From a virus: 64,000 nt of DNA. This document shows, in pieces, positions 1 through 64,000 of the stretch (position 1 is the first letter of the stretch; each line of letters starts with the position of its first letter). The position numbers and the translations under genes were made by a program. The DNA lies in IMG/VR virus record IMGVR_UViG_3300027810_000002, positions 32,001 through 96,000 of that record. One strand, written 5' to 3'. The notes under the pieces were generated by a model. The model had not been told where the DNA came from and searched no databases. It worked only from the letters and a program-made list of their open reading frames with translations.

Positions 1-443
1 CCGCATGTAACTGCGATTAAATAAGAATTATTACCATTGCTAAAGTTTGCTCTACCATCAATAGTACCACCTACTGTAGATCTCATTGTTCCAGAATATC
101 CACCAGCAGCTCCTGTTGAAGATTGTTCAACTTCATTTTTCTTATATTTCTTAATTACCTTAGAAATCTTCTCTGCTAATTGATATGCGTTTCTTCCTTG
201 AAATACATCATAAGAATCTTGTTCGATATCTCCTTGAACATTTAGATGTTCTTTGTAGTTTGGTAATTTACCGGATTTTGCAGATGCTTCCGCTTTTGCT
301 AATACTTTTTCGTATGAACTTCCCCATTTTTCAACAGCGATCTTTGCGATTCTAACTTTATCTTCTAATTTAGCTTTAATACCTTTTTTATCAAAAGATA
401 CTGCTTCATTTATAAAAGATTCAAATAATTTTACTGGTTTCAT
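1..443 (-). CDS. Putative capsid-internal protein with capsid-targeting-like N-terminus (3' end beyond window)
   Basis: Not in the ORF track. Hand translation from ATG at 443 gives MKPVKLFESFINEAVSFDKKGIKAK..., open to the window edge. Confidence 0.75.
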   Translation of the reverse strand, partial: MKPVKLFESFINEAVSFDKKGIKAKLEDKVRIAKIAVEKWGSSYEKVLAKAEASAKSGKLPNYKEHLNVQGDIEQDSYDVFQGRNAYQLAEKISKVIKKYKKNEVEQSSTGAAGGYSGTMRSTVGGTIDGRANFSNGNNSYLIAVTC

Positions 444-460
444 TGTTTTTATATTTTAAT

Positions 461-1306
461 TTATGATATGTCCATTGCGTCATCATGATCACATACAATA
501 CCTTTTTTAGCTATTTGTTTACATAAAGCATCTAGCTCATCAGTTTCGTATGTTGATGGAACTTTATCTGTTATTTTAATAGATTTTAGAAAGGCTTGTA
601 CTTCGTCTAATCCGAATTTAACCCTATGACCTACATTTGATGTTTTTGCAACATCATATAAATACGCTCCATAAAATCTACCACGCTGTTCTGTGTATGT
701 AAAATTAATTCCTTTAACTCTGAAAGGTTCGTTTTGAGCAGATATTGCCTTTGCTTCGCTTACGAATTGTTCAAATAATTGTACGTGTTTCATTGTATAT
801 TCACTTTTTTCTATTTTATTATATATCTCACTCATACTCAACATATCTTTAATACTATTGATAAATGCATCAGCAGGAACCCTATGACCTCCGTCATATA
901 CTGTATGATTAAAAGATACTTTATTGTCTTTAAAGTATTTTCTTACTTCTTTTCCGCTAACGACTGAATCGCTCTTGCCAAATCTTATTTCTATTTTAGT
1001 CTTTTTTAAATCAGAATCATCTACGACTGGATCGAATGTTCTACCAACCATTGCTGGATTAAATAACAACACTGGGATTGAAAGCTTGCTTCCAATTAAA
1101 TAAGAAACATATCCTCCCATTGAAGATCCTACAATAAGATCTGGATTTAATGATTTAATATCTTTGTATAATTTATCAAAAGTACTATCATCTCTATAGT
1201 TTATTGATGGCATATAAGCCTTGTCAAAGTTTTCATTTAAAAATATAATCTTTGGGTCTTTTTGATCAATACTAGATTCTAAACCATGTAAATACGCTAT
1301 CTTCAT
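461..1306 (-). CDS. YqiA/UPF0227-like alpha/beta hydrolase fused in frame to a tagged C-terminal domain (internal start at 793)
   Basis: YLHG oxyanion motif, GSSMGG nucleophile elbow, D (GKSD) and GGH catalytic residues. Internal MKHVQLFEQFVSE at nt 793. Confidence 0.8.
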   Translation of the reverse strand: MKIAYLHGLESSIDQKDPKIIFLNENFDKAYMPSINYRDDSTFDKLYKDIKSLNPDLIVGSSMGGYVSYLIGSKLSIPVLLFNPAMVGRTFDPVVDDSDLKKTKIEIRFGKSDSVVSGKEVRKYFKDNKVSFNHTVYDGGHRVPADAFINSIKDMLSMSEIYNKIEKSEYTMKHVQLFEQFVSEAKAISAQNEPFRVKGINFTYTEQRGRFYGAYLYDVAKTSNVGHRVKFGLDEVQAFLKSIKITDKVPSTYETDELDALCKQIAKKGIVCDHDDAMDIS

Positions 1307-1319
1307 CTTTATCTTTATC

Positions 1320-1344
1320 TTATTTGTTATATGTAAATATAAAC
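1320..1344 (-). promoter_or_regulatory. Early/host-RNAP-type promoter (TATATTTA -7-like element)
   Basis: 25 bp identical to 58948-58972. Resembles the Bacteroidota TAnnTTTG -7 box. Confidence 0.6.
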
Positions 1345-1391
1345 AAAAAAAATGACATAAAAAAATATTATGCCACTTATTTTGATTTATT

Positions 1392-1985
1392 TTAAGTTTT
1401 AGGTCTTCCTAATAATATCTTATCGTGCATTTTGCCTCCAAGTTTTCTAGAATACCAGCCATTTCCAGGTGATCCTTCTTTTAAACCTATCCAATCTACT
1501 TTTTTACCTAATACCTTTTCAACAGTTTCTAGATCTGAAACTAAAGGTACATTATATGAATCTAATAAGATCTCTGCGATCCTACCTGAAACTTCAATGT
1601 AAAAACCTAACTTATTAAGATCTCTTCCTCTAGCAGCGATGTATTCTCTTTTTGCTGCGGAAGTACCATCATGACCTACTCCTGAATATTTTACTCCGAA
1701 TTTGGTTTTTTTACCAAACATTATCATATCGAAATCTTCATCTCCGTGAAGGTCTAGACCTTCCCAATAATTCCAATCTGGATCTCCAAAAACATCGTCT
1801 GGCGATTTAATCTTTGCATGTCCACCTATTACAGAATATGCAGTAGATATTAACTCAAAGAATTCCCCAGCAAGCTCTGGATATTTTTTATGGTTAAACT
1901 TAGTAATTTTACCTCTCTTAGGTTTAATTAATTCACCACTAGTTTTTTCATTGATAAATTCTTCGTATAACTTTATATGTCTCAT
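1392..1985 (-). CDS. Hypothetical protein with capsid-targeting-like tag (start revised from 2006 to 1985)
   Basis: MRHIKLYEEFINE at 1985. The longer start overlaps the terminator hairpin. Confidence 0.7.
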   Translation of the reverse strand: MRHIKLYEEFINEKTSGELIKPKRGKITKFNHKKYPELAGEFFELISTAYSVIGGHAKIKSPDDVFGDPDWNYWEGLDLHGDEDFDMIMFGKKTKFGVKYSGVGHDGTSAAKREYIAARGRDLNKLGFYIEVSGRIAEILLDSYNVPLVSDLETVEKVLGKKVDWIGLKEGSPGNGWYSRKLGGKMHDKILLGRPKT

Positions 1986-1998
1986 CTTGATATATTGT

Positions 1999-2032
1999 AA
2001 AAGCATGACCTTGAAAAATCTAGGCCATGCTT
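1999..2032 (-). terminator. Rho-independent terminator
   Basis: Minus strand AAGCATGGCCT-loop-AGGTCATGCTTTT directly after the 2042-4282 stop. Confidence 0.75.
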
Positions 2033-2041
2033 AACTTATTT

Positions 2042-4282
2042 TTATCCTAATGAAGATGTTAACATCCCAACGGCTGCTCCGTAATCTCCATCAGATTTTG
2101 ATAAGATTCCGTCTACAATTTCTTGTCCTTTAGCTTCGTCAAAATCATCTCCGAATGCTTTCTTTAAAATCGTGAATGCATATTCTTGAAATTCTTCGTC
2201 AGATTTAATTTCTGCTTCGTTAACTACTGATTCTTTAATACCGAATTCTTTAGCTAACATAGTTTGTACGTCTCCAACGTTTGCACCAGATATTTCCATA
2301 CCTTCCGTGTCGTTTGCTGCGAAATCTTCAGGTTGAGCGTATACAAATTTAAGTAATAAATCTTCGACGTCGTTTATGTCTTTTTTATTTTTATTGTAAA
2401 CATCTTTTAATTCTTTCATAGTAACTGAAAGACCTAAGGCACCGTGCTCATCAGAATCAATATCTAATTGAAATAATTCTTTAGCTTCGTTAACTACTGA
2501 TTCTTTAACAAATATTGCTTCTTTATCACTATATCCAGGTTCTAATGAAAGTCCGTGTTTTTTCATTAATGATTTATATTTATCAACGTTATTAATAAAT
2601 TCAATAGCAACGTCATCCATATCGCTTGGATCTGTATTTAGAAATCCTGTATAATCATCGTGTTTTTTATCAAATTGATAGTCTTTAGAAATCATTGCTA
2701 AGAACGCATTAACTTCTGATTTACCTTCAGTAACTACTGCTTCATTGTATAAATGAACATAGTTGCTTCCTTTTTTAGAATAAACTGATTCGATTTTAAA
2801 AGATCCGTCATTTTTACCGGCGTAATGTGCTCTAAAGAATAAATTATTATCAAGCTCTCCAAAGAAATGAGATAGTTTACCGATAAAGAATTCAGCGTTT
2901 GGATAAAGCTCTAAAACTTCTTCTTTTGTTTTCGCGTTTAAAACATCTCTATTAAAATCTTTTACGAATTTAGCTTCAGTAACTACTGATTCAAATGCTG
3001 GAACTAATCCTGAACCTTGGTAAAGATCTGCCATCATCCATTTTTTAGATTTTTCATCCCATAAGTATACGAATTCTGCTCCACCGTCTCTATCTGCGTC
3101 TTTTAAATAATTATCTATATTTTTAATAGATCCGGTAGTGTTTGCAGTACCGTCATTATAAAAGTTGATTTTAGAAATATCTGTAGATAAACCGCTATTA
3201 GCTCCTTTGCTAAGTACATCGTCTACATTTTTACCGTTTTTAAAAGATTTCTTAATAATTGGTAACATGTTGTCTGGGTAAGAATCATAATGAGTATATA
3301 CTGAAGTAATATTTCCAGCCTTGTCTATTTTACCAAATTGACCTCTTGTTCCTTCGTTAAGAACCGTAGATTCATTAACTGTTACTGGGTACATTTTACC
3401 GTTAAATTCAAATTCTTCTAAATCTTCTTCAATCGCTTTAGCTCTTGCTCCTAAAAATGCATTACGCTCTTCTAGTTTAGTAGTTTCATCAGTAACTGTA
3501 ATTAGTTCAACTTCATTTGATTCGTTTAGTTTAGAATCTAAATCAATTCTAACATCTTCTCCTTCGAATGCTTGGTTAAACTGATTGACTGCAGCTTGTC
3601 CCATTCCTTCTTGTTTAATCTGCTCTAAGTAAAGTGCAGTTCCTTCAACAATTCCTTGACCTCCCCAGCCAGCAGCATTTGCTATGTCTGAATAATATTT
3701 GTCTAATATAGTTTTAATTGTTGCAGGTCCAATTTTAATAAAGTGACCTCCTAATCCGGCCATTTTAATTTCTAAAGGTTTAATGTTTCCTTTAATCATT
3801 TTAGAAACTGGTAGTGCTTCTCTATGGAAGTTTGCATCAACCATCGCTTCGTGCATTAAATACTTAATACATCCTAAAATAGATTCACTAGACATTGCTC
3901 CTAAATCTACTAATACTTTGTTAAATATTTTATTATATACAGTTACAACTTTCTTAGCGTCTCTTTTACCTTCAACTTTAATAGCTTCAGTAATTTCTTC
4001 AACTTCTTCTTCATCACTAACAACAGGCACATCATCTTCTGATTCTGAATTATCTGATTCTTCTTCAGAAATTTCTCCAAATAATTGTGAAATTATAGCT
4101 GTTTTTTGTTCTTCGTCTAATCCTTCTAGTGAAGTGATTTCCATTGAATCTAATATAGATGCAATTTTTGTGGATAGTTCTTCTCTTTTAGTGTTGTTTT
4201 CTACTGCTAACTTAATTGTTGCTTCATGTGCTAACACATCTGAGAAAGACTTAAAAGATTTGATTTTATTCATTTCTGCCAT
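2042..4282 (-). CDS. Acidic modular (poly)protein, putative capsid-internal precursor
   Basis: 746 aa. N-terminal KIKSFKSF. Repeated ESVVNEA/ESVVTEA/EAVVTEG/ESTVLNEG linkers separate unrelated modules. Confidence 0.7.
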   Translation of the reverse strand: MAEMNKIKSFKSFSDVLAHEATIKLAVENNTKREELSTKIASILDSMEITSLEGLDEEQKTAIISQLFGEISEEESDNSESEDDVPVVSDEEEVEEITEAIKVEGKRDAKKVVTVYNKIFNKVLVDLGAMSSESILGCIKYLMHEAMVDANFHREALPVSKMIKGNIKPLEIKMAGLGGHFIKIGPATIKTILDKYYSDIANAAGWGGQGIVEGTALYLEQIKQEGMGQAAVNQFNQAFEGEDVRIDLDSKLNESNEVELITVTDETTKLEERNAFLGARAKAIEEDLEEFEFNGKMYPVTVNESTVLNEGTRGQFGKIDKAGNITSVYTHYDSYPDNMLPIIKKSFKNGKNVDDVLSKGANSGLSTDISKINFYNDGTANTTGSIKNIDNYLKDADRDGGAEFVYLWDEKSKKWMMADLYQGSGLVPAFESVVTEAKFVKDFNRDVLNAKTKEEVLELYPNAEFFIGKLSHFFGELDNNLFFRAHYAGKNDGSFKIESVYSKKGSNYVHLYNEAVVTEGKSEVNAFLAMISKDYQFDKKHDDYTGFLNTDPSDMDDVAIEFINNVDKYKSLMKKHGLSLEPGYSDKEAIFVKESVVNEAKELFQLDIDSDEHGALGLSVTMKELKDVYNKNKKDINDVEDLLLKFVYAQPEDFAANDTEGMEISGANVGDVQTMLAKEFGIKESVVNEAEIKSDEEFQEYAFTILKKAFGDDFDEAKGQEIVDGILSKSDGDYGAAVGMLTSSLG
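2214..3374 (-). repeat. Dispersed ~21-25 bp linker repeats inside the polyprotein gene
   Basis: gcttcgttaactactgattctttaa is identical at 2214-2238 and 2484-2508. Variants at 2724-2744, 2973-2993 and 3351-3374. Confidence 0.85.
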
Positions 4283-4316
4283 TTTATTAAATTTATTTTA
4301 TGTTTTACTTGTTTAA

Positions 4317-4324
4317 TATATATC
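4317..4324 (-). promoter_or_regulatory. Putative late promoter GATATATA (representative of ~16 copies)
   Basis: Same motif sits upstream of structural and internal-protein genes; coordinates are listed in the findings. Confidence 0.65.
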
Positions 4325-5824
4325 TCATTCAAAAGAGACTCTTTTAATATTATAATCAAACTTCTCTTGTTTGTATATTGATTGCCTTGCTTTTCCGTGT
4401 TTCCATAGATAATTATCCCACTCCTGTGTTCTAATATTATCTACAAAATCTACTATTAATACCTTGTCCTTTGACTCATGTTGTCTTAAACCACGTCCAA
4501 TTGACTGTCTTATTATTACCTCCGACTTGAACGATTCAGTAAAGAATATACTATGGATTTTTTTAATGGATATACCTGTTGAAAACGTACCATAACTCGC
4601 GACAATAACGACTTCATCGCCTGCTTCCATTTTTTTCTTATACTCTTCTCTAATATCTTTATCTGTCCCACCATCAACATAAAAAACTCTTTTGCTGCTT
4701 TCCTGTCTAAGCTTTTCATATAACCTTTTACCATGTTCAATCCTGTGGAAAAGAACAAGGGAATTCCGGGGTACTCTACTAATAACACTTGAAACAAAGT
4801 CAAGGCGAGCCTCGCTAGTAATGACAAAGTTTTGTTCAAGCGAAAATACATCTTTTCTATCATATTTATTTTGTGCTAATTCTTGGAATGCAAGTCTTTG
4901 CTTATCTGTTGCATAATTCATTTCAATTACCTTAACTACGCATTTTGCGATATGCCCTTGGTTTTGTAAAAAGTTTGCCTTGACTTCGCTAATAACTGGG
5001 CCAGTCTGGCTCATTAATGTTAACTTGTCCAATGTTCCTTCTTTAGGAATTGTTCCAGACAAACCAAATTTGTATTGTGCACTAGTACATTTCTGTAAAA
5101 TTGTCTTTATTGAATTACTCTTTGCTTTATGTGTTTCATCAACAAGTACTGCATCGAACTGTGCAAAGTATTCAGCGTTCTTTTTTACTAACGACTGATA
5201 CGTTCCAATAATAATATTTTTATTTGATTTGATTTTTTGACCTGCAAAGATTTGTTGAATCTTTAACGGTACTTTATTCATGTAATTATAGTCATGAAAA
5301 TCTTCGTGTGCCTGTAATACTAATGAAACATTAGGTACAATCATTAAGATTTTTTCAGCCTTTCCTTTTTCTAACATATATGCTATAGTTAGGAAACTGA
5401 TCAGTGTCTTACCTGCGGACGTAGCAAGCTCCGCTAGACACTTTCTAAATTTAAGTATATTATATGCTGTTTCAATTTGATAATCTCTAGGTGTAATCTC
5501 AGCTCCTTTAAAAAAGTCAAGTGCCCATTTTTCAAATGTCTCTGCATTTATATTAGGATCTATTAAACGTTTGATTCCGTTCATTTCAATCTCTAAATTA
5601 TAGTCTTTGCATATTTGTAAAACATGACGCCATAATCCGGCTGGAATCCATTTGTCATCTTTTATATAAGATACATATCCATCCCAAACTCCTCGCTTTA
5701 CTAACGGGTTAAATCTCCAGCTCTCGATTCTTTTCGTGAGGGAGATTGTAATTTGTTCTAATTCAAGTTCAGTTGCATCATCAATTCTTAAGAACTGATT
5801 ATCATCTGTTAATGTGAGTATCAA
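4325..5824 (-). CDS. uvsW: UvsW-like SF2 DNA helicase
   Basis: PRDYQ Q-motif, ATSAGKT Walker A, DETH, GLSGT, QSIGRGLR. Adjacent to a UvsY-like gene as in T4. Confidence 0.9.
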   Translation of the reverse strand: MILTLTDDNQFLRIDDATELELEQITISLTKRIESWRFNPLVKRGVWDGYVSYIKDDKWIPAGLWRHVLQICKDYNLEIEMNGIKRLIDPNINAETFEKWALDFFKGAEITPRDYQIETAYNILKFRKCLAELATSAGKTLISFLTIAYMLEKGKAEKILMIVPNVSLVLQAHEDFHDYNYMNKVPLKIQQIFAGQKIKSNKNIIIGTYQSLVKKNAEYFAQFDAVLVDETHKAKSNSIKTILQKCTSAQYKFGLSGTIPKEGTLDKLTLMSQTGPVISEVKANFLQNQGHIAKCVVKVIEMNYATDKQRLAFQELAQNKYDRKDVFSLEQNFVITSEARLDFVSSVISRVPRNSLVLFHRIEHGKRLYEKLRQESSKRVFYVDGGTDKDIREEYKKKMEAGDEVVIVASYGTFSTGISIKKIHSIFFTESFKSEVIIRQSIGRGLRQHESKDKVLIVDFVDNIRTQEWDNYLWKHGKARQSIYKQEKFDYNIKRVSFE

Positions 5825-5842
5825 TATTCATAATACTATTTT

Positions 5843-6274
5843 TTATAACTTAGACATGTCTAGGCGATTCTTTATTGCAAAGCCCATATTGTCTAAGGTT
5901 TTCACAGTGCCTTCAAAAAAGGCTTTCTGTGATTCTAGTAATTCTAGCAGTTGATTGTCTTCTGCTAAATCTGCTAGTAAAAACTTTTCACGTTGTTTGT
6001 CTGTTAGTTTATAATCATAACTATAATACTCAATCCACTTTGTTTTATATTTCTGGTCAACTGTGGTTTTTTGGGAGCGTATTCTAATCGACATTGACGT
6101 TAAGCTTTCAATTAATATCTGTCTATAACTTAAAGAGTAAGAGCTAACTTGTTCTAAATTATTACCTAATTTTAAATCTTCAGTTAGTGCTTTGATTTTA
6201 TCTGTCCATTCTAATCTCTGCTTTCCTAGATATTCATCTAGTTTTAGTATTTTACTTTTTAAGTCTGTTGCCAT
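5843..6274 (-). CDS. uvsY: UvsY-like recombination mediator
   Basis: 143 aa helical protein ending LDNMGFAIKNRLD. Size and synteny with uvsW. Confidence 0.65.
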   Translation of the reverse strand: MATDLKSKILKLDEYLGKQRLEWTDKIKALTEDLKLGNNLEQVSSYSLSYRQILIESLTSMSIRIRSQKTTVDQKYKTKWIEYYSYDYKLTDKQREKFLLADLAEDNQLLELLESQKAFFEGTVKTLDNMGFAIKNRLDMSKL

Positions 6275-6284
6275 TTATTGTATT

Positions 6285-6506
6285 TTAAAATAATTGGTTT
6301 TTGTTAGTTTTAAAATTCTTTATATACACTGTCGTGTTAATTTTCTTTTTTAATTTCGGATCAGATATTACCATGTTCTTTTCATTATAATTAATAATTG
6401 AACTACTAAAGCTAATTAATTCTTTAATATTTTTTCTACGGTTTTTATCTTCTTCGAATTCTAAGAATTCCTCATCGATCATATCGATTACATTATTTTT
6501 TATCAT
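6285..6506 (-). CDS. Hypothetical protein
   Basis: 73 aa ORF overlapping the primase stop by 4 bp. Confidence 0.5.
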   Translation of the reverse strand: MIKNNVIDMIDEEFLEFEEDKNRRKNIKELISFSSSIINYNEKNMVISDPKLKKKINTTVYIKNFKTNKNQLF

Positions 6507-7630
6507 AGGTAAAATGCATCTAGTTTTGAGTTACTAAAATACTTTGAAAGATCTTTAATACAGTTATCTTTTAAATAATATGCAACTCTAACCAGGTCAT
6601 TTAAATCACCTAATTCTTTAGGATATTTATCTCTGTTATTTTTGTCAATAGATTCCAACCATTTATCATACCTTAAGTCTAATCTGGTGTCATCTAAAAA
6701 CTTAGTCCACATAAATATCTCTTTGCCTCTTCGAAGCTTTTCCATCATCTTCTTTTTACCAGTAACATCATTGTCAAACATATAACGTATTGTAGGTATC
6801 TCATCAAACTCATCAGTAGATCTACCTGCAGTTGCTAGTCCAATACTATTTTGCATAAACATTGCATCAATAGGTCCTTCAAACATCGTTACCTGTCTTT
6901 GTAAATCAACTAATAAAACTCCGAATAGGGTTGATATTTTCTTTAGACTTATTAATTCATCTATAGAAACTCCCATATCCTTTTTCATTTCCTGATATAT
7001 TTTTTCAATATCATAAGTCAGATATCTAGCACTTTTATGTTTTGATAGGGCTCTAGTTTGAAATCCAATAACTTTACCGTTTGGCGCTAAATTAAGAACT
7101 ACCATCCTACGATCTTTAGGAGAATACATAAAGTTTTCTAACTTATGAGATAACATTCTACCTCTTAAATAGAAATAACCAGGATCTCCTGCTTCAATTT
7201 CTTTAAATCCAAAAGTGGCTTTAAGTTCATCTCTGGTTGGTGCTAAATCATATATCTTTTTAAATACATCATGTTCTAAGACTTCAACTGTTGATGCTGT
7301 TATCTTATGTTCTTGTATAAAATCAATAACTTTAATAGAATCTTCTCTATCCTGAAATCCAATGTGATGATCTTTTAATAAGCTATAAACGTCGCCGTGT
7401 TGGCTACAGTTAAAACAGTGATATTGTAAACTATCCCAATATATACTGCCTCTTTTCTTATAAGTATCATCGTGGCTGTCTCCGCAATAAGGGCATGCCA
7501 GGCTTAAACGGCCTGGCATTTCCTTAAGCATCCTTTTATTAGGGTCAGCATGTTGGGTTGTAACAACCTGTTTTACTAAACTTCTAATTTTAGATTTTAA
7601 TGATTCGTCTATCTTAGATGTCGAGGTCAT
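6503..7630 (-). CDS. DNA primase (T4 gp61-like)
   Basis: CPYCGDS...HCFNC zinc finger, GFQTR, TOPRIM EGPIDAMF and FDND, DLND. Confidence 0.9.
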   Translation of the reverse strand: MTSTSKIDESLKSKIRSLVKQVVTTQHADPNKRMLKEMPGRLSLACPYCGDSHDDTYKKRGSIYWDSLQYHCFNCSQHGDVYSLLKDHHIGFQDREDSIKVIDFIQEHKITASTVEVLEHDVFKKIYDLAPTRDELKATFGFKEIEAGDPGYFYLRGRMLSHKLENFMYSPKDRRMVVLNLAPNGKVIGFQTRALSKHKSARYLTYDIEKIYQEMKKDMGVSIDELISLKKISTLFGVLLVDLQRQVTMFEGPIDAMFMQNSIGLATAGRSTDEFDEIPTIRYMFDNDVTGKKKMMEKLRRGKEIFMWTKFLDDTRLDLRYDKWLESIDKNNRDKYPKELGDLNDLVRVAYYLKDNCIKDLSKYFSNSKLDAFYL

Positions 7631-8528
7631 TCAAGAAAGAATCTAGATCATCACTGTCTTCTGTAGTAGATACAGGTACTGGTGATGGATTAGTATTCAT
7701 TGCTTCACTTCCTGCTGCAACCGCTACTTTAGCTTTAACTGGTGCTGCTTTTGGTTTTGAAGTAACAGTATCCATCGAGCTACCTGGATTCAGGTATTGT
7801 CTTAGGATTCCGTTAACGAAGTCTCTTGCATCTCCGTCCCAAGCTTTATATTCATAAGGCTCTAGTGATGGTGCAGCGTCTAGTTCAGCTTTAATAGTAG
7901 CCATAGACTCTTTACTTCTTTCTGCAGGCTCTCCTTCAATTGAGATTGCTGAGCGACTTGCTGAGAATTTAGATTTATCGTAGTTGTTATATTCACCTTG
8001 TCTTGTGATAATTAACTCAAAGTTTTTACCTTCAAATAGGTCAAATACTTGTGTTGGTTCACCAAAAGCTGGCTTTAATTCCTCATCGATCTTTTCTTTG
8101 ATCTTATAACCGAACTTGTATACCATATATTGGCCTTCCATTGCGGTATTTTGAGGGTCTTTTACTACTTTAATAAGTGCGTAGTATTGCTCACGTCTTT
8201 TAAGTTTCTCACTCATCTTACGGTCTACTGCTGAATCACTGTTACGTAATTTGAAAAATGATTCTGCAATCGGACAAGTTTCTCCAACAGAACTCGGTGA
8301 ATCGACTAATCGACCGTTACCTGAAGCATCTGTTAGCCAGTGTACGTATTTTTTAACTAATGAGTTACGTGGATTTGATGGATTTGGAACGAAACGTATT
8401 AACGCTTTGTAGGTTCCATCTTTACCTTGATCAGCACTAGGTTTGTAGATTACATCTGTCTTAGTGTTTTGTTGATCGTGTGTTTCGACGTCTGAGACGC
8501 CTAAATTGAAAATGTCAAAATCTGCCAT
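7614..8528 (-). CDS. Single-stranded DNA-binding protein (T4 gp32-like)
   Basis: ALIRFVP, CPI, YKFGYKI, FDLFEGKNF, YDKSKF and an acidic tail DDLDSFLNDLDI. Confidence 0.88.
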   Translation of the reverse strand: MADFDIFNLGVSDVETHDQQNTKTDVIYKPSADQGKDGTYKALIRFVPNPSNPRNSLVKKYVHWLTDASGNGRLVDSPSSVGETCPIAESFFKLRNSDSAVDRKMSEKLKRREQYYALIKVVKDPQNTAMEGQYMVYKFGYKIKEKIDEELKPAFGEPTQVFDLFEGKNFELIITRQGEYNNYDKSKFSASRSAISIEGEPAERSKESMATIKAELDAAPSLEPYEYKAWDGDARDFVNGILRQYLNPGSSMDTVTSKPKAAPVKAKVAVAAGSEAMNTNPSPVPVSTTEDSDDLDSFLNDLDI

Positions 8529-8590
8529 GTCTTTAATTCTTTAATTCTTTAATTTGTTAAACTTTAAATTCTTTGATCGTTAATTCTTTC
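8529..8590 (-). promoter_or_regulatory. Unstructured TTAAAG(AA)-repeat leader of the SSB gene (putative autogenous translational operator)
   Basis: Minus strand GAAAGAATTAACGATCAAAGAATTTAAAGTTTAACAAATTAAAGAATTAAAGAATTAAAGAC-ATG. Confidence 0.55.
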
Positions 8591-8615
8591 GGTACCTTTA
8601 ATAAACTTTCATGTA

Positions 8616-8641
8616 TTATATAAGAGACTTTGTAAAAGTTT
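8616..8641 (-). promoter_or_regulatory. Putative middle promoter AAAC-N17-TATAA
   Basis: Exact 17 nt spacing, repeated at four other loci. Confidence 0.6.
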
Positions 8642-8655
8642 CAAATATAATTAAA

Positions 8656-8844
8656 CTATATATCGAAATTATATAGAGCACCTTCCTCGTCAACAAAGTT
8701 CTTACCATCTGCTGATATACTAAGCCCGGCTTTCTCTAATATCTCTAAGCTTTCTTTTTTTGTTATTCGGTCAGTTGAGACCATCATGTCTAAAGTACGT
8801 TTTAAATCCATAAGGTTGTGGGATCCTATTTTATTGTTTTGCAT
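8656..8844 (-). CDS. Hypothetical protein
   Basis: 62 aa ORF co-oriented with neighbours. Confidence 0.5.
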   Translation of the reverse strand: MQNNKIGSHNLMDLKRTLDMMVSTDRITKKESLEILEKAGLSISADGKNFVDEEGALYNFDI

Positions 8845-8920
8845 TATTATTAAATTATTTTTGTTAGTTATGAAACTTTATACCCGAAGTACAGTATAAG
8901 TTATGTCTTTAAGCTGAAAG

Positions 8921-9571
8921 TTAGATATGGTTTAAAGTTTGAATATAAGAGTTCAAGAAGTAGGCATCCACCAAGTCATCAAAGGGTTTTGGAATCTTAG
9001 TTGTTTCACCGATTTCATTAACACAAAAAAGAAGGAAGTCAGAGTCTCTAATAATCTCGTCAGTTCCTGTTCCATTTTCAATAAAGACTTTCCATAACTG
9101 AGACTTGTTCATGTTACCTTTACCAGCATGCTTCTTTATTGTTGAAGGTGCTACTGTCTCAATTGTTATTGGATTAAAAGCTTCTAAAATCTTAAGTTTA
9201 AGTATTGCGGCACCAGCTGCCATATCAATGATATTATTAGTTCCTTGCTTTGAGCCGAAACTAGTTCCTTCAAATGCAAAAACAAATTGAGTTTCCCCCT
9301 TTGTAAGATCTTTAATAATTTTAATAATATCGTTTGCTGATGTGATATATCTGTTAATCTTACCTAATTCAACTGAAGAGTATTCTCCAACATTAGTAAA
9401 ATCAGGTTGCTCTTTTAAAATAACATCAGATAGTAATCCCATGTCTTCTTGTAACAGCTGTTGTTTTTTAGTTCCGGATTTCGGTTTTAAATAAGAAATA
9501 AAATGGTAAGTGTCTTTGAAAATACAAACACCTGGTGAATTTAATGAAAAGTCAATTGTTACGTATGTCAT
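8921..9571 (-). CDS. RuvC-like Holliday junction resolvase / RNase H-fold nuclease
   Basis: IDFSLNSPG, AFEG, PSTIKKHAGKGN..K, DDLVDA. Confidence 0.75.
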   Translation of the reverse strand: MTYVTIDFSLNSPGVCIFKDTYHFISYLKPKSGTKKQQLLQEDMGLLSDVILKEQPDFTNVGEYSSVELGKINRYITSANDIIKIIKDLTKGETQFVFAFEGTSFGSKQGTNNIIDMAAGAAILKLKILEAFNPITIETVAPSTIKKHAGKGNMNKSQLWKVFIENGTGTDEIIRDSDFLLFCVNEIGETTKIPKPFDDLVDAYFLNSYIQTLNHI

Positions 9572-9940
9572 TTATAAAGCTTTACCGATAGCAGCACCTA
9601 AAGCGGCTCCGACTAGTCGTGAGGTTAACATATCATAAAATACTCCTTTTTGAATCCCTAATACTTTGGCAATAGTTTTACCAACGGTTTTACCAAGAGC
9701 AAATCCAGTTAATCCTCCAAATATAGAACCAAACATTCCTTCATTAGTCATTTCATCATTAAAAGATTTAATGTCGTAAGAACCATCTTCTAATTGGTAT
9801 TCTTTCGCAAATTCCTCTAATGCCGCATCAACTTTTTCTTCAAGTTCAGTTGTCCATTCAGATTGTAAAGACTCAGTTAATACACTAAGCTCTTTTTCAG
9901 TTATGTCTTGTTCCTTAATTAATTCTAAAAATGTTTTCAT
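9572..9940 (-). CDS. Small tagged protein with acidic N-half and glycine-zipper cationic C-half
   Basis: MKTFLELIKE start; C-terminal GGLTGFALG...GAALGAAIG. Confidence 0.7.
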   Translation of the reverse strand: MKTFLELIKEQDITEKELSVLTESLQSEWTTELEEKVDAALEEFAKEYQLEDGSYDIKSFNDEMTNEGMFGSIFGGLTGFALGKTVGKTIAKVLGIQKGVFYDMLTSRLVGAALGAAIGKAL

Positions 9941-9953
9941 ATAAGTATATATC

Positions 9954-10505
9954 TTAGTCTATTTCTAACTTTAAATTAAATTTGTTATAATAGAAGTTTA
10001 TGGTGAATGTACTAAAATCTGCAATGTTAGAACTCATATTTAATTCTAGTTCAGTAATTGAGTTCATGATTGGTTTTTCAAACACAGCACTCATTACATG
10101 AATTCCTTCTCCATCTAATATTTGTAATTTTAAATCGTCTAAAAAAGGTTTCTTAGTTTGCCTTGCGTAATAATATAAAAGAGTATCTTGCATTATCCAA
10201 TAGTTAATATAACCATCCAGTAATTGCATCTCAATAGTAAATTGTCTTTCTACTGTGTTTTGAATAGGTACTGCTCCTCGATGATATGTTGTTGTTCCGT
10301 CATTTGAAGCCTGTTCAATAGGATCAAAAGATAAACCAGGAATTCCAATTCCTTGTACTGAGTAATTTATAAAATCGATTGGCTCAGTTAATAAATTGCC
10401 AGGAACCCTATTCAGGTAATTTCTATACTTTTCAGCTACTTCTTCCGGTATAAACTTTCTAGGAAATTTAAAATTAAATAAATTATTTCTACTGTTTAAA
10501 ATCAT
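9954..10505 (-). CDS. Tail tube terminator / tail-tube-fold protein (T4 gp3-like)
   Basis: VQGIGIPGLS...LDGYINYWIM...FTINFYY pattern, 183 aa, at the end of the tail operon. Confidence 0.55.
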   Translation of the reverse strand: MILNSRNNLFNFKFPRKFIPEEVAEKYRNYLNRVPGNLLTEPIDFINYSVQGIGIPGLSFDPIEQASNDGTTTYHRGAVPIQNTVERQFTIEMQLLDGYINYWIMQDTLLYYYARQTKKPFLDDLKLQILDGEGIHVMSAVFEKPIMNSITELELNMSSNIADFSTFTINFYYNKFNLKLEID

Positions 10506-12565
10506 TATATGATATTTACTTTTCCGTAATATAATAAAGACTCTGTGTCTCCATTCTTTAGGTTAATATAAAATTTGTCAGGAAATATGTTCGTGTCCTT
10601 TTGATCAAATCTACTTGCAATGGCTTTAGATACTTTAAATAAAACTTCACCTTTTCCTAAATCTATATCTGGAAAATTAGGATCATGATATACTTGTTGT
10701 TCTCTCGATCCACTCTTAATAATAAGAATAATATCGTCAGCGTTTACTAAACTAATAGATTCTATATCATTTCCCTTTGGTCTTCCAATGCTAAATTTAA
10801 CAAAGTTGTCTGAAACCTTTGAAAGAGTGATTATTGTTTCTCCTTCTGGCTGGTAATTTATTTCGCTAATTGATCTTGCTTCAGTAGCTTCTAAGGTTAC
10901 ATTTGTAGAACCTGCTAAAATTCCGTAAGTATCTAAAGCAACCGGTACGTATTTTGTTTCTCCGATTGCAGGTCTTATTGAATTAACAAATTGATTTAAT
11001 TCTCTATTAACTTGCGTGTTTGCTAATTTATTATAAACGACGGTTGGTGTTAAATTGTCGCTTAAATTAATTCTACTCATTCTTTTTCCATACTTCTTAG
11101 GCTTGTTATAAACTAAAGAAGCAATCTTTAATATTTGAGTATTATCTGTTTCATTATAAATTCTCATACTAACAGTTAGCAAAAAGTTACTTGATACTGC
11201 TGAGTTTAAAATTACAGGTCTATATATAATAGGCTCGTCGTAATTTGCTATTTGAGAAAAAGATGTTCTATATGTACTTACATAATTTAATCCTAGTTGT
11301 TCACTAACCTCTACGTCGTAAAAAACTGTAATATCATCACCAGAACTTTGAAGTCTTCCATTAATATAATTTTCAAATCCGGAAGTTGATCCGTCTTTTG
11401 TTCCGTATATCTCAAAATAATCACCAGCGTTTGACTCTTGTAATGTAACTGCAATATCTACAAATTCATCTTCACTAGAAAGTGTTAACTCTCTAGAATC
11501 AGATATTTCTATATAGTCATATCCATTTACTGTCTTTACTGTTTCAATTAAATTTAATTTAATTTCATAGTTAGCTGCATCATCTACCGATTGTTGACCT
11601 GTTCCGAAAAAAGAATCGTTAAACTCTTTATTTTTTGCAGGGTCATTCATGTATACTAATGAAGGAACCTTTATTTCTATGTATTTTGAAAAAGAACTAT
11701 CAGAAAGTGTAAATGGCTTAGGGTTTTGAATTTCAAAACTAGAAGAGTTTAAATAAACTAAAGAAGTAAAATAATTATATTCTCCATCAGCTTCTTTTCT
11801 TGCCTTTACTTGAAAGTTAAAACCTTCATATCCTCTTCCACTAAAAGAATATCCTGTTCTTAAGTGAAGTCTTATAGTATCGTACCATACTGCTTGTACA
11901 TTATTAGTAGGGACTACTGTTAAACTACTAGATGGATCTCCTGCCCATTCATTTGAATCTAAATAATCTAATCCATTATTTAATAAAGCCAATACACTGC
12001 CATTACTAGTAGGTACTGCATAATATCTGCCTCCTTCTCCGGGAGCAGTCTTAATAGTATTACCTGTTTCTTGTAGAGGTCTAGCGTATAAAGAATTTGC
12101 TCTTTCTCCAACTACTATATTTCCTCCAACTAAAACTTCTCCTGCTAAATCATTATATGTATATTCGTATGAACCATTTGTATTAGGTGTGAAAGTTACA
12201 ATTCCGCTTATTGGTGATTGTTGAATTCCATTAATATAAAATCCATTAATATTATCTATACTAGGATCATTTAGATCAAACTTATATGTTAATCCATTCT
12301 TAACTAGTAATTCTCGTGCTGCGAAATTATTAACATAAATATATCCGTTTGCTACGTTAACTGTAAAATTAACAACATCAGATCCTAATTCATGAATTAA
12401 CATTCTAGGTGCCGTGTTGCTTCCTGCTACTGTGTTTAAGTACTTCAGCTGACTTCCGTTATCATCGTTCTCGATTTCCACTAAATCAGGTGCACTTTGA
12501 TCATTGTAGATAAATTCTAATAGAATATCCTCGTCTAATCTTGCAAACTTTGATGATTGTGCCAT
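10505..12565 (-). CDS. Putative virion structural protein
   Basis: 686 aa, beta-rich, translationally coupled within the tail operon. Confidence 0.55.
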   Translation of the reverse strand: MAQSSKFARLDEDILLEFIYNDQSAPDLVEIENDDNGSQLKYLNTVAGSNTAPRMLIHELGSDVVNFTVNVANGYIYVNNFAARELLVKNGLTYKFDLNDPSIDNINGFYINGIQQSPISGIVTFTPNTNGSYEYTYNDLAGEVLVGGNIVVGERANSLYARPLQETGNTIKTAPGEGGRYYAVPTSNGSVLALLNNGLDYLDSNEWAGDPSSSLTVVPTNNVQAVWYDTIRLHLRTGYSFSGRGYEGFNFQVKARKEADGEYNYFTSLVYLNSSSFEIQNPKPFTLSDSSFSKYIEIKVPSLVYMNDPAKNKEFNDSFFGTGQQSVDDAANYEIKLNLIETVKTVNGYDYIEISDSRELTLSSEDEFVDIAVTLQESNAGDYFEIYGTKDGSTSGFENYINGRLQSSGDDITVFYDVEVSEQLGLNYVSTYRTSFSQIANYDEPIIYRPVILNSAVSSNFLLTVSMRIYNETDNTQILKIASLVYNKPKKYGKRMSRINLSDNLTPTVVYNKLANTQVNRELNQFVNSIRPAIGETKYVPVALDTYGILAGSTNVTLEATEARSISEINYQPEGETIITLSKVSDNFVKFSIGRPKGNDIESISLVNADDIILIIKSGSREQQVYHDPNFPDIDLGKGEVLFKVSKAIASRFDQKDTNIFPDKFYINLKNGDTESLLYYGKVNII

Positions 12566-12580
12566 TTTCTTTTTATTATT

Positions 12581-13378
12581 TTAAAATTTTAACCAAGCCG
12601 GTGAATAATAAACGCCGATCCCAATTGAAGGCCCTGTGCTTATTACTTGGTTGTTATTTAAATTGATTCCGTATCCGAAACCAACTCCAATTGACCAACC
12701 TGCTTTTTTATTATATGTTTGATTTAATTTATCATTAACTATATTAATATTTTCAATCGAAGTAAAATTTAAACCAGGATATGGAGTTGTAATTCTTAAA
12801 ACTTCTCTTCCTTCCTCTAAAACTAATGCAGTTGTTAAACTAATACCTTGATTAAAATCAAACCTAGAGGATTTAATAGTAAACATTGAATCTAATTTTG
12901 TTAGTTTCAATTCTCCAGTAAACTCTCTGTAATTATATTTATCCCAGTTTTTATTGTCACTAAAATTAAAAGTAACAGTGTCTTCACTTTGTGAAACTGC
13001 CACGTTTGAATTTAAAATCGAATCTTTGATAGTTAAATCAGTTGAGATTAATGTGTTTATATTTTCAAGTTTTGTTTTTTCTTTAAGTACCCTGTTATAT
13101 CTATTTAACAAATTAGATTTATCAGACTCTAAAACCTCAACGTCGTATTCAAATGAAGTTATTCTAGAAACTAGTTGCCCGCTTTTATTTTTCTCTACTA
13201 AGATCGAATCCTGTGCCGCTTTATAGTTATTAAAATTTCTATCTGCAATCTTTTCAGTACTTTGTAAATCTTCTTTAAGGTTTGAAATTTGATTACACTG
13301 TTTTAAAACTAATAAAACGACAATAGCGATTCCTATGAATCGCAATAATGTCTTATTATTTAATATATTTTTTATCAT
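12581..13378 (-). CDS. Membrane-anchored coiled-coil protein with C-terminal amphipathic beta-hairpin (spanin-like candidate)
   Basis: N-terminal hydrophobic helix ending LKQC, coiled coil, GWSIGVGFGYG...GPSIGIGVYYSP, terminal F. Confidence 0.55.
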   Translation of the reverse strand: MIKNILNNKTLLRFIGIAIVVLLVLKQCNQISNLKEDLQSTEKIADRNFNNYKAAQDSILVEKNKSGQLVSRITSFEYDVEVLESDKSNLLNRYNRVLKEKTKLENINTLISTDLTIKDSILNSNVAVSQSEDTVTFNFSDNKNWDKYNYREFTGELKLTKLDSMFTIKSSRFDFNQGISLTTALVLEEGREVLRITTPYPGLNFTSIENINIVNDKLNQTYNKKAGWSIGVGFGYGINLNNNQVISTGPSIGIGVYYSPAWLKF

Positions 13379-13381
13379 TAT

Positions 13382-15874
13382 TTAATATATTTTTGAAAGC
13401 AATTGGACTTCGTTATTCGCTCCTGGTCCGTTTCCGGTTCCAAAGTAATAGTTTAGTTGTAAAACCCAATTACCACCACTAGGTATACTGGTAATATCCC
13501 ATGTTATATCAATGCTAGCCCCGGGCTGTATTGTGAAGACTGTAACGCTATAGTCTGTATTAGTATTTCCATTGTTAAGAGACTGGTTACCTGTACTTAC
13601 AAATTGCTGCTGAATACTTGAACTTGCGCTCGGTTGGTACGCTATACTAGCGCTTACACTACTTCCTGAAATTCCGGTAGAATCAACACCTTTTAATCTA
13701 ATGTTAACTTGTTGATCTGTATCATTCTCGATATACCAGTGTCGGTTTGGCTCATTTATCTGACCTACATACTTTTGACCGTAATTAGTACTGTTCCATG
13801 TGTTATTACCACCAGTCCATCCTGTTGAGTACCTAACATACGGTTTAGTTTCATACGATGCAATGCCTGAGACATTAATAGTAGTACTATCAGTTGTTCC
13901 TCCAGTCACAGAACTTGAATCTGCAAAATCGTTATCTTGTATATTTATTTCTAGTTTCACTGCATCTGTGTTTGTAACAGGTACAAGGCCATCGACTGTT
14001 CTATATGTGTGATTTAATACTGTTAAATCGGCAGTTCCAGAAGTAGCAGACCCTCTTGGGGTACCACTTCCTCTATATGTATATGGCAAGGTTGGTGTTT
14101 TACTAATATCAAAGTATTTACCGGAAGGTGCCGTTAATGTAAACGTTGAAAGGTTTACTGTATCTCCTGGTGTGGCAGTTTTATTTTGTGATGTAGGGCT
14201 TGCTGTCCATGAACCACTTGATGGGTTTAACTGATATGTATTTGTTCGTGTTGCTATTGCGCTAATATGACCTGTAGAATCATATGTTAATGATACAGTC
14301 CCTCCCTGTGGTTGAGCACTTACAGTAACATTTATAGTAATGTCCTGTGTTGGTAGTGATCCTGAAAGATTTGAAACTGTAGAAGACGATACTGGTCCTC
14401 CTATCGCATCAGCAGATACGGTTGGTAAAGTATTCCATTCATATCCATTAGGCGCTGCTACGTTAACTGAGAACGAGAATGATGATCCTTCAACCTGCGT
14501 CTTTATTTCATTAATTGTTGTTAATCCTCCAACTCCTTCGTTTGAATCTGTAAATCTATATGTTACCGCTACTGGCGCAGATTGATTAGTACCTTTATCA
14601 TGCCAGAATAAATCTTCAGTTCCTAAATAAACTATTTGCGGTAATCTTTTTAAGACGAAAGTAGTTCCTGCACTATCAGACGTTATTGATTGAGTTGATG
14701 TTGATATTGTTGGTGTTGTTACTGTATATGTTGGAGATGAATATGCCGCTAACATTGATATATTAGCACCTCCTATTATATTTGTTTCTGTGTTCGTAAC
14801 AGATGCATCTCCCTGGCTGTCAGAGTCAATTGTTGCTGGATTCTCATCAATACTATATGAAAAAGAATTTAAATCCTCTGTTTGATACGAAAGATAAGCT
14901 TGTACTGCTGGGTTAAGATTGTTTACCCATTCTTGACCATTACATAAATACCATCCCGCGAAATTATTAATACCTGATCCTACTCTAATTTGAATAGGTT
15001 CATCTGAGGGTGCAGTGACTGCTGTCTCGGTTAGTATAAAATTAGAATTAGTAAAGAAAGCAGGATCAACTGAAACAATAGTTCCAATTGGTACTACTCC
15101 TCCGATTTCATCAACAGATTTAAAATCTATTGTTCCATCAGTATCTCCTGAAACTGCGATTTTACCAACGTCAGGTGCCGATACGGTACCTCCTATTTTT
15201 AAACTATTATAAACATTAACAGGTTGATTAAATCTAGATTCAGTATTAACTACTAATCCATTAGTGTTATCAAGTTCCATGATAGGTAGAACTGATTGTT
15301 CACTATGCCAAATCCATTTATCAGCGTATTGATGTACTATATAATCTACTGACGTAGATCCAACAGGTCTAAACCCCGTTGTCATTCTTTTTGCTGGTGT
15401 GCCGTCCGGCTGTGTCGTATTTGATAATCTGTAATAAAATGCAGGGCCCTCTCCTTCTGATCTTAACTCTAAGTTGTTTTCAATAACCGAGTCTTTATTA
15501 ATTAAAAGAGAAGCATCTGATTGTCCTCCGCTAAGATAAAATGGATCATTTGATCTGTACCCTATTGCAATGGTAGGTGGATTTGCATCATTAGAATCAT
15601 GTACCGGTAGGATGGTTTTTGAACTAGAACCTAGGTTCTCTTGCCAAATGTCATCTCCGCCGTCCCCTGGTTCTCCTGGAATACCTTGATCTCCTGCAAC
15701 TCCAGTATCTCCCTGGTGTCCAGTTAATCCTTGATAACCAGTAGCGCCCGGTGCTCCTGTATTTCCTATTGGCCCTCCGCCATTGGCAACAATTTGATCA
15801 AAGTTATAATTAACTTTGTCTAATTTTATTATATCATTATCTATTAGCGATATTTGTTTTAAATTGATTGCCAT
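13382..15874 (-). CDS. Tail fibre protein with collagen repeat and tail-collar-like domain
   Basis: G-X-Y run near the N-terminus, VPIGTIV...GWYLCNGQ, Ser/Thr-rich C-terminal domains. Confidence 0.75.
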   Translation of the reverse strand: MAINLKQISLIDNDIIKLDKVNYNFDQIVANGGGPIGNTGAPGATGYQGLTGHQGDTGVAGDQGIPGEPGDGGDDIWQENLGSSSKTILPVHDSNDANPPTIAIGYRSNDPFYLSGGQSDASLLINKDSVIENNLELRSEGEGPAFYYRLSNTTQPDGTPAKRMTTGFRPVGSTSVDYIVHQYADKWIWHSEQSVLPIMELDNTNGLVVNTESRFNQPVNVYNSLKIGGTVSAPDVGKIAVSGDTDGTIDFKSVDEIGGVVPIGTIVSVDPAFFTNSNFILTETAVTAPSDEPIQIRVGSGINNFAGWYLCNGQEWVNNLNPAVQAYLSYQTEDLNSFSYSIDENPATIDSDSQGDASVTNTETNIIGGANISMLAAYSSPTYTVTTPTISTSTQSITSDSAGTTFVLKRLPQIVYLGTEDLFWHDKGTNQSAPVAVTYRFTDSNEGVGGLTTINEIKTQVEGSSFSFSVNVAAPNGYEWNTLPTVSADAIGGPVSSSTVSNLSGSLPTQDITINVTVSAQPQGGTVSLTYDSTGHISAIATRTNTYQLNPSSGSWTASPTSQNKTATPGDTVNLSTFTLTAPSGKYFDISKTPTLPYTYRGSGTPRGSATSGTADLTVLNHTYRTVDGLVPVTNTDAVKLEINIQDNDFADSSSVTGGTTDSTTINVSGIASYETKPYVRYSTGWTGGNNTWNSTNYGQKYVGQINEPNRHWYIENDTDQQVNIRLKGVDSTGISGSSVSASIAYQPSASSSIQQQFVSTGNQSLNNGNTNTDYSVTVFTIQPGASIDITWDITSIPSGGNWVLQLNYYFGTGNGPGANNEVQLLSKIY

Positions 15875-15927
15875 CTTTAAATTTAATTTATTTTATATTC
15901 TATATATTCTTTTTATATTACTGGTTG

Positions 15928-18489
15928 TTATCCAATAGCATTAAACGTACTCATTATTGAATCATCCGACGATTTGTGTAATCTAATGTATAATTCCATA
16001 TCATAATCGTCTTCATTACCAAGCGAATTGAGTGTGTAGTTTAGGTTGGTTGCTACACCTTGAGAATTTAAAGTAAAATTCGTACCATTTCTCCATGTAC
16101 CATCTTCTTGATTAATCGGACTAGTCGAAGCTCCAGTTATTCCTGGACCACTAATAGTTATTGATCCTTCAAATGCGTCACTTGAATATACTCTCCAACT
16201 ATAATAATATTGATTAGTATCTCCAGCTTGTCCATTTACCGTAATGTAGTATAGTGTATCTAGATCGTCTCCGTTGTCTGACGTAGACATTTGAGGTGCT
16301 GATATACAGCTAGCTACCCCTGGATCATTTGTAATTTTAGAGTTAAATGTTAAGGTACCTCTCTCACCTGATATACCATCGTAAAGCTGCTGCCATGTGT
16401 TCGAGGATCCTGGTCTATTTTGGCTACTTATACTAACTAAATTACTTCTACCAATATTTGCACTTGTATTAGATACCCATCCGTCATTAACTAATACAAC
16501 AGGACCCTGGTCCTCTAAAAACTGCAACCTATTCGACGTTGGAACAGTATTATTTGATGAACCATAGTATATGTCGATTGCCGCGTTATTAGCACTACAT
16601 GCGCCAGTACCGAGGCTTTCATATGGTATCATTTTTCCAACGTAGTGCATGTAGTCCAGCGCCGTTCGATATTGAACTACTGTACCGTTCCAATAAGCTC
16701 TATACCATGCGCTTTGGCCAAGTTCTGCTGATCTATACCAGCCAGCTGGCGGTGATGTTCCGTCTGCATTTTTAATTATGTAAGCAAATTTAAATGTAGT
16801 GGCACTAGCACCATTAGCGTCTTCAATTAGATAACCATTAGACCCTGTTGAAGGCGGTTGTGTCCAGTTTAAATCCCTAACATCTTGTTTATAAAGTAAT
16901 TCATATGTATCTAACTGTAAACAGATTTGAACGTCAGTCCATGCAGTACCGCTCCACTCCCTTGCTGTTGAGTCTTTTTCATACCAACCTGCAGATGCTA
17001 GTGATCCATTTAGATACAACTGTGTTCCTGTAATTCCGCTACCACCATTGCCAGTTATCCAATTTACATCAATACCTGTCCACATATAATCATTTATAAA
17101 TGTAGTAGTACATGCAGCAGCTGCAGTGTTTGATACCTCTGATAGTGTAATAGGTTCTGTAGTTACAGATGTAGATGGTTCTGACTTCCATTGTAATGTA
17201 GGTTCTCCTAAATTAATAATATGTACCATTTTAGAATGTTCATATGAACCATTCTGTTGTCTCGACGCAGGTTGATTAAAGTTAATTGAAGAATCCGACG
17301 TTACAATATTAATTGTTTCTATATCGTATGCTCCACTTGATGAAATATAATTTGCTCGAACTTGTAAACTAGCTCCACCAATTAGTATCTGTGAGTTGTC
17401 CCCTCCATTAATTATAGCAGGTTGCCCTGTTGTTTCGTTGATATTATTTCCATTGTTACTATCAATATTAAAAGTAAAAGAATTTAAATTAGGAACATCG
17501 TGTGATGTAATACCCTGTTCCCATACTTGCCCGTTACATAAGTACCATCCTTCGAATGGAGTGTCTACTCTACCTCTACCTTGGTTATTTAATAATAATC
17601 CGTTTGGTTCAGTTTCTGGGTTTCCATTTAAATTAAAATTAGCATTATTGAAATGCTCTTCTTGTATTGACATAATAGATCCAATAGGTAATGCACCAAA
17701 AACTTCGTATTTACTTTTCCAAATTACAGTCCCATCAGTATCTGTTGACACTATAACTTTATTAGGTCCTTCATTAGTAACCAGTCTTAAACTGCTATAT
17801 GTTTCAACAGGTCGATTAAAATCTGTTTTAATACCTGATGTAACTAAATCACTTGTAAAAGATAATCCAGTAGGGATTTGATCAAATGAATTTTCTTTAC
17901 CTATAAATATTCTGTTAATTGAGTGTATAGTACCTCCTATATTTTGTACAATATGAAAGTCTGATGCTCCTAAAAAATCTCCAACAGTCAACTCATTACC
18001 GGCAAGGGAATGTGGGGCTGTTGTTGCACCTCCTCCTTCATAATCTAATGCAAAGTTAGGTCTATTGATTTCTCCATAAAAAACAGCAGCAGTTGAGTTA
18101 GGCCCATCAAATGGTAATGAAGTATAATAATCACTATTACTTTGATTTTTTTTACCTGTTATAAGACCTACTGCTGAAAATTCAATACCTTGCATTCTAG
18201 TAGGTAATAACGTTATACCATCAGACGTGCTGTTAATTTTCCATATTGAATTAGCAGGAGTTCCTTCTAACCCCTGTTCCCCTCGCGGTCCTTGTACTCC
18301 TTCATATCCTTGAGTTCCTTGTAATCCTGTTAAACCAGGAGTACCTTGGTGACCTGTTGGTCCGGGCATTCCTCCTTTTTGTAGTTGGCCAAAGTTAAAA
18401 TTGAGTTTATCTACTTTATCCTTTGCCCACCAATTCAAACTGTTAGGATCTAAATCACTCTTAAATATTTCTTTAATATTTATTGACAT
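15928..18489 (-). CDS. Tail fibre protein, paralogue of 13382-15874
   Basis: Collagen G-X-Y run, LPIGSIM...GWYLCNGQ...VPNLNSF. Confidence 0.75.
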   Translation of the reverse strand: MSINIKEIFKSDLDPNSLNWWAKDKVDKLNFNFGQLQKGGMPGPTGHQGTPGLTGLQGTQGYEGVQGPRGEQGLEGTPANSIWKINSTSDGITLLPTRMQGIEFSAVGLITGKKNQSNSDYYTSLPFDGPNSTAAVFYGEINRPNFALDYEGGGATTAPHSLAGNELTVGDFLGASDFHIVQNIGGTIHSINRIFIGKENSFDQIPTGLSFTSDLVTSGIKTDFNRPVETYSSLRLVTNEGPNKVIVSTDTDGTVIWKSKYEVFGALPIGSIMSIQEEHFNNANFNLNGNPETEPNGLLLNNQGRGRVDTPFEGWYLCNGQVWEQGITSHDVPNLNSFTFNIDSNNGNNINETTGQPAIINGGDNSQILIGGASLQVRANYISSSGAYDIETINIVTSDSSINFNQPASRQQNGSYEHSKMVHIINLGEPTLQWKSEPSTSVTTEPITLSEVSNTAAAACTTTFINDYMWTGIDVNWITGNGGSGITGTQLYLNGSLASAGWYEKDSTAREWSGTAWTDVQICLQLDTYELLYKQDVRDLNWTQPPSTGSNGYLIEDANGASATTFKFAYIIKNADGTSPPAGWYRSAELGQSAWYRAYWNGTVVQYRTALDYMHYVGKMIPYESLGTGACSANNAAIDIYYGSSNNTVPTSNRLQFLEDQGPVVLVNDGWVSNTSANIGRSNLVSISSQNRPGSSNTWQQLYDGISGERGTLTFNSKITNDPGVASCISAPQMSTSDNGDDLDTLYYITVNGQAGDTNQYYYSWRVYSSDAFEGSITISGPGITGASTSPINQEDGTWRNGTNFTLNSQGVATNLNYTLNSLGNEDDYDMELYIRLHKSSDDSIMSTFNAIG

Positions 18490-18494
18490 GTTGG

Positions 18495-21400
18495 TTATGC
18501 TTGTATTTTAATATGCAGTTTTAAATGATATTTAAAACCTGGTTTTTTATTATATATTAATCTAAAACTTAAACCATCATTTTGATAACCTTGGATATCA
18601 AAATTAGTTTGTTTAGTAAATCTACCGTCTGTTAATTCTTCTGGTGAATTTACCGATTTAAATTCAGTTGTTATGTTCTTACCCGCGATTCCATATATTT
18701 CGGTGTTTTCTATAATAAACCTTGAAACAATGTTAGAATAGACATATTTTTCTAGATCATCTAGGATAGTTGATTTATCTCCGAATGAATTTTCAGCAGT
18801 TAAATACTTGCTAAACTTAGACTGTATTCCATCTTCTAATAATTCATTGTATATTGTCTTAGGTAAATAAAAATCTGCAATTATTTCAGAATCGTTTTCG
18901 ATCCAGTGAATCGCTGTTTTATTTAATTTGTTAAATCTAATATAATCTAAAGAATCTAAAGACGTTTCATTTGTTTGTGAAAAGCTAGTTAAATCATATT
19001 GATCTCTAACCTTCATGACGGTCGATGCCATAAAGGATTTTAATTCAACAGGACTCAATGTTCCATACACATTCTCACCAACCGATCCTGGGATAGATTT
19101 TACAAAATAATCACTAGAATATTTAGATTTAAAAATATTAAAATCTTTTTTATCTATTGCAATCTCTCCAATTGCAGGGTATAACGGTAACTTGTCTGAT
19201 GTTTCAGACAGTTTTAATAAGTTTTTAGAATCTTCATCATTTACCTTGTGATAGTGATAATTACTAATATAGCCATAAGATTCGTTTACATTCTTATAAG
19301 ATGCAAAGGCAATTCCTAGATTTTTAAATTTATTATAAATTAATCTTTCTCTCCATCTATCTTCTATTTCAGATGTGTATAATCCAATAGTTTGTTGGGT
19401 TAATGTCGCTTCAGCGTCCGATTGACTTCCTGGATGGTCTATTGGGTAAGGTATAATAATACCTACTAGATCCCCACCTATTCCAGCGTTAGCAAAATTT
19501 CCAGAGCCACTACCAGATCCAGATCCAGATCCTGTACTTTGTAATAATCCTTCAACTGTATTTAAATCTGGTATTAAAGTAGATTGTATTGTGTAGATGT
19601 CTGTAAAATCTACAACATCTTTAAAAAGTGGATTGTATTCACCGTTAAATCTACGTAAAAGTGTAAAATATCCACCATCTTCTCTCTCTTTTAATATTTT
19701 ACCAATCTCCTCAGAACTTAATTGATAAGATCTTGGTCTGTCTCCATCGGGTGACGTGTCTAACACGGATGGCTTAACAATATCTACTCCATCTTGAATT
19801 TCTAAAACAAAGTCGTTAATAAATTCATCATCCGGAAATTCAGAACTAACTCTAGTGTATACGACATCTCCAAACTCGTTAAATCTTTTTGCAAAATTAT
19901 AAGAAACTACTTCTTCTAGTAGATTCTTCCAACCAGCAGAACCTGTTTTCCAATATTTAAAAGTAGTGGATGAAGATGGTATGTAATGCAATAGTTGACT
20001 GTCTAAAGGAGACCCACCAAAATAAGGTCCTGCCTCAATGGTAAATGGAATAGGTAAACCTGAAACAACTATTTGCTCATCGTTAATTATTGAAACAACT
20101 TGCATACATGCATATAAAGAACCTCCAGTATTTGGGTCTGTGTCGTATTGAAAATATATCCATGAATATTTTCCTTCATCATTTAAAGTTATTTCTTTAG
20201 TAAATGCAGATTGTCCACCGCTAATCGATAATTGACTGGCATATACTATAGTTTCAACACCAGAATCTTGCGGCCACGCAGAGCTACTTAAATCTATTTC
20301 AAAAGATAGATCAGTATCAATAATTGTTATGACAGGATCTCCATTATAATCTGTTATCAAATTACCATCAACATCGTATGTGAAGTTTTCAATATCTTGT
20401 AATTCATATACAGAAGCTCTAGATAAATAATTAACAACGTTTGGTTGCACTGCAATATCAATAAATACACAAATAAATTTAAAAGTGTCGTTTTTAATAA
20501 CATGATACTTTACGCCGTTAGGCTCTCCTTCTGGTGCTTCTGTATAACTTAAAGTTACTCCAAACTTGTAAGAATTTACATCAGTTGATGTTTCAAACGC
20601 TGTAGGTGCATCTTTAAAAGACTCTTTTCTTTTCTTGTAAATATATCGTAATCCTCTAAATAATGTGCTAGATTCTAACTCTGACGTGCCTCCGTTAAAT
20701 TTAGAATATAGATTTCTAGATTTGTCGTCGATCCACATTCCATCATTTTGATTAACCGCTCCGTTCCATCTAAAATAAAGACTAAAATAATCTACATCAG
20801 TAGATTTAAGTTGGTTAATACTTATTCCGTCAGTTGTTGTAAAACTAGTATATGAGGATAGTCCCTTAATTGTGTTGTTATCGTGGAAGTTGTCAGGTAT
20901 TTTATTAAAATGGAAATGTTCCATGTTTAAATTGTCGTAATTTCTACCCGATTCTAATTTAATTTCTGGGGAAATATTATTAGTACCAAACGCCTCATTC
21001 ACGTTTAAAATATAAGGTAGGTTTCTTGCGTTAGTACCATTCTTTAAAGCGTATTTCATAATAGTAGGTACTATCCTACTTTTTAATGCGGTTTCTTTTA
21101 ATGTATTTTCATTAAGTCTATCATATTCTGAATTAATATCTGTTGAAACTGAATCATCATTAGATGTTTCCTGGTATAAAACAGAAGATATTCCTGTAAA
21201 TTTTTCTAGTGGGCTGTAATTGGTTCCAAATGATTCATAAGCCAATTCTCCTAATTCAGAATTTTTAGTTGAATAAAAATCAAAATCAAAATCTTTTAAT
21301 TGATACGCACTAAATTTACCAAAAGTAGGTGTAAACTTATTGTATAATTGAACTATTCCATCACTAGGTAACTTATATGCTGTATCTAAAATAACTCTAT

Positions 21401-23168
21401 AAGTTTCACTGTTAGCATTGTCTCTAACTATATCTATTATCCTAGAAAATTTAGTTAGCTTTGCATGTTTAACATACTGTCCTATAGCAGCTTCGCCTAA
21501 TTCATCAGCATTCACTAAAAAACTAGCTCCTATTTTAGAGCCTCCTCGTGCTGTGTGCAAATTCCAGTCAGAAAACTGAGTTCCTGTATAGTTTTGTAAT
21601 CCAACATAATCTTCCTTTGCTGCTTCTACATTTATGAAATCTGAAATGTTTAAGTCATAAATACCAAAAGACATTCTATTTCTATTATCTCCACTACCAT
21701 AGTCCTCAATAATAACAGAGGATCCTTCCGCTCTAGTGTTGTAATTAGATATGTCTTTAATCAAACTACTAATAGCGATTGCAATTTGTCTTAAAGTACC
21801 TTTACTCGAAAAGTTGTTCCCAGAGAAAGTACCTGCAGGTATTGTATCATCAGCAACTGCCATGAAGCCGTACATTTCGTAGTTTTTTATTTCAATTTCA
21901 GTTTTATCACCGATGTAAAATCTATCGTTCGTGATAGGTTTGCTTATGATTTCAAACTTAATAAAAGGCTTATTTGAAACATTTGTTGAAATTGATTGTA
22001 ATTTATTATTTGATATAGTATAATTTGTATTTTTCAACAAGTTTTTAATATCAATATTAGAAGTAACTGGTATTTTTAAACCATCTACTTCTGTATTATT
22101 TTTTATATGTAAGAAAGAGTTATCACCTAGATTGATATAGGAAAGTACAGGAACCTTTAGCTCTGGAGTTTTTGGTAACATATCTTCGTGAGTTATTCCC
22201 GCTCCGATCACGTCGTAAACCGTGTGAGTAGTTCCCGGTTCAATACTTACTATATTATCTGAAGAGATAGAATTAATCTTAAAAGAACCTTCTTCGATGT
22301 CATCAACATAAAGTCCAAAATATCTATAAATATTATAATTCACAGCAGATGCGTCGTCAAACATAAACTCCATGTTAATTAAGTTAGCTGAAATTACACC
22401 ATGTCTTTCAAATCCTTTTGTAATCAATTCATTTGCATTAATCTCTAAATTATCTTGCTGAATATAATCATCTGCGATAAAATCTTTTTTAGAAACAAAA
22501 CCTCCTTTAGTTGAATCAATTCCTCTATACAAAACCGCTCCGCTATCTGAAAAATTAAATTCAATAGCAGATTCAGGCATGCCTTTGTCGTATACATGTG
22601 AATGCAAATATTTACCGATTCTGCTTTTTCTAGTTAAATCAAATGTTTTAACAATAGTTGCAGATTCTAATAGCTCTAAAATTCTATCATTTTGTCCAAC
22701 AACGTCTTCGGTGTATTTATTCTTATAATCGACATCGCTAACTCTATAAACTATAAATTTCTTAGGTATTCTACGATCTAACCAAATTGGTGCAAAGATC
22801 TTATATTGTTCGTCATATAGTTTAGTTGAATTAAAACTAGCTCCAAAGTTATACTGATTCTCATATTGATATGAGTAATCTGAATATGGTGTAATGTCTG
22901 AGTGTTTTCTTAATGTTTGAAACCTTTCGTTAACAGGCGTTCCTTTAAAGAATCTAGCGACGTCGTTTGCATAAATACCGGTGTCCGATACTTCAAACTT
23001 TTGATACTCTACCTTTGAAAGGACTTTATTAGCCTTGAATGCGCTTAAGAATATGTGCTCCGAAGAGTCCACAACCAACTTTAAATTACTTGTTAATTTT
23101 GGATTAGTTCTTAATAGTGCGAATGAAGATTCTTCTTCCTTGTTGTTCGTGTTAAAATTTATAGCCAT
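18495..23168 (-). CDS. Large putative virion/baseplate protein
   Basis: 1557 aa ORF in the structural block, preceded by GATATATA at 23194-23201. Confidence 0.6.
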   Translation of the reverse strand: MAINFNTNNKEEESSFALLRTNPKLTSNLKLVVDSSEHIFLSAFKANKVLSKVEYQKFEVSDTGIYANDVARFFKGTPVNERFQTLRKHSDITPYSDYSYQYENQYNFGASFNSTKLYDEQYKIFAPIWLDRRIPKKFIVYRVSDVDYKNKYTEDVVGQNDRILELLESATIVKTFDLTRKSRIGKYLHSHVYDKGMPESAIEFNFSDSGAVLYRGIDSTKGGFVSKKDFIADDYIQQDNLEINANELITKGFERHGVISANLINMEFMFDDASAVNYNIYRYFGLYVDDIEEGSFKINSISSDNIVSIEPGTTHTVYDVIGAGITHEDMLPKTPELKVPVLSYINLGDNSFLHIKNNTEVDGLKIPVTSNIDIKNLLKNTNYTISNNKLQSISTNVSNKPFIKFEIISKPITNDRFYIGDKTEIEIKNYEMYGFMAVADDTIPAGTFSGNNFSSKGTLRQIAIAISSLIKDISNYNTRAEGSSVIIEDYGSGDNRNRMSFGIYDLNISDFINVEAAKEDYVGLQNYTGTQFSDWNLHTARGGSKIGASFLVNADELGEAAIGQYVKHAKLTKFSRIIDIVRDNANSETYRVILDTAYKLPSDGIVQLYNKFTPTFGKFSAYQLKDFDFDFYSTKNSELGELAYESFGTNYSPLEKFTGISSVLYQETSNDDSVSTDINSEYDRLNENTLKETALKSRIVPTIMKYALKNGTNARNLPYILNVNEAFGTNNISPEIKLESGRNYDNLNMEHFHFNKIPDNFHDNNTIKGLSSYTSFTTTDGISINQLKSTDVDYFSLYFRWNGAVNQNDGMWIDDKSRNLYSKFNGGTSELESSTLFRGLRYIYKKRKESFKDAPTAFETSTDVNSYKFGVTLSYTEAPEGEPNGVKYHVIKNDTFKFICVFIDIAVQPNVVNYLSRASVYELQDIENFTYDVDGNLITDYNGDPVITIIDTDLSFEIDLSSSAWPQDSGVETIVYASQLSISGGQSAFTKEITLNDEGKYSWIYFQYDTDPNTGGSLYACMQVVSIINDEQIVVSGLPIPFTIEAGPYFGGSPLDSQLLHYIPSSSTTFKYWKTGSAGWKNLLEEVVSYNFAKRFNEFGDVVYTRVSSEFPDDEFINDFVLEIQDGVDIVKPSVLDTSPDGDRPRSYQLSSEEIGKILKEREDGGYFTLLRRFNGEYNPLFKDVVDFTDIYTIQSTLIPDLNTVEGLLQSTGSGSGSGSGSGNFANAGIGGDLVGIIIPYPIDHPGSQSDAEATLTQQTIGLYTSEIEDRWRERLIYNKFKNLGIAFASYKNVNESYGYISNYHYHKVNDEDSKNLLKLSETSDKLPLYPAIGEIAIDKKDFNIFKSKYSSDYFVKSIPGSVGENVYGTLSPVELKSFMASTVMKVRDQYDLTSFSQTNETSLDSLDYIRFNKLNKTAIHWIENDSEIIADFYLPKTIYNELLEDGIQSKFSKYLTAENSFGDKSTILDDLEKYVYSNIVSRFIIENTEIYGIAGKNITTEFKSVNSPEELTDGRFTKQTNFDIQGYQNDGLSFRLIYNKKPGFKYHLKLHIKIQA

Positions 23169-23232
23169 TCCTGATGCCTCTTTTTAGTTAAATTATATAT
23201 CATAATTTTAAGAGGGACCTGATCGGGTATAT

Positions 23233-26200
23233 CTAAAACTCTTCTCTGATGTTAGGTAATGAAAAATCAACGCTTCTTCCTCTGAATGGTGTGTACTTGC
23301 CGCTAGTTGCATAGTTAGTTAACATTGAAGAAGTTATAGAATTTATATTCTTTCCAGTTGCTCTATACTTAGAATACACTTCAATATCAAACTGAAAGTC
23401 AGTATTGTTTGAATCTATTATATCTATACCTATTATTTTAGAGTATGTTAAGTTTTGTAGAGAATTACTAATAATTCCTCCAACTCTACCTCTACCAGTA
23501 TCCCCTGTTCCACTATAATCTGTCATTCTATATTGAAATACCATATCGATGTTTAGTGCGTTAGAGCTACTTCCTTCGATTATCTTCTTTCCTCTTTTAT
23601 TGTTAGCATCAACAACTAAAGAATCTTTTCCTAGTGGAGATACATATAAAAATGATCCACATGAATGTCCTCCTAATAGATATTGATCATTTGGTTCGAA
23701 TGAATTTTTACCAGCAGTTCTAGTTCCTAGCACTACGCCACTTCCTGCACCACTGTCTGTTCCACCACTCCCTGCTATTACTTCCACTATAGTATTTGTT
23801 AATCTAAATGGAGTTTGTTTTTTACCATATAAATCACTAGCTCTTCTAGGTGCGGTTTTAGGCATTCCAACCAATCCATTACTAGCAATACCTAATACGC
23901 TTACATTTTTCGTTAATGGATGATCTTTGTGTAGGAATATTGCGTTATCATATAGAGCTGCAGTTACTGTAGAAACCGATACACTACCTAATGTACCATT
24001 AGCACTGTCGTATTCCCCGTTCCATATATAATCGTTAGTACTTTGGCTATCTGACCATGCTGTAAATTCAGCAGCTGCAAAAGATTTAGATTTATCTGTA
24101 TTATTAGTGTTAACTCCTGATATTTGATATGCTGTGTTTATACCATACTCGAATGTGTCATATCCTGAATTATCAGATACATCAATATCTCCGCCAGATC
24201 CATCAGTACTTGTTAAATACAAACTAGTATCATTAGCAATATTCATAAACCTTGAATATAAAAATTGACCTCTTAATTGTGCAGATTGTACTGGGCTATC
24301 GTTAAAATATGACTCTGTTGATTCTGTTGCATCTAAGTTTTGATAAACTACAGGTGCTAAATCGTATTTTCCTTCTGTTGTGTAATATGTATTAGAACTT
24401 ACAACAGGATCTATTGCACCAGATTGTAATCCCCACAATGTACTTGGAGTTGAGGAATATGCAGGTTGTTCAACGTCTCCTAATATTCTTGCGATTAATT
24501 CTAGATTAGTAGCCTTCGTATTAGAAAGATTTATTTTAAAGTTTTTAGTAACGATAAACCCTTTAGAGTTTGTCGATGGTACTTCATCAATATAATATCC
24601 TGCAAATAATTTAACTTTACTGTTATTAGTTACTGGTGTTACATTACCGTCTTCGTCGATTATCTGCACTAGTAACTCCCCAAGAGTTCCATCAATTTGA
24701 GCTCTTAAAGATTCTACTTCGTTTTGAAGTTCTAAAAGTTTATCATATACTGAAATAGGATTTTGCTCTCCAGTTAAGAAACCAGAAGCTAATGACGATG
24801 CATTGTGTGCAAAATACTTTTCGTTTACAGTGAATGAATCGCCAACGTGATCGTATACTCCAACAGATTCTAAATCTTCTTTTAAAGAAACTTTTAAGTT
24901 ATCTAATTCGTTTTGTGAAATTAAACCAGCTAGTGAGTCTGTTGAAAGTTCTCCTTCTGGAAATTCTACCTTAACTATGTCAGACCAATCACTTGTTACT
25001 GGGTTAGATGGATATCCTGCTTCTGATACAGATTTAACCATAATTTCAATAACTTCACCAGATCTAATAGGTAAATCAATTGAATTAAAATTAACAGCCT
25101 GTGCGTCTTCTTCGCTTTCCACTACCCATTTGTATATCCCAGCATCGTTTAATTCTCTCTTTCTAACAGGACCTTGAACTTCAATCCAGTTTGAAAAGGC
25201 TGCAGTCTTTTTAGTGCTGTTAGTAGTATCATTAAATTCAATCTGATCAATTGTTGATGTTTTGCCAGAAGTAGATACGTATCTATATCTAGTTTTAAAT
25301 TGTACAACTTCTTGAGAAAGTTCTTCACCAACTGTTTTAGGTGAAGGTATAGGCCAGAATCCTCTAACCCTAAATTTCGGAGAGGCTGTTGAAACATCTA
25401 TTGAATCTGCTGCTGCTTTTATCTCAGCAACAATTGATCCAAATAATTTAACCTCAGATGTCTTTTCGTTTACAAGTGCTCTGAACTCATTAAGTTGCTT
25501 GTCTCTTTCAACCTTAGATTTAAATTTCTTAGTGTTTAATAAAGATTTTTTAACTTTAATAGCCTCATTAATATTCTTTAAACTTTGTTCAGCTGCTAAT
25601 TTATCTGATTTAAGTTGTTTAATCTTTTTAGTAGTCGTGTTATCAGTTAAGTGTTTATTTATTTGGATAACTTTTAAATCGCCTGATGCTAATATTGGCA
25701 TGTTTGGTTTTATACCAACTGATGCTGGTGGAATGTAATCCACACTAAGAGCCTTAATAAACTGTCCAAAGTCAGATACTTCATCCTTATAATAAGATGC
25801 TAAGTTCTTGATAGTTCCGTCCTCTGTTGATATTTGTAATTCATTTGAATAAAAACCAATACCTGGCGAATATTCATTTGAAGGTATGTTTGAGATAGGA
25901 TCAATTGGTTTAATAAATACTATTTGCTTTTCATCAAATCCTATTTTAATCTCTACATCTAAATCTACGTCAATGTCTCTATATATTGATAACACGTTTG
26001 ATCCTACTTTAATAGATTCAAATCCTTCAATTAACTCTAATTCAACCTGTGATGTAGAACTATCAATTGATCTAACAATATATCTTGTTCTTAACTCTCC
26101 TGAATTAATCACTAATGAATCTGAAACTTTTAAAACTTCAGTCTCTTGAAGCGTTTTAGAAGCATCTGAGTAACTTAACTTATCAAGCGTAAATAACTTA

Positions 26201-26910
26201 ACTGTTTTAGTTTGAGTAACTCCATCAACAATCTTTGACTTCTGTTCGTTAGATATCTTAGTGACATCATAGTCTCCGAAGTATTGTACTGTTCTGATTG
26301 GCATTTCAATTACCTCAGAATCTAAATAATATTTTAAACCGTCTTCGGCAATTCTGTCTTGTAGTTCTTTATATACAATCTCGCTTTCTCCTTTATATAT
26401 TTCATCAAATGAATCTGAAGTTGCTCCGTCTTTTAAATCAAAAATAAATCTTTCAATATAAACTCTTTCCGTTTCTACTGGAATTTGACCACTAACGTCT
26501 AATCTAATAGTTAATAAAGGATTTAAAAAGTCCTCAAAGAATTCATTTAACTTTGTGTTAAATTGAGTAGGTGCTGCAAGTGATGTGATTGGTTTAGAAG
26601 GGCCTTTAAGTTTAGAAGTGTATATTTTTCTATAAGCTCCATCTTTTAATCTTACATTTGCTCCGCTACCTTCAACACCAGAAATAGATTCTAAATTTTT
26701 ATTTAGTCTTTCAATCTCTCTTTTTAAATATCCAAAGGCAGGAATCTGTACAGATTTAACTCCTTCACCAGAAGGGTCCCATAAATCTACAGTAACTGTT
26801 TCTTTATCTGTTGAGATCGCCTCATTAATACGATTGAAAGTTTCTAGAGAATTAGTGTTTAATTCTAGAAACTGTTCAAGTAATTGCGATATTGAATTTT
26901 GTGCACTCAT
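23233..26910 (-). CDS. Large putative virion structural protein
   Basis: 1225 aa with coiled coils and an FN3-like segment (VKSVSEAGYP...SDWS). Confidence 0.6.
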   Translation of the reverse strand: MSAQNSISQLLEQFLELNTNSLETFNRINEAISTDKETVTVDLWDPSGEGVKSVQIPAFGYLKREIERLNKNLESISGVEGSGANVRLKDGAYRKIYTSKLKGPSKPITSLAAPTQFNTKLNEFFEDFLNPLLTIRLDVSGQIPVETERVYIERFIFDLKDGATSDSFDEIYKGESEIVYKELQDRIAEDGLKYYLDSEVIEMPIRTVQYFGDYDVTKISNEQKSKIVDGVTQTKTVKLFTLDKLSYSDASKTLQETEVLKVSDSLVINSGELRTRYIVRSIDSSTSQVELELIEGFESIKVGSNVLSIYRDIDVDLDVEIKIGFDEKQIVFIKPIDPISNIPSNEYSPGIGFYSNELQISTEDGTIKNLASYYKDEVSDFGQFIKALSVDYIPPASVGIKPNMPILASGDLKVIQINKHLTDNTTTKKIKQLKSDKLAAEQSLKNINEAIKVKKSLLNTKKFKSKVERDKQLNEFRALVNEKTSEVKLFGSIVAEIKAAADSIDVSTASPKFRVRGFWPIPSPKTVGEELSQEVVQFKTRYRYVSTSGKTSTIDQIEFNDTTNSTKKTAAFSNWIEVQGPVRKRELNDAGIYKWVVESEEDAQAVNFNSIDLPIRSGEVIEIMVKSVSEAGYPSNPVTSDWSDIVKVEFPEGELSTDSLAGLISQNELDNLKVSLKEDLESVGVYDHVGDSFTVNEKYFAHNASSLASGFLTGEQNPISVYDKLLELQNEVESLRAQIDGTLGELLVQIIDEDGNVTPVTNNSKVKLFAGYYIDEVPSTNSKGFIVTKNFKINLSNTKATNLELIARILGDVEQPAYSSTPSTLWGLQSGAIDPVVSSNTYYTTEGKYDLAPVVYQNLDATESTESYFNDSPVQSAQLRGQFLYSRFMNIANDTSLYLTSTDGSGGDIDVSDNSGYDTFEYGINTAYQISGVNTNNTDKSKSFAAAEFTAWSDSQSTNDYIWNGEYDSANGTLGSVSVSTVTAALYDNAIFLHKDHPLTKNVSVLGIASNGLVGMPKTAPRRASDLYGKKQTPFRLTNTIVEVIAGSGGTDSGAGSGVVLGTRTAGKNSFEPNDQYLLGGHSCGSFLYVSPLGKDSLVVDANNKRGKKIIEGSSSNALNIDMVFQYRMTDYSGTGDTGRGRVGGIISNSLQNLTYSKIIGIDIIDSNNTDFQFDIEVYSKYRATGKNINSITSSMLTNYATSGKYTPFRGRSVDFSLPNIREEF

Positions 26911-26912
26911 AG

Positions 26913-28883
26913 TTATCTTATAATTTCAAGTTCGAATGTCTTGTTTATTTCGTCAACGCAAACTAATTCGATATATGGCTTATTGCTTAATAGATCTGTT
27001 TCGTTGATCGTATTTGTTAATTTCCAGTTACCTTTTTTACCTACGAATATATTAATTTTATTGTTATCCATGTGATCAATTGAAGTTTTAAAAGTTAATT
27101 TAATAACTTGTCCTACTTTAACTGGAATAACACTATCATCTAAGTATATATCTAAATCTCTTACAAAGTCCTCGTCTTCGGTATATACTCTAATTAAATT
27201 ATCATATCTTTTTATTCTTGTCCAAATACCTGTGATATCCGCTTCTTGTGGATTCCATGCAAGATCTTTGTCTATTTTAACCTCAACTCCTTCGCTTACT
27301 AAATCATAGATATGCGCTTGATTAAGACTATATCCGTTGTTTACGTTTTGTATCTTTATTTTCTGAGGATTACTCTTATCTATTAAGATTCCGTTTCCTG
27401 CAGATATGACATCTGTGTTATATTGAATAGATGTTGGTATCTTCCCGTTAATAACTTGATTTAATCTATCGTTCGTCTTAGATATAATATCTAAAATAGA
27501 ACCAGCGTTTTTAAAGTTAAGTGAAGCGTCTTCTATAGATTGCTCTAATGCTATAACTTTAGCTGAAATAGAACTTTGATCAACCGAAGTCATCATTAAG
27601 TTTTCTAATTCATCAAGCCTGTCAGACATGATATTAAATCTATGACTTGCTTCTGCTAATATTTTAGCAGCGTTCTCTAAAGAACTTGTAGTATCAAAGA
27701 ATAAATCCATTGAGAATGTAGTAAAGTCATTGATGTTTGTTTCAATACCTACATTATCTAAAGAAGAATTAAATTTAACATTTAATTTTAGTGCAAATGC
27801 ATTACCATTTAAACCTGTTACTTCGTTTGGTTTGTATTTACTTAATTCCGGTAAGTACCATCCAGTACTATTCGGATCATTTTTAAAGTTATCTAATAAT
27901 ATAACTCCGTATAGGTTTGTTGTTCTGTTACCAGGGTTAGATTTAGAATATACATCATAGTATACTAAGATCGCATTAAATCTAAAGTCTCCACCTCTTT
28001 TTGAATAATCTTGAACTGTGTTAAGCTTTGCATCACCTTCAATAGCAGCATATGTTATTGGGCTCCATTCAATACCGTAATTATAGGTTGAATTTGGATC
28101 AATATCTATCGTACCGTTATTTGAATCTGCTAAAGACCCTAAGTCTATGTTAGCATCTGGATGTGCTTGTCCGTCTCTTCCGTTAATAAAAGAACCTGGT
28201 TCATATGACGTAGCAGTCGTGTTATAGCTTGAGTTTTTAAATAAAACAGTTGGAGTATATCCAGCCGAAGTTGGCACATTAATAAAGACTTCATTATAAG
28301 TATCACCATTATAATTTTTGTCATTAGTAACATCTACGTTTCCTAAGTATCTAACTACTTGACTATATTCTGATCCACTTTGTATTGAATCATCCTCTTC
28401 TACTACTCTATTATATCCTGACGCAGCTTCCTGTGAATTAGCTGGTCTTGTTCTAAATGCTCCAATTTCGTTTAACCACTTAAAAAAGATCTTTTCAGCA
28501 TCAGAAGAATATATTGAATTATCAAAATCGTCGTCTGTTAGTATAAAGTTTTCTAAGTTAAGGGCGTAGTTTTGGAACGTGTTGGCAAAATGACGGTTTG
28601 CATTATCGTCCGGGCTGTCTCCGTCGTAATTTGGTGCAATACCAGGTACTCCGTTAACAGGGGCCACTGGGCCACCTTCGAATAAATTATTAAATTGTAT
28701 GTAATTGTTTGTTGCTCCACCAGAAGGCTCGTCAACAACTGGTAAATCTAATAACGCGAATTTTGAATACTCAAAAACAATATCTGGATTATAATATGCA
28801 CGCGTTAAATCTCTAGCGGCGCTAGAGAAAGCATACATGGTACCTCCCTGTTCTTGAGGAATTCTAATTAATGGTGTAGCCAT
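26913..28883 (-). CDS. Putative baseplate/virion structural protein
   Basis: 656 aa, in the baseplate operon. Confidence 0.55.
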   Translation of the reverse strand: MATPLIRIPQEQGGTMYAFSSAARDLTRAYYNPDIVFEYSKFALLDLPVVDEPSGGATNNYIQFNNLFEGGPVAPVNGVPGIAPNYDGDSPDDNANRHFANTFQNYALNLENFILTDDDFDNSIYSSDAEKIFFKWLNEIGAFRTRPANSQEAASGYNRVVEEDDSIQSGSEYSQVVRYLGNVDVTNDKNYNGDTYNEVFINVPTSAGYTPTVLFKNSSYNTTATSYEPGSFINGRDGQAHPDANIDLGSLADSNNGTIDIDPNSTYNYGIEWSPITYAAIEGDAKLNTVQDYSKRGGDFRFNAILVYYDVYSKSNPGNRTTNLYGVILLDNFKNDPNSTGWYLPELSKYKPNEVTGLNGNAFALKLNVKFNSSLDNVGIETNINDFTTFSMDLFFDTTSSLENAAKILAEASHRFNIMSDRLDELENLMMTSVDQSSISAKVIALEQSIEDASLNFKNAGSILDIISKTNDRLNQVINGKIPTSIQYNTDVISAGNGILIDKSNPQKIKIQNVNNGYSLNQAHIYDLVSEGVEVKIDKDLAWNPQEADITGIWTRIKRYDNLIRVYTEDEDFVRDLDIYLDDSVIPVKVGQVIKLTFKTSIDHMDNNKINIFVGKKGNWKLTNTINETDLLSNKPYIELVCVDEINKTFELEIIR

Positions 28884-28900
28884 TTACTTATTTTATTTTT

Positions 28901-29458
28901 TTAATTAACAAAAACTAAATCAGTGTTAGCATGTGAAATAACATACCATAAAGAATTAACTTGTCTTAATGTTAACGTTCCGTTATTTTGAACTGTAAAG
29001 TTAGCTGAAACTCCTGCAACATTAGTTGCATCGATATCAAAGTCTCCGTCTGCGATAAAAGTTACACATTGTCCTTCTACTCCTAATGCAACAACATTTA
29101 CGTTTGATAAACCTGTAGCAGATCCGTCTAATACGTAAGTTGATTTAGTGTATATTGAAGGCATAACCGTTACTGATCCTGTAGACACAGAATAAATTAA
29201 ACCATCTTCTAAAGTTAACGCTCCATTTACTGTCATTGGCTTTAATACCGTAACTAATGTTGAATCCGCTGATAATACATTAGAGATATTTAACGATGAT
29301 GCCGCTACCGCTCCTGTAAGAGTTAGTGTTTGTGTGTTTACATCAAGTAAATTACCGATGCTAATTAGCTCATCGTTCATCTGTTGAAAATTGTCGTTTA
29401 ATACGATTCTCGACGAAGATAGACTGTCTGTTCCGTTGATTGTTGTGATACTTGCCAT
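28901..29458 (-). CDS. Short fibre/baseplate-associated protein
   Basis: 185 aa, beta-rich. N-terminal D...LNDNF motif resembles the two fibre N-termini. Confidence 0.5.
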   Translation of the reverse strand: MASITTINGTDSLSSSRIVLNDNFQQMNDELISIGNLLDVNTQTLTLTGAVAASSLNISNVLSADSTLVTVLKPMTVNGALTLEDGLIYSVSTGSVTVMPSIYTKSTYVLDGSATGLSNVNVVALGVEGQCVTFIADGDFDIDATNVAGVSANFTVQNNGTLTLRQVNSLWYVISHANTDLVFVN

Positions 29459-29459
29459 T

Positions 29460-32240
29460 TTAGATTATTTTTAATATATTTTTATTTACTGTATTTTTGT
29501 TCCCGTTAGAATCCAATAGATCTAATGATATTGTATAATATCCCTTATCGCTAAATAGGTGAGTTAATATTGGATTACTATAATATATATCTTCGATATT
29601 TAATGTATTGTTAGTTAATTTCCATTGTTGACTAATTACCCCAGGCATATTAGTTAAATCGTAAGAAAATGTCAAATGATTTAAAAGATTTAATTCTGCC
29701 ATACTATTTATAATATAGGTATCGTCAAAACTAGGGTTATAACTTATAAAGTTTATTTGTCCTTTAATTCCTACAATATCTAATGGATCTAATGGTTCTT
29801 CATTTTCTTCTATGTTACTCATCCAAACAGATTTAAAATCGTATGTTCTTGTAGGTTCTTTACCAACTGCTAGTATGTATAATAATTGATCTTCAGTATT
29901 CGGGAAAGGTGTTGAATCTCCATCGACATCGAAGGGTAAGTTATCTTTTAATATTGGATTATAATTGAATTTAGAAAGTATTGGATGTTCGTTAGAATCT
30001 AAACTACTAAGTTCATCTACAATTAACTGCCATTGAGATGTCGCGTATGATGTCGGTGGAATTATATTTACTATTTCATAACTATCCCTTAATATTGCAC
30101 CAGTTACTGAATCTTCTTGTGTAATATTAATCCATTGATTACCAGGTAATGCCCATATTTGAAATGATGAATTAATATCTGATCCTACTCTTGTCATATC
30201 CCAAGTTACATTAGGACCGTCTGCCCATACATGTTTCTTAAGAGAAGCCCATTGGTATGGACCTGCCGTTTCATTAAATCCACTTGAACTACTAGAATCT
30301 AAAAATCTTCTAACAGTCGACGCTGGTATACCATATTCATCTTCATCGTAAATATAATTAGCTCGATCCATCGATAAATAATAAGTTCCTATTACATCCT
30401 GTACGGGTAGCATATTCTCTCTTGACCAACCCCAACTAGAACCAGCTGAATCCCATGAATGTTTATATCCTTTCCAATCTAATTTCTTTGTTGCTAACTG
30501 AGTTAATCCATAAACTTCAACGTTCTTGTTTTTAACTTCAACCGCGTCTTTTAATATTTTAGTACTCTTTACGTTATATAAATCATATAGGTTAGCTTCA
30601 ACCGTATACGATCCAACATACGGTAATGTCATCGGTAAATTAATATATTCTTCAATAGGTCCTCTGAAAGATCTTAGATAATTCTTTGGTCCTCTTAGTA
30701 CCCATTCAATTTCATAAACTCCGCGATGCCACCAGTTGTTCCAAGTTAATAAATGGTCTCCTGTGTCAGTAGCATCCATGAATGAAAATTCAGCAGCATC
30801 CCATTGATCTGATATTCCGTCAATTTGTAGGGTTATTGGAGCTCCGATTGGAATTCCATCAACCGTGTTGAATGTATCTAAATTACTGTTATAATATTCT
30901 GTATAAAAATCTGTAATAGATTCTGATATATTTAATTTATCTGCAGAAGGAATTGTATTAAAATCTTGACCAAATCCTGTAAGTCTATAATCGACTTTAC
31001 GTAAATCTTCAATAAATATGTTTCTTCCTTCTGGCTTTACAACTGGGTTAAATTCTATTCCAGCTGTTTGTGTTTTTATAGATTGCTGATTATTCCATAC
31101 GTTTTGATTAAATTGAGAAAAGTAATCACCTTCACCTGTTATATCTACTATCTTAGCTTGTAGTGGTAAGTAATCTTTTTGTAATTTCTTTTTTAATCCG
31201 TATAGTTTAATTAAAACCTCATCTGGAGAATAGTCAATAGTCTCTTTAACTGTTGGAATATCCCATTCATCCTGAAGACCTGTTGGTGTATTTAATCGAT
31301 ACACTAAACTAAACCTTGAAGTTTTCTTTTGATTTGAGTTTGGTAACTCTCCTCCTTTATTTTTGTCAGCTAAAAAACCAACGACATCTTGATTTGGAAC
31401 AGCAACTGCTTTTAGTTTTCCAAAGTTTTCAGATTGTTCGTTAACATTTAACCAATATTCTTTTAGTGTGATTTTATCGTATCCAAAGAAATCAATTGCA
31501 TTTAATAGAGCTTTATAAGTTCCAATAAATGGTTTGATTTGAGAAGCTTGTAAAAGCAACTCTTTACGTTTTTGGTTTAATATAATAAAATCAGGAGATT
31601 GTTCTTGTATGTTAGAGTCTTTAAATATAAAATAATCTAAGTCATCTAAGTTCATTCCCATGTTAGAAAGTAAAGTTCTTAATCTTTCATCCTCTCCTTC
31701 AACTTCACCGTATACTTTAATTTGTGCGATCTCTCTAGTTTCAACTCCATTAATCAATTCCGTTACGCTTAAAGTCCTAATATGAAAACCTTCAGTGTCA
31801 GAATTTAATGCAACCTGTGCAGTGATTGGAGTAGCTTTTAAATTATCTGTAACTACTTTAACACCGTTAGATGTTGATACTGAAGTAGTTGCTGGAAGTA
31901 GTTGACCTACCTGTGAATTATCTATCTGTATATATAATTCTCTAGCATCTTGTTTAGCGCTATATAAAAATACATCCTCACTTGTGTTATAATCATCTTT
32001 AAATTTAAATTTAAAAGAGACTGCACCAACGGACTCTGCAATTGGATTCACGTGTAATTTTTCACCAAGAGATCCTACAACCTCTTCTAAAACATGTAGA
32101 GTTAGTGTTTCATATAGTCCAGTTGAAACTAATGGCAAATATGAAACCCCTTTCCATATATTTAATTCATTGTCATAAATTAAATTTAGGTCATTAGATT
32201 CACTATCGAAAAATCTTAAATTTTGATAAATCTGCGCCAT
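29460..32240 (-). CDS. Baseplate wedge protein (gp7-like) with PKD-like domains
   Basis: IGTYKALLNAIDFFG motif; GSYTVEANLYD and GYYTISLDLLDSNGN; follows the gp6-like gene. Confidence 0.55.
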   Translation of the reverse strand: MAQIYQNLRFFDSESNDLNLIYDNELNIWKGVSYLPLVSTGLYETLTLHVLEEVVGSLGEKLHVNPIAESVGAVSFKFKFKDDYNTSEDVFLYSAKQDARELYIQIDNSQVGQLLPATTSVSTSNGVKVVTDNLKATPITAQVALNSDTEGFHIRTLSVTELINGVETREIAQIKVYGEVEGEDERLRTLLSNMGMNLDDLDYFIFKDSNIQEQSPDFIILNQKRKELLLQASQIKPFIGTYKALLNAIDFFGYDKITLKEYWLNVNEQSENFGKLKAVAVPNQDVVGFLADKNKGGELPNSNQKKTSRFSLVYRLNTPTGLQDEWDIPTVKETIDYSPDEVLIKLYGLKKKLQKDYLPLQAKIVDITGEGDYFSQFNQNVWNNQQSIKTQTAGIEFNPVVKPEGRNIFIEDLRKVDYRLTGFGQDFNTIPSADKLNISESITDFYTEYYNSNLDTFNTVDGIPIGAPITLQIDGISDQWDAAEFSFMDATDTGDHLLTWNNWWHRGVYEIEWVLRGPKNYLRSFRGPIEEYINLPMTLPYVGSYTVEANLYDLYNVKSTKILKDAVEVKNKNVEVYGLTQLATKKLDWKGYKHSWDSAGSSWGWSRENMLPVQDVIGTYYLSMDRANYIYDEDEYGIPASTVRRFLDSSSSSGFNETAGPYQWASLKKHVWADGPNVTWDMTRVGSDINSSFQIWALPGNQWINITQEDSVTGAILRDSYEIVNIIPPTSYATSQWQLIVDELSSLDSNEHPILSKFNYNPILKDNLPFDVDGDSTPFPNTEDQLLYILAVGKEPTRTYDFKSVWMSNIEENEEPLDPLDIVGIKGQINFISYNPSFDDTYIINSMAELNLLNHLTFSYDLTNMPGVISQQWKLTNNTLNIEDIYYSNPILTHLFSDKGYYTISLDLLDSNGNKNTVNKNILKII

Positions 32241-32512
32241 TATCTAAAGTTTTTATAATCTTTTTTAGTTGTAAACGATTTAAATCCTTTTAAGTATGTT
32301 ACCGAACCAACAAGGTCAGCTAATACTTTCTGGATTAAAACTACAAAATCATTCATTCTATTATTTCTAACAATATAAGGAGATATAGATTTCCTTAGCA
32401 TGTTATCTTCATATGCGTTACCCTTGTTCTTACGATTATCCATAACACTCTCTCGAATGGTGTAGTTCCTCTTCTGCCTGCTCTTAAATAGATTCTGTAT
32501 TAATGATGCCAT
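32240..32512 (-). CDS. Hypothetical basic protein
   Basis: 90 aa, TAATG overlaps on both sides. Confidence 0.6.
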   Translation of the reverse strand: MASLIQNLFKSRQKRNYTIRESVMDNRKNKGNAYEDNMLRKSISPYIVRNNRMNDFVVLIQKVLADLVGSVTYLKGFKSFTTKKDYKNFR

Positions 32513-34332
32513 TATAGTGCTCTTCTATTTTTAGCTTGTATTTTAGAGAATATTGTATGGGGTACCGCAGGTTCATCGAAATAAATAGATAACGCAGCTT
32601 GTTCTCCAAGTTTAGCATCATCAGGTATTACAACACCATCGCGATCTAACCAACCTCCTCTGAATAAGGCAACTTCTTCTTTTGCTAATAATATATCACC
32701 GAAAGAATCTAAATTAATTACATCCTCTGGCAATGCAGCGTTAGGTTCAAAACTTATTTTTCTTTCAGTAACTGTTCTTTTAAAGAAAACATATTTTTGT
32801 TTTCCATTACCAATATCTTCTAGTATTGGGGTAGAAGGAGTAACTGTAACTTTGTTTAGGATGTAATATCCTAATCTCCTTGCATCTTCCTCTACTTTAG
32901 ATATAAATCTTACATTTACTGAATCAATCCCCTCAACACTCTCTAAAAGGGCGATGATGTCTGATTTTGGTAAACGATCTCTTCTTGTTATATTGATTAA
33001 ATAATCCGATATTCTAGAACGTATTTCAGAATAAAGTGCAGGCTTGTTATATCCTTCAAAATATCTAACTTTAACATCCATGCTAAAATATTGAACATCA
33101 GGTTCTACGATCTTAACTTCGGTCGTAACCATTTGTTGTCCGCTGTTTTCAAGTAACTCTAGGAATCCATTCTTTTCGTCGCTTGAGAAAAAGAACTCGT
33201 CTAATGCTAAACTGAAATAATCTTTATTTTTGCTTAATTTTTTAGCAGTATCAGGTAACATAAATAAGTATATTACATTGTCATCATCAATATAACCATC
33301 ATCTGTCGTGTTATATGCATCTAAGTAAGAAAACATTCCATATCTTGAAAGGAAATGTTCAAATGATTCTGGATTTGCCAACACGAACGAATGCGATTGC
33401 AGTGGCGCGATTAATTTAGTTAATTCTACCGATTCAGGATCTGCTCCCATTTTAGGTGCAGCTGTAAAAGAAGACTCTAACAATTCGTTTAAATCATATG
33501 TTTCTCCTAATGAATCAAATCCTTCAGTTACGAATTTAAAAGTAAGATCTTTAGATCCTGATAAATTACCCTTTGTTCCGTCTGTGTTTAAATATTCTAC
33601 TTCAATAGAAGATCCTGCTACTGGTATTTTACCAAAAGAACCATTTCCAAAATAAATATCTAATCCTCCATTAATTCCGGTTTTAACAAGATATCCTTGA
33701 GTCCCAACCTTCATATCATATAAAGAATCATATTTAGACCATAGTGTGCTATTAACACTTACCCTAACCGAATGATGATCTGTTATTTTCTTAGTAACTA
33801 TATTATAAGACTGTAGTTTTTCACCTGTTCCTGTTACGGTCTGCGTTTCAGTCTTTCCTTGTACTACTGGGATACGAATATATGCAGCATTACTTTTTTC
33901 AATTCTAAATTGATCGTTGTTTGTTTTTAAAATATACTCTAAACCATTTGCTGTACATTTTATGATAGCATTTTGCGGTATATTAAGAGCGTCTCCTGCA
34001 ATATCAGTAGATGCTGAAGTGTTTAACCTAATTTTAATTTCGCCGTATGAGCTTGCTCCTCTGAATGCATCGTGACCGGCTAGTCTTGCGAGTCCGTATA
34101 TCGATTCAGGGTTTTGAGCAGTTAATATATTCTGTTCAACTGTTGCGTCTTCAACATAGAAGAAAATTAGTTTAGTAATTTCAGATAATACATCCAAGAT
34201 CTGTGAGAATGGAGAAGCAGTCGTGAATAGTTCACTAGTCCTTCCATATAAACGAGACATATATGACCTCGTATCCGTGATCATATCGTTTGCTCTTAAT
34301 CTAGTTGCATTTAAAAATTTAAATTCAGCCAT
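32512..34332 (-). CDS. Baseplate wedge protein (T4 gp6-like)
   Basis: ILTAQ..SIYGLARLAGH, IYFGNGSFGKIP, VEYLNTDGTKGN, GADPESVE. Confidence 0.85.
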   Translation of the reverse strand: MAEFKFLNATRLRANDMITDTRSYMSRLYGRTSELFTTASPFSQILDVLSEITKLIFFYVEDATVEQNILTAQNPESIYGLARLAGHDAFRGASSYGEIKIRLNTSASTDIAGDALNIPQNAIIKCTANGLEYILKTNNDQFRIEKSNAAYIRIPVVQGKTETQTVTGTGEKLQSYNIVTKKITDHHSVRVSVNSTLWSKYDSLYDMKVGTQGYLVKTGINGGLDIYFGNGSFGKIPVAGSSIEVEYLNTDGTKGNLSGSKDLTFKFVTEGFDSLGETYDLNELLESSFTAAPKMGADPESVELTKLIAPLQSHSFVLANPESFEHFLSRYGMFSYLDAYNTTDDGYIDDDNVIYLFMLPDTAKKLSKNKDYFSLALDEFFFSSDEKNGFLELLENSGQQMVTTEVKIVEPDVQYFSMDVKVRYFEGYNKPALYSEIRSRISDYLINITRRDRLPKSDIIALLESVEGIDSVNVRFISKVEEDARRLGYYILNKVTVTPSTPILEDIGNGKQKYVFFKRTVTERKISFEPNAALPEDVINLDSFGDILLAKEEVALFRGGWLDRDGVVIPDDAKLGEQAALSIYFDEPAVPHTIFSKIQAKNRRAL

Positions 34333-34349
34333 TGTTTATTTTTATAATT

Positions 34350-34703
34350 TTATATATAGACTCCTAATTGGAATCTAGAATCTACTGTAATGTCTAAAAA
34401 GACTACGTGGTTTGATACGCCATCGACTACTTCGATGCCAACACTAACACTATATTTAGAAGCAAGCGGAATATATTCTGCTATTTGATCATCAATAATT
34501 GTTTTTAGTTGAAAATCGTTGTATCTAAATTCATAAACATAATCTTCTAAATTTGCTCCAAAATTAGGTTGCCCCAATACTTCTCCTTTTCTTGTGAAAA
34601 GCATTGTTTGTATCTGAGTTAACAACATCGACAGTTCGCTGTCTTGTTGCATTACATCAGCCTTGTAACCAGGTTCTCCTATATTTTTTACGTAAAACTC
34701 CAT
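34350..34703 (-). CDS. Baseplate protein (gp25-like)
   Basis: LFTRKGEVLGQPNFGANLEDYVYE. Confidence 0.85.
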   Translation of the reverse strand: MEFYVKNIGEPGYKADVMQQDSELSMLLTQIQTMLFTRKGEVLGQPNFGANLEDYVYEFRYNDFQLKTIIDDQIAEYIPLASKYSVSVGIEVVDGVSNHVVFLDITVDSRFQLGVYI

Positions 34704-34719
34704 ATGATTATATATACGT

Positions 34720-35550
34720 TTAAGAATGCATCATCCAATCCGTTCCTTCGTCTCCTTTTATTTCTTCAATTATTGCTTCCAATTCTCCTTCTCCTAATCC
34801 CTGTATAAGATCTGCATTTACTTGGATATTTCCAGGTAATGTAAATCCGAATATTCCTAGTTTTTGACCTAAAGAAACTTTAATCTTAGCGGCACAATAT
34901 CTAAAGAATGCTTCATCTCCAAAGAGAGCACATTCTGGGATTGTTTCATATATTTCTAATATAATATCTCTCTTAGGAGTTTCTCCTGTAAATTTAAGTT
35001 CGTGTGTTAATTGGTTATAATTAAAACTAATTGGGTTATCTATGATTTGCCTAGCAAGATCATAAAAACTTTCGTTAATTACATATGATTGTAGGTTTTC
35101 TGCAGCAGCTGCTGTGTTTGCACCGCCATATGTTCCTTGCATCATCATTCTTTCCATACTGAAATCTCCTTTTTGAAAATCAATATCACTTGAACCTCCC
35201 CATCTTGAACCTGTTTCTGAACACCCATACACAGAGTATACTTCGTTTCCACCTGTTGATGGGTCCATTCCTGGTAATGTAAAAGATCTTGTTGCTTTAA
35301 ATTTATCAGAATCAAATAGAGCGTGAGGTAAAACCACAAAACTTTCTTTGACAGAGTATTCATAGTTTTTATAAAACCATTTCTTAGCTCTTTTAACTAT
35401 GTTTTGAACTTCCTTTTTTGGTAAATTCATTGGAATCATACACGATCCTGTTATGTCATCAGCAAGCTCCAACACAAATGTATTAAAACAATCTGCTCCT
35501 GGTTGTATATCATCTAGCCATGATTCTTGACCTACAAAAATATTACTCAT
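34720..35550 (-). CDS. Neck/head-completion protein (T4 gp13-like)
   Basis: C-terminal LGQKLGIFGFTLPGNIQVNADLIQGLGEGELEAIIEEI. Confidence 0.7.
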   Translation of the reverse strand: MSNIFVGQESWLDDIQPGADCFNTFVLELADDITGSCMIPMNLPKKEVQNIVKRAKKWFYKNYEYSVKESFVVLPHALFDSDKFKATRSFTLPGMDPSTGGNEVYSVYGCSETGSRWGGSSDIDFQKGDFSMERMMMQGTYGGANTAAAAENLQSYVINESFYDLARQIIDNPISFNYNQLTHELKFTGETPKRDIILEIYETIPECALFGDEAFFRYCAAKIKVSLGQKLGIFGFTLPGNIQVNADLIQGLGEGELEAIIEEIKGDEGTDWMMHS

Positions 35551-35566
35551 TTTTTATTATTTATTT

Positions 35567-36859
35567 TTAAACTTCGTTGTATAGGATCTTTTCAGTTCCT
35601 TTAAACTTTGCTAATTTTTTATCGTATCTTCCTTCTCTAAATATACCGTCTTCCATGGAACCTTTTAAGATACCATCACCATATATATAACCATCTTTTA
35701 TTTTAACACTTTGGTGAATATAGCAGCTTTTTAACTTTGAAGAAATAATTTCACAGTTATCATAAAAATTACAATCATAAATATCAGATCCTGTTACAGT
35801 ACATTTAAACAAATCACAATAAAATAGTTCGCCACGAATATCGCATTCAATAAAATCATATCTTTCAAGTTCAACACAATATTGTAATTCACCTTTATTT
35901 ACCTGTATTTTACCGGTATCTGAGTCATAATTAATATGTCCTTTGATTAGTGATCCATGTGTAAAAAGTCTTATTACTCTTTCTTTAATATTTTGCCAAT
36001 GTAAATCTAAAATTTGTGGATCTTTTCTTAAATCAACAGTAAACTCTACGTTTTTCCAGTTTTTTTCAATATGTCTCCAATTTGATCTGGCATCGAGTAT
36101 TCTTTTATTCTCAGCCAATATCCTCTTTAACTCTATTGCATTAAGTTGTGTGAAATGATTATCTTCAGTCGAATTCCAAAGTTGTAATAGGAATTGATCT
36201 AACATGTATAAGATCGATGTTGTTTTCTTTTCCCAATCCTTTCCTCCAACATATCTAAATTCTAAATAGTTCTTATGTCTTTTGTCGAAATTGATTCCAT
36301 AGTATTTAGAATCAGGGTAGATAAAGTTTTGTGAGTGTATGTGTTCTCCGTTAAAGAAACTCATACCAGTCTTAGGTAATACGAATTTTATAGATTTAGC
36401 ATAAGCTGAATCCTTTCTGGTTGGAAAGAACTTAAATACTTGATCTTCTTTAAAATCAAGTATAAATTTAAGAACATTCATTTTAGAAACCCTATTCTTA
36501 TCCTTAATTTTATTTTTATCAAAAGATATGTTTAAGTGAATTGATGATCTATCCGTAGTATATCCGTTTTCTTCAATCCATTTACATACATTAATGATCA
36601 TTAATCTAGCACTGTAATATGGTATTGCACCTGTTACGAGCTCCATTAGCTTTGCACCACCGCTCATATCTGGTTCTAGTTTAAAATGATCAGCGGTCGG
36701 CTCAAATTCACTATGTGCTTTGTCTTCTATTTGAATCTTCTTATTTAAAAGAATTCCAATCTTTTTCGCTGTTTCTTCGATAGGGAGATTTGAATAAAAT
36801 TCAAACTCGACCCCTACCAATGCGTTTTTTAGTATTTCTGAATCATTAAATGTGTTCAT
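35567..36859 (-). CDS. Putative amidoligase (COOH-NH2 ligase) with C-terminal beta-helix repeats
   Basis: GVEFEF, D.S, ELVT, SSIHLN, KYYGIN, YLEFR; Cys-rich pentapeptide-like C-terminus. Confidence 0.75.
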   Translation of the reverse strand: MNTFNDSEILKNALVGVEFEFYSNLPIEETAKKIGILLNKKIQIEDKAHSEFEPTADHFKLEPDMSGGAKLMELVTGAIPYYSARLMIINVCKWIEENGYTTDRSSIHLNISFDKNKIKDKNRVSKMNVLKFILDFKEDQVFKFFPTRKDSAYAKSIKFVLPKTGMSFFNGEHIHSQNFIYPDSKYYGINFDKRHKNYLEFRYVGGKDWEKKTTSILYMLDQFLLQLWNSTEDNHFTQLNAIELKRILAENKRILDARSNWRHIEKNWKNVEFTVDLRKDPQILDLHWQNIKERVIRLFTHGSLIKGHINYDSDTGKIQVNKGELQYCVELERYDFIECDIRGELFYCDLFKCTVTGSDIYDCNFYDNCEIISSKLKSCYIHQSVKIKDGYIYGDGILKGSMEDGIFREGRYDKKLAKFKGTEKILYNEV

Positions 36860-36923
36860 CCTCGAATATATGTTAAACTTAAGTTAGTTTATATATTCAA
36901 GATATATTATGATAATATTGAAA

Positions 36924-37148
36924 CTATCTTTCTAAAATTACAAAATCACCAAAAGCATCATCAAAAACCCTGATTAAATTCTCGTAATCTCCACTTTGCA
37001 TTTGCTTAAGTAGATGTTCATATGGTTTATCTAAGTCTTGTGAAAACTTTTTAGCATACGCAAGTAATGCAAATGCATTGCCATCTGGCCCCGTTAAATC
37101 TATAACAATTGGTAATTCTTGATGCTTATGTAGTTTCTTTCTAATCAT
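36924..37148 (-). CDS. Conserved phage hypothetical protein (start revised to 37148)
   Basis: IDLTGPDGNAFALL...MQSGDYENL motif; MIRKK start overlaps the upstream stop. Confidence 0.65.
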   Translation of the reverse strand: MIRKKLHKHQELPIVIDLTGPDGNAFALLAYAKKFSQDLDKPYEHLLKQMQSGDYENLIRVFDDAFGDFVILER

Positions 37149-37488
37149 TTTCAAGCATGTTAGAGGTTTCAATAAAATCAGAAATCTCCTTTTTTGTTAT
37201 ATTATTTATCAATGGGAATAATTCATTAATATCGTCTCTGCCTACCCATCCAATAACATCATCATCGATTCCCGGCTTTACTAGTTTAGTAAAAAAAGGT
37301 ATATTATCTTCATGTAATATTGCAATCTCAAAAGAAGAATGTTCTTTTTCAGAATTTAAATCTTCTCTTGGCATACAGTACGCTGTTTTACCAGCAGCAA
37401 CACTCAATATTAATCCGTTATCGAAGTGATGGGTTGCGTTTATTCCTCCCCATCCTAATTTTTTAAATTTTAATTCTTTAAATTTCAT
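37141..37488 (-). CDS. Phage hypothetical protein
   Basis: FDNG..LSV...FEIAIL...DDVIGW pattern. Confidence 0.65.
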   Translation of the reverse strand: MKFKELKFKKLGWGGINATHHFDNGLILSVAAGKTAYCMPREDLNSEKEHSSFEIAILHEDNIPFFTKLVKPGIDDDVIGWVGRDDINELFPLINNITKKEISDFIETSNMLEND

Positions 37489-37499
37489 GTTTTAATTTT

Positions 37500-37721
37500 T
37501 TAAAGTTCAAAGTTTTCTTGAAGTTCTTTGATTAACTTTTTAATCTCTTTTTTATTAAGAGTAATGTGTGTAAAGAAATCTCCTTGATCTCTCATTGTAA
37601 ATTGTACTTTCATACCTTCTTTACCACCACTGAATCTTGTTAGTGACATTTCAGTGTTTTCCATTTCATTTGTCTTTTGACTGTGAAATTGACCTTTAAG
37701 TGATTTAAGTTCTGTTGACAT
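37500..37721 (-). CDS. Hypothetical protein
   Basis: 73 aa, first gene after an early-type promoter. Confidence 0.6.
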   Translation of the reverse strand: MSTELKSLKGQFHSQKTNEMENTEMSLTRFSGGKEGMKVQFTMRDQGDFFTHITLNKKEIKKLIKELQENFEL

Positions 37722-37744
37722 ATCTGTTAGTTTTTAATTATAGT

Positions 37745-37818
37745 TAAATATAACACTTTTTATTGAAACAAAAAAACTTTTGTGCATTTATTTTGTAATT
37801 TATAATGATTATAAATAA
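37745..37818 (-). promoter_or_regulatory. Early-type promoter plus 7-1-7 palindrome (Fur/PerR-like box)
   Basis: 22 bp identical to 54990-55011; TTATAATGATTATAA at 37800-37814. Confidence 0.6.
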
Positions 37819-37819
37819 G

Positions 37820-37850
37820 AAAGGCCCAAACATAAAATGAATGGGCCTTT
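37820..37850 (-). terminator. Rho-independent terminator after the S1 gene
   Basis: AAAGGCCCA-loop-TGGGCCTTT inverted repeat. Confidence 0.75.
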
Positions 37851-37872
37851 AGTTTATAAAAATAAAGTAGTC

Positions 37873-39141
37873 TTAGATTTTCAAGAAAATCTTTCTAGAG
37901 TCTGCGTCGATTCTAGTAACCTGTACTGTAATATTATCTCCAGGTTTGATAGTTTCTAAATCTATAACATCTTCGATTTCTGAAATATGTAATAGCCCAG
38001 CAACTCCTTTTTCAATGTCTACAAAGATACCATAGTCTTTTACTGCTCGAACTGTTCCAACAATTTCACTTGGTGTTTTGATTCTATCAGTAATACCATC
38101 CCATAAGTCAACGACTGGTTTTGCATCTAATTGTGTTAGGATAATCTTTTCGTTTGATACAACTTCTTTAATCTTAAATGCAATATCATCTCCGGGTTTA
38201 ATTTCCCTAGCTCTATGTGCTTTTAATAATTCAGGAGTTAGATCATTAACGTGAATCATTCCAGTTAAACATTCATCAAACTCTACAAATACTCCGTATT
38301 TCGCAGAACCTGTAACTTTACCAGTAAGATCTTGTGTTAGATTTTCCTTTAGTGCTTCAATTTTAGAAGGAATCATTGCTTTTAAGTATTCTCTGTGAGA
38401 TACTACAATAGTTCCTCTTTTTTCTGAGAAGCTTACAGGAACAACATACATATCGCTTCCTACAATAGATTCAAAGTCTGCTAATTTGTTAATTCCAGCT
38501 AAAGAACCTGGCATAAAACATTCAACCCCCTGTACTGTTACAATATAACCTCCACCTGGTATCATTTGAGAAACTGTACCCATATATCCGGTTGCACCGT
38601 CTTTAATGGATTCCATTATTTCTTTAACAACTGCTGATTTAATACCTGCACTGATAGATCCTAATACAAATCCTCGGCCTTCTCCCATTTGAAGAACTTG
38701 AATCTTAACCTCGGCGTCTGGGACAAATAATCCTCTAACGCTAACTTCTTCTTTTAAGACGTTAACATATACATTTTCACGATACCCGATGTCGACTGCA
38801 ACCCACTCTTTGTTTATACTAAAAATAGTACCTGAGTAGATTTCACCAACCCCAATCTTCATCTGAGCTGGTCTAGCCTCTTCATGACCGTTAAAAAGAT
38901 CTAAAAGATCCTGAGCATACGGCTCATGAGAATATACACTGTATTTACCTGTGTTTTTAAGTCCTTTGTTTATCTTTCTAGATCTTGAAGGACATGACGC
39001 TTGGTGAGCATCCCAATCGAATTCTTCGATTGGAACATTAGCATTTTCTAAGTATGCTAATTTGTCATTTTTTTTTGTTGTTTGAGCGACTGGTTCTTCT
39101 TTAGTTAGTCGTACTCTTTTTGTTTTAACGTCTGTGGACAT
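37873..39141 (-). CDS. rpsA: Ribosomal protein S1-like protein (four S1/OB domains)
   Basis: VAVDIGY, VECFMPGS, YGVFVEF..GMIHVNDL, YGIFVDI..GLLHISEI; N-terminal PIEEFDWDA. Confidence 0.85.
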   Translation of the reverse strand: MSTDVKTKRVRLTKEEPVAQTTKKNDKLAYLENANVPIEEFDWDAHQASCPSRSRKINKGLKNTGKYSVYSHEPYAQDLLDLFNGHEEARPAQMKIGVGEIYSGTIFSINKEWVAVDIGYRENVYVNVLKEEVSVRGLFVPDAEVKIQVLQMGEGRGFVLGSISAGIKSAVVKEIMESIKDGATGYMGTVSQMIPGGGYIVTVQGVECFMPGSLAGINKLADFESIVGSDMYVVPVSFSEKRGTIVVSHREYLKAMIPSKIEALKENLTQDLTGKVTGSAKYGVFVEFDECLTGMIHVNDLTPELLKAHRAREIKPGDDIAFKIKEVVSNEKIILTQLDAKPVVDLWDGITDRIKTPSEIVGTVRAVKDYGIFVDIEKGVAGLLHISEIEDVIDLETIKPGDNITVQVTRIDADSRKIFLKI

Positions 39142-39206
39142 TCTTTTTTTAATTTAAATTGTTAATAATAGTGAATAAATAATTTTATAGGTTATATATA
39201 CTTTTT

Positions 39207-41060
39207 TTAAAATGAGAGCGGCATGAATCCTACCATAGGGATTGGACCACCTGGTGTTGCTATTCCACCTAAATATAAAAACTTTAATTTTAATAAGTGC
39301 TTTGCACATGCTCCTGCAAATGCTGTTGCAACTAAAGTGGCAGCAACCGGAGTTGCTGGAGGAACTTCAAAAAACTTACCATTGTTCCATGCTCTTCTTA
39401 AATCGTTTGCAAGTGATGTCTTACTACCATATGATATTGGTGCAAACACGCCAAGTAATGGAGGAGTTATATTACATGGTGGTATTGGAGGCCCACTTGT
39501 AAACGGCTGAACTGCTGCTGATTGCCAGTATTTAATAATAGCACCTGCCATTATCTCATACGGATCCTCGCCGTCTTCCTCTTGATCCTGTGAGTTTACC
39601 TCTTCCATGTAGTTGGCCCACTTTCTTTGAGTTTCCCACCATCTTTCTTGCTCTTTTTTATAGAGTGAATCCTTTTCACGTCTTCGCCATATTCGACCTA
39701 TGTTGTTAGTGTACATTAAAATCTTTCCATCAATGCTCGGAACGTATGTGAAGGCTTTAATTAAACCTTGTTTTATTTCTGCTGGTATTTCTTCTGGCCT
39801 TTGCTTATGCTCTTCTTGAAAGACATATTGATTAATCTGATAATCCGAAGTAGACAGGGGAGGTACGATAAGTTTACTTGTTAAAGAATATTTATTACCT
39901 CCATCTTTTATTACTTTATTTCTTTCTTCTTTTTCGGCACTTCTCCATTCTTTTTCTAAAAATTTTATTTTATCGTATATCTTTCTAGAAAGAGCCCGGT
40001 AGTTATACGGTATCTCTGTTCCATACCTTAGAAGCTCTACCCATAGCTTATATCCTTTTGAATTATCATTCCTTTTTAGAATTCTATTAACTAGAACATT
40101 TATTCTTTCTTCTTCTGTAAGATCTGGTATAGTATTTCTAACAGGCTTAGTAATATTTTCTGGATATCCTGCAGCGTATCCTTGTAACTTTTCATCAATA
40201 CCACTTAGCTTCTCTAATACTCCACCATCGCTTATAGTAATTGATTTAGTCTTATTTATTATTTTAATTAAAGATTTACCGGACATATCTAGTATTTCTT
40301 TAAATGTATATGTATATTTACCAGGAACTGCAGGTATGTTTATTACGGTAAAGGCAGTATTATTGCCAGCTCCGCTTCCGGAACCGCTACCAGAGCCCGA
40401 TGATGTCGAGCCAGAACCTACTGAACCTACTGTTAGCAAAGGCTGTTCAATTTCGTTTATTGTATATCTTATTTTAAAAGACTGTTCTGGATTAAATTTT
40501 TTAATTATAAATCGAACAACGTAATTATGAGATGGTGCGTTTATATCTGAACTTGCTTTAGTAACTACACTAAAATCTATATCTCCGTCATTCGTGGTGT
40601 CATTTGGATCCTCCTCTGGATATGGAACCGGGCATGTTGATTCATATAGGGGATAGTAATTGAACTTCTGAAGAGTGTCTGTGTTCTCTGAGGTCCATTT
40701 TTCTATCTCACACTGTGCGTCAAATGTTAAATCGGCTTCTGGGAGTATTTCAGTAATAGACTGATACTGCGATAAAGTTTTTCTATCCTCAAGAGAGGTT
40801 TCATAATCTTCAAAAAGCTTTTTAAATGCCTTGTCAAAGCCTTCCGTCAACACAGTCTTTACGCCAGCATTACTATGTGTATTTCCGAATGGGGTTTGTG
40901 CTGTTGATACTGCGGCAACATATTCATCTGCTAGAAACGAGGCAAAGTCGCCAATGCCCGGAGTATGTGGAGGTACCTGAGGTAATCCCATACTCTCTGC
41001 ACTTCTTGCTATTAGTTTTGCAGATACGTTATTAATAAATAAAGGCCATTTTGCCGGCAT
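39207..41060 (-). CDS. Hypothetical baseplate-associated protein with Pro-rich C-terminus
   Basis: 617 aa, next to the gp5-like gene, preceded by GATATATA at 41081-41088. Confidence 0.55.
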   Translation of the reverse strand: MPAKWPLFINNVSAKLIARSAESMGLPQVPPHTPGIGDFASFLADEYVAAVSTAQTPFGNTHSNAGVKTVLTEGFDKAFKKLFEDYETSLEDRKTLSQYQSITEILPEADLTFDAQCEIEKWTSENTDTLQKFNYYPLYESTCPVPYPEEDPNDTTNDGDIDFSVVTKASSDINAPSHNYVVRFIIKKFNPEQSFKIRYTINEIEQPLLTVGSVGSGSTSSGSGSGSGSGAGNNTAFTVINIPAVPGKYTYTFKEILDMSGKSLIKIINKTKSITISDGGVLEKLSGIDEKLQGYAAGYPENITKPVRNTIPDLTEEERINVLVNRILKRNDNSKGYKLWVELLRYGTEIPYNYRALSRKIYDKIKFLEKEWRSAEKEERNKVIKDGGNKYSLTSKLIVPPLSTSDYQINQYVFQEEHKQRPEEIPAEIKQGLIKAFTYVPSIDGKILMYTNNIGRIWRRREKDSLYKKEQERWWETQRKWANYMEEVNSQDQEEDGEDPYEIMAGAIIKYWQSAAVQPFTSGPPIPPCNITPPLLGVFAPISYGSKTSLANDLRRAWNNGKFFEVPPATPVAATLVATAFAGACAKHLLKLKFLYLGGIATPGGPIPMVGFMPLSF

Positions 41061-41088
41061 GATTGTATCGTTTTATAGACTATATATC

Positions 41089-41829
41089 CTATTTACCAGT
41101 CTGTTGATAATCTATGTGAGTACTTTTAAGTTCTGCAACAGTTGACGGTGTCGGTGCTGCTGGGAAACCAGAGGGCCCAACCCCTGTTGGGTGAAAGTGG
41201 TAATTGTAATCATCTAGTAATTTGTTTAACCATTTCTCTAAAGAAACTCCTCGAACTGCAGGTTCACTAATGTCCTCCGTCACGTCACTACCGTCTACTG
41301 CTTCACCAGTGTTACTTAAAAATATATCACCAGAATCTAGAAATAGCTTTTGATCGGTAGATATCTTAATAATACCTTCTTCGTCGATTTGTATAAGCGG
41401 TCTTTCCTTTGGCCCAGATCCTCTTGAGATTACTAAACCGTCTTTAGTTGATGAATATATTCTTATGTTTCGTTCGGCATCATATACTAAACTAACAACA
41501 TCATGCGCATTATCAGGATCTTGTTCTAAAACTTCTGATTTAAGATCCTTATTTTGGTTAATTTGAAACCAGTATTCAGGATGGTATATGTTACCATTGT
41601 CAAATCTCACTGCAACAATATCTCCAACTCTTGGAATTGAATGTGCTCCTGCATTATCTCTATTCATTGGGGTTGCCCATGGAATTGATTCATTTTCTAA
41701 TAAATCAAACTTACCATAAACTTTAACTCGACATCTTCCTAAAAGAGAAGGATCTACATTATCAACCACCTCACCTAACCAGTGAGTTTCCCTAATATTA
41801 TCTTTTTCTAGTTCCTTGTCTCTTGCCAT
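41089..41829 (-). CDS. Baseplate central spike (gp5/gpV-like OB-fold, no lysozyme)
   Basis: GEVVDNVDP..LGRCRVKVYG, IPWATP, PRVGDIVAV.F, C-terminal HFHPTGVGPSG. Confidence 0.85.
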   Translation of the reverse strand: MARDKELEKDNIRETHWLGEVVDNVDPSLLGRCRVKVYGKFDLLENESIPWATPMNRDNAGAHSIPRVGDIVAVRFDNGNIYHPEYWFQINQNKDLKSEVLEQDPDNAHDVVSLVYDAERNIRIYSSTKDGLVISRGSGPKERPLIQIDEEGIIKISTDQKLFLDSGDIFLSNTGEAVDGSDVTEDISEPAVRGVSLEKWLNKLLDDYNYHFHPTGVGPSGFPAAPTPSTVAELKSTHIDYQQTGK

Positions 41830-43010
41830 TATTCATGTATATTACCTAGAGATTTTGCAGCCGCTGAGTTTAGCGCATCTCCAATAGTCTGTCCTTGGTC
41901 TACTAAACCATGTACGTTATCTGCAATAACGCTTTGTATATTATTTGCATTTGCAGCAGGACTTGCTATGTTATCAACTCCTTTTACAAAATCTTTATAT
42001 AGATTATTAACAGCCACATTAACTCGACCTACTGTCGCATCCTTAGCCTGTTGTTTTAATTCATTAACTTTTTCGATAGCTGTGTTTTTTAAATCTCCAA
42101 CCGCTCGATCAGCAAACGCCGTTGCTTTTTGAACAGCTTGATCTTTTAGCCAATCTCCTACGCTATTAAGTTCTTTATTCTCTGAGTCAGGTGCTGGTGA
42201 TAAATCATCCGTGTTGTAAACAGATTCTACAATACCATTTAATACCCTAGCTTCCATATCATATAATGCTTCATAGCTTATTGATATTTCTCCTGTTGCT
42301 ACCTCTGGCGTGGCTTTTTGTAAATTTGCAAATAATGTTGTTCCGGATTTTAAATCAAATTCACAAAACTTAAGAGCAAACATAAAATAAGGTTTTCCAC
42401 TTGTTCCTGAAATTCCAGCATTTGCATTATCTATACCTATTTTCGGTTTAAAATTATCCGGAAATCCTCCTAGATCAACTCCACTTAAAGTAGGTTTAGA
42501 CATGTTTTTAATAGCCCTAACTTCAGTAACATAGATATACATTCTGAATTTTCTTAAATTGGTTGGTAAAACCCATGTCCATTTTCTTTCATCGAAAACC
42601 GCTTTTCTATATAAGTGCATTAAACCAGATATTGTCAGGTTAATAGACTCTAAAGTTCCTATAGTTATTACAGCATCATCCCCTCCAAAATAAGGATTTA
42701 ACGGATCATACTGTTGTATTTTTTCTAAACCAGATAAACTTTGCCAAAACCAAGGCATTTCATTATTAATAAGTTTTAAAGCTTTTTTAAAGTTCTGAAG
42801 TGCTTCTAATTTTTCTTTATAATATTCAGACGTTTCTCCTTCAGATGATAGTCTCTTTAAATAATCCTCAGCAGGGTCTGCTAACAGAGGCGAATTGGCA
42901 GCATCTGCAAAATCAAACAGCATAAGAAACGACATGTAAGTTGGATCTTGGTACGGTTGACTTGCTCTTTTACCTTTTCTAAAATCTGATATTTTCTTGA
43001 AATCTGACAT
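41829..43010 (-). CDS. Tail tube initiator-like baseplate protein (gp54/gp48-like)
   Basis: Position between hub and spike genes; tube-fold-like N-domain and helical C-terminus. Confidence 0.45.
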   Translation of the reverse strand: MSDFKKISDFRKGKRASQPYQDPTYMSFLMLFDFADAANSPLLADPAEDYLKRLSSEGETSEYYKEKLEALQNFKKALKLINNEMPWFWQSLSGLEKIQQYDPLNPYFGGDDAVITIGTLESINLTISGLMHLYRKAVFDERKWTWVLPTNLRKFRMYIYVTEVRAIKNMSKPTLSGVDLGGFPDNFKPKIGIDNANAGISGTSGKPYFMFALKFCEFDLKSGTTLFANLQKATPEVATGEISISYEALYDMEARVLNGIVESVYNTDDLSPAPDSENKELNSVGDWLKDQAVQKATAFADRAVGDLKNTAIEKVNELKQQAKDATVGRVNVAVNNLYKDFVKGVDNIASPAANANNIQSVIADNVHGLVDQGQTIGDALNSAAAKSLGNIHE

Positions 43011-43040
43011 ATAGTATATATTCTTATTAGTTTGTAGCTA

Positions 43041-44537
43041 TTAACCTTGTAAATTATTTAATCTACTTGGCCATTCTCTTCTTAAAAGAGTTAAGTGCTG
43101 TCTGATAGCCCCTCCCTTGTATGTATATCTAATAGATCCTATAATATAAAATCCGCTTAAGAATTCATCTACTGCTTGTGCAGATCCGTTGGTTGGTAAA
43201 TCAGGATCTGATTCTGGCTGTGCTTCAAAACCAAGTTCTTCTTTTGTGCTTTTTACCTGTGAATCAACTAAAACCTGTGAATCTGTTTCGTGAAAAATTA
43301 CAATCGGTATTTTTTGATATCTGTATAGTGCAGGATTCCATGTTGATAACTCAATTTCAAGAGTCATTTTATCTAGTTCCTGTAGGTTTTGTTGATTGTG
43401 TATTCCTGCAAAGTTGTAGTTTAAGTGTGTATTGGAAGTCTCAGGGTCACTGTTTCTTCTACCTACATATTTATACTTTATTTCTTGTTTGTATCTCTCC
43501 TCATCCCTACGTCCTTTCATGGGCTCGGCAATGTCCTTCATTTCATTTGAACTTAGTGGTTCAATATCGAAGTTTACTAATCCTTCATCAGAGTCGTTTT
43601 CAAAGTATTGCAATACTCTTTTATAGCCATTTCTTTTTGCAATAGTTCCTGCATTGTTTTTAAGAGAATACTTATCAATATGTAGATTAGATCCTTCAAG
43701 TTCTGACTTTGTGCTAAGTATTAAAGTGCTTGCCATCTCATTCGTTGTATTGCTGGCGTCCGCTCCTTTGGTATCGTTCATATCGTCGTTCATCGCTGCA
43801 ACAGCATCTTCAAAATCATCCTCTGCATTTATCATTATATTTAAGTCAACATATGTTAAATAATAAAAAGGATCGATACAGTATGTTTGAAAAGAATCAT
43901 CATTAACGTATGAGTGTTTTACTAAATTTGTAATAGTATCTATAATAGGCTCGTATGTTGTTACACAATTCATTTCATCGTCTGTTGTGTCAATGTTAGA
44001 AGCTAATCCTATTTTTAAATCAGTAGCTATTTTCTCTAAGTGATCTATTGTTGTTCCTTTGCCATACGATTTACACTGCTCCGCATTCAATCCTGGAATT
44101 TTCATCTCACCAGTAAATGAATACTTAGCTCCACCTGACCCCCTAGATATTACACTAACAGGAGGAGATTCTACGTTTGTAATATCAAAATCTATTCTAA
44201 TATCTTTATAATCGTCTTTTGGTCTAGCCGATAATCTTACTGTTATTACATCACCATCTCTTGGAAAGGAATCTACATTAAATCTAGCGTCATTATCAAC
44301 TACTGTAAGTTCTATTGTTGGAACAAATTCTTCTAATGAAATTTCAAAAGTTTTTATATCTGCTCGATTGAATTGATATCCGTTAATAATTATTAGTGGA
44401 AATTCAACCCCAAGATCTCTAGTTACGTTAGCGTCACCTGGATTGTCGCCCTCTTGCTCTCCAAATGAGTCAAAATTATGTTCATCCAGTTTTATTGTTG
44501 GTTCTAACCTTGTTAAAATTTTACCTTCTAATGCCAT
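43041..44537 (-). CDS. Baseplate hub protein (gp27-like)
   Basis: C-terminal LSGFYIIGSIRY...QHLTLLR; position upstream of the spike gene. Confidence 0.65.
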   Translation of the reverse strand: MALEGKILTRLEPTIKLDEHNFDSFGEQEGDNPGDANVTRDLGVEFPLIIINGYQFNRADIKTFEISLEEFVPTIELTVVDNDARFNVDSFPRDGDVITVRLSARPKDDYKDIRIDFDITNVESPPVSVISRGSGGAKYSFTGEMKIPGLNAEQCKSYGKGTTIDHLEKIATDLKIGLASNIDTTDDEMNCVTTYEPIIDTITNLVKHSYVNDDSFQTYCIDPFYYLTYVDLNIMINAEDDFEDAVAAMNDDMNDTKGADASNTTNEMASTLILSTKSELEGSNLHIDKYSLKNNAGTIAKRNGYKRVLQYFENDSDEGLVNFDIEPLSSNEMKDIAEPMKGRRDEERYKQEIKYKYVGRRNSDPETSNTHLNYNFAGIHNQQNLQELDKMTLEIELSTWNPALYRYQKIPIVIFHETDSQVLVDSQVKSTKEELGFEAQPESDPDLPTNGSAQAVDEFLSGFYIIGSIRYTYKGGAIRQHLTLLRREWPSRLNNLQG

Positions 44538-44538
44538 T

Positions 44539-45030
44539 CTATAATATTATAGTGTCTCCGTTAATATCGATATTCTTATCTCCGTCTTTTAGTATATTTG
44601 GAGGAACTATTTGTTTTGATCCATTTTGTTTTTGAGCAGCTTTTTTCTTTAGATACTCTGCTCTCTTAGCGTCCTTAACTGTTAATCTCTTAGAGTCAAC
44701 AAACTGATCTCTTATTGATTTATCTTTTTGACTTCCTATTCCTTTAATTGTTTTCCAAGCCTTTAATATTGCGTCTTTATCTGGTATATTTAAAACATCA
44801 CCTTCATTTATTGAAAAAGGATTAGATATATTATTAAATTTTAAAATAAGATCAGAGTAATCTGCAAGCCCGTAATACTTGATTGATATCATATCAATTC
44901 GACATGTCTCATCTGCTGAAACTTCATGGACTGCCCTGATTTCAGCATTTTTAGGAAACAATATAGTTGGTTCGGTTATTCTTAACTTACCATCCTTTAT
45001 TTTTTTATTATTTATAGATTTTAAGTTCAT
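44539..45030 (-). CDS. Baseplate wedge protein (gp53/LysM-like)
   Basis: RIDMISIKYYG...LILKFNNISNPF.I.EGDVLNIP. Confidence 0.8.
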   Translation of the reverse strand: MNLKSINNKKIKDGKLRITEPTILFPKNAEIRAVHEVSADETCRIDMISIKYYGLADYSDLILKFNNISNPFSINEGDVLNIPDKDAILKAWKTIKGIGSQKDKSIRDQFVDSKRLTVKDAKRAEYLKKKAAQKQNGSKQIVPPNILKDGDKNIDINGDTIIL

Positions 45031-45031
45031 A

Positions 45032-46780
45032 TTATCCGTTTGAATGTTTTCTTAATTCTTTGTCCTTTGGTGATTTTTGAGTTTTACCATACGCATTGAC
45101 ATCAACCGTTGCGTTAATATCTATTTCATCTGCAGGTTGTATATAGAATCTACCCCTACCTGTGTTAAACATACTTTCAATTTCTGCCTTATCTCTTGGT
45201 CTTGCTGGTTTTAATGTGATTTCAACAACCATTCTCTCTGGAAAATCTTGTAATCCCATAGGTCCTTCAAAATTAATTGAAGTATCTGTACATGCTAGAT
45301 TACCAATAACCACGATTGGGTTTAGTGGGTTACCGATTGTAACATGCCACTGTCCGGTAGGATCACCAGATAATAAAGCAGCAACTGCTTGACCACCTTG
45401 TGGAGAGTTAAACATCTTCATCATACTACCCGACAGTAAATTGTTAAGAGTATCACCAACCCCTTTCATTCCAAAATCTTTTATAGATTTCGTTATATCA
45501 CCCATAGAAGATCCAGTATTGTTACCTGTAAAATCTGAAACTACAGATTTCATAAACCCTCCGTAATCTCCATTTTTTAATAAATCAACATTACCTAATG
45601 GCCTTGCAACAGATCCATCTCCAATATATCTAACGTCTCCACCCCAGAAAGGTGCGTTATTATATGTTAAAGCTAGCATGTTAGCCAATTGATCTAACAT
45701 TAATATTTTTGGATTTGCTCCTCCTAAATCTCTAAGTTCGTATTCAAATTTTAGTTTAAATTCCTGATCAAACTTTAAACCCTGTTCCCTAACTAATGTT
45801 TTCTTAATAACATTAAGCGGACCAAATACGTGATTTGGATATGTATTACTAAATGAATCATAACCGGCACCACCATTATCTAATCTTTCCTGCTGTGCCT
45901 GTGTTCTACCTGATGCAGCGTTACTTGCAGCTTTAAGTACTTTATTATTGTTAATTATACCACCAACTTTACCTGAACTTGCATTATTCTGCGACTGTAC
46001 CGTTTGAACCTCTGCCTCTGCTTCTTTCCAATTAAAACCATGCGAAAATTTCATGATTTCCGCCATAGTATTTCCAGTTGCTTCACTTAACCATGTAACT
46101 GCTCTTGCAATATCAGGCTCTTGTGAGTTTGCTCCTGTTAATCCTAAAGGACTAATGATATCATCAGGCGCAGGGCCTGTAAATCTTCGTAGAGTTATCA
46201 TCATGTTGTTTGGAATTCTACCAAAGTATTTCGCCATAGCAAAATCTGAATATTGATATTTATATCCGTTACTACCACCAGCATCTGTCATTTCGATAAT
46301 TCTAGATGCAGTCGGGTTAATTAAAGTTCTTGGATCTATTTTGTTAAAAAACTTACTTTTATTTGAATCACCCTTACCTCCTTCTCCGAACAACGGAGTA
46401 CCTCTAAAATTAATTAATGAGTATTTATTGAAAAGAGAATATGGTCTTTTACCTAAAGTTATATTGGCGTTACCTTCTCCATCTTTATGTTTATACGAAT
46501 CTACGTCTTGATTGTAAAAAACATCAACATTTCTAGTAGCTCTAGTTTCTTGTGTAATTGCATTAACACTTGCTGCGATGTTTAAACTGGAATCTTCTTC
46601 AATAGAAGATTTTAAAGAGTTTTCATTATTCTTAATTCTTAATTGAGCGTTAACCCCATCAGGGTTTTCAATATCGAATAAGTCGTTAAGTTTATCTTTG
46701 AGTGTACTAACCCCTAGTTCGCTCACTTGCGTGATTGCGTCACTTGAGTTATTTATACCTCCACTAATGTCTAAGCTCAT
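45032..46780 (-). CDS. Putative baseplate/tail-tube junction protein
   Basis: 582 aa, first gene of the hub operon; C-terminal tube-fold-like IGNLACTD...FP....VEITLKP. Confidence 0.5.
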   Translation of the reverse strand: MSLDISGGINNSSDAITQVSELGVSTLKDKLNDLFDIENPDGVNAQLRIKNNENSLKSSIEEDSSLNIAASVNAITQETRATRNVDVFYNQDVDSYKHKDGEGNANITLGKRPYSLFNKYSLINFRGTPLFGEGGKGDSNKSKFFNKIDPRTLINPTASRIIEMTDAGGSNGYKYQYSDFAMAKYFGRIPNNMMITLRRFTGPAPDDIISPLGLTGANSQEPDIARAVTWLSEATGNTMAEIMKFSHGFNWKEAEAEVQTVQSQNNASSGKVGGIINNNKVLKAASNAASGRTQAQQERLDNGGAGYDSFSNTYPNHVFGPLNVIKKTLVREQGLKFDQEFKLKFEYELRDLGGANPKILMLDQLANMLALTYNNAPFWGGDVRYIGDGSVARPLGNVDLLKNGDYGGFMKSVVSDFTGNNTGSSMGDITKSIKDFGMKGVGDTLNNLLSGSMMKMFNSPQGGQAVAALLSGDPTGQWHVTIGNPLNPIVVIGNLACTDTSINFEGPMGLQDFPERMVVEITLKPARPRDKAEIESMFNTGRGRFYIQPADEIDINATVDVNAYGKTQKSPKDKELRKHSNG

Positions 46781-46836
46781 ATATATTATTACTATTGTTT
46801 TTATACGTAGTAAGTATATATATTAAGATTAATCTA

Positions 46837-47427
46837 CTACCCTTTTAAGTTATCGTACTCTGGGCCCATTGGTCGAAATAATAATTTGTTGAAGTATTCT
46901 GGATCTGTAGGCGCGCGATCCCCTAGAAACTTTTTAAGATGTGCCTCGAAGACTCCTTTAGATTCATAATAATATTTACCCTTAGAATAAGAAACCCTTG
47001 AGGACTTTTCATATAGCTCCCTGATCTCTTTTTCAATTAAAAAATCTTGAATATTAAGATAAAGCTTCTGTACTTGGTTAAATGTTTTAGTGCACATCAC
47101 GGAATCTATAGTAATCATATAGGTTTCTGAATTAGCGTCTAAATGTTTTTGAAGTTCTTTTTTATTTTTAATATTAGATCTATTAAATCCAAAGACAGTA
47201 GTTCCTCCATTAAAATTCTTTTCAAATTTCATTCCAAAGAAATATCTTTTAAGAAAATTAATATCATCGTAGAACTTAACTATTCTAACATGATACTTCG
47301 GCATTGTTTCGTCGAATTTTACATCATATATTAATACTCTAACCGGGAAAACAATATTTGAATATCTAGAGTTTGAAATAAGAGCATGGACGTGTTCACC
47401 TTTATTAAATAAGCGATGCCTAATCAT
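46837..47427 (-). CDS. Hypothetical protein
   Basis: 196 aa, overlapping operon. Confidence 0.6.
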   Translation of the reverse strand: MIRHRLFNKGEHVHALISNSRYSNIVFPVRVLIYDVKFDETMPKYHVRIVKFYDDINFLKRYFFGMKFEKNFNGGTTVFGFNRSNIKNKKELQKHLDANSETYMITIDSVMCTKTFNQVQKLYLNIQDFLIEKEIRELYEKSSRVSYSKGKYYYESKGVFEAHLKKFLGDRAPTDPEYFNKLLFRPMGPEYDNLKG

Positions 47428-47842
47428 TGTCTACAAATTTAACGAAGTCGAATTGATTTAATATATTTTTGCTGGGTACTTTATCCATGTTTAATGAATT
47501 AAGAATAAATTCTATTTTCATGTCAGTGTAACTAGCGACCATCTTTTTAAAATTAGATATAACAATAGGATCGAGATCTCTAAATGTATATACTATTGTT
47601 GTGGTTTTTTTCTTTTCAGAATTTATCGTAGTTCTAAATGAATTCATAATATTTAAACCTATCACGGAATCACTAGGTTCGTTACTATATGGATCTGCTT
47701 TAATTAACTTGTTTTTAATAATAGAAAAGTCGATGACCGTCAAATTCGGATCTTCAATAGCCCTTACGAACTTGTTAAAATCTCTTTTCGACTTACACCA
47801 AACACATTCTATCTTTATGTTATCCATTATTAGTTTGTTCAA
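47420..47842 (-). CDS. Hypothetical protein
   Basis: 140 aa; MDNIKI is the likelier start. Confidence 0.6.
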   Translation of the reverse strand: MNKLIMDNIKIECVWCKSKRDFNKFVRAIEDPNLTVIDFSIIKNKLIKADPYSNEPSDSVIGLNIMNSFRTTINSEKKKTTTIVYTFRDLDPIVISNFKKMVASYTDMKIEFILNSLNMDKVPSKNILNQFDFVKFVDND

Positions 47843-48134
47843 GGTTCGATATACTCGCCTTGAGATTCTTTATTTTAAAGGAGATTTCCTTTTCAGTTGG
47901 TTTGTAATTACTTCCCCAATCGCTGTTGATTTGTATTTGACTTTTAGAATTTGAATTACCAAACTCTAATCCCAAATCAATACAGAGTTCTTCGATGAAT
48001 TTTATTTTATTTAAAATAGAATCAAATTCATATACTGTAGTTGATTCGTACTCTTCACCTCCACCGTTTATATTGTCGTCGTAAACTGATTTTATTACGC
48101 CATTATCTGCTAGCGTTATTTTAATTTCCTGCAT
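47820..48134 (-). CDS. Hypothetical protein
   Basis: 104 aa, overlapping operon. Confidence 0.6.
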   Translation of the reverse strand: MQEIKITLADNGVIKSVYDDNINGGGEEYESTTVYEFDSILNKIKFIEELCIDLGLEFGNSNSKSQIQINSDWGSNYKPTEKEISFKIKNLKASISNLEQTNNG

Positions 48135-48504
48135 TTTTTCTACTAGCTAAAGATTGTTGAGCTTCTTTTCTTAATAAGTTTGCCTGTTTTTTGTCGGCTC
48201 TGTAAGTTTCTCTATCTTTAACAGCAGTAAGTGTCCATGCTTCTTCTAGTTTTACGATTTCTTCTGCGTTATATCCAGAAGTAGACCATGTTTCTTTTAA
48301 TTTATTTAGACTTACTATCAACTGCTCTTCAATAGAATCTAATCTTCTTTTTTCATTAGCTGTTTCCATTGATCGACCGTCTTCTGCCATTTTATTGTGC
48401 CATGCAATTCCTTGCTCTGAGAATCTTCCAAACATATTTTTTACTTTTAAAAAACCTGCTTTCTTAAACTCTCCTCTTCTTTGTCTTCTTGATGATGTTG
48501 CCAT
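48121..48504 (-). CDS. Hypothetical basic helical protein
   Basis: 127 aa, SRRQRR N-terminus. Confidence 0.6.
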   Translation of the reverse strand: MATSSRRQRRGEFKKAGFLKVKNMFGRFSEQGIAWHNKMAEDGRSMETANEKRRLDSIEEQLIVSLNKLKETWSTSGYNAEEIVKLEEAWTLTAVKDRETYRADKKQANLLRKEAQQSLASRKNAGN

Positions 48505-48549
48505 TAGTTTCTCGTGTTATGTTGTTAAATATTATTTATCTAAATTATA

Positions 48550-49059
48550 TTAGCTATAGTATTCTGATAAGAAATCAGTAACATTAGCCTTAATGTATTC
48601 TTGTAATTTGCTTATCTCTATTTGCGACATAGCTACTTCTGAAATTTCCTGATTAAGATCTTCTGTTTCCATACCCTCGCCTAACATTGAATAGAGTTGT
48701 GGTGTTGGAATATTAAGATTGATTTGAATAGGAACGTTCACCACGTTTTTCTTGCTCATCTTTAATATCATTTTTCCGAGTACTGAAGGTTCTACTTCAA
48801 TCGGATCTTTTGATACTATAGGCGGGGTCGTAATATTTGCTTTTTCTTTTTTTGATGAAAGTAGAGGGTTCGCTCCTGGAAAAGGTATTTCTCCATTAAT
48901 GACCGGCTCTAGAAATTCTGATAGAACGGTCTTAAATATTCTCTGTCCGTTTGTAAAAATTACAAATTCACCATCCTCAGATTCAACATTAACTATACTC
49001 CCGAAGTTTTCTCCTTTTTTCCACTGATACTGTTTTAAATCACCTTGCACTTCTGTCAT
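48550..49059 (-). CDS. Hypothetical protein
   Basis: 169 aa, downstream of AAAC-N17-TATAA at 49077-49102. Confidence 0.6.
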   Translation of the reverse strand: MTEVQGDLKQYQWKKGENFGSIVNVESEDGEFVIFTNGQRIFKTVLSEFLEPVINGEIPFPGANPLLSSKKEKANITTPPIVSKDPIEVEPSVLGKMILKMSKKNVVNVPIQINLNIPTPQLYSMLGEGMETEDLNQEISEVAMSQIEISKLQEYIKANVTDFLSEYYS

Positions 49060-49100
49060 TTTAAATTATTTAATAGTTATACTAAAAAAATCTATTTTGT

Positions 49101-49280
49101 TTATTTTAAAGCACCTGCATGATCCTCTGCGAACTCTTCAATATAGTTTATTGATTCACTAGGGCCTATCACTGCGTCAGGGCTCGTTATGTATATTTTA
49201 TAAAAGAAAGAGTCACCTAACTCGATTCTTTTTCTTTTTAAATCTTCTAATTTTGGTAGATATCTTTTATTGAATCCCAT
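49101..49280 (-). CDS. Small hypothetical protein (59 aa, absent from ORF track)
   Basis: MGFNKRYLPKLEDLKRKRIELGDSFFYKIYITSPDAVIGPSESINYIEEFAEDHAGALK*. Fills the gap and overlaps the deaminase stop. Confidence 0.65.
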   Translation of the reverse strand: MGFNKRYLPKLEDLKRKRIELGDSFFYKIYITSPDAVIGPSESINYIEEFAEDHAGALK

Positions 49281-49692
49281 TCCACGTATTTACTTGTTTA
49301 ACTTCAATTCCTGCGGTTTCTAAGAGATCAACTCCGCTCATATCTCTGTATTCTTCAGTATAATATACCATTTTAATCCCGGCTTGTATAATCAATTTAG
49401 CACATCCAAAACATGGACATGTTGTTGTGTATAGCTCAGCGCCAACGCAACTCATAGTCGATTTTGCAACTTTCATAATTGCATTTGATTCTGCGTGTAA
49501 AACTGCGGGGTTTGTTACATTACCATCTTCACATGTATTATCAAAGCCATGTGGCATACCATTATAACCGAATGAAATTACTTGATGATCTTTTACAATG
49601 ACACACCCTACTTTACGTCTTTCTGCGTAACTAAGTTGAGCAAACTGATATGCGGTTTGCATGTATACTAATTCTATTGGTATTCTTGGCAT
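49267..49692 (-). CDS. dCMP deaminase
   Basis: KVGCVIV, GYNG, HAESNAI, PCFGCAKLIIQAGI. Confidence 0.92.
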   Translation of the reverse strand: MPRIPIELVYMQTAYQFAQLSYAERRKVGCVIVKDHQVISFGYNGMPHGFDNTCEDGNVTNPAVLHAESNAIMKVAKSTMSCVGAELYTTTCPCFGCAKLIIQAGIKMVYYTEEYRDMSGVDLLETAGIEVKQVNTWNGIQ

Positions 49693-49740
49693 ATTATTAT
49701 ATTATAATATTTATACCAATTAGTCGGGTATTGTTTACAA

Positions 49741-49767
49741 AAAAAGCCCGGATTTCTCCAGGCTTTT
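49741..49767 (-). terminator. Rho-independent terminator
   Basis: AAAAGCC-GGA...TCC-GGCTTTT hairpin with T-run on the minus strand. Confidence 0.75.
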
Positions 49768-49789
49768 AGTTTTATATTTAAAAAATGAA

Positions 49790-50731
49790 TTACTCTACAT
49801 GAGTAGCGTCGTCAGCTAATTCAGATTCTTTCATTTCATTAATTTTAGTAGTATATGATTCGATCATTGAATTACAAGCTGCTTCATATGCTTCAGTTGA
49901 ATAATCTTCTTTCATTTCTTTAAGAGATCCAGCTGCTAATGTTGCAACTAACGCTGCGTTTTCAGCCATGTAAGATTCTACAGTGTGAGAGTCATGTGCG
50001 TCTTCTTCCCATACTTTAGCTTCGTTTTTACAAGATTCATAAACTTCTTTTAACATCGATGCTACTGCGATTGCAGCTGCAGGATTTTCGTTTACTTCTT
50101 CTTCAGATTCTTCCTCTTCTTCAACTTTAACTTCTTCAGATTCTTCAACCTTATAAGTTTTTCCGTCAAATTCAAATTCTTTATCTCCAGCTTCTTTGGC
50201 TTTTCTAACTGCGTCTCCAAAAGCATTACCTTCTTCAACTTCTTCAACTTCTTCTTCTTCAACCTTAACTTCTTTAGATTCTTCAACCTCTTCAGATTCT
50301 TCAACTTTAAAAGTTTCACCGTCAAATTCAAATTCAGTTTCACCAGCTTCTTTAGCTTTTCTAACTGCATCTCCAAAAGCATTACCTTCTTCAATTGCTT
50401 TAACTTTAACTGTAAATGTCTCTTCTGATTCTTCGATGTACTCTGCTAAGTCAGCATCGTCCCATCCATATTGAGAATCTGCTAATACTGTTTCAAGATC
50501 TTCTTTTTTCCCTGTTAGTTCAACTTCTGGAAATCCTGAAGGACCGTTTTGGTCGATAACTTCCATAGAAACTTTGTTTTTCTTAAGTAATTTTACAAGA
50601 CCTTTTGATTTTGGGTCAACTGCATCCATTATAACAGAAGCTTCCTGAACTTCTAGATTGTTGATTTCTTCTTGATTGGCGGTAGCTTGCTTTTCAGCAA
50701 CATACTGCTCAAACGATTTTAATTTAGCCAT
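49790..50731 (-). CDS. Highly acidic tagged protein with internal duplication (putative capsid-internal/core protein)
   Basis: MAKLKSFEQYVAE; duplicated EEGNAFGDAVRKAKEAG..EFEFDG; many VEE/VNE sites. Confidence 0.7.
   Translation of the reverse strand: MAKLKSFEQYVAEKQATANQEEINNLEVQEASVIMDAVDPKSKGLVKLLKKNKVSMEVIDQNGPSGFPEVELTGKKEDLETVLADSQYGWDDADLAEYIEESEETFTVKVKAIEEGNAFGDAVRKAKEAGETEFEFDGETFKVEESEEVEESKEVKVEEEEVEEVEEGNAFGDAVRKAKEAGDKEFEFDGKTYKVEESEEVKVEEEEESEEEVNENPAAAIAVASMLKEVYESCKNEAKVWEEDAHDSHTVESYMAENAALVATLAAGSLKEMKEDYSTEAYEAACNSMIESYTTKINEMKESELADDATHVE
50163..50394 (-). repeat. Two ~76 bp direct repeats 156 bp apart
   Basis: 50163-50238 versus 50319-50394, near-identical. Confidence 0.85.
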
Positions 50732-50780
50732 AATATAATTTATTTTATTGTTTTTTATTATTAATCTATATATCTATGAA

Positions 50781-51812
50781 TTAAATGATAGTTTCTTTAC
50801 CATCAATAATGTCCTGATAGTTAACTCGACCCTTAGATCTTTTAATTTGATCTTCATTTTCTTCTAAGTTTATTTTATAAATAGGTCTAATATACTCTTC
50901 ATTTAAATACGTCTTGAACTCCTGTGTTAGTTGTTCTTTATAAAAATCCTCGTATACCGCAACATAAACTCTAGCCATTTTATCTGCTGCCATTCCTGAA
51001 GCTGAATTGATCTCAGCAACCCAACATTCACCAGATTTATCTACCATTAAATCAATTGACCAAAGCCCAAGCTTTAATTTTTCTCTAACAGTTTTGCAGA
51101 TATCAGTTATTTTATCCATAAAATCTAATTTACTCACATCTTGATCGACGTATGTAAATTCAGTTTTTTCATCTGATTTTTTATCTTTAATTTCATTCTC
51201 AGTCGCTGATACTCTTTCATGAACTAATATTACAGTATCATTTACTAATAAAATTCTAAATTCAGTATCTAGATCTTTAGCTTCTGAATAGTTTTGAAAT
51301 TCTCCTTTACTTTTTTCTAAGTCTTCATAAGAATCGAAAATCTCAATACCCATTCCGGAGTGTCCATCATCTGGTTTTGCAATTACAGGAAATTCTAAAT
51401 CTTTTGTATCTTCTTTTTTATACACAGCCTTTGGTATAAAATCTGAATCTTGAAACATTTTATAAAAGTCAGTTTTATTACCAGCAATCTTCATAGCTTC
51501 TGGTACATTGTACATAACGTCCTCTGACATATTATACTTCTCTAAAAAATCTAAGCCTTCTTTTGTATTTCCACCATAATAAATAAGAGGTAGCTTTGAG
51601 TTGACTTCTAAATCCTTTCCATAATCTCCCTTTGCATAAAAAGCATTGTATAATTCTTTTAAACAAATTTCATTTACTTCGCCATATATACTGTTGTCTG
51701 TGCCGGTAAGGCCTCTTACCTTTTCTCCCGCCAATATAAAATTAACTTTTTTTAGATAATCTTTATTAGATTTTTCAAATAGAAATCTCTCGAATAGTTT
51801 GACTCTTTTCAT
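50781..51812 (-). CDS. ATP-grasp ligase (RimK-like) with capsid-targeting-like tag
   Basis: MKRVKLFERFLFE; FPVIAKPDDGHSGMGI, EFRI, IDL, EINS. Confidence 0.8.
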   Translation of the reverse strand: MKRVKLFERFLFEKSNKDYLKKVNFILAGEKVRGLTGTDNSIYGEVNEICLKELYNAFYAKGDYGKDLEVNSKLPLIYYGGNTKEGLDFLEKYNMSEDVMYNVPEAMKIAGNKTDFYKMFQDSDFIPKAVYKKEDTKDLEFPVIAKPDDGHSGMGIEIFDSYEDLEKSKGEFQNYSEAKDLDTEFRILLVNDTVILVHERVSATENEIKDKKSDEKTEFTYVDQDVSKLDFMDKITDICKTVREKLKLGLWSIDLMVDKSGECWVAEINSASGMAADKMARVYVAVYEDFYKEQLTQEFKTYLNEEYIRPIYKINLEENEDQIKRSKGRVNYQDIIDGKETII

Positions 51813-51826
51813 GCTAGCTTCTTTAT

Positions 51827-52174
51827 TTATACCTTATATATCTTAATTTTAAGATTCGTTGTTCCCGGTAGTATTCTATGAATAACCCCAGTTGGTATTT
51901 TTATATCTACACCAACTATCAGCGGAGTTGGTAATTCATTGTCATATTGAAATCTCCAGTCGGAATCTTCTAATACTTCAATAACCCTATCTTCAGGGTC
52001 GCTGTGCCATTTATATAAGTGTTCTGGATAACTTGGATCGAATGTTCTTATAATATAATCATCATACTGCTCTTCAACGAAGGGCTTGGTTTGATCATCT
52101 ATGTTGGATATCAATTCCTCCATTGACATACTACCGCATTTACAAGATTTACATTTACAATCTTTATCTACCAT
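51827..52174 (-). CDS. Cupin-like protein with N-terminal Cys cluster (start revised to 52174)
   Basis: MVDKDCKCKSCKCG; WHSDPEDR...IP.GVIHRI. Confidence 0.65.
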   Translation of the reverse strand: MVDKDCKCKSCKCGSMSMEELISNIDDQTKPFVEEQYDDYIIRTFDPSYPEHLYKWHSDPEDRVIEVLEDSDWRFQYDNELPTPLIVGVDIKIPTGVIHRILPGTTNLKIKIYKV

Positions 52175-52707
52175 GGCTGATCTGATTTTAAACCTAATTG
52201 TTTTCCAAAAAGAGTTGGTCCATAACATGCCCAGAATCCGGCTTTCATTGGATCCATCTTTGCGGCTTTATCACAACCGTGTCGAGCCCAAAAACTAGCA
52301 GATTTTCCAGGATCATCGTTTTTAACTGTAAGGTTTGGATCTCCCCATTCTACCTTTTTTGCTAATACGTTCCCTTCTTTGTCTTTTCTACCTCCGTCTC
52401 TATATACTATAAACTTCTTACCTCCACCTCGTTCTGGTGAATCTAATTTAACTTTAATTGTCTTTCCTCCGCGTGGAGTATAAAGAGCAGGCTTACCTAC
52501 ATCTAGATTTTTAGCCATCCAGCCTGAAGGTCCTTTTAGAACAATGTTGTTTTTGTCCCAGTATTCTTTAACCTCTTCAAATAGTTTAGAATAAGCATCG
52601 CTACCTAATCTAAAGAATGAATTAGTTAAATTTAAATCTTCTTCAATATGTGCCTTTAATTCTGGTGAAACCTTTTCCCAAGCTTCAAATGTTTTTATAA
52701 ATTTCAT
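52168..52707 (-). CDS. Conserved phage protein with capsid-targeting-like tag
   Basis: MKFIKTFEAWE; KKVEWGDP...SFWARHGC...AGFWAC. Confidence 0.7.
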   Translation of the reverse strand: MKFIKTFEAWEKVSPELKAHIEEDLNLTNSFFRLGSDAYSKLFEEVKEYWDKNNIVLKGPSGWMAKNLDVGKPALYTPRGGKTIKVKLDSPERGGGKKFIVYRDGGRKDKEGNVLAKKVEWGDPNLTVKNDDPGKSASFWARHGCDKAAKMDPMKAGFWACYGPTLFGKQLGLKSDQPW

Positions 52708-52711
52708 ATTT

Positions 52712-53017
52712 CTATTTTTCCATGTTATCGATTAGATCCTGTCGATCTAATTGTTTATAAACTTCCTTACGAACTTTTTCCATTTTCTCAGCGTACTTTG
52801 GATCGTCATTGCGATTAAATACAACTTGTTGAGTTAGTGAACCACTGATCTTCTTAACATCACCTTTACGAGTCTTTATTAACCATGCTGCTAAATCTTT
52901 AATACCTAAGTCTTTAAATCTACCCTCAGCTTCAGGTGCATCTGACTTGTTAAAATCGGGAGCTCCTGCTGGTTTTTTCTCTGTAATGAATTGTTCGAAT
53001 AACTTTATAAATTTCAC
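52712..53017 (-). CDS. Hypothetical tagged protein (GTG start revised to 53017)
   Basis: (V/M)KFIKLFEQFITE begins 1 nt after the upstream stop. Confidence 0.65.
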   Translation of the reverse strand: MKFIKLFEQFITEKKPAGAPDFNKSDAPEAEGRFKDLGIKDLAAWLIKTRKGDVKKISGSLTQQVVFNRNDDPKYAEKMEKVRKEVYKQLDRQDLIDNMEK

Positions 53018-53018
53018 G

Positions 53019-53483
53019 TTAATCTTCTTTTGATTTAAATGGTAGCTTTTTATCGTGACCTCCGTCTCTAACTTCTTTAGCAACGTCTTTGTCAGCACCT
53101 CCCCAAGTTCCTTTTCCTTTTTCTAAGAATGCATTTATTCTAGCGTATCCCCATCCTTCTTGCGTCATACCTGGATGGTGTCCACCATTCCAAGCGTCCA
53201 TTCCACGTCTCATTATGATTCTCAATAAGGGTACAGGTACTCCACTTTCTTTTGATTTGTTCTTGATTCCGGTTTCTACAGCCTTACCTTTAAGTGGTCC
53301 TCTATCTCCTTTAGCTTTTTCTGCTTCATTAACAGATTCTCCTAGAACTGGAGTATTATCATAACCGCATTCGTGACATATATAAGGTTCTTTTCCACCC
53401 TCATCTAATCTCCAAGACCAATCGCAGTTATTGCACGATACTGAATTTGCTGAAAATTCTTCAAATAATTTAACGTGTTTCAT
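53019..53483 (-). CDS. Tagged two-module protein: Zn ribbon, ESVNEA linker, conserved helical phage domain
   Basis: MKHVKLFEEF; CNNC...CHEC; GESVNEAE; RRGMDAW..GHHPG...WGYARINAF. Confidence 0.7.
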   Translation of the reverse strand: MKHVKLFEEFSANSVSCNNCDWSWRLDEGGKEPYICHECGYDNTPVLGESVNEAEKAKGDRGPLKGKAVETGIKNKSKESGVPVPLLRIIMRRGMDAWNGGHHPGMTQEGWGYARINAFLEKGKGTWGGADKDVAKEVRDGGHDKKLPFKSKED

Positions 53484-53514
53484 TTCCTTTTAATCTTTGT
53501 TTATACTTTATATA

Positions 53515-54444
53515 TCAAGATAAAACTAAATCATTTAAATATTCTTTACGGTATTTGATTAGGGCTAGCTCTTTGGCTTTGACTTCTAGTTCGATATCAA
53601 TATCCATATTGTATGTTTCTATTTTTTCGTATATGTAATCAGCATGTGCTCTTAATATAACAGATTCATCTTCGTGTAGCTTTTTTGAAGAAGAGTAGTG
53701 GCATAGTTGGCGAATACCTTTGGGCCAGGTTTTTGCACATAATTTTAACGCATCTTCCTCAGACATTGGATCTTCGTAACATCGGTGGTGGTGATAATCG
53801 AACGTGATAGGTATATTAGTCTTTTCGTAAATCTCATAAAGATCTTCTACGCCGTATTGAGCAGGCTTATCGTCATTTTCTAAAACTAATCGAGCCTGTG
53901 CGGAAGGGGATAAACGTTTAAAGTTATCAACGAACCTTTGCTTTGCAGCATCCTTGTCACCGTATGAACCACCTACGTGAATGTTCATAGAATATGTATG
54001 GTTTTGTGGTAATCCCATTGAGTCTAATATAAGTGCAGACTGATCTAATTCTCTGATAGCTGACGTAACAACTTTAGGGGTTGGGCTGGGTAAAACACAA
54101 AACTGACCAGGGTGAAAACCTACGCGTTGGCCGTATTTTTGAACAAGAGTACCTGCACCTTTGAGCAGATTAGATATTATTTGCCAATTAGGTAAATCAG
54201 TTAATTCATACTCACTCATCCAAGGAAACATAGAACTACTCATACGGTAAACATTAATACCTTGTTTGTGATTCCACTTTATAATCTCAATAAGATCTCG
54301 AACGTTTGCTTCAGCCAATTCTCCGGCGTATTTAATACCTTTAGCGGTGAATGTTCGTTTGATCATTGATCGACCGATTTTAATGTCGTGATCTTTTTGT
54401 AGTGTTAAATTAATGCAGCAATATCCGTAGTTTGCTTTTCCCAT
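53515..54444 (-). CDS. uvsE: UV-damage endonuclease UvsE/UVDE
   Basis: GYCCIN, YRMSS, HPGQF, NIHVGG, LENDDK, FDYHHH, HYSS, HADY, EVKAKE. Confidence 0.93.
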   Translation of the reverse strand: MGKANYGYCCINLTLQKDHDIKIGRSMIKRTFTAKGIKYAGELAEANVRDLIEIIKWNHKQGINVYRMSSSMFPWMSEYELTDLPNWQIISNLLKGAGTLVQKYGQRVGFHPGQFCVLPSPTPKVVTSAIRELDQSALILDSMGLPQNHTYSMNIHVGGSYGDKDAAKQRFVDNFKRLSPSAQARLVLENDDKPAQYGVEDLYEIYEKTNIPITFDYHHHRCYEDPMSEEDALKLCAKTWPKGIRQLCHYSSSKKLHEDESVILRAHADYIYEKIETYNMDIDIELEVKAKELALIKYRKEYLNDLVLS

Positions 54445-54453
54445 GTTTGTTAT

Positions 54454-54684
54454 TTATATGTTATATAATAATTCTTTGATTTTGTTTATAAATCTTTCAG
54501 CGTCACATGCTTCATCCAGTGTAAACACGTCTAGATCTTGAAATAATAGGCCAGTGCATGTGTCTACACATATGATGTCACCGATAATTTCAGCCTTAAC
54601 AACCTCATGAATTGTCATATCCTCTAGGTATATTATTTTAGAGGTGGCTAGAATTCTATCCATTCTTTGTTGGGTATTCATCAT
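54454..54684 (-). CDS. Hypothetical protein
   Basis: 76 aa ORF. Confidence 0.55.
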   Translation of the reverse strand: MMNTQQRMDRILATSKIIYLEDMTIHEVVKAEIIGDIICVDTCTGLLFQDLDVFTLDEACDAERFINKIKELLYNI

Positions 54685-54701
54685 TTGTATGTGTGGTTTA
54701 T

Positions 54702-54956
54702 TTAGCTACAATATAAACTATTAGCTTCAAATTCTTCTTCTTCGTTCCACGTGATAGTTTCACAAAATCCTGCAACAGCACGCCACATAGAGCTAAAGTA
54801 GCTTTCAAACATATATTTCTCAGCCTCTGCTAAGCTGATCATTTCAGCACCATCTATTGTGGTAATTGTTTCCATACTACTAGTACTTAATACATCCATT
54901 CCGTTCACATCGATAAAATACTGTAATTTTGTTCTTTTAATTAATATTAATTTCAT
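54702..54956 (-). CDS. Hypothetical protein (start revised to 54956)
   Basis: The longer start lies inside the promoter repeat; MKLILIK follows it. Confidence 0.55.
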   Translation of the reverse strand: MKLILIKRTKLQYFIDVNGMDVLSTSSMETITTIDGAEMISLAEAEKYMFESYFSSMWRAVAGFCETITWNEEEEFEANSLYCS

Positions 54957-54989
54957 AATTCTTGGTGTTTGATCTTTATTATTATATAG

Positions 54990-55073
54990 TAAATATAACA
55001 CTTTTTATTGACACCTAAAAACTTTTATGAATTTATTTTCACAAAAAGTCCTATTTATAATGATTCCAAATAA
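54990..55073 (-). promoter_or_regulatory. Early-type promoter plus degenerate Fur/PerR-like box
   Basis: Same layout as 37745-37818; TTATAATGATTCCAA at 55055-55069. Confidence 0.55.
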
Positions 55074-55076
55074 GAC

Positions 55077-55098
55077 AAAAAAAGGGACCGAAGTCCCT
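55077..55098 (-). terminator. Rho-independent terminator
   Basis: Minus strand AGGGAC-TTCG-GTCCCT-TTTTTT (cUUCGg tetraloop). Confidence 0.85.
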
Positions 55099-55121
55099 GA
55101 TTGCTCGACTGGCAGTCAAGC

Positions 55122-55466
55122 TTATTTCCAAAATAATTGTATTCCTATAATGCAACATGCTAATAATAAACATATTGCCGTTTTTGTTGTAATTCCCTCG
55201 CCTAATAAATAATATGTTAGAGCGGTAAAGGTTATGATTCCACACGTAAATCCAATAAACCTACCAGGCCATATTTGACCATCATAATATTCTGCTATAA
55301 ATCTAGTTGCAAGTATAAACATGTAACTAATTACAGTACCTCCAATTATCGAAATGGTTAATGGATTCTTTTTAAACCATGGCCATACGAATTGCCCGTT
55401 AGTTTGAATCCATATCATAGATTGTCCTAGCGCAAATAATAAAACGCCTGCTAATAAGCCTCTCAA
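55122..55466 (-). CDS. Small four-helix membrane protein (SMR/DMT-like)
   Basis: 114 aa, four hydrophobic segments, LLGEGIT.K motif. Confidence 0.65.
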   Translation of the reverse strand: MRGLLAGVLLFALGQSMIWIQTNGQFVWPWFKKNPLTISIIGGTVISYMFILATRFIAEYYDGQIWPGRFIGFTCGIITFTALTYYLLGEGITTKTAICLLLACCIIGIQLFWK

Positions 55467-56101
55467 AACAATTCTCCAGTTGTGGTTAACAAATGCGAGA
55501 TGAAACTAGGTCTGTGATGCTCATTAGGTCCTGATTCTTTAATAGCATTTATATGTTGTTTGGTTCCATATCCTTTATTTGAATTCCAACCATACTGTAT
55601 AAACTCTTCTTTTTCGCTTAATTCTTTCATAAGAGAATCTCTGCCTGTTTTAGCTAAAATTGAAGCAGCTGCAATTGAAGTATATTTGTTATCTCCACCT
55701 ATGATTGTTTCAAATGGAATTCCATGATACCCGTGGAATTGATCACCGTCTACTAAAATAAAATCAAACTTATGAGCATGTTCATCAAGATTAGATAGAC
55801 ACTTATACATTCCTTGCATAGTTGCTCTGAGTATATTTGTATTTTCAATGTCCTCAACATTAATGTGTTCAACATGAAACGCGATAGCATTACTCAATAC
55901 AATGTCAAGTGCAGTTTTCCTGTCTTTTTCATTTAGAAGTTTTGAGTCTTTAATTAATGGGTGAGTAAATCCGTGTGGCATTATACATGCTGCAACAGTG
56001 ACGGGCCCTGCCAGCGCTCCGCGACCTGCTTCATCTATTCCAACCTCTATGATATTTCTATCTTCGTTGAGAAATCCTTTAAGTAATATGTGTTTAGACA
56101 T
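55463..56101 (-). CDS. rnhB: Ribonuclease HII (start revised to 56101)
   Basis: GIDEAGRGALAGPV, DSK, VDG, IAAASILAK, NKGYGT. A promoter motif occupies 56122-56147. Confidence 0.93.
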   Translation of the reverse strand: MSKHILLKGFLNEDRNIIEVGIDEAGRGALAGPVTVAACIMPHGFTHPLIKDSKLLNEKDRKTALDIVLSNAIAFHVEHINVEDIENTNILRATMQGMYKCLSNLDEHAHKFDFILVDGDQFHGYHGIPFETIIGGDNKYTSIAAASILAKTGRDSLMKELSEKEEFIQYGWNSNKGYGTKQHINAIKESGPNEHHRPSFISHLLTTTGELF

Positions 56102-56149
56102 TTCTATTTGGTATTTAAGTATTATACCTAAATATCTCAAATAGTTTAC

Positions 56150-56866
56150 TTATTCATTGTCTAATTTCCATCTGTCATATCTTTCAACAACATCAATTAA
56201 GATCTTAGCTCTTACAATATCTTTTTGTGTAAATTGGTGATGACCTATTCCTTTGATACCTTTCATTAGTTCGGTAAACGGCTCAATACCTGCTGAGTTC
56301 TTTGAAATATCATACTGACTCACATCACCTGTTACGATCACTTTAGAGGTCTTTCCCATTCTGGTAACAAATAACATAAGTTGTTTAAACGTGGCGTTCT
56401 GTGCCTCATCAAGTATCATGAGTGAGTCATCATAAGTATCTCCTCTCATAAACGCTAAAGGTCTAAATTGAATAATTTCAGATTGAACCAATTGTTCGGT
56501 TAATACTGGTCCAACTATTTTAATTAAGTTAGAAATATATGATTGCATGTATGGATCTATCTTTTCTCCGATATCTCCAGGAAGAAACCCTAGTTTCTCA
56601 CCAGCCTCTTGAATAGGCTTACATAAAATAATGTTTTTGATTTTGTTATCTGCAAATAATTTTAATGCAGCGTAACATGCTGTAAATGTTTTTGAAGTTC
56701 CAGCAGGTCCAGAGCAAAATGTAATTTCATTCTCTAATATGTTTTGTAAATAAGCTTTTTGAGATTGTCTTAATTGCGCTTTTATATCTGCTGGTTTAAT
56801 GATGACTTTACGTCTGTTAATTCTGTTGTTTTCGTTTCCGGTTTTGTTATCAGAATTCTTCTTCAT
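56150..56866 (-). CDS. phoH: PhoH-like ATPase
   Basis: GPAGTSKT, LGFLPGD, LAFMRG, LDEAQN, TGDVSQYD. Confidence 0.93.
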   Translation of the reverse strand: MKKNSDNKTGNENNRINRRKVIIKPADIKAQLRQSQKAYLQNILENEITFCSGPAGTSKTFTACYAALKLFADNKIKNIILCKPIQEAGEKLGFLPGDIGEKIDPYMQSYISNLIKIVGPVLTEQLVQSEIIQFRPLAFMRGDTYDDSLMILDEAQNATFKQLMLFVTRMGKTSKVIVTGDVSQYDISKNSAGIEPFTELMKGIKGIGHHQFTQKDIVRAKILIDVVERYDRWKLDNE

Positions 56867-56883
56867 ATATTATGGTGCTATGT

Positions 56884-57141
56884 TTAATCCCCTGCCATTG
56901 TAACAAGTTCTTTTAATTTCATTAATTTATCACACTTCTCATACTCTTCTAGTCCTTCAAAATAATCTACTAAAATATTAATAAACTCACTTCTTTGGCC
57001 AATACCATGAGGTATCTCGATTATATCGTTTCCTTCTTTGAAAACAACGAATCGGTTCACGGTCTTTGTGAAGTTTCTTGTAATGGTGTAGTAAGAAGAT
57101 CTCATTAAAGAGTCTCTGTCTTCTCCTAGAATATCTTTCAT
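56884..57141 (-). CDS. Hypothetical protein with UVR-like EEYEKC motif (start revised to 57141)
   Basis: YFEGLEEYEKCDKL; an AATATATA motif at 57178-57185 precedes MKDILGED. Confidence 0.6.
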   Translation of the reverse strand: MKDILGEDRDSLMRSSYYTITRNFTKTVNRFVVFKEGNDIIEIPHGIGQRSEFINILVDYFEGLEEYEKCDKLMKLKELVTMAGD

Positions 57142-57250
57142 TTGATTGTATTTGTTTTTATGTCTTTCAACATGTAGTATATATTTGATAGTACCTAGAG
57201 ATACTACCCATACCATGAAAAAAAATATAATGATATTATATTATCAAATG

Positions 57251-57439
57251 TTATTCTGGATTGTTAAATTTTTGCTCGACGTATTTCGCTTTTTGTAATT
57301 TAACACGTTTTGCTGCTGAAGGTTTGGTATAATCTTTACCTTCGCGAAGGGCCTTAGTTTGGCCTGTTCTATTTACTTTATATTTAAATGACTTTAAAGC
57401 CTTTTCTATGTTTCCTTTTTCTACCTTGATTATTAGCAT
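57251..57439 (-). CDS. rpsU: Ribosomal protein bS21
   Basis: MLIIKV..GNIEKALKSFK.K......L.....YTKPSAAKR...QKAKY. Confidence 0.9.
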   Translation of the reverse strand: MLIIKVEKGNIEKALKSFKYKVNRTGQTKALREGKDYTKPSAAKRVKLQKAKYVEQKFNNPE

Positions 57440-57687
57440 TTTATCTTGTCAATAATTTTTTTAATGTTAGAACATTTTTCATATTCTTCTAATCCTATAA
57501 AAAAGTTTAATATACTAGTTAGTGCATTTACTTTTTCTTTAGGATCTGTTTCGCTCTTAAGAGCTTTCTCTTCTCCATTAACAACTGCATTATAAATCAT
57601 GTTCATCATTGTTTCCTTTGAATCTTCTCTAAGGATTTCAATTCTATTTGAATTATCTTTTTCGGGAGTGTCTCCTAAATCATGCAT
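57433..57687 (-). CDS. Hypothetical protein with UVR-like EEYEKC motif
   Basis: FFIGLEEYEKCSNIKK. Confidence 0.6.
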   Translation of the reverse strand: MHDLGDTPEKDNSNRIEILREDSKETMMNMIYNAVVNGEEKALKSETDPKEKVNALTSILNFFIGLEEYEKCSNIKKIIDKIKC

Positions 57688-58471
57688 TGCTTAGTTCTTT
57701 AATTTGCTGAATGTGTTCTAATTGTTTTTCACTTAACTCAATATTAGATGTTCTTAATTTAATCATTAAGTTACCATATTGATTTTTATTATATATCGGA
57801 AATCCCATGCCCATAATTCTTAAAATCTTACCATCATATGAGTTCTTAGGTACCTTTATCTTAACGCTATTTACTTTCGTGGTAACTTCAAATTCGCCAC
57901 CTAATAAAATATCATAAAAGGGTAGATTGTAATCCATCCAAATATCTCCATTAGTTACTATCATCTCAGGATCTGGCATGATATTCATTATTAATATAAC
58001 ATCACCATTTGGCGCCGAAGAATTAGCAGGATGTGGAAGTCCCTTTCCTTTTAATTTAAGCTTAGCTCCTTCATGAATTCCTTTCGGTATATTAACATTA
58101 AATGCAGAGTGTGTTGTATCTATTCTTTTAGTTGTTCCGTGGTAAACTTCTTCTAAAGTTAGTCTAATTCTAATTGTAACGTCTGATCCTCTTGCATTTT
58201 GGTTAAATGCGTTATCAAACATATTAGAGAAATCTCCACCGAATTGATTAAAGAAATTGTCGAATCCACCTGAACTAAAAGAATTTTTGAGATCATATTC
58301 CTTTTTCTTTTGGGAATCGCTCAATGTTTCGTATGCTTGTGAAATCTTTTTAAATTTATCTTCAGATCCTCCAATATCAGGGTGGTGGACTTTAACAAGA
58401 CCTCTATATGCCTTCTTAATATCCTCCTGACTAGCAGCGGGCTCGAGCCCCAGGATCTTATAGTAATCCAT
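57680..58471 (-). CDS. dnaJ: DnaJ/CbpA-type (class B) co-chaperone
   Basis: DYYKILG, HHPD, G/F linker, DnaJ_C domains, no Zn finger. Confidence 0.9.
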   Translation of the reverse strand: MDYYKILGLEPAASQEDIKKAYRGLVKVHHPDIGGSEDKFKKISQAYETLSDSQKKKEYDLKNSFSSGGFDNFFNQFGGDFSNMFDNAFNQNARGSDVTIRIRLTLEEVYHGTTKRIDTTHSAFNVNIPKGIHEGAKLKLKGKGLPHPANSSAPNGDVILIMNIMPDPEMIVTNGDIWMDYNLPFYDILLGGEFEVTTKVNSVKIKVPKNSYDGKILRIMGMGFPIYNKNQYGNLMIKLRTSNIELSEKQLEHIQQIKELSNA

Positions 58472-58656
58472 TATTTGGATTCTTTAGGTGGAATCTGTCT
58501 TGTTTGTCTTGAATTCTTTGCAGCTTTATTACTTTTATTAGATTCTTTAATCTCATTCTTTTTCATATTGATTTCTCTCTTTTCAGAGTTCTGCATCAAT
58601 TGAGCTATTTTCTCTAAAGCTGTTGCAATTCTAGCGATATGTATATTATCTTCCAT
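58471..58656 (-). CDS. Small hypothetical protein
   Basis: 61 aa, RIATALEKIA motif, TAATG overlap with dnaJ. Confidence 0.55.
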   Translation of the reverse strand: MEDNIHIARIATALEKIAQLMQNSEKREINMKKNEIKESNKSNKAAKNSRQTRQIPPKESK

Positions 58657-58668
58657 GTATTATATATC

Positions 58669-58938
58669 TTATTTAAAGAATTGAATCTGTTCTTTAAGAT
58701 CTGCGCACTTTTCGTACTCTTCAATCTCTTCAAAGTAAAACATAGTCTCTTCTATAATGTGCCTGATCATATCGGGATCACGAGTTTTATCCGTATCAAT
58801 TCCATGTTTAACTATAGCTTCGTAGTTCGCACGTGCAAGGCGGTCCTTGAGGTTATCCAGGTGTTCTTGATCTTCGATCAATATTCCATTGTTTTCAGAT
58901 TCCTCGTTAAATTCTTGTTCAAATTCAAAATTGTCCAT
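58669..58938 (-). CDS. Hypothetical protein with UVR-like EEYEKC motif
   Basis: YFEEIEEYEKCADLKE. Confidence 0.65.
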   Translation of the reverse strand: MDNFEFEQEFNEESENNGILIEDQEHLDNLKDRLARANYEAIVKHGIDTDKTRDPDMIRHIIEETMFYFEEIEEYEKCADLKEQIQFFK

Positions 58939-58947
58939 ATTGTTTCT

Positions 58948-58972
58948 TTATTTGTTATATGTAAATATAAAC
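58948..58972 (-). promoter_or_regulatory. Early/host-RNAP-type promoter
   Basis: Identical to 1320-1344. Confidence 0.6.
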
Positions 58973-59020
58973 CTTTTATTTGATATAAAAAAATCCTGGT
59001 GAAAAAACTTTTAATTATTT

Positions 59021-59743
59021 TTAAATAAGTTCCATGCTTGACATTTTTAGCATAACATTCATAGTTGCTAAAACATCCTTTTCACAGTAATCCTTTATTC
59101 TTTCTAAACCACCTTCCCAATAAACTCTATTAACGTCAGATCCTGATATGTCATCTTTAGGTGTTGGAATTCCAAGAACATTACATAAAATTCCTAGTGA
59201 TGCTCCATTATATCCTCCAAATTTCCAAACCTCAAGAGTATCTAATAGACAGTTTTCCCATGGTTTTTGTTTTTGAAGATGCAATTTAGCAGTAGGTGTA
59301 ATTCCATTTATTAAACATCTTTTAATAATCCACGGAGCATCAAACTTTTTAATATTATGCCCTGTTAATTGAACATTTCCGTTTTTATTAAATACGGCGC
59401 CTAGTGTTTGATTAAAATCAGAGAGTATGGTATACTCATCATCTCCATAATATGATTTTATTTTAGAGTGTTGTGGCATTCCAATTTCATCGAACTGAAT
59501 TTGACCAATTGATATTGTAACTATTTTTCCAAACTCTGGATGTAAAGATGCGTTTGATTGATAGAAATCTTCGTCGCTTAAATCTGACTTTTGATTCTCA
59601 TATGATTTAATTTGATCTGCCTTTTGAAGCCATAAATCATGTAGTCCTTTATTAGAACTTTTTAAATCATTTAAGGTTTTATGCTGAGCTGTCGTCTCTA
59701 TATCAATAAACAACATGCTTTTTAATTCGCTAGCGCTATACAT
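59021..59743 (-). CDS. 3'-5' exonuclease (PolB-exo-like, DEDDy)
   Basis: FIDIET, GHNIKKFDAP, YCEKDV. Confidence 0.85.
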   Translation of the reverse strand: MYSASELKSMLFIDIETTAQHKTLNDLKSSNKGLHDLWLQKADQIKSYENQKSDLSDEDFYQSNASLHPEFGKIVTISIGQIQFDEIGMPQHSKIKSYYGDDEYTILSDFNQTLGAVFNKNGNVQLTGHNIKKFDAPWIIKRCLINGITPTAKLHLQKQKPWENCLLDTLEVWKFGGYNGASLGILCNVLGIPTPKDDISGSDVNRVYWEGGLERIKDYCEKDVLATMNVMLKMSSMELI

Positions 59744-59966
59744 TTCTTAATTCATTACGGGTTAATGCTATTTCTCTAATACTTATAGGATATTTAGTAC
59801 CATCTGATTCCATTGTATACCATTTTTCATTATAATGTTTTGATAAACTTTTAGATTCTTTAGTTAGAATTCCAAATAATGTAGAACCTGCAAAACTAAA
59901 GTAGTATTTCTCTCCAATCTTTGGAGATTTTACTGTAATAGTTCTTTGTGTTTTTTTCTTTGCCAT
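59736..59966 (-). CDS. Hypothetical protein
   Basis: 76 aa, downstream of AAAC-N17-TATAA at 59974-59999. Confidence 0.55.
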   Translation of the reverse strand: MAKKKTQRTITVKSPKIGEKYYFSFAGSTLFGILTKESKSLSKHYNEKWYTMESDGTKYPISIREIALTRNELRNV

Positions 59967-59997
59967 ATACTTATTATATATGAAAAGACAAAAAAGT

Positions 59998-60231
59998 TTA
60001 CAATTCCATCCAGGTTGAGTGTTCCTTAGTACCTCTTATTCGAGTATATACTTCATAATTGACATTTATCTCTAAAAATCCTCCAGATATAGTTTCAGGA
60101 AGATCTTTAGGATTAATCCAGTATTCTGGTAATTTATCAGTTCTTTCATTGATAAAATCAAATAAAGCATCTACTTCCATATGGTGAACATATAGGGTGA
60201 TGTGCATGCAATTCATATTTGGATATCCCAT
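59998..60231 (-). CDS. Hypothetical protein
   Basis: 77 aa ORF. Confidence 0.55.
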   Translation of the reverse strand: MGYPNMNCMHITLYVHHMEVDALFDFINERTDKLPEYWINPKDLPETISGGFLEINVNYEVYTRIRGTKEHSTWMEL

Positions 60232-60237
60232 AATTTG

Positions 60238-60831
60238 TTATTTATAGTGACCTCCACCTAACCAAAGAACAAATGATTTTCTAGTTCCTTTTGTAACTGG
60301 TTTAACAGAGTGTACCAAGTAGCTAGGAAATAAAACAACATTTCCTTTTCCTCTAGGTGCTATTAAGTTATTTTTATCTAAGGATTCTCCTCCTTGCCAA
60401 AAGCATAAGTCTCCTCCTTCATATTCTTCACTATCTGATAATTGAACGGTTATAGATACTTTTCTAATAGACATATCATGATCTCCAACATCTTGGTGCC
60501 AATCATATTTACCAAACTCAGTAGCTTCATATTCAGTATACTGTATTAATTCAGGAGCCGAATGTAAATCAAAATTCCACAGTTGGTTATTTGCTTCACT
60601 TGACATGTTTATTAATTTTTGATATAGCCATTTCCATTCTTCAGATTGTGGAATCCATTTGATATTTGATTTTCTATCTGCAGAACTGTCTCCAGAAGCT
60701 GTTACTGCTCTATTATATGGAATATTAGAAACTCCATCTTCAATCACCTTTAATTCTTGAGGTGTAAACCCCTGATCAAACCAATAGTACTGTTGAGCCT
60801 CGTTTTCTTGTGGTTTAAAAAAGTTATTCAT
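60238..60831 (-). CDS. 2OG-Fe(II) oxygenase (prolyl-4-hydroxylase/PKHD-like)
   Basis: YDWHQD, RKVSITVQLS, YEGGDL, FPSYLVHSVKPVTKGTRKS. Confidence 0.9.
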   Translation of the reverse strand: MNNFFKPQENEAQQYYWFDQGFTPQELKVIEDGVSNIPYNRAVTASGDSSADRKSNIKWIPQSEEWKWLYQKLINMSSEANNQLWNFDLHSAPELIQYTEYEATEFGKYDWHQDVGDHDMSIRKVSITVQLSDSEEYEGGDLCFWQGGESLDKNNLIAPRGKGNVVLFPSYLVHSVKPVTKGTRKSFVLWLGGGHYK

Positions 60832-62677
60832 TATCTGTATATGTTATATTTACTGCTCCTTCTTCTTTTCCGAATCTGGATTTTGTGTTAATAGGCCAAT
60901 CTGGATTTTCTGCATAAGCCCAATCATGTTGTCCAAGTTCTTCAAATCTTTCTTTAATTTGTTCGTTATATCTAGATGCGATAGTGCGTGTTCTTCTTTG
61001 TATATCTGCTCTAGATAGATCATGTGTATTTCTATGACCTTGATTACTATATAAAAATTGAATATAGCTTAACTTAGGTATCTTACACATAATAGTGTTT
61101 AAGAATGTTCTAATAATTAATTCGTAATCATCAACAACTGTTAAACTTCTATTGTGTCCTCCAATTGCAAAGTATGTAGATCTTCTCCACGCTCTAATGT
61201 GATTAGGAACTCCAACAATATGTCTAATTGTTTTTGGGTTAATATTTTGCTGATTAGCAGGGCTTAACATTCTACCTTGATATTCTTCTTCTCGATAGTT
61301 ACCATATCCTAATGCAAAACCAGGGCCATATTTTTGATTTTGCCATTGTTCATTTACTTCAGCAGTATCTCCATAAAAGAATCCACACTCTGGGTGTTTT
61401 TGTGCGGCGTTATGTAAATCCTGTGCACATGTTACTGCGAGTAAATCATCGTGATCTAGTTCTGCGATAATATATCCTCTAGCCATTGCATTTGCTCTCC
61501 ACTTGACCTCTCCGATAATCCCACCTGATTTTTCTCTAAAATCGTATAGCTTAACTCTAGGATCATTTGCTGCAATCTGCTCTGCAATCTTAAGTGTTTT
61601 ACCACCGTCAGTTGAATCGTTCATTAATACCCATTCCCAATTATCATAAGTTTGAGCAGCAACTGAGTTATAGGTGTTTATTAACTTTTCACCTGTGTTA
61701 TATATTGGAGTTGTAAAAGATATCATGCTATGATCGTCCATGTTTGTCGGATCTAACATTGCATTTTCAGAAACGTTATACGCAATGTCTCCTATGTTTT
61801 TAAAATCTTCGTCATTATCAATATTGATCCATTTTCTCCTAAATTGAAGAGGTAGTTTTGATAGATATTTAAAATCAGAAGAACTCTTTCCTCGAGTTAC
61901 TATTGCATCTGGTTTAAAACTGGATATTTTTTTTCTAATATCAGTATCATCCTTTGTATATTTAACCTCTAAGTTGTCATCCTCGTAATCGAGCACTTTA
62001 GTGGTTTTTATTACTGGTTCTCCAGGGCCTATGTATAAAATTCTAGGTAGTTTAGGTGTTGATACTTTTTCTAGTTGATTGTAATATGAAAGAATTTCAT
62101 TAATCCAAACAAATGTATCTGGGTGTTTCTTATATACTTCCTCGATAAAGAAACCATCAGCTGCATAATCTGCCGTGAAACCATATTTTTCAAAAAGCTC
62201 TGATCTAAATAATATTTGAGCTATGTCTGTTTTTCTGAAACCGGTAGATTCTGGAGTAGCTTCTCTATATTTTAATCCGGTAAAATCTTTACCATCTACT
62301 GACTGGCCAACCATTATAATTTTCTTTTCATAATTTATAGGTAGCGTTGCAAAGTCCTCAACTCTTTGATAAAATTCAGGGTGCATTATATTGTCGTCAT
62401 CTAGTAAATAAAACCAAGAATGTTTTAGGCTTTTTATTAAATCAGTTGTTTCAGGGTACATCATACCGCCTAACTGTCCTTTAATAAAATGAATTGTTGT
62501 GTTTGCTTGATCTAATTCAGATAAAATATTTGCATCAATATCCTTTAATGCCCTTGTATCAAATATAACATGCCAATGTATTTCTACTCCTCTTGTTTTA
62601 GAAGTGTCGAATACCGTTGGTTGTATTTTTAATAAATTAGATGTTCTAGTACATCTTGTGATTACGTTAATTTTCAT
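60824..62677 (-). CDS. Two-domain GT-A (family 2-like) glycosyltransferase
   Basis: Domain 1 has YLLDDDN and ADG. Domain 2 has TPIYNT, NDSTD, ELDHDD, DDYEL. Confidence 0.85.
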   Translation of the reverse strand: MKINVITRCTRTSNLLKIQPTVFDTSKTRGVEIHWHVIFDTRALKDIDANILSELDQANTTIHFIKGQLGGMMYPETTDLIKSLKHSWFYLLDDDNIMHPEFYQRVEDFATLPINYEKKIIMVGQSVDGKDFTGLKYREATPESTGFRKTDIAQILFRSELFEKYGFTADYAADGFFIEEVYKKHPDTFVWINEILSYYNQLEKVSTPKLPRILYIGPGEPVIKTTKVLDYEDDNLEVKYTKDDTDIRKKISSFKPDAIVTRGKSSSDFKYLSKLPLQFRRKWINIDNDEDFKNIGDIAYNVSENAMLDPTNMDDHSMISFTTPIYNTGEKLINTYNSVAAQTYDNWEWVLMNDSTDGGKTLKIAEQIAANDPRVKLYDFREKSGGIIGEVKWRANAMARGYIIAELDHDDLLAVTCAQDLHNAAQKHPECGFFYGDTAEVNEQWQNQKYGPGFALGYGNYREEEYQGRMLSPANQQNINPKTIRHIVGVPNHIRAWRRSTYFAIGGHNRSLTVVDDYELIIRTFLNTIMCKIPKLSYIQFLYSNQGHRNTHDLSRADIQRRTRTIASRYNEQIKERFEELGQHDWAYAENPDWPINTKSRFGKEEGAVNITYTDNE

Positions 62678-62688
62678 TTAATGTGGTT

Positions 62689-63621
62689 TTATTGTTCAAT
62701 GTCAAAGAAGAACATGTGGAAAAATCTTGCATTATCAATTGCATCTCCAAAGTATTCGGTCGCTGCGTGTAATTGTGATGAGTTAAATATTACTAGTCTA
62801 TTATATACATTTCCAATATCATCAATCTTTTCAAATTGAGTTCCATCGTAGAAATTCATTTCTTTATTAGTACCTCTGAATGTATTTAAATATTCATCTC
62901 CCATTCTAGATTCTTGACCTGGAAACGATGAAATTCCTGTAACTTTACTTCGATACATTGCAGTTCCTGTTTGTGGAGGTGCGTCTGGGGTTAAGTAAAC
63001 CATTGCAGCATACATTTGACTATCTACATGGTATACTATAGGTTGATCTGCAGTACAGAACTGAAACACTCCATTCGCATATCCACCATCATTCCAGTTT
63101 GTTATCTTTCTACCTAGTACTTCTTCAAGTTTTTCCTTAGTGCCATCTATAATATATCTAGATTGAGATCTTTGTCCTTTGTGATATTTAGAAGGTAAAA
63201 ACTCTAAATTGTTCATAGCATATTTTCTGACTAAGTCAGGATCTGCATAGAAATTATCAACAACAATAACATCTTTATCTGTTTTATTAAATCCAGATGA
63301 AGAAGCTGGCCATTTTGCTAAAGAAATAAGTTCAACTGGCGCTGCATCATTTAAACTAATCCATAGTTTTTTCGTAATATCTTCGTGTAGCATCATTATA
63401 TTAAATCCTACATTTTCCGGAATTGTTCCTTTATAAAAAGAAGAAACATCTGATCTCTTTTCCCATGAAATATTCAAGGATTTTCCATCTAATAGAACGT
63501 CAGTTACTATAGTATCTTTAGTTATTGAACCTACCCATCCTCTTACGTACCAATATCCATCGGTGGCTTTTTTAACAGAATCAATGTTTAATTTTACATT
63601 GTTTAAATTAGTTTCGTGCAT
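62689..63621 (-). CDS. 2OG-Fe(II) oxygenase (DUF6445-like) with N-terminal extra domain
   Basis: IVVDNFYADPD.VR, YHVD, VYLTP, YNRLVIF...LHAA, RFFHMFF. Confidence 0.8.
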   Translation of the reverse strand: MHETNLNNVKLNIDSVKKATDGYWYVRGWVGSITKDTIVTDVLLDGKSLNISWEKRSDVSSFYKGTIPENVGFNIMMLHEDITKKLWISLNDAAPVELISLAKWPASSSGFNKTDKDVIVVDNFYADPDLVRKYAMNNLEFLPSKYHKGQRSQSRYIIDGTKEKLEEVLGRKITNWNDGGYANGVFQFCTADQPIVYHVDSQMYAAMVYLTPDAPPQTGTAMYRSKVTGISSFPGQESRMGDEYLNTFRGTNKEMNFYDGTQFEKIDDIGNVYNRLVIFNSSQLHAATEYFGDAIDNARFFHMFFFDIEQ

Positions 63622-63674
63622 TACTTTAAATTTTAATAATTATACATTAAATGTTTGATTTGTTTATATATTAC

Positions 63675-63704
63675 AAAAAAAAGGATCCCAATGGGATCCT
63701 TTTT
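63675..63704 (-). terminator. Rho-independent terminator
   Basis: AAAAAGGATCCCA-A-TGGGATCCTTTTT palindrome. Confidence 0.85.
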
Positions 63705-63730
63705 AATAATAAGTATGTTATTATAAATTA

Positions 63731-64000
63731 TTATGTCGGAGTAATGGTACCACCGCCTTTGAGTCCTCCACCACCGCCTCCGGTTGCTGTAACTAATCCA
63801 TTAACGAATGTGACATTGTGTCCCGTACCGAAGAAAATGGTTTCACTAATAGCACTAATTGTTCCGTTAGTTCCTGGATGTCCTCCATAACCTCGTACAC
63901 CCTGAGGTCCATTTGCTCCAGTTGCTCCTGTAGGCCCTTTATAACCTTGTGGTCCATTTGATCCTGTTGGTCCTCCATTTCCGCCATTTCCTTTTGTTCC
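63731..64000 (-). CDS. C-terminus of a collagen-like (fibre) protein, partial
   Basis: Hand translation: GTKGNGGNGGPTGSNGPQGYKGPTGATGANGPQGVRGYGGHPGTNGTIS...TFVNGLVTATGGGGGGLKGGGTITPT*. Confidence 0.8.
   Translation of the reverse strand, partial: GTKGNGGNGGPTGSNGPQGYKGPTGATGANGPQGVRGYGGHPGTNGTISAISETIFFGTGHNVTFVNGLVTATGGGGGGLKGGGTITPT

Follow-up and report, generated by a model that had tools for sequence, protein, structure and literature searches.

A shared N-terminal tag resembling the T4 capsid targeting sequence on otherwise unrelated proteins of an uncultured marine jumbo phage lineage

Tagged genes in the window

The window analysed here, 64,000 nucleotides of a 175-kb contig from an uncultured marine jumbo phage, holds a series of genes whose products carry a common 13-residue tag with the consensus M-K-H-[I/V]-K-L-F-E-[Q/E]-F-[I/V/L]-N-E; the next residue is A, K, G or S. 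All ten N-termini picked out in the first-pass annotation are present, on the minus strand, as are all the genes of the window described below. Strong tags follow the starts at 443, 793, 1985, 51812, 53017 (a GTG) and 53483, and intermediate ones those at 52707 and 50731; two further listed starts, 4282 and 9940, fit the lineage tag only loosely and are weak members. The earlier estimate of about ten tagged genes holds for the window, but the total on the contig is about 17, and the described layout of two clusters plus an isolated gene needs amending: the first cluster extends a further 8.4 kb past the left end of the window and reaches genome position 23561. The downstream bodies had been called unrelated, and compared mutually by BLASTP the tagged proteins indeed show no similarity at E<0.01. 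Tags were scored with a matrix whose training set was the tags of a distant, complete relative (G001) alone.

At the left edge of the window, beyond which its 3' end lies, is a gene for a 216-aa protein (3..443) with a strong tag (27.7 bits). The next ORF (461..1306; 34 bits) is an in-frame fusion of a UPF0227-type esterase domain, an internal full tag and a 97-aa module. The strong tag at 793 is thus real, but its ATG, previously taken as a gene start, is in frame within the esterase ORF; a GATATATA box (820-827) stands 27 nt upstream of it. Four relatives keep this esterase-tag fusion, with a different downstream module. A tagged 197-aa protein (1392..1985) has 271 close homologues, and all of those in the aligned sample are tagged. 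It is probably a GNAT acetyltransferase, a weakly founded assignment that draws on an AlphaFold model of low confidence (pLDDT 61) and on uniform but weak Foldseek matches; nothing useful on this protein came from the protein atlas. Upstream, a 746-aa polyprotein (2042..4282, GATATATA at 4317-4324) combines a degenerate tag with five internal linkers that resemble the tag end, reading E-S-V-V-x-E and then A or G (Glu codons at 3353-3355, 2975-2977, 2726-2728, 2486-2488 and 2216-2218). Its residues 311-436 match a stand-alone phage family, phrog_1987. The 122-aa protein encoded at 9572..9940 (GATATATA at 9946-9953), which has a Gly-zipper-like tail, scores below the matrix threshold and is a doubtful member: its first 10 residues are closer to the T4 capsid targeting sequence (CTS), with 6/10 identical, than to the lineage tag, and the N-terminus of its G001 orthologue is less similar.

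The second cluster begins with a very acidic 313-aa protein (49790..50731, GATATATA at 50767-50774), which has an intermediate tag of 14 bits and modules in common with a G001 polyprotein. It is followed by a 343-aa ATP-grasp ligase (50781..51812, 24.9 bits, GATATATA at 51835-51842), whose orthologue in G001 is tagged too; the tagged set of G001 also includes an R2K-clade ATP-grasp family. The 179-aa protein at 52168..52707 keeps the first half of the tag, with an atypical [I/V/L]-x-E end. A basic 101-aa protein with a GTG start (52712..53017, 31.7 bits) and a 154-aa protein (53019..53483, GATATATA at 53509-53516) complete the cluster, the latter consisting of a tag, a CxxC...CxxC ribbon, a linker (Glu codon at 53325-53327) and DUF5824.

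The tagged genes had been described as mostly lying behind one promoter. We find GATATATA directly upstream of 6/10 starts; the other four are probably co-transcribed. On the coding strand GATATATA occurs 24 times, vs once on the other strand. More generally, an ATATATA box precedes tail, baseplate, neck and tagged genes by 11-45 nt, whereas replication genes are without it; a gp55-like late sigma factor is encoded as well. The box is late-promoter-like, and the tagged genes may share late-type control with the tail genes.

Occurrence of the tag and its likeness to the T4 sequence

The tag proved to be largely a feature of protein starts. A strict regular expression gave 11 matches in six frames of the 175-kb contig, 10/11 of them immediately 3' of a start codon. 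Scanning this and related genomes with a tag model, as the first-pass annotation had proposed, yielded only N-terminal matches: the G001-trained matrix found 11 in the contig at >=24 bits, 11/11 after ATG or GTG (the next-best match reached 15 bits), and the reciprocal scan of G001 found 21 at >=21 bits. Across 119 other IMG/VR loci, 122/134 independent matches lie directly 3' of a start codon; a few tags sit internally or close to the C-terminus. Glu8 and Glu13 are invariant across 24 tags, and position 11 is I, V or L.

No tagged protein was found in a cultured phage, whether in PTm1 and pT24 or among 50,697 phage records, where a 20-aa tag query run through tblastn matched one uncultured record and nothing else. 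Since PTm1, a jumbo phage of Tenacibaculum that is AT-rich and of this head type, yields zero matches, base composition is not the cause of the tag. The tag is likewise absent from pT24, which also shares this head type, so such a head does not require it. In full-text literature on tag motifs we found no relevant paper, and in literature on capsid targeting in jumbo phages no account of a comparable tag expansion.

The sequence and role of the T4 CTS have been described (PMC8442874, PMC3012670). Aligned with it, the core K-L-F-E-Q-F-V-N-E of the tag corresponds to K-T-Y-Q-E-F-I-A-E in T4, and both end in [I/L/V]-x-E; the T4 peptide has 10 residues, whereas the tag has 13 and begins with an additional M-K-H-[I/V]. 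Scored with the tag matrix, T4 KTYQEFIAE reaches 10.9 bits, as much as is attained by 6e-5 of background 9-residue windows. The T4 protease gp21 cleaves after Glu, at ITE and LTE (PMC5694885), and the T4 proteins gp22, gp23 and gp24 show IAE, LTE and LRE, respectively. Similar ends recur in head proteins of this lineage: capsid-protein N-termini of three relatives read M-x-x-L-I-N-E and then A or S, and the protease-scaffold junction reads R-V-N-E, again followed by A or S. Between the tag and the scaffold repeats the likeness is modest (2 windows at >=5 bits vs 0.17 expected). When 20 orthologues of a single cargo protein are compared, insertions shift the spacing, yet I/L-x-E still abuts the conserved body. 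As a tripeptide by itself, [I/V/L]-x-E is common.

Head genes, cargo and polyprotein linkers

Profile searches of the 175-kb contig for the prohead protease (PF03420) and the capsid protein (PF07068) gave nothing, and large ORFs in the rest of the contig, compared with PHROGs, included no head genes. The contig terminates within the portal gene, and this is why protease, scaffold and capsid genes are absent from it. A relative (L015) has a portal 93% identical to the one on the contig; the genes next to it encode, in order, a 213-aa protein with the tag, a fused protease and scaffold, and a Gp23-type capsid protein. The complete relative G001 has the same arrangement at its portal, and in both genomes the tagged head-module gene occupies the slot of the T4 core genes 67 and 68. 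A Gp23-type gene is present in 19/26 larger tag-bearing IMG/VR contigs, in 13/13 of those of at least 100 kb and in 3/3 of those at least 90% complete. It is through these relatives that the phage itself can be linked to a T4-type protease, scaffold and shell. No tail or baseplate protein has the tag, as the first-pass annotation had stated for the tail genes.

The tagged proteins range from 100 to 1008 aa and from pI 4.2 to 9.3, many being acidic, and they include enzymes: on this contig an ATP-grasp ligase, the probable GNAT and a nucleotidyltransferase. In a relative, an Acb1-like phosphoesterase and a P-loop kinase are tagged too. These families fit host takeover or counter-defence. The tagged gene set turns over quickly between relatives; when the tagged island of this contig is compared with that of G001, the four large proteins are syntenic and most small tagged genes are unshared.

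The linkers of the polyproteins are equivalent to the tag end. Their motif, E-[S/A/T]-x-V-x-E-[A/G], is almost restricted to tagged genes, and modules of both polyproteins recur as separate tagged proteins. Module 5 of the 1008-aa polyprotein, for instance, aligns with stand-alone tagged proteins, and the homology starts right behind their tag (...N-E, then A-F-x-S-x-K-L). Pfam recognised no domain in either polyprotein and detected none of the signature domains of polyvalent proteins.

Readings of the tag and their meaning

At the level of sequence, the capsid-targeting reading of the first-pass annotation is supported by the T4 CTS likeness, the [I/V/L]-x-E end, the linkers, the gene in the head module of a close relative, the co-occurrence with T4-type head genes, the late-promoter-like boxes and the rapid turnover of the gene set. 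We therefore regard it as likely that the tag is this lineage's version of the T4 CTS, serving head packaging, cleavage and injection. We infer four steps for it: docking on the scaffold, then cleavage, retention inside the head and finally injection. Tagged genes would be transcribed late, alongside the virion genes, and the amphipathic-looking first half, K-L-F-E-x-F, would dock each protein on the prohead scaffolding core (in relatives the scaffold is seen fused to the protease). After closure of the shell, a T4-type prohead protease (gp21, S77 family) would cut behind the Glu of [I/V/L]-x-E, freeing the proteins from the tag and splitting the two polyproteins at internal copies of the site. 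The mature proteins would then remain in the head, enter the host with the DNA and act ahead of any phage gene expression. Because the tag resembles the head-loading tag of T4 and ends in a T4-type cut site, the phage probably ships enzymes into its host, and the set so carried with its DNA is probably large and fast-changing.

Other readings accept part of this evidence and explain it differently. The tag could target the prohead core with most tagged proteins being core or assembly parts that are cleaved and expelled, as are T4 gp67, gp68 and gp22. In favour of this, the gp67/gp68 slot is occupied precisely by one tagged gene, acidity like that of gp67 is common among the tagged proteins, and the polyproteins have many cut sites; however, the ATP-grasp, GNAT-like, Acb1-like and kinase domains look intact and have no internal sites, and the quick turnover of the small genes among close relatives suits conflict genes better than assembly parts. 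As an account of most of the set we hold this to be unlikely, although some tagged proteins may belong to the prohead core and undergo degradation instead of delivery. That the peptide docks another partner instead (the lumen of the tail or baseplate, a chaperone or a host structure) is suggested by the second cluster and the 9940 gene adjoining tail and baseplate genes. The likeness to the T4 CTS is specific, however, the protease-type site at the tag end is common to capsid, scaffold and linker positions, one tagged gene lies within the head module, and the tail and baseplate proteins themselves go untagged, which together make this partner distinctly improbable.

The retention of the ATP-grasp ligase in both this contig and G001, along with the R2K-clade family in the latter, could point to a leader for a modifying enzyme, such as an R2K-type ligase acting on the invariant Glu in a RiPP-like fashion. 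Yet the ligase is tagged itself, and either a tag or a linker can stand ahead of homologous modules, a sign of processing sites; we give such a leader very little credence. T4-type phages shuffle genes via short regulatory cassettes, and the start codons here lie in AT-rich, A-rich surroundings, so that the shared start might be a by-product of a repeated DNA cassette in recombination or translation initiation, the peptide having no function. Synonymous codons nevertheless differ among tags, the upstream DNA is unrelated and amino-acid substitutions are conservative, from which we conclude that selection acts on the tag protein. The peptide is, moreover, kept in genomes so far apart that their end-protector proteins share only 49% identity, and the same motif recurs as a linker inside ORFs. 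The cassette reading, hardly credible on these grounds, was rejected for its lack of upstream conservation and its variable synonymous sites.

If the tag is a capsid targeting sequence, its closest parallel is T4 itself. T-even internal proteins form a diverse set with only the CTS in common (PMC3012670), and here too a short N-terminal peptide stands on otherwise unrelated proteins, in a lineage where relatives of this phage encode a gp21-type protease along with a scaffold and a Gp23-type capsid protein; here, too, the set of genes varies among relatives. Protease and scaffold are a single fused gene in this lineage, unlike in T4, and tagged genes number about 17 to 25 per genome vs a handful. 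T4 internal proteins are highly basic (PMC8442874), whereas the cargo here has enzymes and 750-1000-aa polyproteins, shows no homology to IPI, IPII or IPIII beyond the tag and is not, as a set, small and highly basic. The T4 ADP-ribosyltransferase Alt is packaged and injected, with both ends trimmed by gp21 (PMC5694885, PMC5512222); like the proposed cargo it is a head-carried enzyme with ITE- or LTE-type trimming and immediate action on the host, but we found no ADP-ribosyltransferase here. The giant phages phiKZ and SPN3US have propeptide-bearing ejection or inner-body proteins (PMC5694885, PMC10052503), many of them head-internal and cut after Glu by a gp21-related protease, a processing that is predicted here. 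Their paralogues share N-terminal propeptides with multiple cut sites, but the protease is of the S80 family, the motifs are A/S/G-x-E, and each group of paralogues has long propeptides of its own, in contrast to one short tag on unrelated proteins. Finally, the polyvalent proteins of phages and conjugative elements hold two to fifteen recognisable conflict-related domains per polypeptide (Iyer et al. 2017, PMC5512222). They too combine several effector modules, which also occur as solo genes, with predicted co-delivery with DNA; in the lineage described here, however, a protease-type linker, itself equivalent to the N-terminal tag, recurs between the modules. The cargo proposed here was identified from sequence, and the host is probably a member of the marine Bacteroidota.

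The principle is already established for T4, so that the novelty lies in scale, grammar and lineage and the concept itself is old. Should the tag work like the T4 CTS, N-termini and linkers would list the proteins delivered at the first moment of infection, providing a direct path to new host-takeover and anti-defence enzymes, and head cargo could be seen to reach dozens of species organised as protease-cut polyproteins. The tag could also be a portable packaging handle for engineering Bacteroidota phages. A broader reading, which we offer tentatively as having somewhat less than an even chance, is that tag and linker copy form one grammar for one prohead protease, by which huge marine Bacteroidota phages pack the products of ~7-8% of their genes in the head, singly or as polyproteins cut there, in a fast-evolving set that includes ready-made counter-defence enzymes such as the Acb1-like phosphoesterase. 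If this is true, the proteins that hundreds of uncultured phages inject could be predicted from their sequences alone.

Distribution of the N-terminal tag

The contig is a single linear IMG/VR virus sequence of 175,162 bases, of which the window covers 32001-96000; it is 66% complete according to CheckV, with a GC content of about 32% and nearly all of its genes on the minus strand. It has replication and tail genes of the T4 type and also encodes a gp55-like late sigma factor (genome 2051-2425, counted on the whole contig), a gp4-like head-closure protein, and a gp2-like DNA end protector. In its close relatives, the capsid protein has its nearest counterparts in a 462-kb uncultured phage, Prevotella Lak megaphages, and Tenacibaculum jumbo phages, which fits a jumbo phage of Bacteroidota. 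Three small adjacent proteins (window 56884-57216, 57433-57687, and 58669-58938, minus strand) have a C-terminal [L/I]-E-E-Y-E-K-C motif in common, which resembles a UVR-type helical hairpin; they flank a DnaJ-like gene (57680-58471) and a PhoH-like gene (56150-56866).

All ten N-termini that the first-pass annotation had read as tagged are present where it placed them. The strict pattern of this 13-residue peptide has 11 matches in the six frames of the contig, ten of them immediately 3' of a start codon. To avoid circularity, we built a position matrix only from the tags of G001, a distant relative (256 kb, complete, with terminal repeats) whose end-protector protein is 49% identical to that of the contig. 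This matrix gave 11 matches of at least 24 bits in the contig, each immediately preceded by ATG or GTG, and the next-best match scored 15 bits. Conversely, a contig-trained matrix gave 21 matches of at least 21 bits in G001, all N-terminal. A start codon immediately precedes 122 of the 134 independent matches in another 119 IMG/VR loci, and the exact DNA pattern of the tag is present in more than 120 IMG/VR stretches. Tenacibaculum phage PTm1, which is AT-rich and has the same head type, gave no tag match and no common N-terminal word, so base composition is not the source of the signal. The cluster of tagged genes at the left edge of the window reaches 8.4 kb beyond it, and with this extension the contig has about 12 clear tags and five to six degenerate ones. 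BLASTP found no similarity among the tagged proteins beyond the tag.

Tag anatomy and putative internal processing sites

Glu8 and Glu13 never vary across 24 tags drawn from two genomes, and Leu6 is found in 23. Phe or Tyr occupies positions 7 and 10, Ile, Val, or Leu occupies position 11 in 23 tags, and position 14 is Ala, Lys, Gly, or Ser in most. In 20 orthologues of the 197-aa protein starting at window 1985, the tag varies more than any other stretch, and yet its residue pattern is retained; three of them have insertions inside the tag, with I/L-x-E still immediately N-terminal to the conserved body. The tag thus seems to have two parts, an amphipathic K-L-F-E-x-F element and an [I/V/L]-x-E site at its end.

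This arrangement can be set beside the capsid targeting sequence (CTS) of T4, M-K-T-Y-Q-E-F-I-A-E, which is cut off by the prohead protease and brings foreign proteins into the head (PMC8442874). The internal proteins of T-even phages are described as a diverse set with the CTS as their sole common sequence (PMC3012670); the CTS links all T4 head-internal proteins to the scaffolding core, and the protease gp21 cleaves after Glu, for instance in Alt at ITE-6 and LTE-619 (PMC5694885). Against the tag matrix the T4 CTS core scores 10.9 bits, a value reached by 6e-5 of background windows, and T4 gp22, gp23, and gp24 have IAE, LTE, and LRE sites.

A motif resembling the tag end, E-[S/A/T]-x-V-x-E-[A/G], is nearly restricted to tagged genes, with five copies in a 746-aa polyprotein (window 2042-4282), four in a 1008-aa polyprotein left of the window, and one in each of two smaller tagged proteins. 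The modules between these linkers behave as independent units: those of both polyproteins are found in other contigs as separate genes, and a stand-alone phage family matches residues 311-420 of the 746-aa protein. Two stand-alone proteins align with the last module of the 1008-aa protein, and in both the homology starts directly after the N-terminal tag, at N-E followed by A-F-x-S-x-K-L. The same module is therefore preceded by a linker in one context and by a tag in the other, making tag end and linker interchangeable, as a common processing site would predict. Two untagged proteins (genome 13530-13976, 18 kb left of the window, and G001 80041-80487) also have tag-like peptides, 13-17 residues from the C-terminus, and the gene next to the former begins with half a tag (M-K-H-V-K-D-L); these peptides could be either decayed gene junctions or C-terminal propeptides like that of T4 Alt.

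Head genes, candidate promoters, and putative cargo

The left end of the contig cuts the portal gene (genome 949 to 2, minus strand), leaving its first 316 residues, 93% identical to the portal of a close relative, L015. Only this truncation of the assembly accounts for the absence from the contig of the head module, with its tagged core protein, protease-scaffold, and capsid protein. In L015 the portal is followed by a perfectly tagged protein of 213 aa, a protein of 694 aa in which an S77 protease is fused to a repeat-rich scaffold (L015 12946-15030), and a Gp23-type capsid gene, an order also found in G001; the T4 equivalent of the tagged-gene slot is core genes 67 and 68. Capsid proteins of three relatives begin with M-x-x-L-I-N-E followed by A/S, the protease domain ends in R-V-N-E followed by A/S, and the scaffold repeats finish in [L/I/V]-A-E followed by K/S; their resemblance to the tag is weak, and by eye they are closer to the T4 CTS. 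A Gp23-type gene is present in 19 of the 26 larger tag-bearing contigs, including all 13 of at least 100 kb and all three with a completeness of at least 90%; the seven without it are fragments, 20-34% complete. At least nine genes of the 462-kb phage (LR756500.1; capsid protein 52% identical; locus L076 and record positions 11.7-14.3 kb) bear a variant tag, M-K-Y-I-K-E-Y-E-E-F, four of them in one cluster; its portal-protease interval has no tagged gene.

Tail, baseplate, neck, and fibre genes and the tagged operons are preceded at 11-45 nt by an ATATATA box, often GATATATA, and replication genes are not. Over the whole contig GATATATA has 24 copies on the coding strand versus one on the other (for example at window 23194-23201, 41081-41088, and 50767-50774), the majority of them at this distance from virion and tagged genes. 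Since the box precedes virion and tagged genes, and a gp55-like sigma factor is present, it looks like the late promoter of this lineage and a candidate target of that factor, a reading resting on analogy with the T4 late promoter.

The tagged proteins of the window include an ATP-grasp ligase, the 197-aa protein, for which a low-confidence model has weak matches, all to GNAT acetyltransferases, and a Zn-ribbon and DUF5824 protein (53019-53483). A UPF0227-type esterase domain (window 461-1306, minus strand) lacks its own stop codon, and its reading frame continues through a full tag into another module; a late-promoter-like box lies inside this ORF, just upstream of an internal ATG, and the fusion is kept in four relatives with differing downstream modules. 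The tag may thus also be functional internally, or one frame may give two products. Left of the window, a 629-aa tagged protein (genome 27231-29120) has a cytidylyltransferase-like domain. It matches the N-terminal part of the phage 'cytidyltransferase' family phrog_3041, the C-terminal part of which matches the DUF5824 domain of 53019-53483; one ancestral protein appears to have been split over these two tagged genes. An untagged Cys-rich 133-aa ORF (C-x-C-x2-C-x-C; window 51827-52228, minus strand) sits amid the right-hand cluster. Tagged proteins of G001 include an Acb1-like 2H phosphoesterase, a P-loop kinase, a GNAT, and an R2K-type ATP-grasp. Between the contig and G001 the four large proteins are syntenic, the small tagged genes being mostly not common to both, and relatives with 94-96% identical flanking genes still differ in island content.

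Probable capsid targeting and its alternatives

Taken together, the comparisons make a capsid-targeting and processing tag of the T4 type likely, one that has expanded to roughly 7% of genes and also reaches polyproteins. Several points count against this reading: many tagged cargo proteins are acidic, the head genes were read from relatives, not from the contig, we found no cultured phage with the tag, and its absence from PTm1 and pT24 shows that this head type does not require it. The one serious alternative is that the tagged proteins are core components that are degraded, the targeting step being common to this explanation and to ours.

Other explanations do not seem serious to us, be it that the tag docks to a different partner, that it is a leader for a modifying enzyme, or that the shared N-termini are a DNA cassette. 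The tags are preceded by unrelated DNA, and their codons vary at synonymous sites while the residues are retained; selection therefore acts on the peptide.

Our search of the literature for tag motifs and capsid targeting in jumbo phages found no published description of the tag or of its tag/linker grammar. In phiKZ-like phages many ejection proteins are processed as well (PMC5694885), and the principle itself is already known from T4.

Follow-up and report, generated by a model that had tools for sequence, protein, structure and literature searches.

A modular polyprotein gene, probably encoding a precursor of head-internal proteins, in a marine T4-type jumbo myovirus

The window analysed here is a 64,000-nucleotide stretch of viral DNA (positions 32,001 to 96,000 of IMG/VR record IMGVR_UViG_3300027810_000002). 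Near its left end, a single gene on the minus strand encodes a protein of ~80 kDa when intact, and the list of open reading frames contains no other long frame at this locus (2042-4282(-)). The protein consists of modules joined in frame by short recurring junction peptides. The modules and junctions are as follows, an arrow marking the boundary between the last junction residue (P1) and the first residue of the next module (P1').

2042..4282 (-): polyprotein gene, 746 amino acids plus stop; order N-A-Z-B-C-D-E-F
3986..4282 (-): module N, residues 1-99; leader-like KIKSFKSF start, helical hairpin at 13-68, acidic disordered tail
3983..4003 (-): junction N/A, EEITE↓A, residues 94-100; a looser sixth junction, overlooked in the preliminary description
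3479..3985 (-): module A, residues 100-268; mostly helical, with two short strands
3353..3478 (-): mini-cassette Z, residues 269-310; helix and beta-hairpin, NAF..ARAKAI..EFEFNGKxYPV
3350..3373 (-): junction Z/B, ESTVLNE↓G; pLDDT <50 at residues 302-310
2975..3352 (-): module B, residues 311-436; alpha/beta domain, phrog_1987, invariant GTR at its start
2972..2992 (-): junction B/C, ESVVTE↓A
2726..2974 (-): module C, residues 437-519; small alpha+beta domain, pLDDT 79-95
2723..2743 (-): junction C/D, EAVVTE↓G
2486..2725 (-): module D, residues 520-599; a rare cassette
2483..2503 (-): junction D/E, ESVVNE↓A; a 25-bp DNA repeat has its first copy here, at 2484-2508
2216..2485 (-): module E, residues 600-689; a cassette absent from natural variants
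2213..2233 (-): junction E/F, ESVVNE↓A; the second copy of that 25-bp repeat is at 2214-2238
2045..2215 (-): module F, residues 690-746; three-helix bundle, pLDDT 85-94

This chain joins eight unrelated units. The five linkers of the preliminary description were all recovered where it had placed them, with spacings of 126, 83, 80, and 90 codons (378, 249, 240, and 270 bp). Its division of the protein into linker-bounded cassettes also stood, except that the first module, which it had treated as a single unit of 211 aa, is composed of module A (100-268) and the ~40-aa cassette Z (269-310). Its view that the modules are mutually unrelated agrees with profile-profile comparisons, 28/28 of which gave <10% probability and aligned linker tails only. 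Additionally, AlphaFold2 (AF2) predicted modules that fold independently rather than a single continuous fold: N, A, Z, B, C, and F fold at pLDDT 80-95 (85-93 across residues 106-240, in module A) with a pTM of 0.33-0.37, and linkers fall in low-confidence stretches (pLDDT <50 at residues 70-103, 302-310, and 432-436). Modules D and E, with only 3-4 homologues each, are poorly modelled.

At 50% identity, relatives of the protein fall into no fewer than 739 clusters, composed entirely of marine metagenome proteins without annotation, and the 113 closest clusters display 55 architectures. Module N heads most relatives, and module F is the most widespread module and is usually C-terminal. A rough count, made by single-linkage of linker-delimited segments and with multi-module pieces merged, puts module diversity at no fewer than ~90 clusters. 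The whole polyprotein gave no match in a tblastn search against cultured phages; distant matches in cultured phages were found for module B only, and include Streptococcus siphophages with ClpP-type head proteases, so the modules are not bound to T4-type heads.

The junctions share the consensus E-S-V-V-(N/T)-E↓(A/G), of which the constrained core is a hydrophobic P3, Glu at P1, and a small P1'. The polyprotein has six [VIL][NT]E[AG]-type sites where 0.27 are expected, and 0/2000 shuffles reached six. Among ~150 representatives, [VILMFT]-x-E precedes the module start in 39/45 cases for A, 60/60 for B, 27/28 for C, 3/3 for D, 4/4 for E, and 99/105 for F; for B, the narrower [VIL]-x-E also holds in 60/60. 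The Glu/hydrophobic rule is kept even when the remainder of the linker has diverged (LIEE↓G, VLNE↓G, and LITE↓G are examples), and some internal junctions keep F-x-x-V-V-x-E↓ while others keep just [VIL]-x-E↓. A crude test, superseded by the module-start count, found that 25% of blast HSP ends were within 10 aa of linkers, versus 9%. Four-residue sites are absent from the interior of modules B, C, and F (0 versus 11, 6, and 20 expected), a pattern that is at most suggestive, as these sequences are non-independent and module A is enriched in such sites. With so short a motif as [VIL]-x-E, and with a conserved internal IVEG in module A, specificity would have to depend on accessibility.

By position, the junction matches the end of a leader, MKxIKLFExF[IV]xE↓A, found at the N-terminus of about 15 other gene products and of stand-alone copies of polyprotein modules. 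Leaders resembling the T4 capsid-targeting sequence (CTS), and a second gene with an internal junction, were located in the window as follows.

402..443 (-): N-terminal CTS-like leader of the next-but-two gene, MKPVKLFESFINE↓A
1944-1985, 51771-51812, and 53442-53483: similar leaders
52666-52707: a looser leader
53019-53483: open reading frame with, in order, a leader, a zinc-ribbon-like part, a GESVNE↓A junction (53322..53342, (-)), and DUF5824

The GESVNE↓A linker of this last gene, reported in the preliminary description, is real and separates the Cys4 zinc-ribbon-like part from the DUF5824 domain. Stand-alone copies of module B follow a leader in P0138 (...FINEKPINE↓GTR) and P0113. Similarly, the stand-alone module A of P0075 follows the leader ...FLNE↓AISV, which ends at the same residue as the N/A junction. 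A free-standing homologue of module B in cyanophage S-T4 begins M-GTRS, which is the N-terminus that a cut at E↓GTR would make. The CTS of T4 is MKTYQEFIAE (PMC8442874); its residues 4 and 7 act in targeting and 8 and 10 in processing, and gp21 cleaves after L/I-X-E (PMC9026906). F7, F10, V11, and E13 of the leader are spaced 0, +3, +4, and +6, as are Y4, F7, I8, and E10 of T4. At the level of sequence, leader and junction are equivalent; the polyprotein N-terminus itself is without a canonical cleavable leader. The junction core fits the specificity of prohead proteases of the gp21 family (Peptidase S77), L/I-x-E↓, and the junctions would have arisen from the end at which an N-terminal leader of the capsid-targeting type is cut.

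The presence of this leader on neighbouring genes, together with ORF 461-1306, which retains an internal Met and leader, could suggest that errors in assembly or sequencing have merged adjacent small genes and that the motif merely represents the leaders of separate genes. However, there are no stop or Met codons at the junctions, and the identical or nearly identical uninterrupted frame is found on many independent contigs (ENA, JGI, Tara) and in at least nine marine studies, with the same open architecture in hundreds of relatives. The chance that the gene is such an artefact is negligible.

Profile searches with PF03420 and PF07068 gave no match in the contig, but the contig terminates within the portal gene, so these negative head-gene searches are not evidence of absence. 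Its left end is collinear with the relative G001 and breaks off within a portal gene that shares 86% identity with that of G001, which carries Portal_T4 (5.7e-68), Gp23 (3.4e-43), and a Peptidase_S77-scaffold fusion (3.5e-10). As judged from collinear relatives, the gene for the phage's own S77 protease probably lies past the contig end. In the S77-scaffold fusions (45 distinct variants), R[VM]NE↓[SAE] occurs right after the protease domain, and a second site, [VILA][NK]E↓[SAEG], lies ~27 residues before the C-terminus, with Ala at the hydrophobic position in one variant. The agreement of motif, together with the conserved VNE↓S at the own domain boundary of the relatives' protease, is the basis for reading the junctions as putative gp21-family sites. 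The GINE↓A site in the Gp23 major capsid protein (MCP) of G001 was considered as support and dropped, as it reads IND in most relatives; PIIE↓S at residue 19 of the MCP is invariant, but the surrounding N-terminus is conserved throughout, so that this site lends weak support. Cleavage at the junctions and packaging of the products are well-supported predictions, drawn from the T4-type L/I-x-E motif, the equivalence to CTS-like leaders, the gp21-family protease of collinear relatives, and the disordered linkers.

The protease-scaffold fusions also raise the question of whether the polyprotein is itself a scaffold or core component, like T4 gp22, gp67, and gp68, with the cut pieces serving as disposable aids that are expelled from the head. 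The Z cassette is common to both proteins (it occurs in 15/61 of the fusions, behind VEE↓G), an acidic disordered stretch and a helical hairpin lie in the N-terminal part of the polyprotein, and T4 core proteins are cleaved to several fragments (PMC9026906). In contrast, the modules fold compactly and contain polar residues that do not vary (in module B, the invariant positions are T2, R3, H21, E93, D99, and W105), small free-standing homologues occur in phages whose heads are of other types (as observed for module B), and 55 architectures among close relatives are unexpected for an essential size-determining scaffold. A scaffold role is therefore considered quite improbable.

The genomic setting includes one further feature upstream of the gene.

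4317..4323 (-): ATATATA box, 41 nt upstream of the polyprotein ATG

This heptamer has 68 copies on the coding strand versus 27 on the other, lies within 80 nt upstream of 35 genes, and also precedes baseplate, tail, fibre, and other leader-bearing genes; it is a candidate late promoter element. The polyprotein gene is located among replication genes, adjoining a UvsW-type helicase and gp32. The ip genes of T4 are likewise placed among replication genes, and this neighbourhood is by itself no sign of a virion role.

At the DNA level, cassettes are exchanged at the linkers, and the resulting mosaicism has its breakpoints at the junctions. The 25-bp identity noted in the preliminary description is exact (2214-2238 = 2484-2508, by repeat search), and its proposal that linkers act as recombination points is borne out by population contigs in which a cassette has been deleted precisely across this repeat. 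For instance, position 2213 is joined to 2484 through 25 shared nt in contigs from run X8 (DNA) and from run X13 (an RNA library, with 0 mismatches), which belong to two independent studies; the join removes one 270-bp cassette (module E) exactly. Module E is missing from L001 too. Module D matches its counterpart in L012 at 96.9% of nucleotides, against 70-78% for the other modules of that relative. Module presence and absence were expected to break at the linkers, and they do so in protein architectures, DNA homology blocks, and population contigs alike: the homology blocks stop within a few codons of junctions, and most of the contig divergence points listed lie in junctions (B/C, 2965-2996; C/D, with loose ends at 2722, 2743, and 2744). 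The junction DNA (~20-25 nt) is conserved at synonymous positions, and the first Val codon of the junctions is GTA in 16/17 against a background of 0.36. The earlier comparison with an integron-like array lacking an integrase is apt as an analogy, but membership among integrons is not indicated, as no tyrosine recombinase was found in the contig: PF00589 had no match in its 175 kb (66% complete) and matched all 14 control genomes. The mechanism is likely to be short-homology recombination, nearer to the PeSL shuffling of T4-type phages than to integrons.

Such DNA-level conservation would also be compatible with an uncleaved multidomain chain of the 'polyvalent' type, packaged or not, whose junctions are flexible spacers conserved as mutually homogenising DNA substrates. 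Synonymous conservation of junction DNA and cassette deletions are demonstrably there, and uncleaved polyvalent proteins are documented, N4 vRNAP being an example (PMC5512222). However, the P1 Glu, hydrophobic P3, and small P1' outlast the divergence of linker and DNA (60/60 for module B), a persistence that DNA-only constraint does not predict and which counts against an uncleaved chain. Additionally, the junction coincides with the leader end on stand-alone copies and with the natural N-terminus of free homologues, and the same tripeptide stands at the protease-scaffold boundary. We regard an uncleaved chain as unlikely, if less so than a scaffold.

No function or fold was recognised for the modules in searches of Pfam, PHROGs, PDB profiles, the ESM Atlas, Foldseek, and VIA-align. 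Pfam detected no family in the polyprotein at E up to 0.1 and, in 70 relatives (49,000 residues), stray single matches only, with no MPTase or other peptidase. The best VIA-align matches (Z 5-6) were generic helical hairpins and bundles, and a resemblance of module C to Ugi-2 (VIA-align Z 4.5) was set aside as too weak to use. The designation of the modules as effectors in the preliminary description is unsupported, as none has a recognisable function.

Several known systems offer partial parallels. T4 IPI, IPII, IPIII, and Alt, processed by gp21, have the same two leader aromatics and [VI]-x-E↓ end at the same spacing; the predicted Glu-Ala or Glu-Gly cut and the diverse, fast-evolving cargo behind a constant tag are also alike, the cargo genes lie away from the head module, and the lineage, as judged from collinear relatives, would have T4-type head genes (portal, Gp23, S77 protease). 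In contrast to the T4 internal proteins (IPs), many cargos here share one frame, with a tag remnant reused as internal junction, the leader is three residues longer, and the cargo is acidic or neutral and unrelated to T4 IPs. Polyvalent proteins (Iyer et al. 2017, PMC5512222) likewise combine many unrelated domains with extreme mosaicism (the polyprotein falls within their two to fifteen domains) and share the idea of co-delivery with DNA and release as separate units. However, their signature domains (MPTase, DarA-N, DdrB-ParB, PBECR, lysozyme, and others) and embedded peptidase were not found here; release would instead fall to a prohead protease encoded by another gene, acting at a recurring junction, and the domains are much smaller (40-170 aa). 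In PeSL shuffling (Arbiol et al. 2010, PMC2839356) and at the IP loci that vary among T-even phages (Repoila et al. 1994, cited in PMC2839356), as here, short conserved DNA flanks variable units and contains the breakpoints, and recombination between such elements removes, adds, and swaps cassettes in T4-type genomes. PeSLs, however, are intergenic, combining an early promoter with a stem-loop terminator, and move whole genes, whereas the junctions are ~20-25 nt of in-frame coding sequence with no start or stop. In the giant myoviruses phiKZ, 201phi2-1, and SPN3US, many proteins inside the head are processed after Glu by a protease related to gp21, often at several sites each and likewise at a three-residue motif (PMC5694885, PMC9026906). 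Their motif is a different one, S/A/G-x-E, and those cuts strip propeptides from paralogous proteins rather than separating unrelated cassettes, and linker-mediated shuffling is undescribed there.

Overall, we consider it probable that the product of this gene is a polyprotein precursor from which a marine T4-type jumbo myovirus derives head-internal proteins, cut by the prohead protease and shuffled at its linkers. The precursor would be made late, would enter the prohead core by its N-terminal region and/or the scaffold-shared Z cassette, and would be cut by the prohead protease into free small proteins. These would stay with the DNA and could be ejected into the host; both the ejection and the module roles are what we infer. 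The junction DNA meanwhile acts as an in-frame site of short homology, at which cassettes undergo deletion, insertion, reordering, and swapping between phages with the frame intact. A broader possibility, put forward tentatively, is that each junction has a dual use, as a protease site in the peptide and as a homology patch in the DNA, and that together with the leader genes this allows marine T4-type and jumbo phages an integrase-free 'plug-and-play' reshuffling, over population time scales, of the ready-made proteins injected along with the DNA, plausibly for counter-defence or host takeover.

The internal proteins of T4 are the textbook example of virion-delivered counter-defence proteins, few in number and each with its own gene. 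If the precursor reading is true, a large unannotated ocean family packs many small proteins via one precursor, and shows how an arsenal may evolve fast without breaking the reading frame. It would also provide a rule for finding mature virion proteins in uncultured T4-type phages, namely [VIL]-x-E↓[AGS] at disordered junctions, and a model from nature for loading several cargos into engineered T4-type capsids; the family's small autonomous domains, which number in the dozens, would be candidate injected factors.

The polyprotein encoded by the ORF at 2042-4282 (-), the sole long frame of its region, is modular. All five ESVV(N/T)E-type linkers that the preliminary description had placed in its 746 aa were recovered with matching positions and spacings, including an exact 25-bp repeat common to both ESVVNE|A linkers (2214-2238 and 2484-2508; the bar marks the predicted cut). 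An additional sixth junction, EEITE|A (residues 95-100), is looser in form. Overall, six [VIL][NT]E[AG] sites were observed compared to 0.27 expected, and none of 2000 shuffles reached six. The pieces of the polyprotein are:

Residues 1-99, module N
Residues 100-268, module A
Residues 269-310, module Z
Residues 311-436, module B
Residues 437-519, module C
Residues 520-599, module D
Residues 600-689, module E
Residues 690-746, module F

The modules had been described as mutually unrelated, and in profile-profile comparisons all 28 of the 28 pairs among the eight pieces fell below 10% probability, with only the linker tails alignable. A GESVNE|A junction claimed for the ORF at 53019-53483 was also present. 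For residues 1-436, AlphaFold2 (pTM 0.37) predicted folded units (a helical hairpin at 13-68, A at 106-240, Z at 266-300, and B at 311-431; block-mean pLDDT mostly 80-95) with low-confidence stretches between them; pLDDT is below 50 at residues 70-103, 241-265, 302-310, and 432-436, and the junctions are among these stretches. Within residues 437-746, modules C and F were confidently folded and D and E were not, because homologues of the latter number only 3-4. Comparison of the modules with PDB folds gave no match that stood out, a Pfam search of the polyprotein gave no match, and module B alone matched a PHROG, itself of unknown function.

An exhaustive HMMER search (E up to 0.001) returned 739 representative clusters, and among the best 150 of these, lengths range from 118 to 1036 aa and the query's modules occupy widely varying positions. 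Architectures are highly varied, with N mostly first and F mostly last; orders seen in relatives include A-B, B-A, and E-A, plus many with foreign modules, and the 113 closest 90%-identity clusters hold 55 architectures. Some alleles share modules that are 95-100% identical, yet have one cassette more or fewer. The gene is present in at least nine marine studies. Family proteins are labelled hypothetical or unnamed in every source, with few exceptions (two spurious 'transcription elongation factor Elf1' names and raw gene-call descriptors), and a Pfam search of 70 large members (49,000 residues) found essentially no domain. A 98%-complete 186-kb T4-like marine phage (G003) with a canonical 219-aa gp21 homologue also encodes a polyprotein (L017 4546-7023 (+), 825 aa; junctions ESINE, ESVNE, and NVNE; Z cassette), and therefore the phenomenon is not confined to the jumbo lineage. 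A second polyprotein of 1008 aa, with at least three ESV[VI]NE|A junctions, is encoded at 24171-27197 (-) of the whole contig, 4.8 to 7.8 kb ahead of the window. Its cassettes, e.g. AKFDKKKL..., are also found in relatives of the 746-aa protein, and thus a single cassette pool serves both genes.

Cassettes are exchanged at the junctions. Module presence or absence in relatives had been predicted to break at the linkers, and this is where DNA comparison with five relatives delimited the homology blocks, which begin or end within a few codons of junctions. The following arrangements were observed:

L001, without modules D and E
L011, without D and with two other cassettes inserted between B and C
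L002, module order C-D-E-A

In the relative L012, module D and both of its junctions have 96.9% DNA identity compared to 70-78% for A, B, and F, and a single cassette was therefore recently exchanged. Population contigs from four public marine runs were also compared with the polyprotein gene. Contigs from a sediment metagenome and a metatranscriptome library (the latter with 0 mismatches on either side) join 2213 to 2484, skipping exactly 270 nt, with 25 nt common to both sides. Repeat collapse was rejected as an explanation for this joint, since the 25-nt repeat is shorter than the assembly words, which are apparently 31 letters long. Most of the listed contig divergence points lie within junctions (2216, 2233, 2507, 2722, 2743/2744, 2965-2996, and 3355). 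Module content, DNA blocks, and the 270-nt deletion across the 25-bp repeat all agree with the earlier proposal that the linkers are recombination points. The gene adjoins that of a UvsW-type helicase, with gp32 nearby, and no tyrosine recombinase was found in this contig; the likely agent of exchange is therefore T4-type homologous recombination.

The codons of the junctions are almost invariant (GAA TCA GTA GTT AAC/ACT GAA GCT): GTA encodes the first Val in 16/17 cases, compared to 0.36 in background use, and ACT encodes Thr in 9/9. The main rival explanation is that the polyprotein stays uncleaved, as a protein of the polyvalent type, and that its linkers are of consequence solely as DNA. 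Judged from the sequences of family representatives, the junction is a protein-level feature. Module starts are preceded by Glu, with a hydrophobic residue two positions upstream of it (A 39/45, B 60/60, C 27/28, D 3/3, E 4/4, and F 99/105), and the first residue after this Glu is Ala, Gly, or Ser. Peptides upstream of module B are diverse (LIEE, VLNE, LITE, IIEE) with a constant three-residue core. T4 gp21 cuts C-terminal to Glu, after L/I-X-E, as seen earliest at a Glu-Ala bond (PMC9026906), and this reported specificity equals the three-residue core of the polyprotein junctions. Predicted cleavage by a prohead protease, with packaging as internal proteins, is the best-supported mechanism and is considered fairly probable. 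The system merges three known ideas, namely T4 capsid-targeting sequence (CTS) and gp21 processing, polyvalent proteins, and motif-mediated modular shuffling, a combination not found described in the searchable literature.

Searches of this 175-kb contig for the S77 protease and the Gp23 capsid protein gave no match, and the contig ends inside the portal gene. Its positions 1-949 (-) code for the first 316 residues of a T4-type portal, 86% identical to that of a relative's contig (G001), with which the seven preceding genes are collinear. Behind the portal gene of G001 (Portal_T4, 5.7e-68) come first one 265-aa ORF, then a fusion of Peptidase_S77 and scaffold (3.5e-10) and a capsid protein of the Gp23 family (3.4e-43); in the present phage, the protease-scaffold and capsid genes are expected immediately past the contig end at the portal. 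In 45 distinct variants of the fusion, R[VM]NE|[SAE] lies directly behind the protease domain and [VILA][NK]E|[SAEG] approximately 27 residues from the C-terminus (Ala at the hydrophobic position in one), both where self-processing of such fusions would be expected. The Z mini-cassette follows VEE|G in 15/61 protease-scaffold proteins. The product of the ORF at 49790-50731 (-), acidic and 313 aa long, has an N-terminus resembling the leader (MAKLKSFEQYV), a tandem pair of Z mini-cassettes (EE|GNAFGDAVRKAKEAG..FEFDG..), and a module known from relatives' polyproteins, and may be a scaffold-like head-core protein. In the G001 head module, two unannotated genes (L036 9778-10575 and 14320-15696) flank the protease and MCP genes; their motifs (leader-like and VNE|S or INE|S; KVNE|S then MKHLQTFKNY; MKTFEQWYKAFTE|S) make their products candidates for further processed head proteins. 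A distant module B homologue in the temperate siphophage Javan123 of Streptococcus (L118 2998-3342) has the large terminase gene (plus a phd-doc pair) on one side and the portal gene on the other, hinting that in unrelated phages it may act in association with the head or as a moron.

An ATATATA box lies at 4317-4323, 41 nt upstream of the polyprotein start codon, and also before genes for baseplate, tail, and fibre and before others with the leader. The coding strand has 68 copies of ATATATA and the other strand 27, and 35 genes, mostly structural, have it 11-72 nt upstream (e.g. 32512-34332, 39207-41060, and 45032-46780). The box is a candidate late promoter element, and its position before the polyprotein gene is compatible with late expression.

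A leader of the type MKxIKLFExF[IV]xE|A starts approximately 15 genes of the contig, whose coding strand has 16 leader-type or junction motif sites. In the T4 CTS, MKTYQEFIAE (PMC8442874), residues 4 and 7 are required for targeting and 8 and 10 for processing (PMC9026906), and these key residues match leader F7, F10, V11, and E13 in relative spacing. On other contigs, the leader is borne by stand-alone modules A and B (P0075, P0138, and P0113), whose first residue behind it is identical to that in the polyprotein. Cyanophage S-T4 has a free-standing module B homologue starting Met-GTRS, and thus its natural N-terminus is the product expected from an E|GTR cut. In the ORF at 461-1306 (-), an esterase-like domain (UPF0227, Pfam 1.7e-08) and a second module are fused in one reading frame, and between the two is a complete internal Met and leader, MKHVQLFEQFVSE|A (752-793). 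The 68 nt around this leader have 71% identity to 402-469, around the start of the neighbouring gene, and the DNA upstream is similar to a neighbouring intergenic region. The arrangement looks as if two leader-tagged genes had recently fused, or else like an internal start site, and suggests a route by which fusions arise. The listed ORF at 1392-2006 (-) begins MLLQYIK, and its true start is probably the Met of the leader MRHIKLYEEFINE at residue 8 (1985). Three other genes start with this leader or a relaxed variant:

50781-51812 (-), ATP-grasp enzyme (Dala_Dala_lig_C, 8.5e-08)
52168-52707 (-), protein with a Cys-rich C-terminus like the end of the L017 polyprotein
53019-53483 (-), protein with a zinc-ribbon-like part and DUF5824

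Should the leader serve as a capsid tag, packaging would extend to enzymes.

What the first reader, a model, noticed from the sequence alone, without database searches (positions are those of the whole stretch)
37873..39200. Phage-encoded four-domain ribosomal protein S1 under a late promoter
Seen: four S1 domains (Gram-negative host S1 usually has six), an N-terminal extension, its own late motif (39193) and terminator, embedded in the virion gene block. The segment NVPIEEFDWDAH resembles, from memory, the N-terminal ribosome-anchoring region of Bacteroidota S1. Phage S1 genes have been reported in huge phages but are uncommon and, to my knowledge, little tested. Inference: it replaces host S1 to bias initiation toward AU-rich or leaderless phage mRNA.
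Basis: partly seen in the sequence, partly recalled or inferred. Interest (0 to 1): 0.7.

Follow-up and report, generated by a model that had tools for sequence, protein, structure and literature searches.

The report
Phage-encoded four-domain ribosomal protein S1
An uncultured marine giant phage of Flavobacteria-like hosts carries its own shortened ribosomal protein S1 that keeps the ribosome-docking and mRNA-binding parts, probably to help late phage messages get translated; such phage S1 genes are already known and turn out to be common.

Summary
Window 39141-37873 (-) encodes a 422-aa protein colinear with domains D1-D4 of bacterial bS1. It has its own TATATAA promoter-like box (39198-39192) and a hairpin terminator (37850-37812), and it sits inside a T4-like baseplate module. 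It is specific to class Bacteroidia bS1, where a 2026 cryo-EM paper shows it contacting uS8. A second conserved helix (residues 72-89) matches the uS2-docking helix. A predicted complex with a Flavobacterium-type uS2 passed its controls (0.67 against 0.00) but may reflect likeness to solved S1-S2 structures. The phage genome lacks Shine-Dalgarno sequences and also encodes bS21. The protein belongs to a large S1 clade found on phage contigs (at least 590 IMG/VR contigs). The clade includes the Lak and Al-Shayeb huge-phage S1s and is separated from all cellular S1 by a long branch. Its position after the baseplate hub is conserved. Substitution for host S1 is plausible but untested, and the leaderless-mRNA idea has no support. 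Phage S1 has been reported since 2019-2020, and this scan already found and followed up the same kind on other DNA. Verdict: a new member of a known kind, of moderate interest.

The parts
39192..39198 (-). TATATAA promoter-like box ('late motif'), 57 nt upstream of the start codon
   Evidence: Found 35 times in sense against 8 antisense in upstream intergenic DNA, with shuffles at 12.7 +/- 3.6. It precedes the gp6-like, gp25-like, amidoligase-like and S1 genes. It is conserved upstream of S1 in L002-L005. 'Late' is inferred from its association with structural genes.
39142..39191 (-). A/U-rich leader without a Shine-Dalgarno sequence (…AAATTAAAAAAAGA ATG)
   Evidence: Sequence read. Genome-wide, 2 of 199 genes have an SD 5-mer, and A peaks at -11 to -14 and at -3.
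37873..39141 (-). CDS for the 422-aa four-domain bS1 homologue (P0001); the stop codon is at 37873-37875
39040..39141 (-). Residues 1-34: basic, predicted disordered N-terminal tail (MSxDVKTKRxR...)
   Evidence: pLDDT is below 50. It is conserved only among close relatives and absent in P0095/P0107.
38980..39033 (-). Residues 37-54: FDW helix (PIEEFDWDAHQASCPSRS), counterpart of the uS8-contacting helix of Bacteroidia bS1
   Evidence: F41 and W43 are invariant in A1/A3. The model shows helices at 43-49 and 51-54. The motif occurs in 24/31 Bacteroidia S1, 0/30 S1 of the phylum-wide sample, and 0/30 other cellular S1. F. johnsoniae FLANFNWHNF contacts uS8 (PMC13000457).
38929..38979 (-). Residues 55-71: phage-family-specific linker, about 24 aa longer than in Bacteroidia bS1
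   Evidence: The FxW motif lies 57 aa before D1 in the phage family and 33 aa before D1 in Bacteroidia. N58 and S71 in the linker are invariant in the close family, as are C50 and P51 just upstream in the FDW part.
38875..38928 (-). Residues 72-89: pre-D1 helix (HEPYAQDLLDLFNGHEEA), counterpart of the uS2-docking N-terminal helix of bS1
   Evidence: E73, Y75 and A76 are invariant. The model shows a helix at 76-89. In the predicted complex, residues 67-86 touch the uS2 F33 region. E. coli F5/F9 stack on S2 F32 (PMC4288201).
38656..38850 (-). Residues 98-162: S1 domain D1 (ribosome-binding type)
   Evidence: Aligns with E. coli D1. The D117-R121 loop corresponds to E. coli D39-K43 and touches uS2 16-19 and 204-209 in the model.
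38398..38595 (-). Residues 183-248: S1 domain D2 (CFMPGSLAGINKL, like E. coli AFLPGSLVD)
   Evidence: D1-D2 superpose on ribosome-bound S1 D1-D2 with TMt 0.69-0.71.
38128..38340 (-). Residues 268-338: S1 domain D3 (RNA-binding type; YGVFVEF…GMIHVND)
37876..38079 (-). Residues 355-422: S1 domain D4 (canonical; YGIFVDI…GLLHISE…RIDADSRK)
   Evidence: Best Pfam S1 stretch at 361-421.
37812..37850 (-). Intrinsic terminator: 9-bp GC-rich stem (AAAGGCCCA/UGGGCCUUU) followed by a U-rich tract
   Evidence: Fold energy -18.7 kcal/mol, z -5.2, 0/200 shuffles as good. A comparable hairpin follows S1 in L002-L005.
57251..57439 (-). Associated gene: phage-encoded ribosomal protein bS21 (62 aa), 18 kb upstream in the same genome
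   Evidence: PF01165 scores 39.6 bits against a cut-off of 27. It is 45% identical to a Flavobacterium-type bS21, and Tyr53 aligns with the signature Tyr54 (PMC7797042).

Best explanation
The gene encodes a phage version of ribosomal protein bS1 trimmed to domains D1-D4. The phage is an uncultured marine T4-like myophage of roughly 265 kb. Its host is most likely a member of class Bacteroidia, probably a marine Flavobacteriaceae. The gene is transcribed from its own TATATAA promoter together with the baseplate and neck genes, which I infer to be late. It is translated from an A-rich, SD-less leader. The protein docks on the host 30S platform in the way host bS1 does. The FDW helix binds uS8, and the EPYAQDLLDLF helix plus the D1 loop bind uS2. 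D3-D4 then capture single-stranded A/U-rich leaders. This supplements or displaces loosely bound host bS1 when very large amounts of structural protein must be made. The phage's own bS21 may act at the same mRNA-exit platform. Shown here: homology, domain map, conserved docking motifs, promoter and terminator, synteny and clade. Inferred: ribosome binding (in silico only), timing, and any preference for phage mRNA.
For: Residues 94-420 are colinear with E. coli bS1 D1-D4. rpsA models are the best NCBIfam hits. The AF2 model has four OB barrels, and the top Foldseek hits are ribosome-bound bS1. The family conserves two N-terminal motifs. FDW is shared only with class Bacteroidia bS1: 24/31 against 0/30 and 0/30. 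In F. johnsoniae this helix contacts uS8, and the bS1 N-terminus sits on uS2 and uS8 (PMC13000457). The predicted complex of residues 30-185 with Flavobacterium-type uS2 scored ipSAE 0.67 against a best control of 0.00. That mark was reached by 58 of 80 solved complexes and 2 of 110 mismatched pairs. Runs agreed in at least 79% of contacts, and partner pLDDT was at least 76. The contacts mirror E. coli F5/F9-F32 and K43-D205 (PMC4288201). D1-D3 suffice for 30S binding, mRNA binding and RNA melting in E. coli, and loss of D5-D6 has little effect (PMC3858243). The genome has an SD 5-mer in 2/199 genes and A-rich leaders. [quoted passage not shown] A phage bS21 with the Bacteroidia signature Tyr lies in the same window. 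The gene, its promoter box, its terminator and its position after the baseplate hub are conserved down to 37% identity.
Against: There is no experimental evidence of ribosome association for any phage S1. The complex prediction may pass by likeness to solved S1-S2 structures, and it used a stand-in uS2 from another Flavobacteriaceae-like genome. Scores are far below the curated rpsA cut-offs (157 against 524 bits), and a long branch separates the phage clade from all cellular S1, so the function may have drifted. E. coli F9 is replaced by Leu79. The phage-specific 24-aa linker could change the geometry. The conserved placement inside the baseplate module is unexplained by a purely translational role. 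bS21 accompanies S1 in only 6 of 15 long related records.
Confidence: 0.6

Rival explanations
1. It is a virion-associated or injected protein. The S1 homologue is made late, packaged with or near the baseplate or tail, and delivered into the next host cell. There it acts on ribosomes or RNA immediately, or it has been co-opted as an OB-fold structural part.
For: The gene sits directly after the baseplate hub cluster in three diverged lineages with 37-53% S1 identity. It is under the same TATATAA box as the baseplate genes. Packaging of phage bS21 has been raised as a possibility in the literature (PMC9723584).
Against: The gene has its own promoter box and its own terminator, so it is a separate transcription unit. 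Canonical RNA-binding D3/D4 and both ribosome-docking helices are conserved. It lacks the MKxVKLFE-type N-terminal tag that another first-stage reader noted on putative cargo proteins in this window (unchecked).
Confidence: 0.12
2. It is an off-ribosome RNA-binding factor. The protein acts free in the cytoplasm as an RNA chaperone, a protector of mRNA, or a cofactor of a phage enzyme. Host S1 plays such roles for Qbeta replicase and for T4 RegB.
For: S1 has well-documented extraribosomal roles in phage biology (PMC13157829 discussion; PMC4288201 on Qbeta). [quoted passage not shown] The protein is highly diverged from cellular S1.
Against: Keeping the Bacteroidia-specific uS8 helix and the uS2 helix with invariant residues across the family is hard to explain without ribosome docking. 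The same surfaces could, however, bind another partner, as happens in Qbeta replicase.
Confidence: 0.15
3. It is a dominant-negative shut-off factor. The truncated S1 occupies the uS2/uS8 site and blocks host bS1. This depresses host translation rather than stimulating phage translation.
For: It lacks D5-D6 and keeps all docking elements. Host bS1 is loosely bound and exchangeable (PMC7797042).
Against: D3 and D4 keep RNA-binding-type signatures. In E. coli, D1-D3 already retain full activity (PMC3858243). Phage leaders are themselves SD-less and A-rich, which is the class of mRNA that benefits from bS1.
Confidence: 0.1

Closest known systems
Bacterial ribosomal protein bS1 (RpsA) of class Bacteroidia (e.g. 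Flavobacterium johnsoniae)
   Same: It has an N-terminal helix-loop-helix with the FxW aromatic helix and a pre-D1 helix. D1-D4 are colinear, and D3/D4 are of the RNA-binding type. It works in an SD-less translation system.
   Different: It has four domains instead of six (422 aa against about 590-690 aa open frames). It carries an extra basic tail of about 35 aa and a linker about 24 aa longer between the two helices. Identity is only about 25-30%. It scores far below the rpsA cut-offs and does not nest within Bacteroidia in the tree, although a sister position is not rejected (AU p 0.33).
E. coli bS1
   Same: Residues 94-420 align with 16-344. The counterparts of F5, D39 and K43 (Y75, D117, R121) lie in the predicted uS2 interface.
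   Different: E. coli bS1 has no FxW helix. F9 corresponds to Leu79. D5-D6 are absent from the phage protein.
'Possible rpS1' of huge phages (Al-Shayeb et al. 2020, PMC7162821) and the S1 of Prevotella Lak megaphages
   Same: They fall in the same clade (SH-aLRT 100) and are of similar length. The Lak protein has both the SFDWSPY and YSHESYAQDLYD motifs. The association with genomes lacking SD sequences is shared.
   Different: This copy comes from a smaller (about 265 kb) marine phage. Here the docking motifs, the promoter, the terminator and the baseplate synteny are mapped. Several Al-Shayeb phage copies lack the FDW motif.
Phage-encoded bS21 (Mizuno 2019; Chen 2022, PMC9723584)
   Same: It is also a ribosomal protein of the initiation platform, encoded by Bacteroidota phages, placed among structural genes, and proposed to substitute into host ribosomes late in infection.
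   Different: It is a different protein. bS21 expression and incorporation have some experimental support, and S1 has none. bS21 was found in only 6 of 15 long S1-bearing records.
bS1 of jumbo cyanophage PhiMa05 (PMC13157829)
   Same: It is a phage-encoded bS1.
   Different: That copy groups with Vampirovibrio ribosomal proteins, which points to a host-like acquisition. This one belongs to an old, highly diverged clade known only from phage contigs.

Membership tests
bS1 / RpsA (TIGR00717, NF004952 and related equivalogs) | Tandem S1 (OB) domains colinear with D1-D4 of bS1 | tested here: met
   residues 94-420 against 16-344, E 2.7e-37; model positions 31-371/580.
bS1 / RpsA (TIGR00717, NF004952 and related equivalogs) | Whole-protein score above the curated equivalog cut-off, with the six-domain architecture of Gram-negative bS1 | tested here: not met
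   157.1 bits against a cut-off of 524, and 145.7 against 577. D5 and D6 are absent.
bS1 / RpsA (TIGR00717, NF004952 and related equivalogs) | N-terminal helix plus D1 loop that dock on uS2 | tested here: met
   The EPYAQ[DE]L[LY]DL helix is conserved. The predicted interface with uS2 mirrors the E. coli contacts, scoring 0.67 against a control of 0.00 (PMC4288201). This is an in silico result only.
bS1 / RpsA (TIGR00717, NF004952 and related equivalogs) | Physical presence on the 30S subunit | not testable with these tools
   This needs ribosome binding or proteomics.
Bacteroidia-type bS1 | N-terminal aromatic FxW helix (F. johnsoniae FLANFNWHNF) that contacts uS8 | tested here: met
   F41 and W43 are invariant. 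The motif occurs in 24/31 Bacteroidia S1, 0/30 S1 of the phylum-wide sample and 0/30 other cellular S1; PMC13000457. The spacing to D1 is 57 aa against 33 aa.
Bacteroidia-type bS1 | Phylogenetic placement inside or beside Bacteroidia bS1 | tested here: inconclusive
   The free tree puts the phage clade on a long branch outside all cellular S1. Holding phage and Bacteroidia together costs 9.9 lnL, with AU p 0.33.
Phage short-S1 clade (Lak and huge-phage 'rpS1') | Falls in the clade of ~370-450-aa four-domain S1 proteins from phage contigs | tested here: met
   The clade of 36 rows has SH-aLRT 100 on a quick tree. At least 590 IMG/VR contigs carry a relative.
Phage short-S1 clade (Lak and huge-phage 'rpS1') | Gene placed just downstream of the baseplate hub cluster | tested here: met
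   Seen in the window, in L002-L005 and in L109/L110. It was not examined in the Lak or Al-Shayeb genomes.
Non-ribosomal S1-domain proteins (PNPase, RNase R, GSP13/CvfD, NusA, Tex, Rrp5) | Best match to these families, or the presence of their catalytic or partner domains | tested here: not met
   Only single-domain, much weaker hits appear (1e-20 to 1e-8 against 5e-46 for rpsA). No other domain is present.
Firmicutes-type four-domain S1 (NF005208) | Score above the cut-off for the ~390-aa four-domain form | tested here: not met
   123.4 bits against a cut-off of 368.

The most novel reading that the evidence does not exclude
Phage bS1 and phage bS21 together rebuild the mRNA-exit platform of the Bacteroidia 30S subunit into a phage-specialised ribosome. 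On this reading, the phage-specific Cys-Pro-bearing linker between the uS8 helix and the uS2 helix reaches bS21 or the sequestered 16S 3' tail. That contact would give selective initiation on A-rich late phage leaders. A variant of this reading is that S1 is carried in the virion and acts from the first minute of infection.
Probability: 0.2. Interest if true: 0.75.

Novelty: new member of a known kind. Interest (0 to 1): 0.42.

Why it matters
Whether phage-encoded S1 proteins are true ribosomal proteins has been an open point since 2020. [quoted passage not shown] This copy shows that a very widespread clade of S1 proteins on phage contigs keeps both docking helices now known from the F. johnsoniae 30S structure. 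That makes the question directly testable with the existing F. johnsoniae in vitro initiation system. It also links phage S1 to phage bS21, the protein on which stable binding of the bS1 N-terminus depends in Bacteroidia. If substitution occurs, these abundant marine phages make their own specialised ribosomes in hosts that do not use Shine-Dalgarno pairing.

Tried and rejected
- Megablast of 15 kb of the window against the phage collection found no match.
- PHROGs has no family for the protein.
- A phmmer search of residues 1-100 against PDB gave only noise.
- A profile of the N-terminal region against PDB aligned the pre-D1 helix to a plastid S1 homologue. It did not align the FDW helix to any chain.
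- I expected the D1-D4 core to be closest to Bacteroidia S1, and it is not. Median family-HMM scores are 100 for Bacteroidia, 121 for the phylum-wide Bacteroidota sample and 109 for other cellular S1. The tree cannot place the origin.
- Only the N-terminal motif points to Bacteroidia. It could reflect ancestry or adaptive mimicry.
- The PHROG label 'ribosomal protein S6 glutaminyl transferase' for the 343-aa protein at 50781-51812 was checked with Pfam. It came back only as a generic ATP-grasp ligase, so I do not count it as a third ribosome-directed gene.
- The leaderless-mRNA idea was considered and dropped for lack of support.

Full report
**What is there**

The window is bases 32001-96000 of a 175,162-bp IMG/VR virus record. 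CheckV estimates it at about 66% complete, which implies a genome of roughly 265 kb. GC content is about 32%, and 176 of 199 called genes lie on the minus strand.

The ORF at 39141..37873 (-) encodes 422 aa. Pfam finds the S1 domain at 91 bits with three passing stretches. The best NCBIfam hits are eleven rpsA (30S protein S1) models at E 5e-46 to 3e-24. All of them are colinear over model positions of about 15-370, and all are far below their curated cut-offs, for example 157 against 524 bits. Single-domain S1 proteins such as GSP13/CvfD, PNPase and RNase R score much lower.

Against PDB sequences, residues 94-420 align with E. coli bS1 residues 16-344, which are domains D1-D4. An AlphaFold2 model built on 70 relatives has mean pLDDT 85.9. 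It shows a disordered basic tail (residues 1-31), short helices at 43-54, a helix at 76-89, and four OB barrels joined by long helices. Foldseek puts ribosome-bound bS1 chains first (9gut_B, E 3e-28). The D1-D2 part superposes on ribosome-bound S1 D1-D2 with TM 0.69-0.71. The four-domain S1 with an N-terminal extension is therefore real.

**Signals around the gene**

A TATATAA box lies at 39198-39192, 57 nt before the ATG. In the whole record this heptamer occurs 35 times in sense and 8 times in antisense within upstream intergenic DNA. Shuffled sequences give 12.7 +/- 3.6. The box precedes the gp6-like wedge, gp25-like, amidoligase-like and several other genes. Calling it 'late' is an inference from that company.

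A second, different motif (AAAAAGTGTTATATTTA...TATAAT, nine copies) precedes mostly small genes. One of them is the 73-aa ORF right after the S1 terminator.

The same 'cgtaTATATAAac' box and a hairpin terminator flank the S1 gene in relatives whose S1 is only 53% identical. The terminator here (37850-37812) folds at -18.7 kcal/mol, z -5.2.

**Context**

Upstream lies a gp5/VgrG-type hub OB protein (41089-41829) and a 617-aa protein of no known family. Downstream lie three small ORFs, an amidoligase-like protein, and gp13-, gp25- and gp6-like baseplate and neck proteins.

The order hub - unknown - S1 - ... - amidoligase - gp13 - gp25 - gp6 is kept in contigs whose S1 is 53% identical. The upstream block (163/177 aa, 498/494 aa, 393/484 aa, hub) is recognisably kept next to S1 proteins only 37-38% identical. 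S1 is thus an old, stably inherited resident of this module.

**The N-terminus**

The family conserves two motifs ahead of D1.
- The first is FDW[DE]A[HY], with F41 and W43 invariant.
- The second is vYS.EPYAQ[DE]L[LY]DL at residues 68-82.

I reached them through a Flavobacteriaceae MAG that carries a related phage contig. From there I sampled its phylum and its class.

| Sample | Sequences with F[DNSEL]W before D1 |
|---|---|
| Class Bacteroidia bS1 | 24 of 31 (three more have I/V-D-W; one is masked) |
| Phylum-wide Bacteroidota sample (30 best-scoring bS1) | 0 of 30 |
| Other cellular S1 | 0 of 29 |
| E. coli | 0 of 1 |
| Phage family representatives (including this one) | 31 of 70 |
| Prevotella Lak phage | present |

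The motif is therefore a Bacteroidia-specific feature shared with the phage family.

A 2026 cryo-EM study of the F. johnsoniae 30S subunit modelled bS1 residues 4-40 as a helix-loop-helix. The aromatic helix FLANFNWHNF contacts uS8, and the N-terminus sits stably on uS2 and uS8 (PMC13000457). One sampled genome carries exactly that sequence (L068). The counterpart of the classical uS2-docking helix (E. coli ESFAQLFEESL, with F5/F9 stacking on S2 F32; PMC4288201) is residues 72-89 and not the FDW segment. In the phage family the two helices are about 24 residues further apart than in Bacteroidia.

**In silico docking**

I folded residues 30-185, with their alignment, against a Flavobacterium-type uS2 with an alignment of 25 Bacteroidia uS2 sequences. 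The score was ipSAE 0.67 in all three runs, against 0.00 for the best of three controls. That mark was reached by 58 of 80 solved complexes and 2 of 110 mismatched pairs in the tool's calibration. At least 79% of contacts agreed between runs, and partner pLDDT was at least 76.

The interface uses S1 residues 67-86 against the uS2 F33 region. It also uses the S1 loop 117-125 against uS2 16-19 and 204-209. This is the same geometry as E. coli F5/F9-F32 and D39/K43 at the zinc pocket. Because S1-S2 complexes are solved, the pass shows likeness and not proof of binding. The uS2 is also a stand-in host protein.

**Host and translation system**

Only 2 of 199 genes have an SD 5-mer within 20 nt of the start. 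Leaders are 50-65% A, with peaks at -11 to -14 and at -3. This resembles the Bacteroidia pattern described for F. johnsoniae (PMC13000457).

PF01165 scores 39.6 bits. The protein is 45% identical to a Flavobacterium-type bS21, and Tyr53 aligns with the signature Tyr54 that stacks on A1534 (PMC7797042).

In F. johnsoniae, density for the bS1 N-terminus is lost without bS21, and bS1 stimulates SD-less initiation. A phage that carries both is therefore suggestive. However, bS21 was found in only 6 of 15 long S1-bearing IMG/VR records, all of them fragments.

The evidence points to a marine member of class Bacteroidia as host, probably a Flavobacteriaceae. It consists of Tara and marine sources, the MAG bin (weak), the FDW motif, the bS21 tyrosine and the lack of SD sequences.

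**The family**

More than 120 clusters at 90% identity share at least 48% identity with this protein at 396-440 aa. In the 50% library there are 225 representatives at E < 1e-30, mostly of 340-450 aa and ranking ahead of cellular S1.

In a quick maximum-likelihood tree of D1-D4 (87 rows, 326 columns), all short forms make one clade (SH-aLRT 100). This includes five huge-phage copies (four from uncultured huge-phage records, LR7xxxxx, attributed from memory to Al-Shayeb et al. 2020, plus Lak-B5). A branch of about 2 substitutions per site separates the clade from every cellular S1. Bacteroidia S1 is monophyletic, and the phage clade is not nested in it. Forcing phage and Bacteroidia together costs 9.9 lnL and is not rejected (AU p 0.33), so the origin is open.

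I checked phage context directly for only a few members. No cultured phage in the phage collection carries this gene.

**What is known**

Viral bS1 was suspected from marine viromes before 2019 (PMC6375957). Huge-phage 'possible rpS1s' and their link to genomes without SD sequences were published in 2020. The authors stated that true rpS1 status is hard to confirm and that the role may be on or off the ribosome (PMC7162821). The 2022 paper on bS21 phages of Bacteroidetes does not mention S1.

This scan has noted the same four-domain S1 in several other genomes. One follow-up (e1-5343299) reached essentially the same reading.

**Verdict**

The protein is a bS1 homologue of the clade of four-domain S1 proteins found on phage contigs. 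It is not a full rpsA equivalog, because the cut-off and six-domain criteria are not met.

The best mechanism is ribosome docking through uS8 and uS2 with mRNA capture by D3-D4 late in infection (confidence about 0.6). E. coli deletion work supports this, showing that D1-D3 suffice (PMC3858243).

The rivals are virion delivery, an off-ribosome RNA factor, and dominant-negative shut-off.

Novelty is modest: a new member of a known kind. What this analysis adds is a precise map of the docking elements, their Bacteroidia specificity, the conserved baseplate synteny and the co-encoded bS21.

Noticed in passing
window 57251-57439 (-): Phage-encoded ribosomal protein bS21 (62 aa; PF01165 39.6 bits). 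It is 45% identical to a Flavobacterium-type bS21, and Tyr53 aligns with the Bacteroidia signature Tyr54. It was found in 6 of 15 long S1-bearing IMG/VR records.
   Followed up: yes
window 57680-58471 (-): A full DnaJ-type co-chaperone (J domain plus DnaJ_C) is encoded close to the bS21 gene, separated from it by an 84-aa ORF.
   Followed up: partly
window 37745-37775 (-) and eight other places in the genome: A second promoter-like motif of about 30 nt (TCAATAAAAAGTGTTATATTTA(A)CTATA(T)AATAA) occurs in nine copies 36-46 nt upstream of mostly small genes on both strands. It is distinct from the TATATAA box and may mark another temporal class.
   Followed up: partly
window 35567-36859 (-): A 430-aa protein with a weak N-terminal Amidoligase_2 match is conserved next to S1, between S1 and the gp13-like gene, in relatives (L002-L005). 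Its role in a baseplate and neck module is unexplained.
   Followed up: no
window 50781-51812 (-): A 343-aa ATP-grasp ligase lies under a TATATAA box. PHROGs labels the family 'ribosomal protein S6 glutaminyl transferase', but Pfam supports only a generic ATP-grasp (Dala_Dala_lig_C, ATP-grasp_3). A RimK-like action on bS6 would be interesting but is not supported.
   Followed up: partly
window 39207-41060 (-): A 617-aa protein with no family match has a Gly/Ser-rich linker and a hydrophobic Gly/Pro-rich C-terminus. It always lies between the hub gene and S1 in close relatives (553 aa there). The 441-aa protein at that position in L110 shows no detectable similarity.
   Followed up: partly
window 34350-34703, and several genes elsewhere in the genome outside the window: In about 7 of 35 cases the TATATAA box starts only 10-14 nt before the ATG. 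This would give leaderless or nearly leaderless transcripts if the box acts like a -10 element. Transcription start sites are unknown.
   Followed up: no
G001 (Flavobacteriaceae MAG SAT1509), contigs C26 and C33: This MAG holds a 57.8-kb contig with a phage-type S1 (51% identical) and, on another contig, a second low-scoring bS21 (38 bits) beside the host copy. These are probably phage contigs binned with the MAG, which is a weak host hint.
   Followed up: partly
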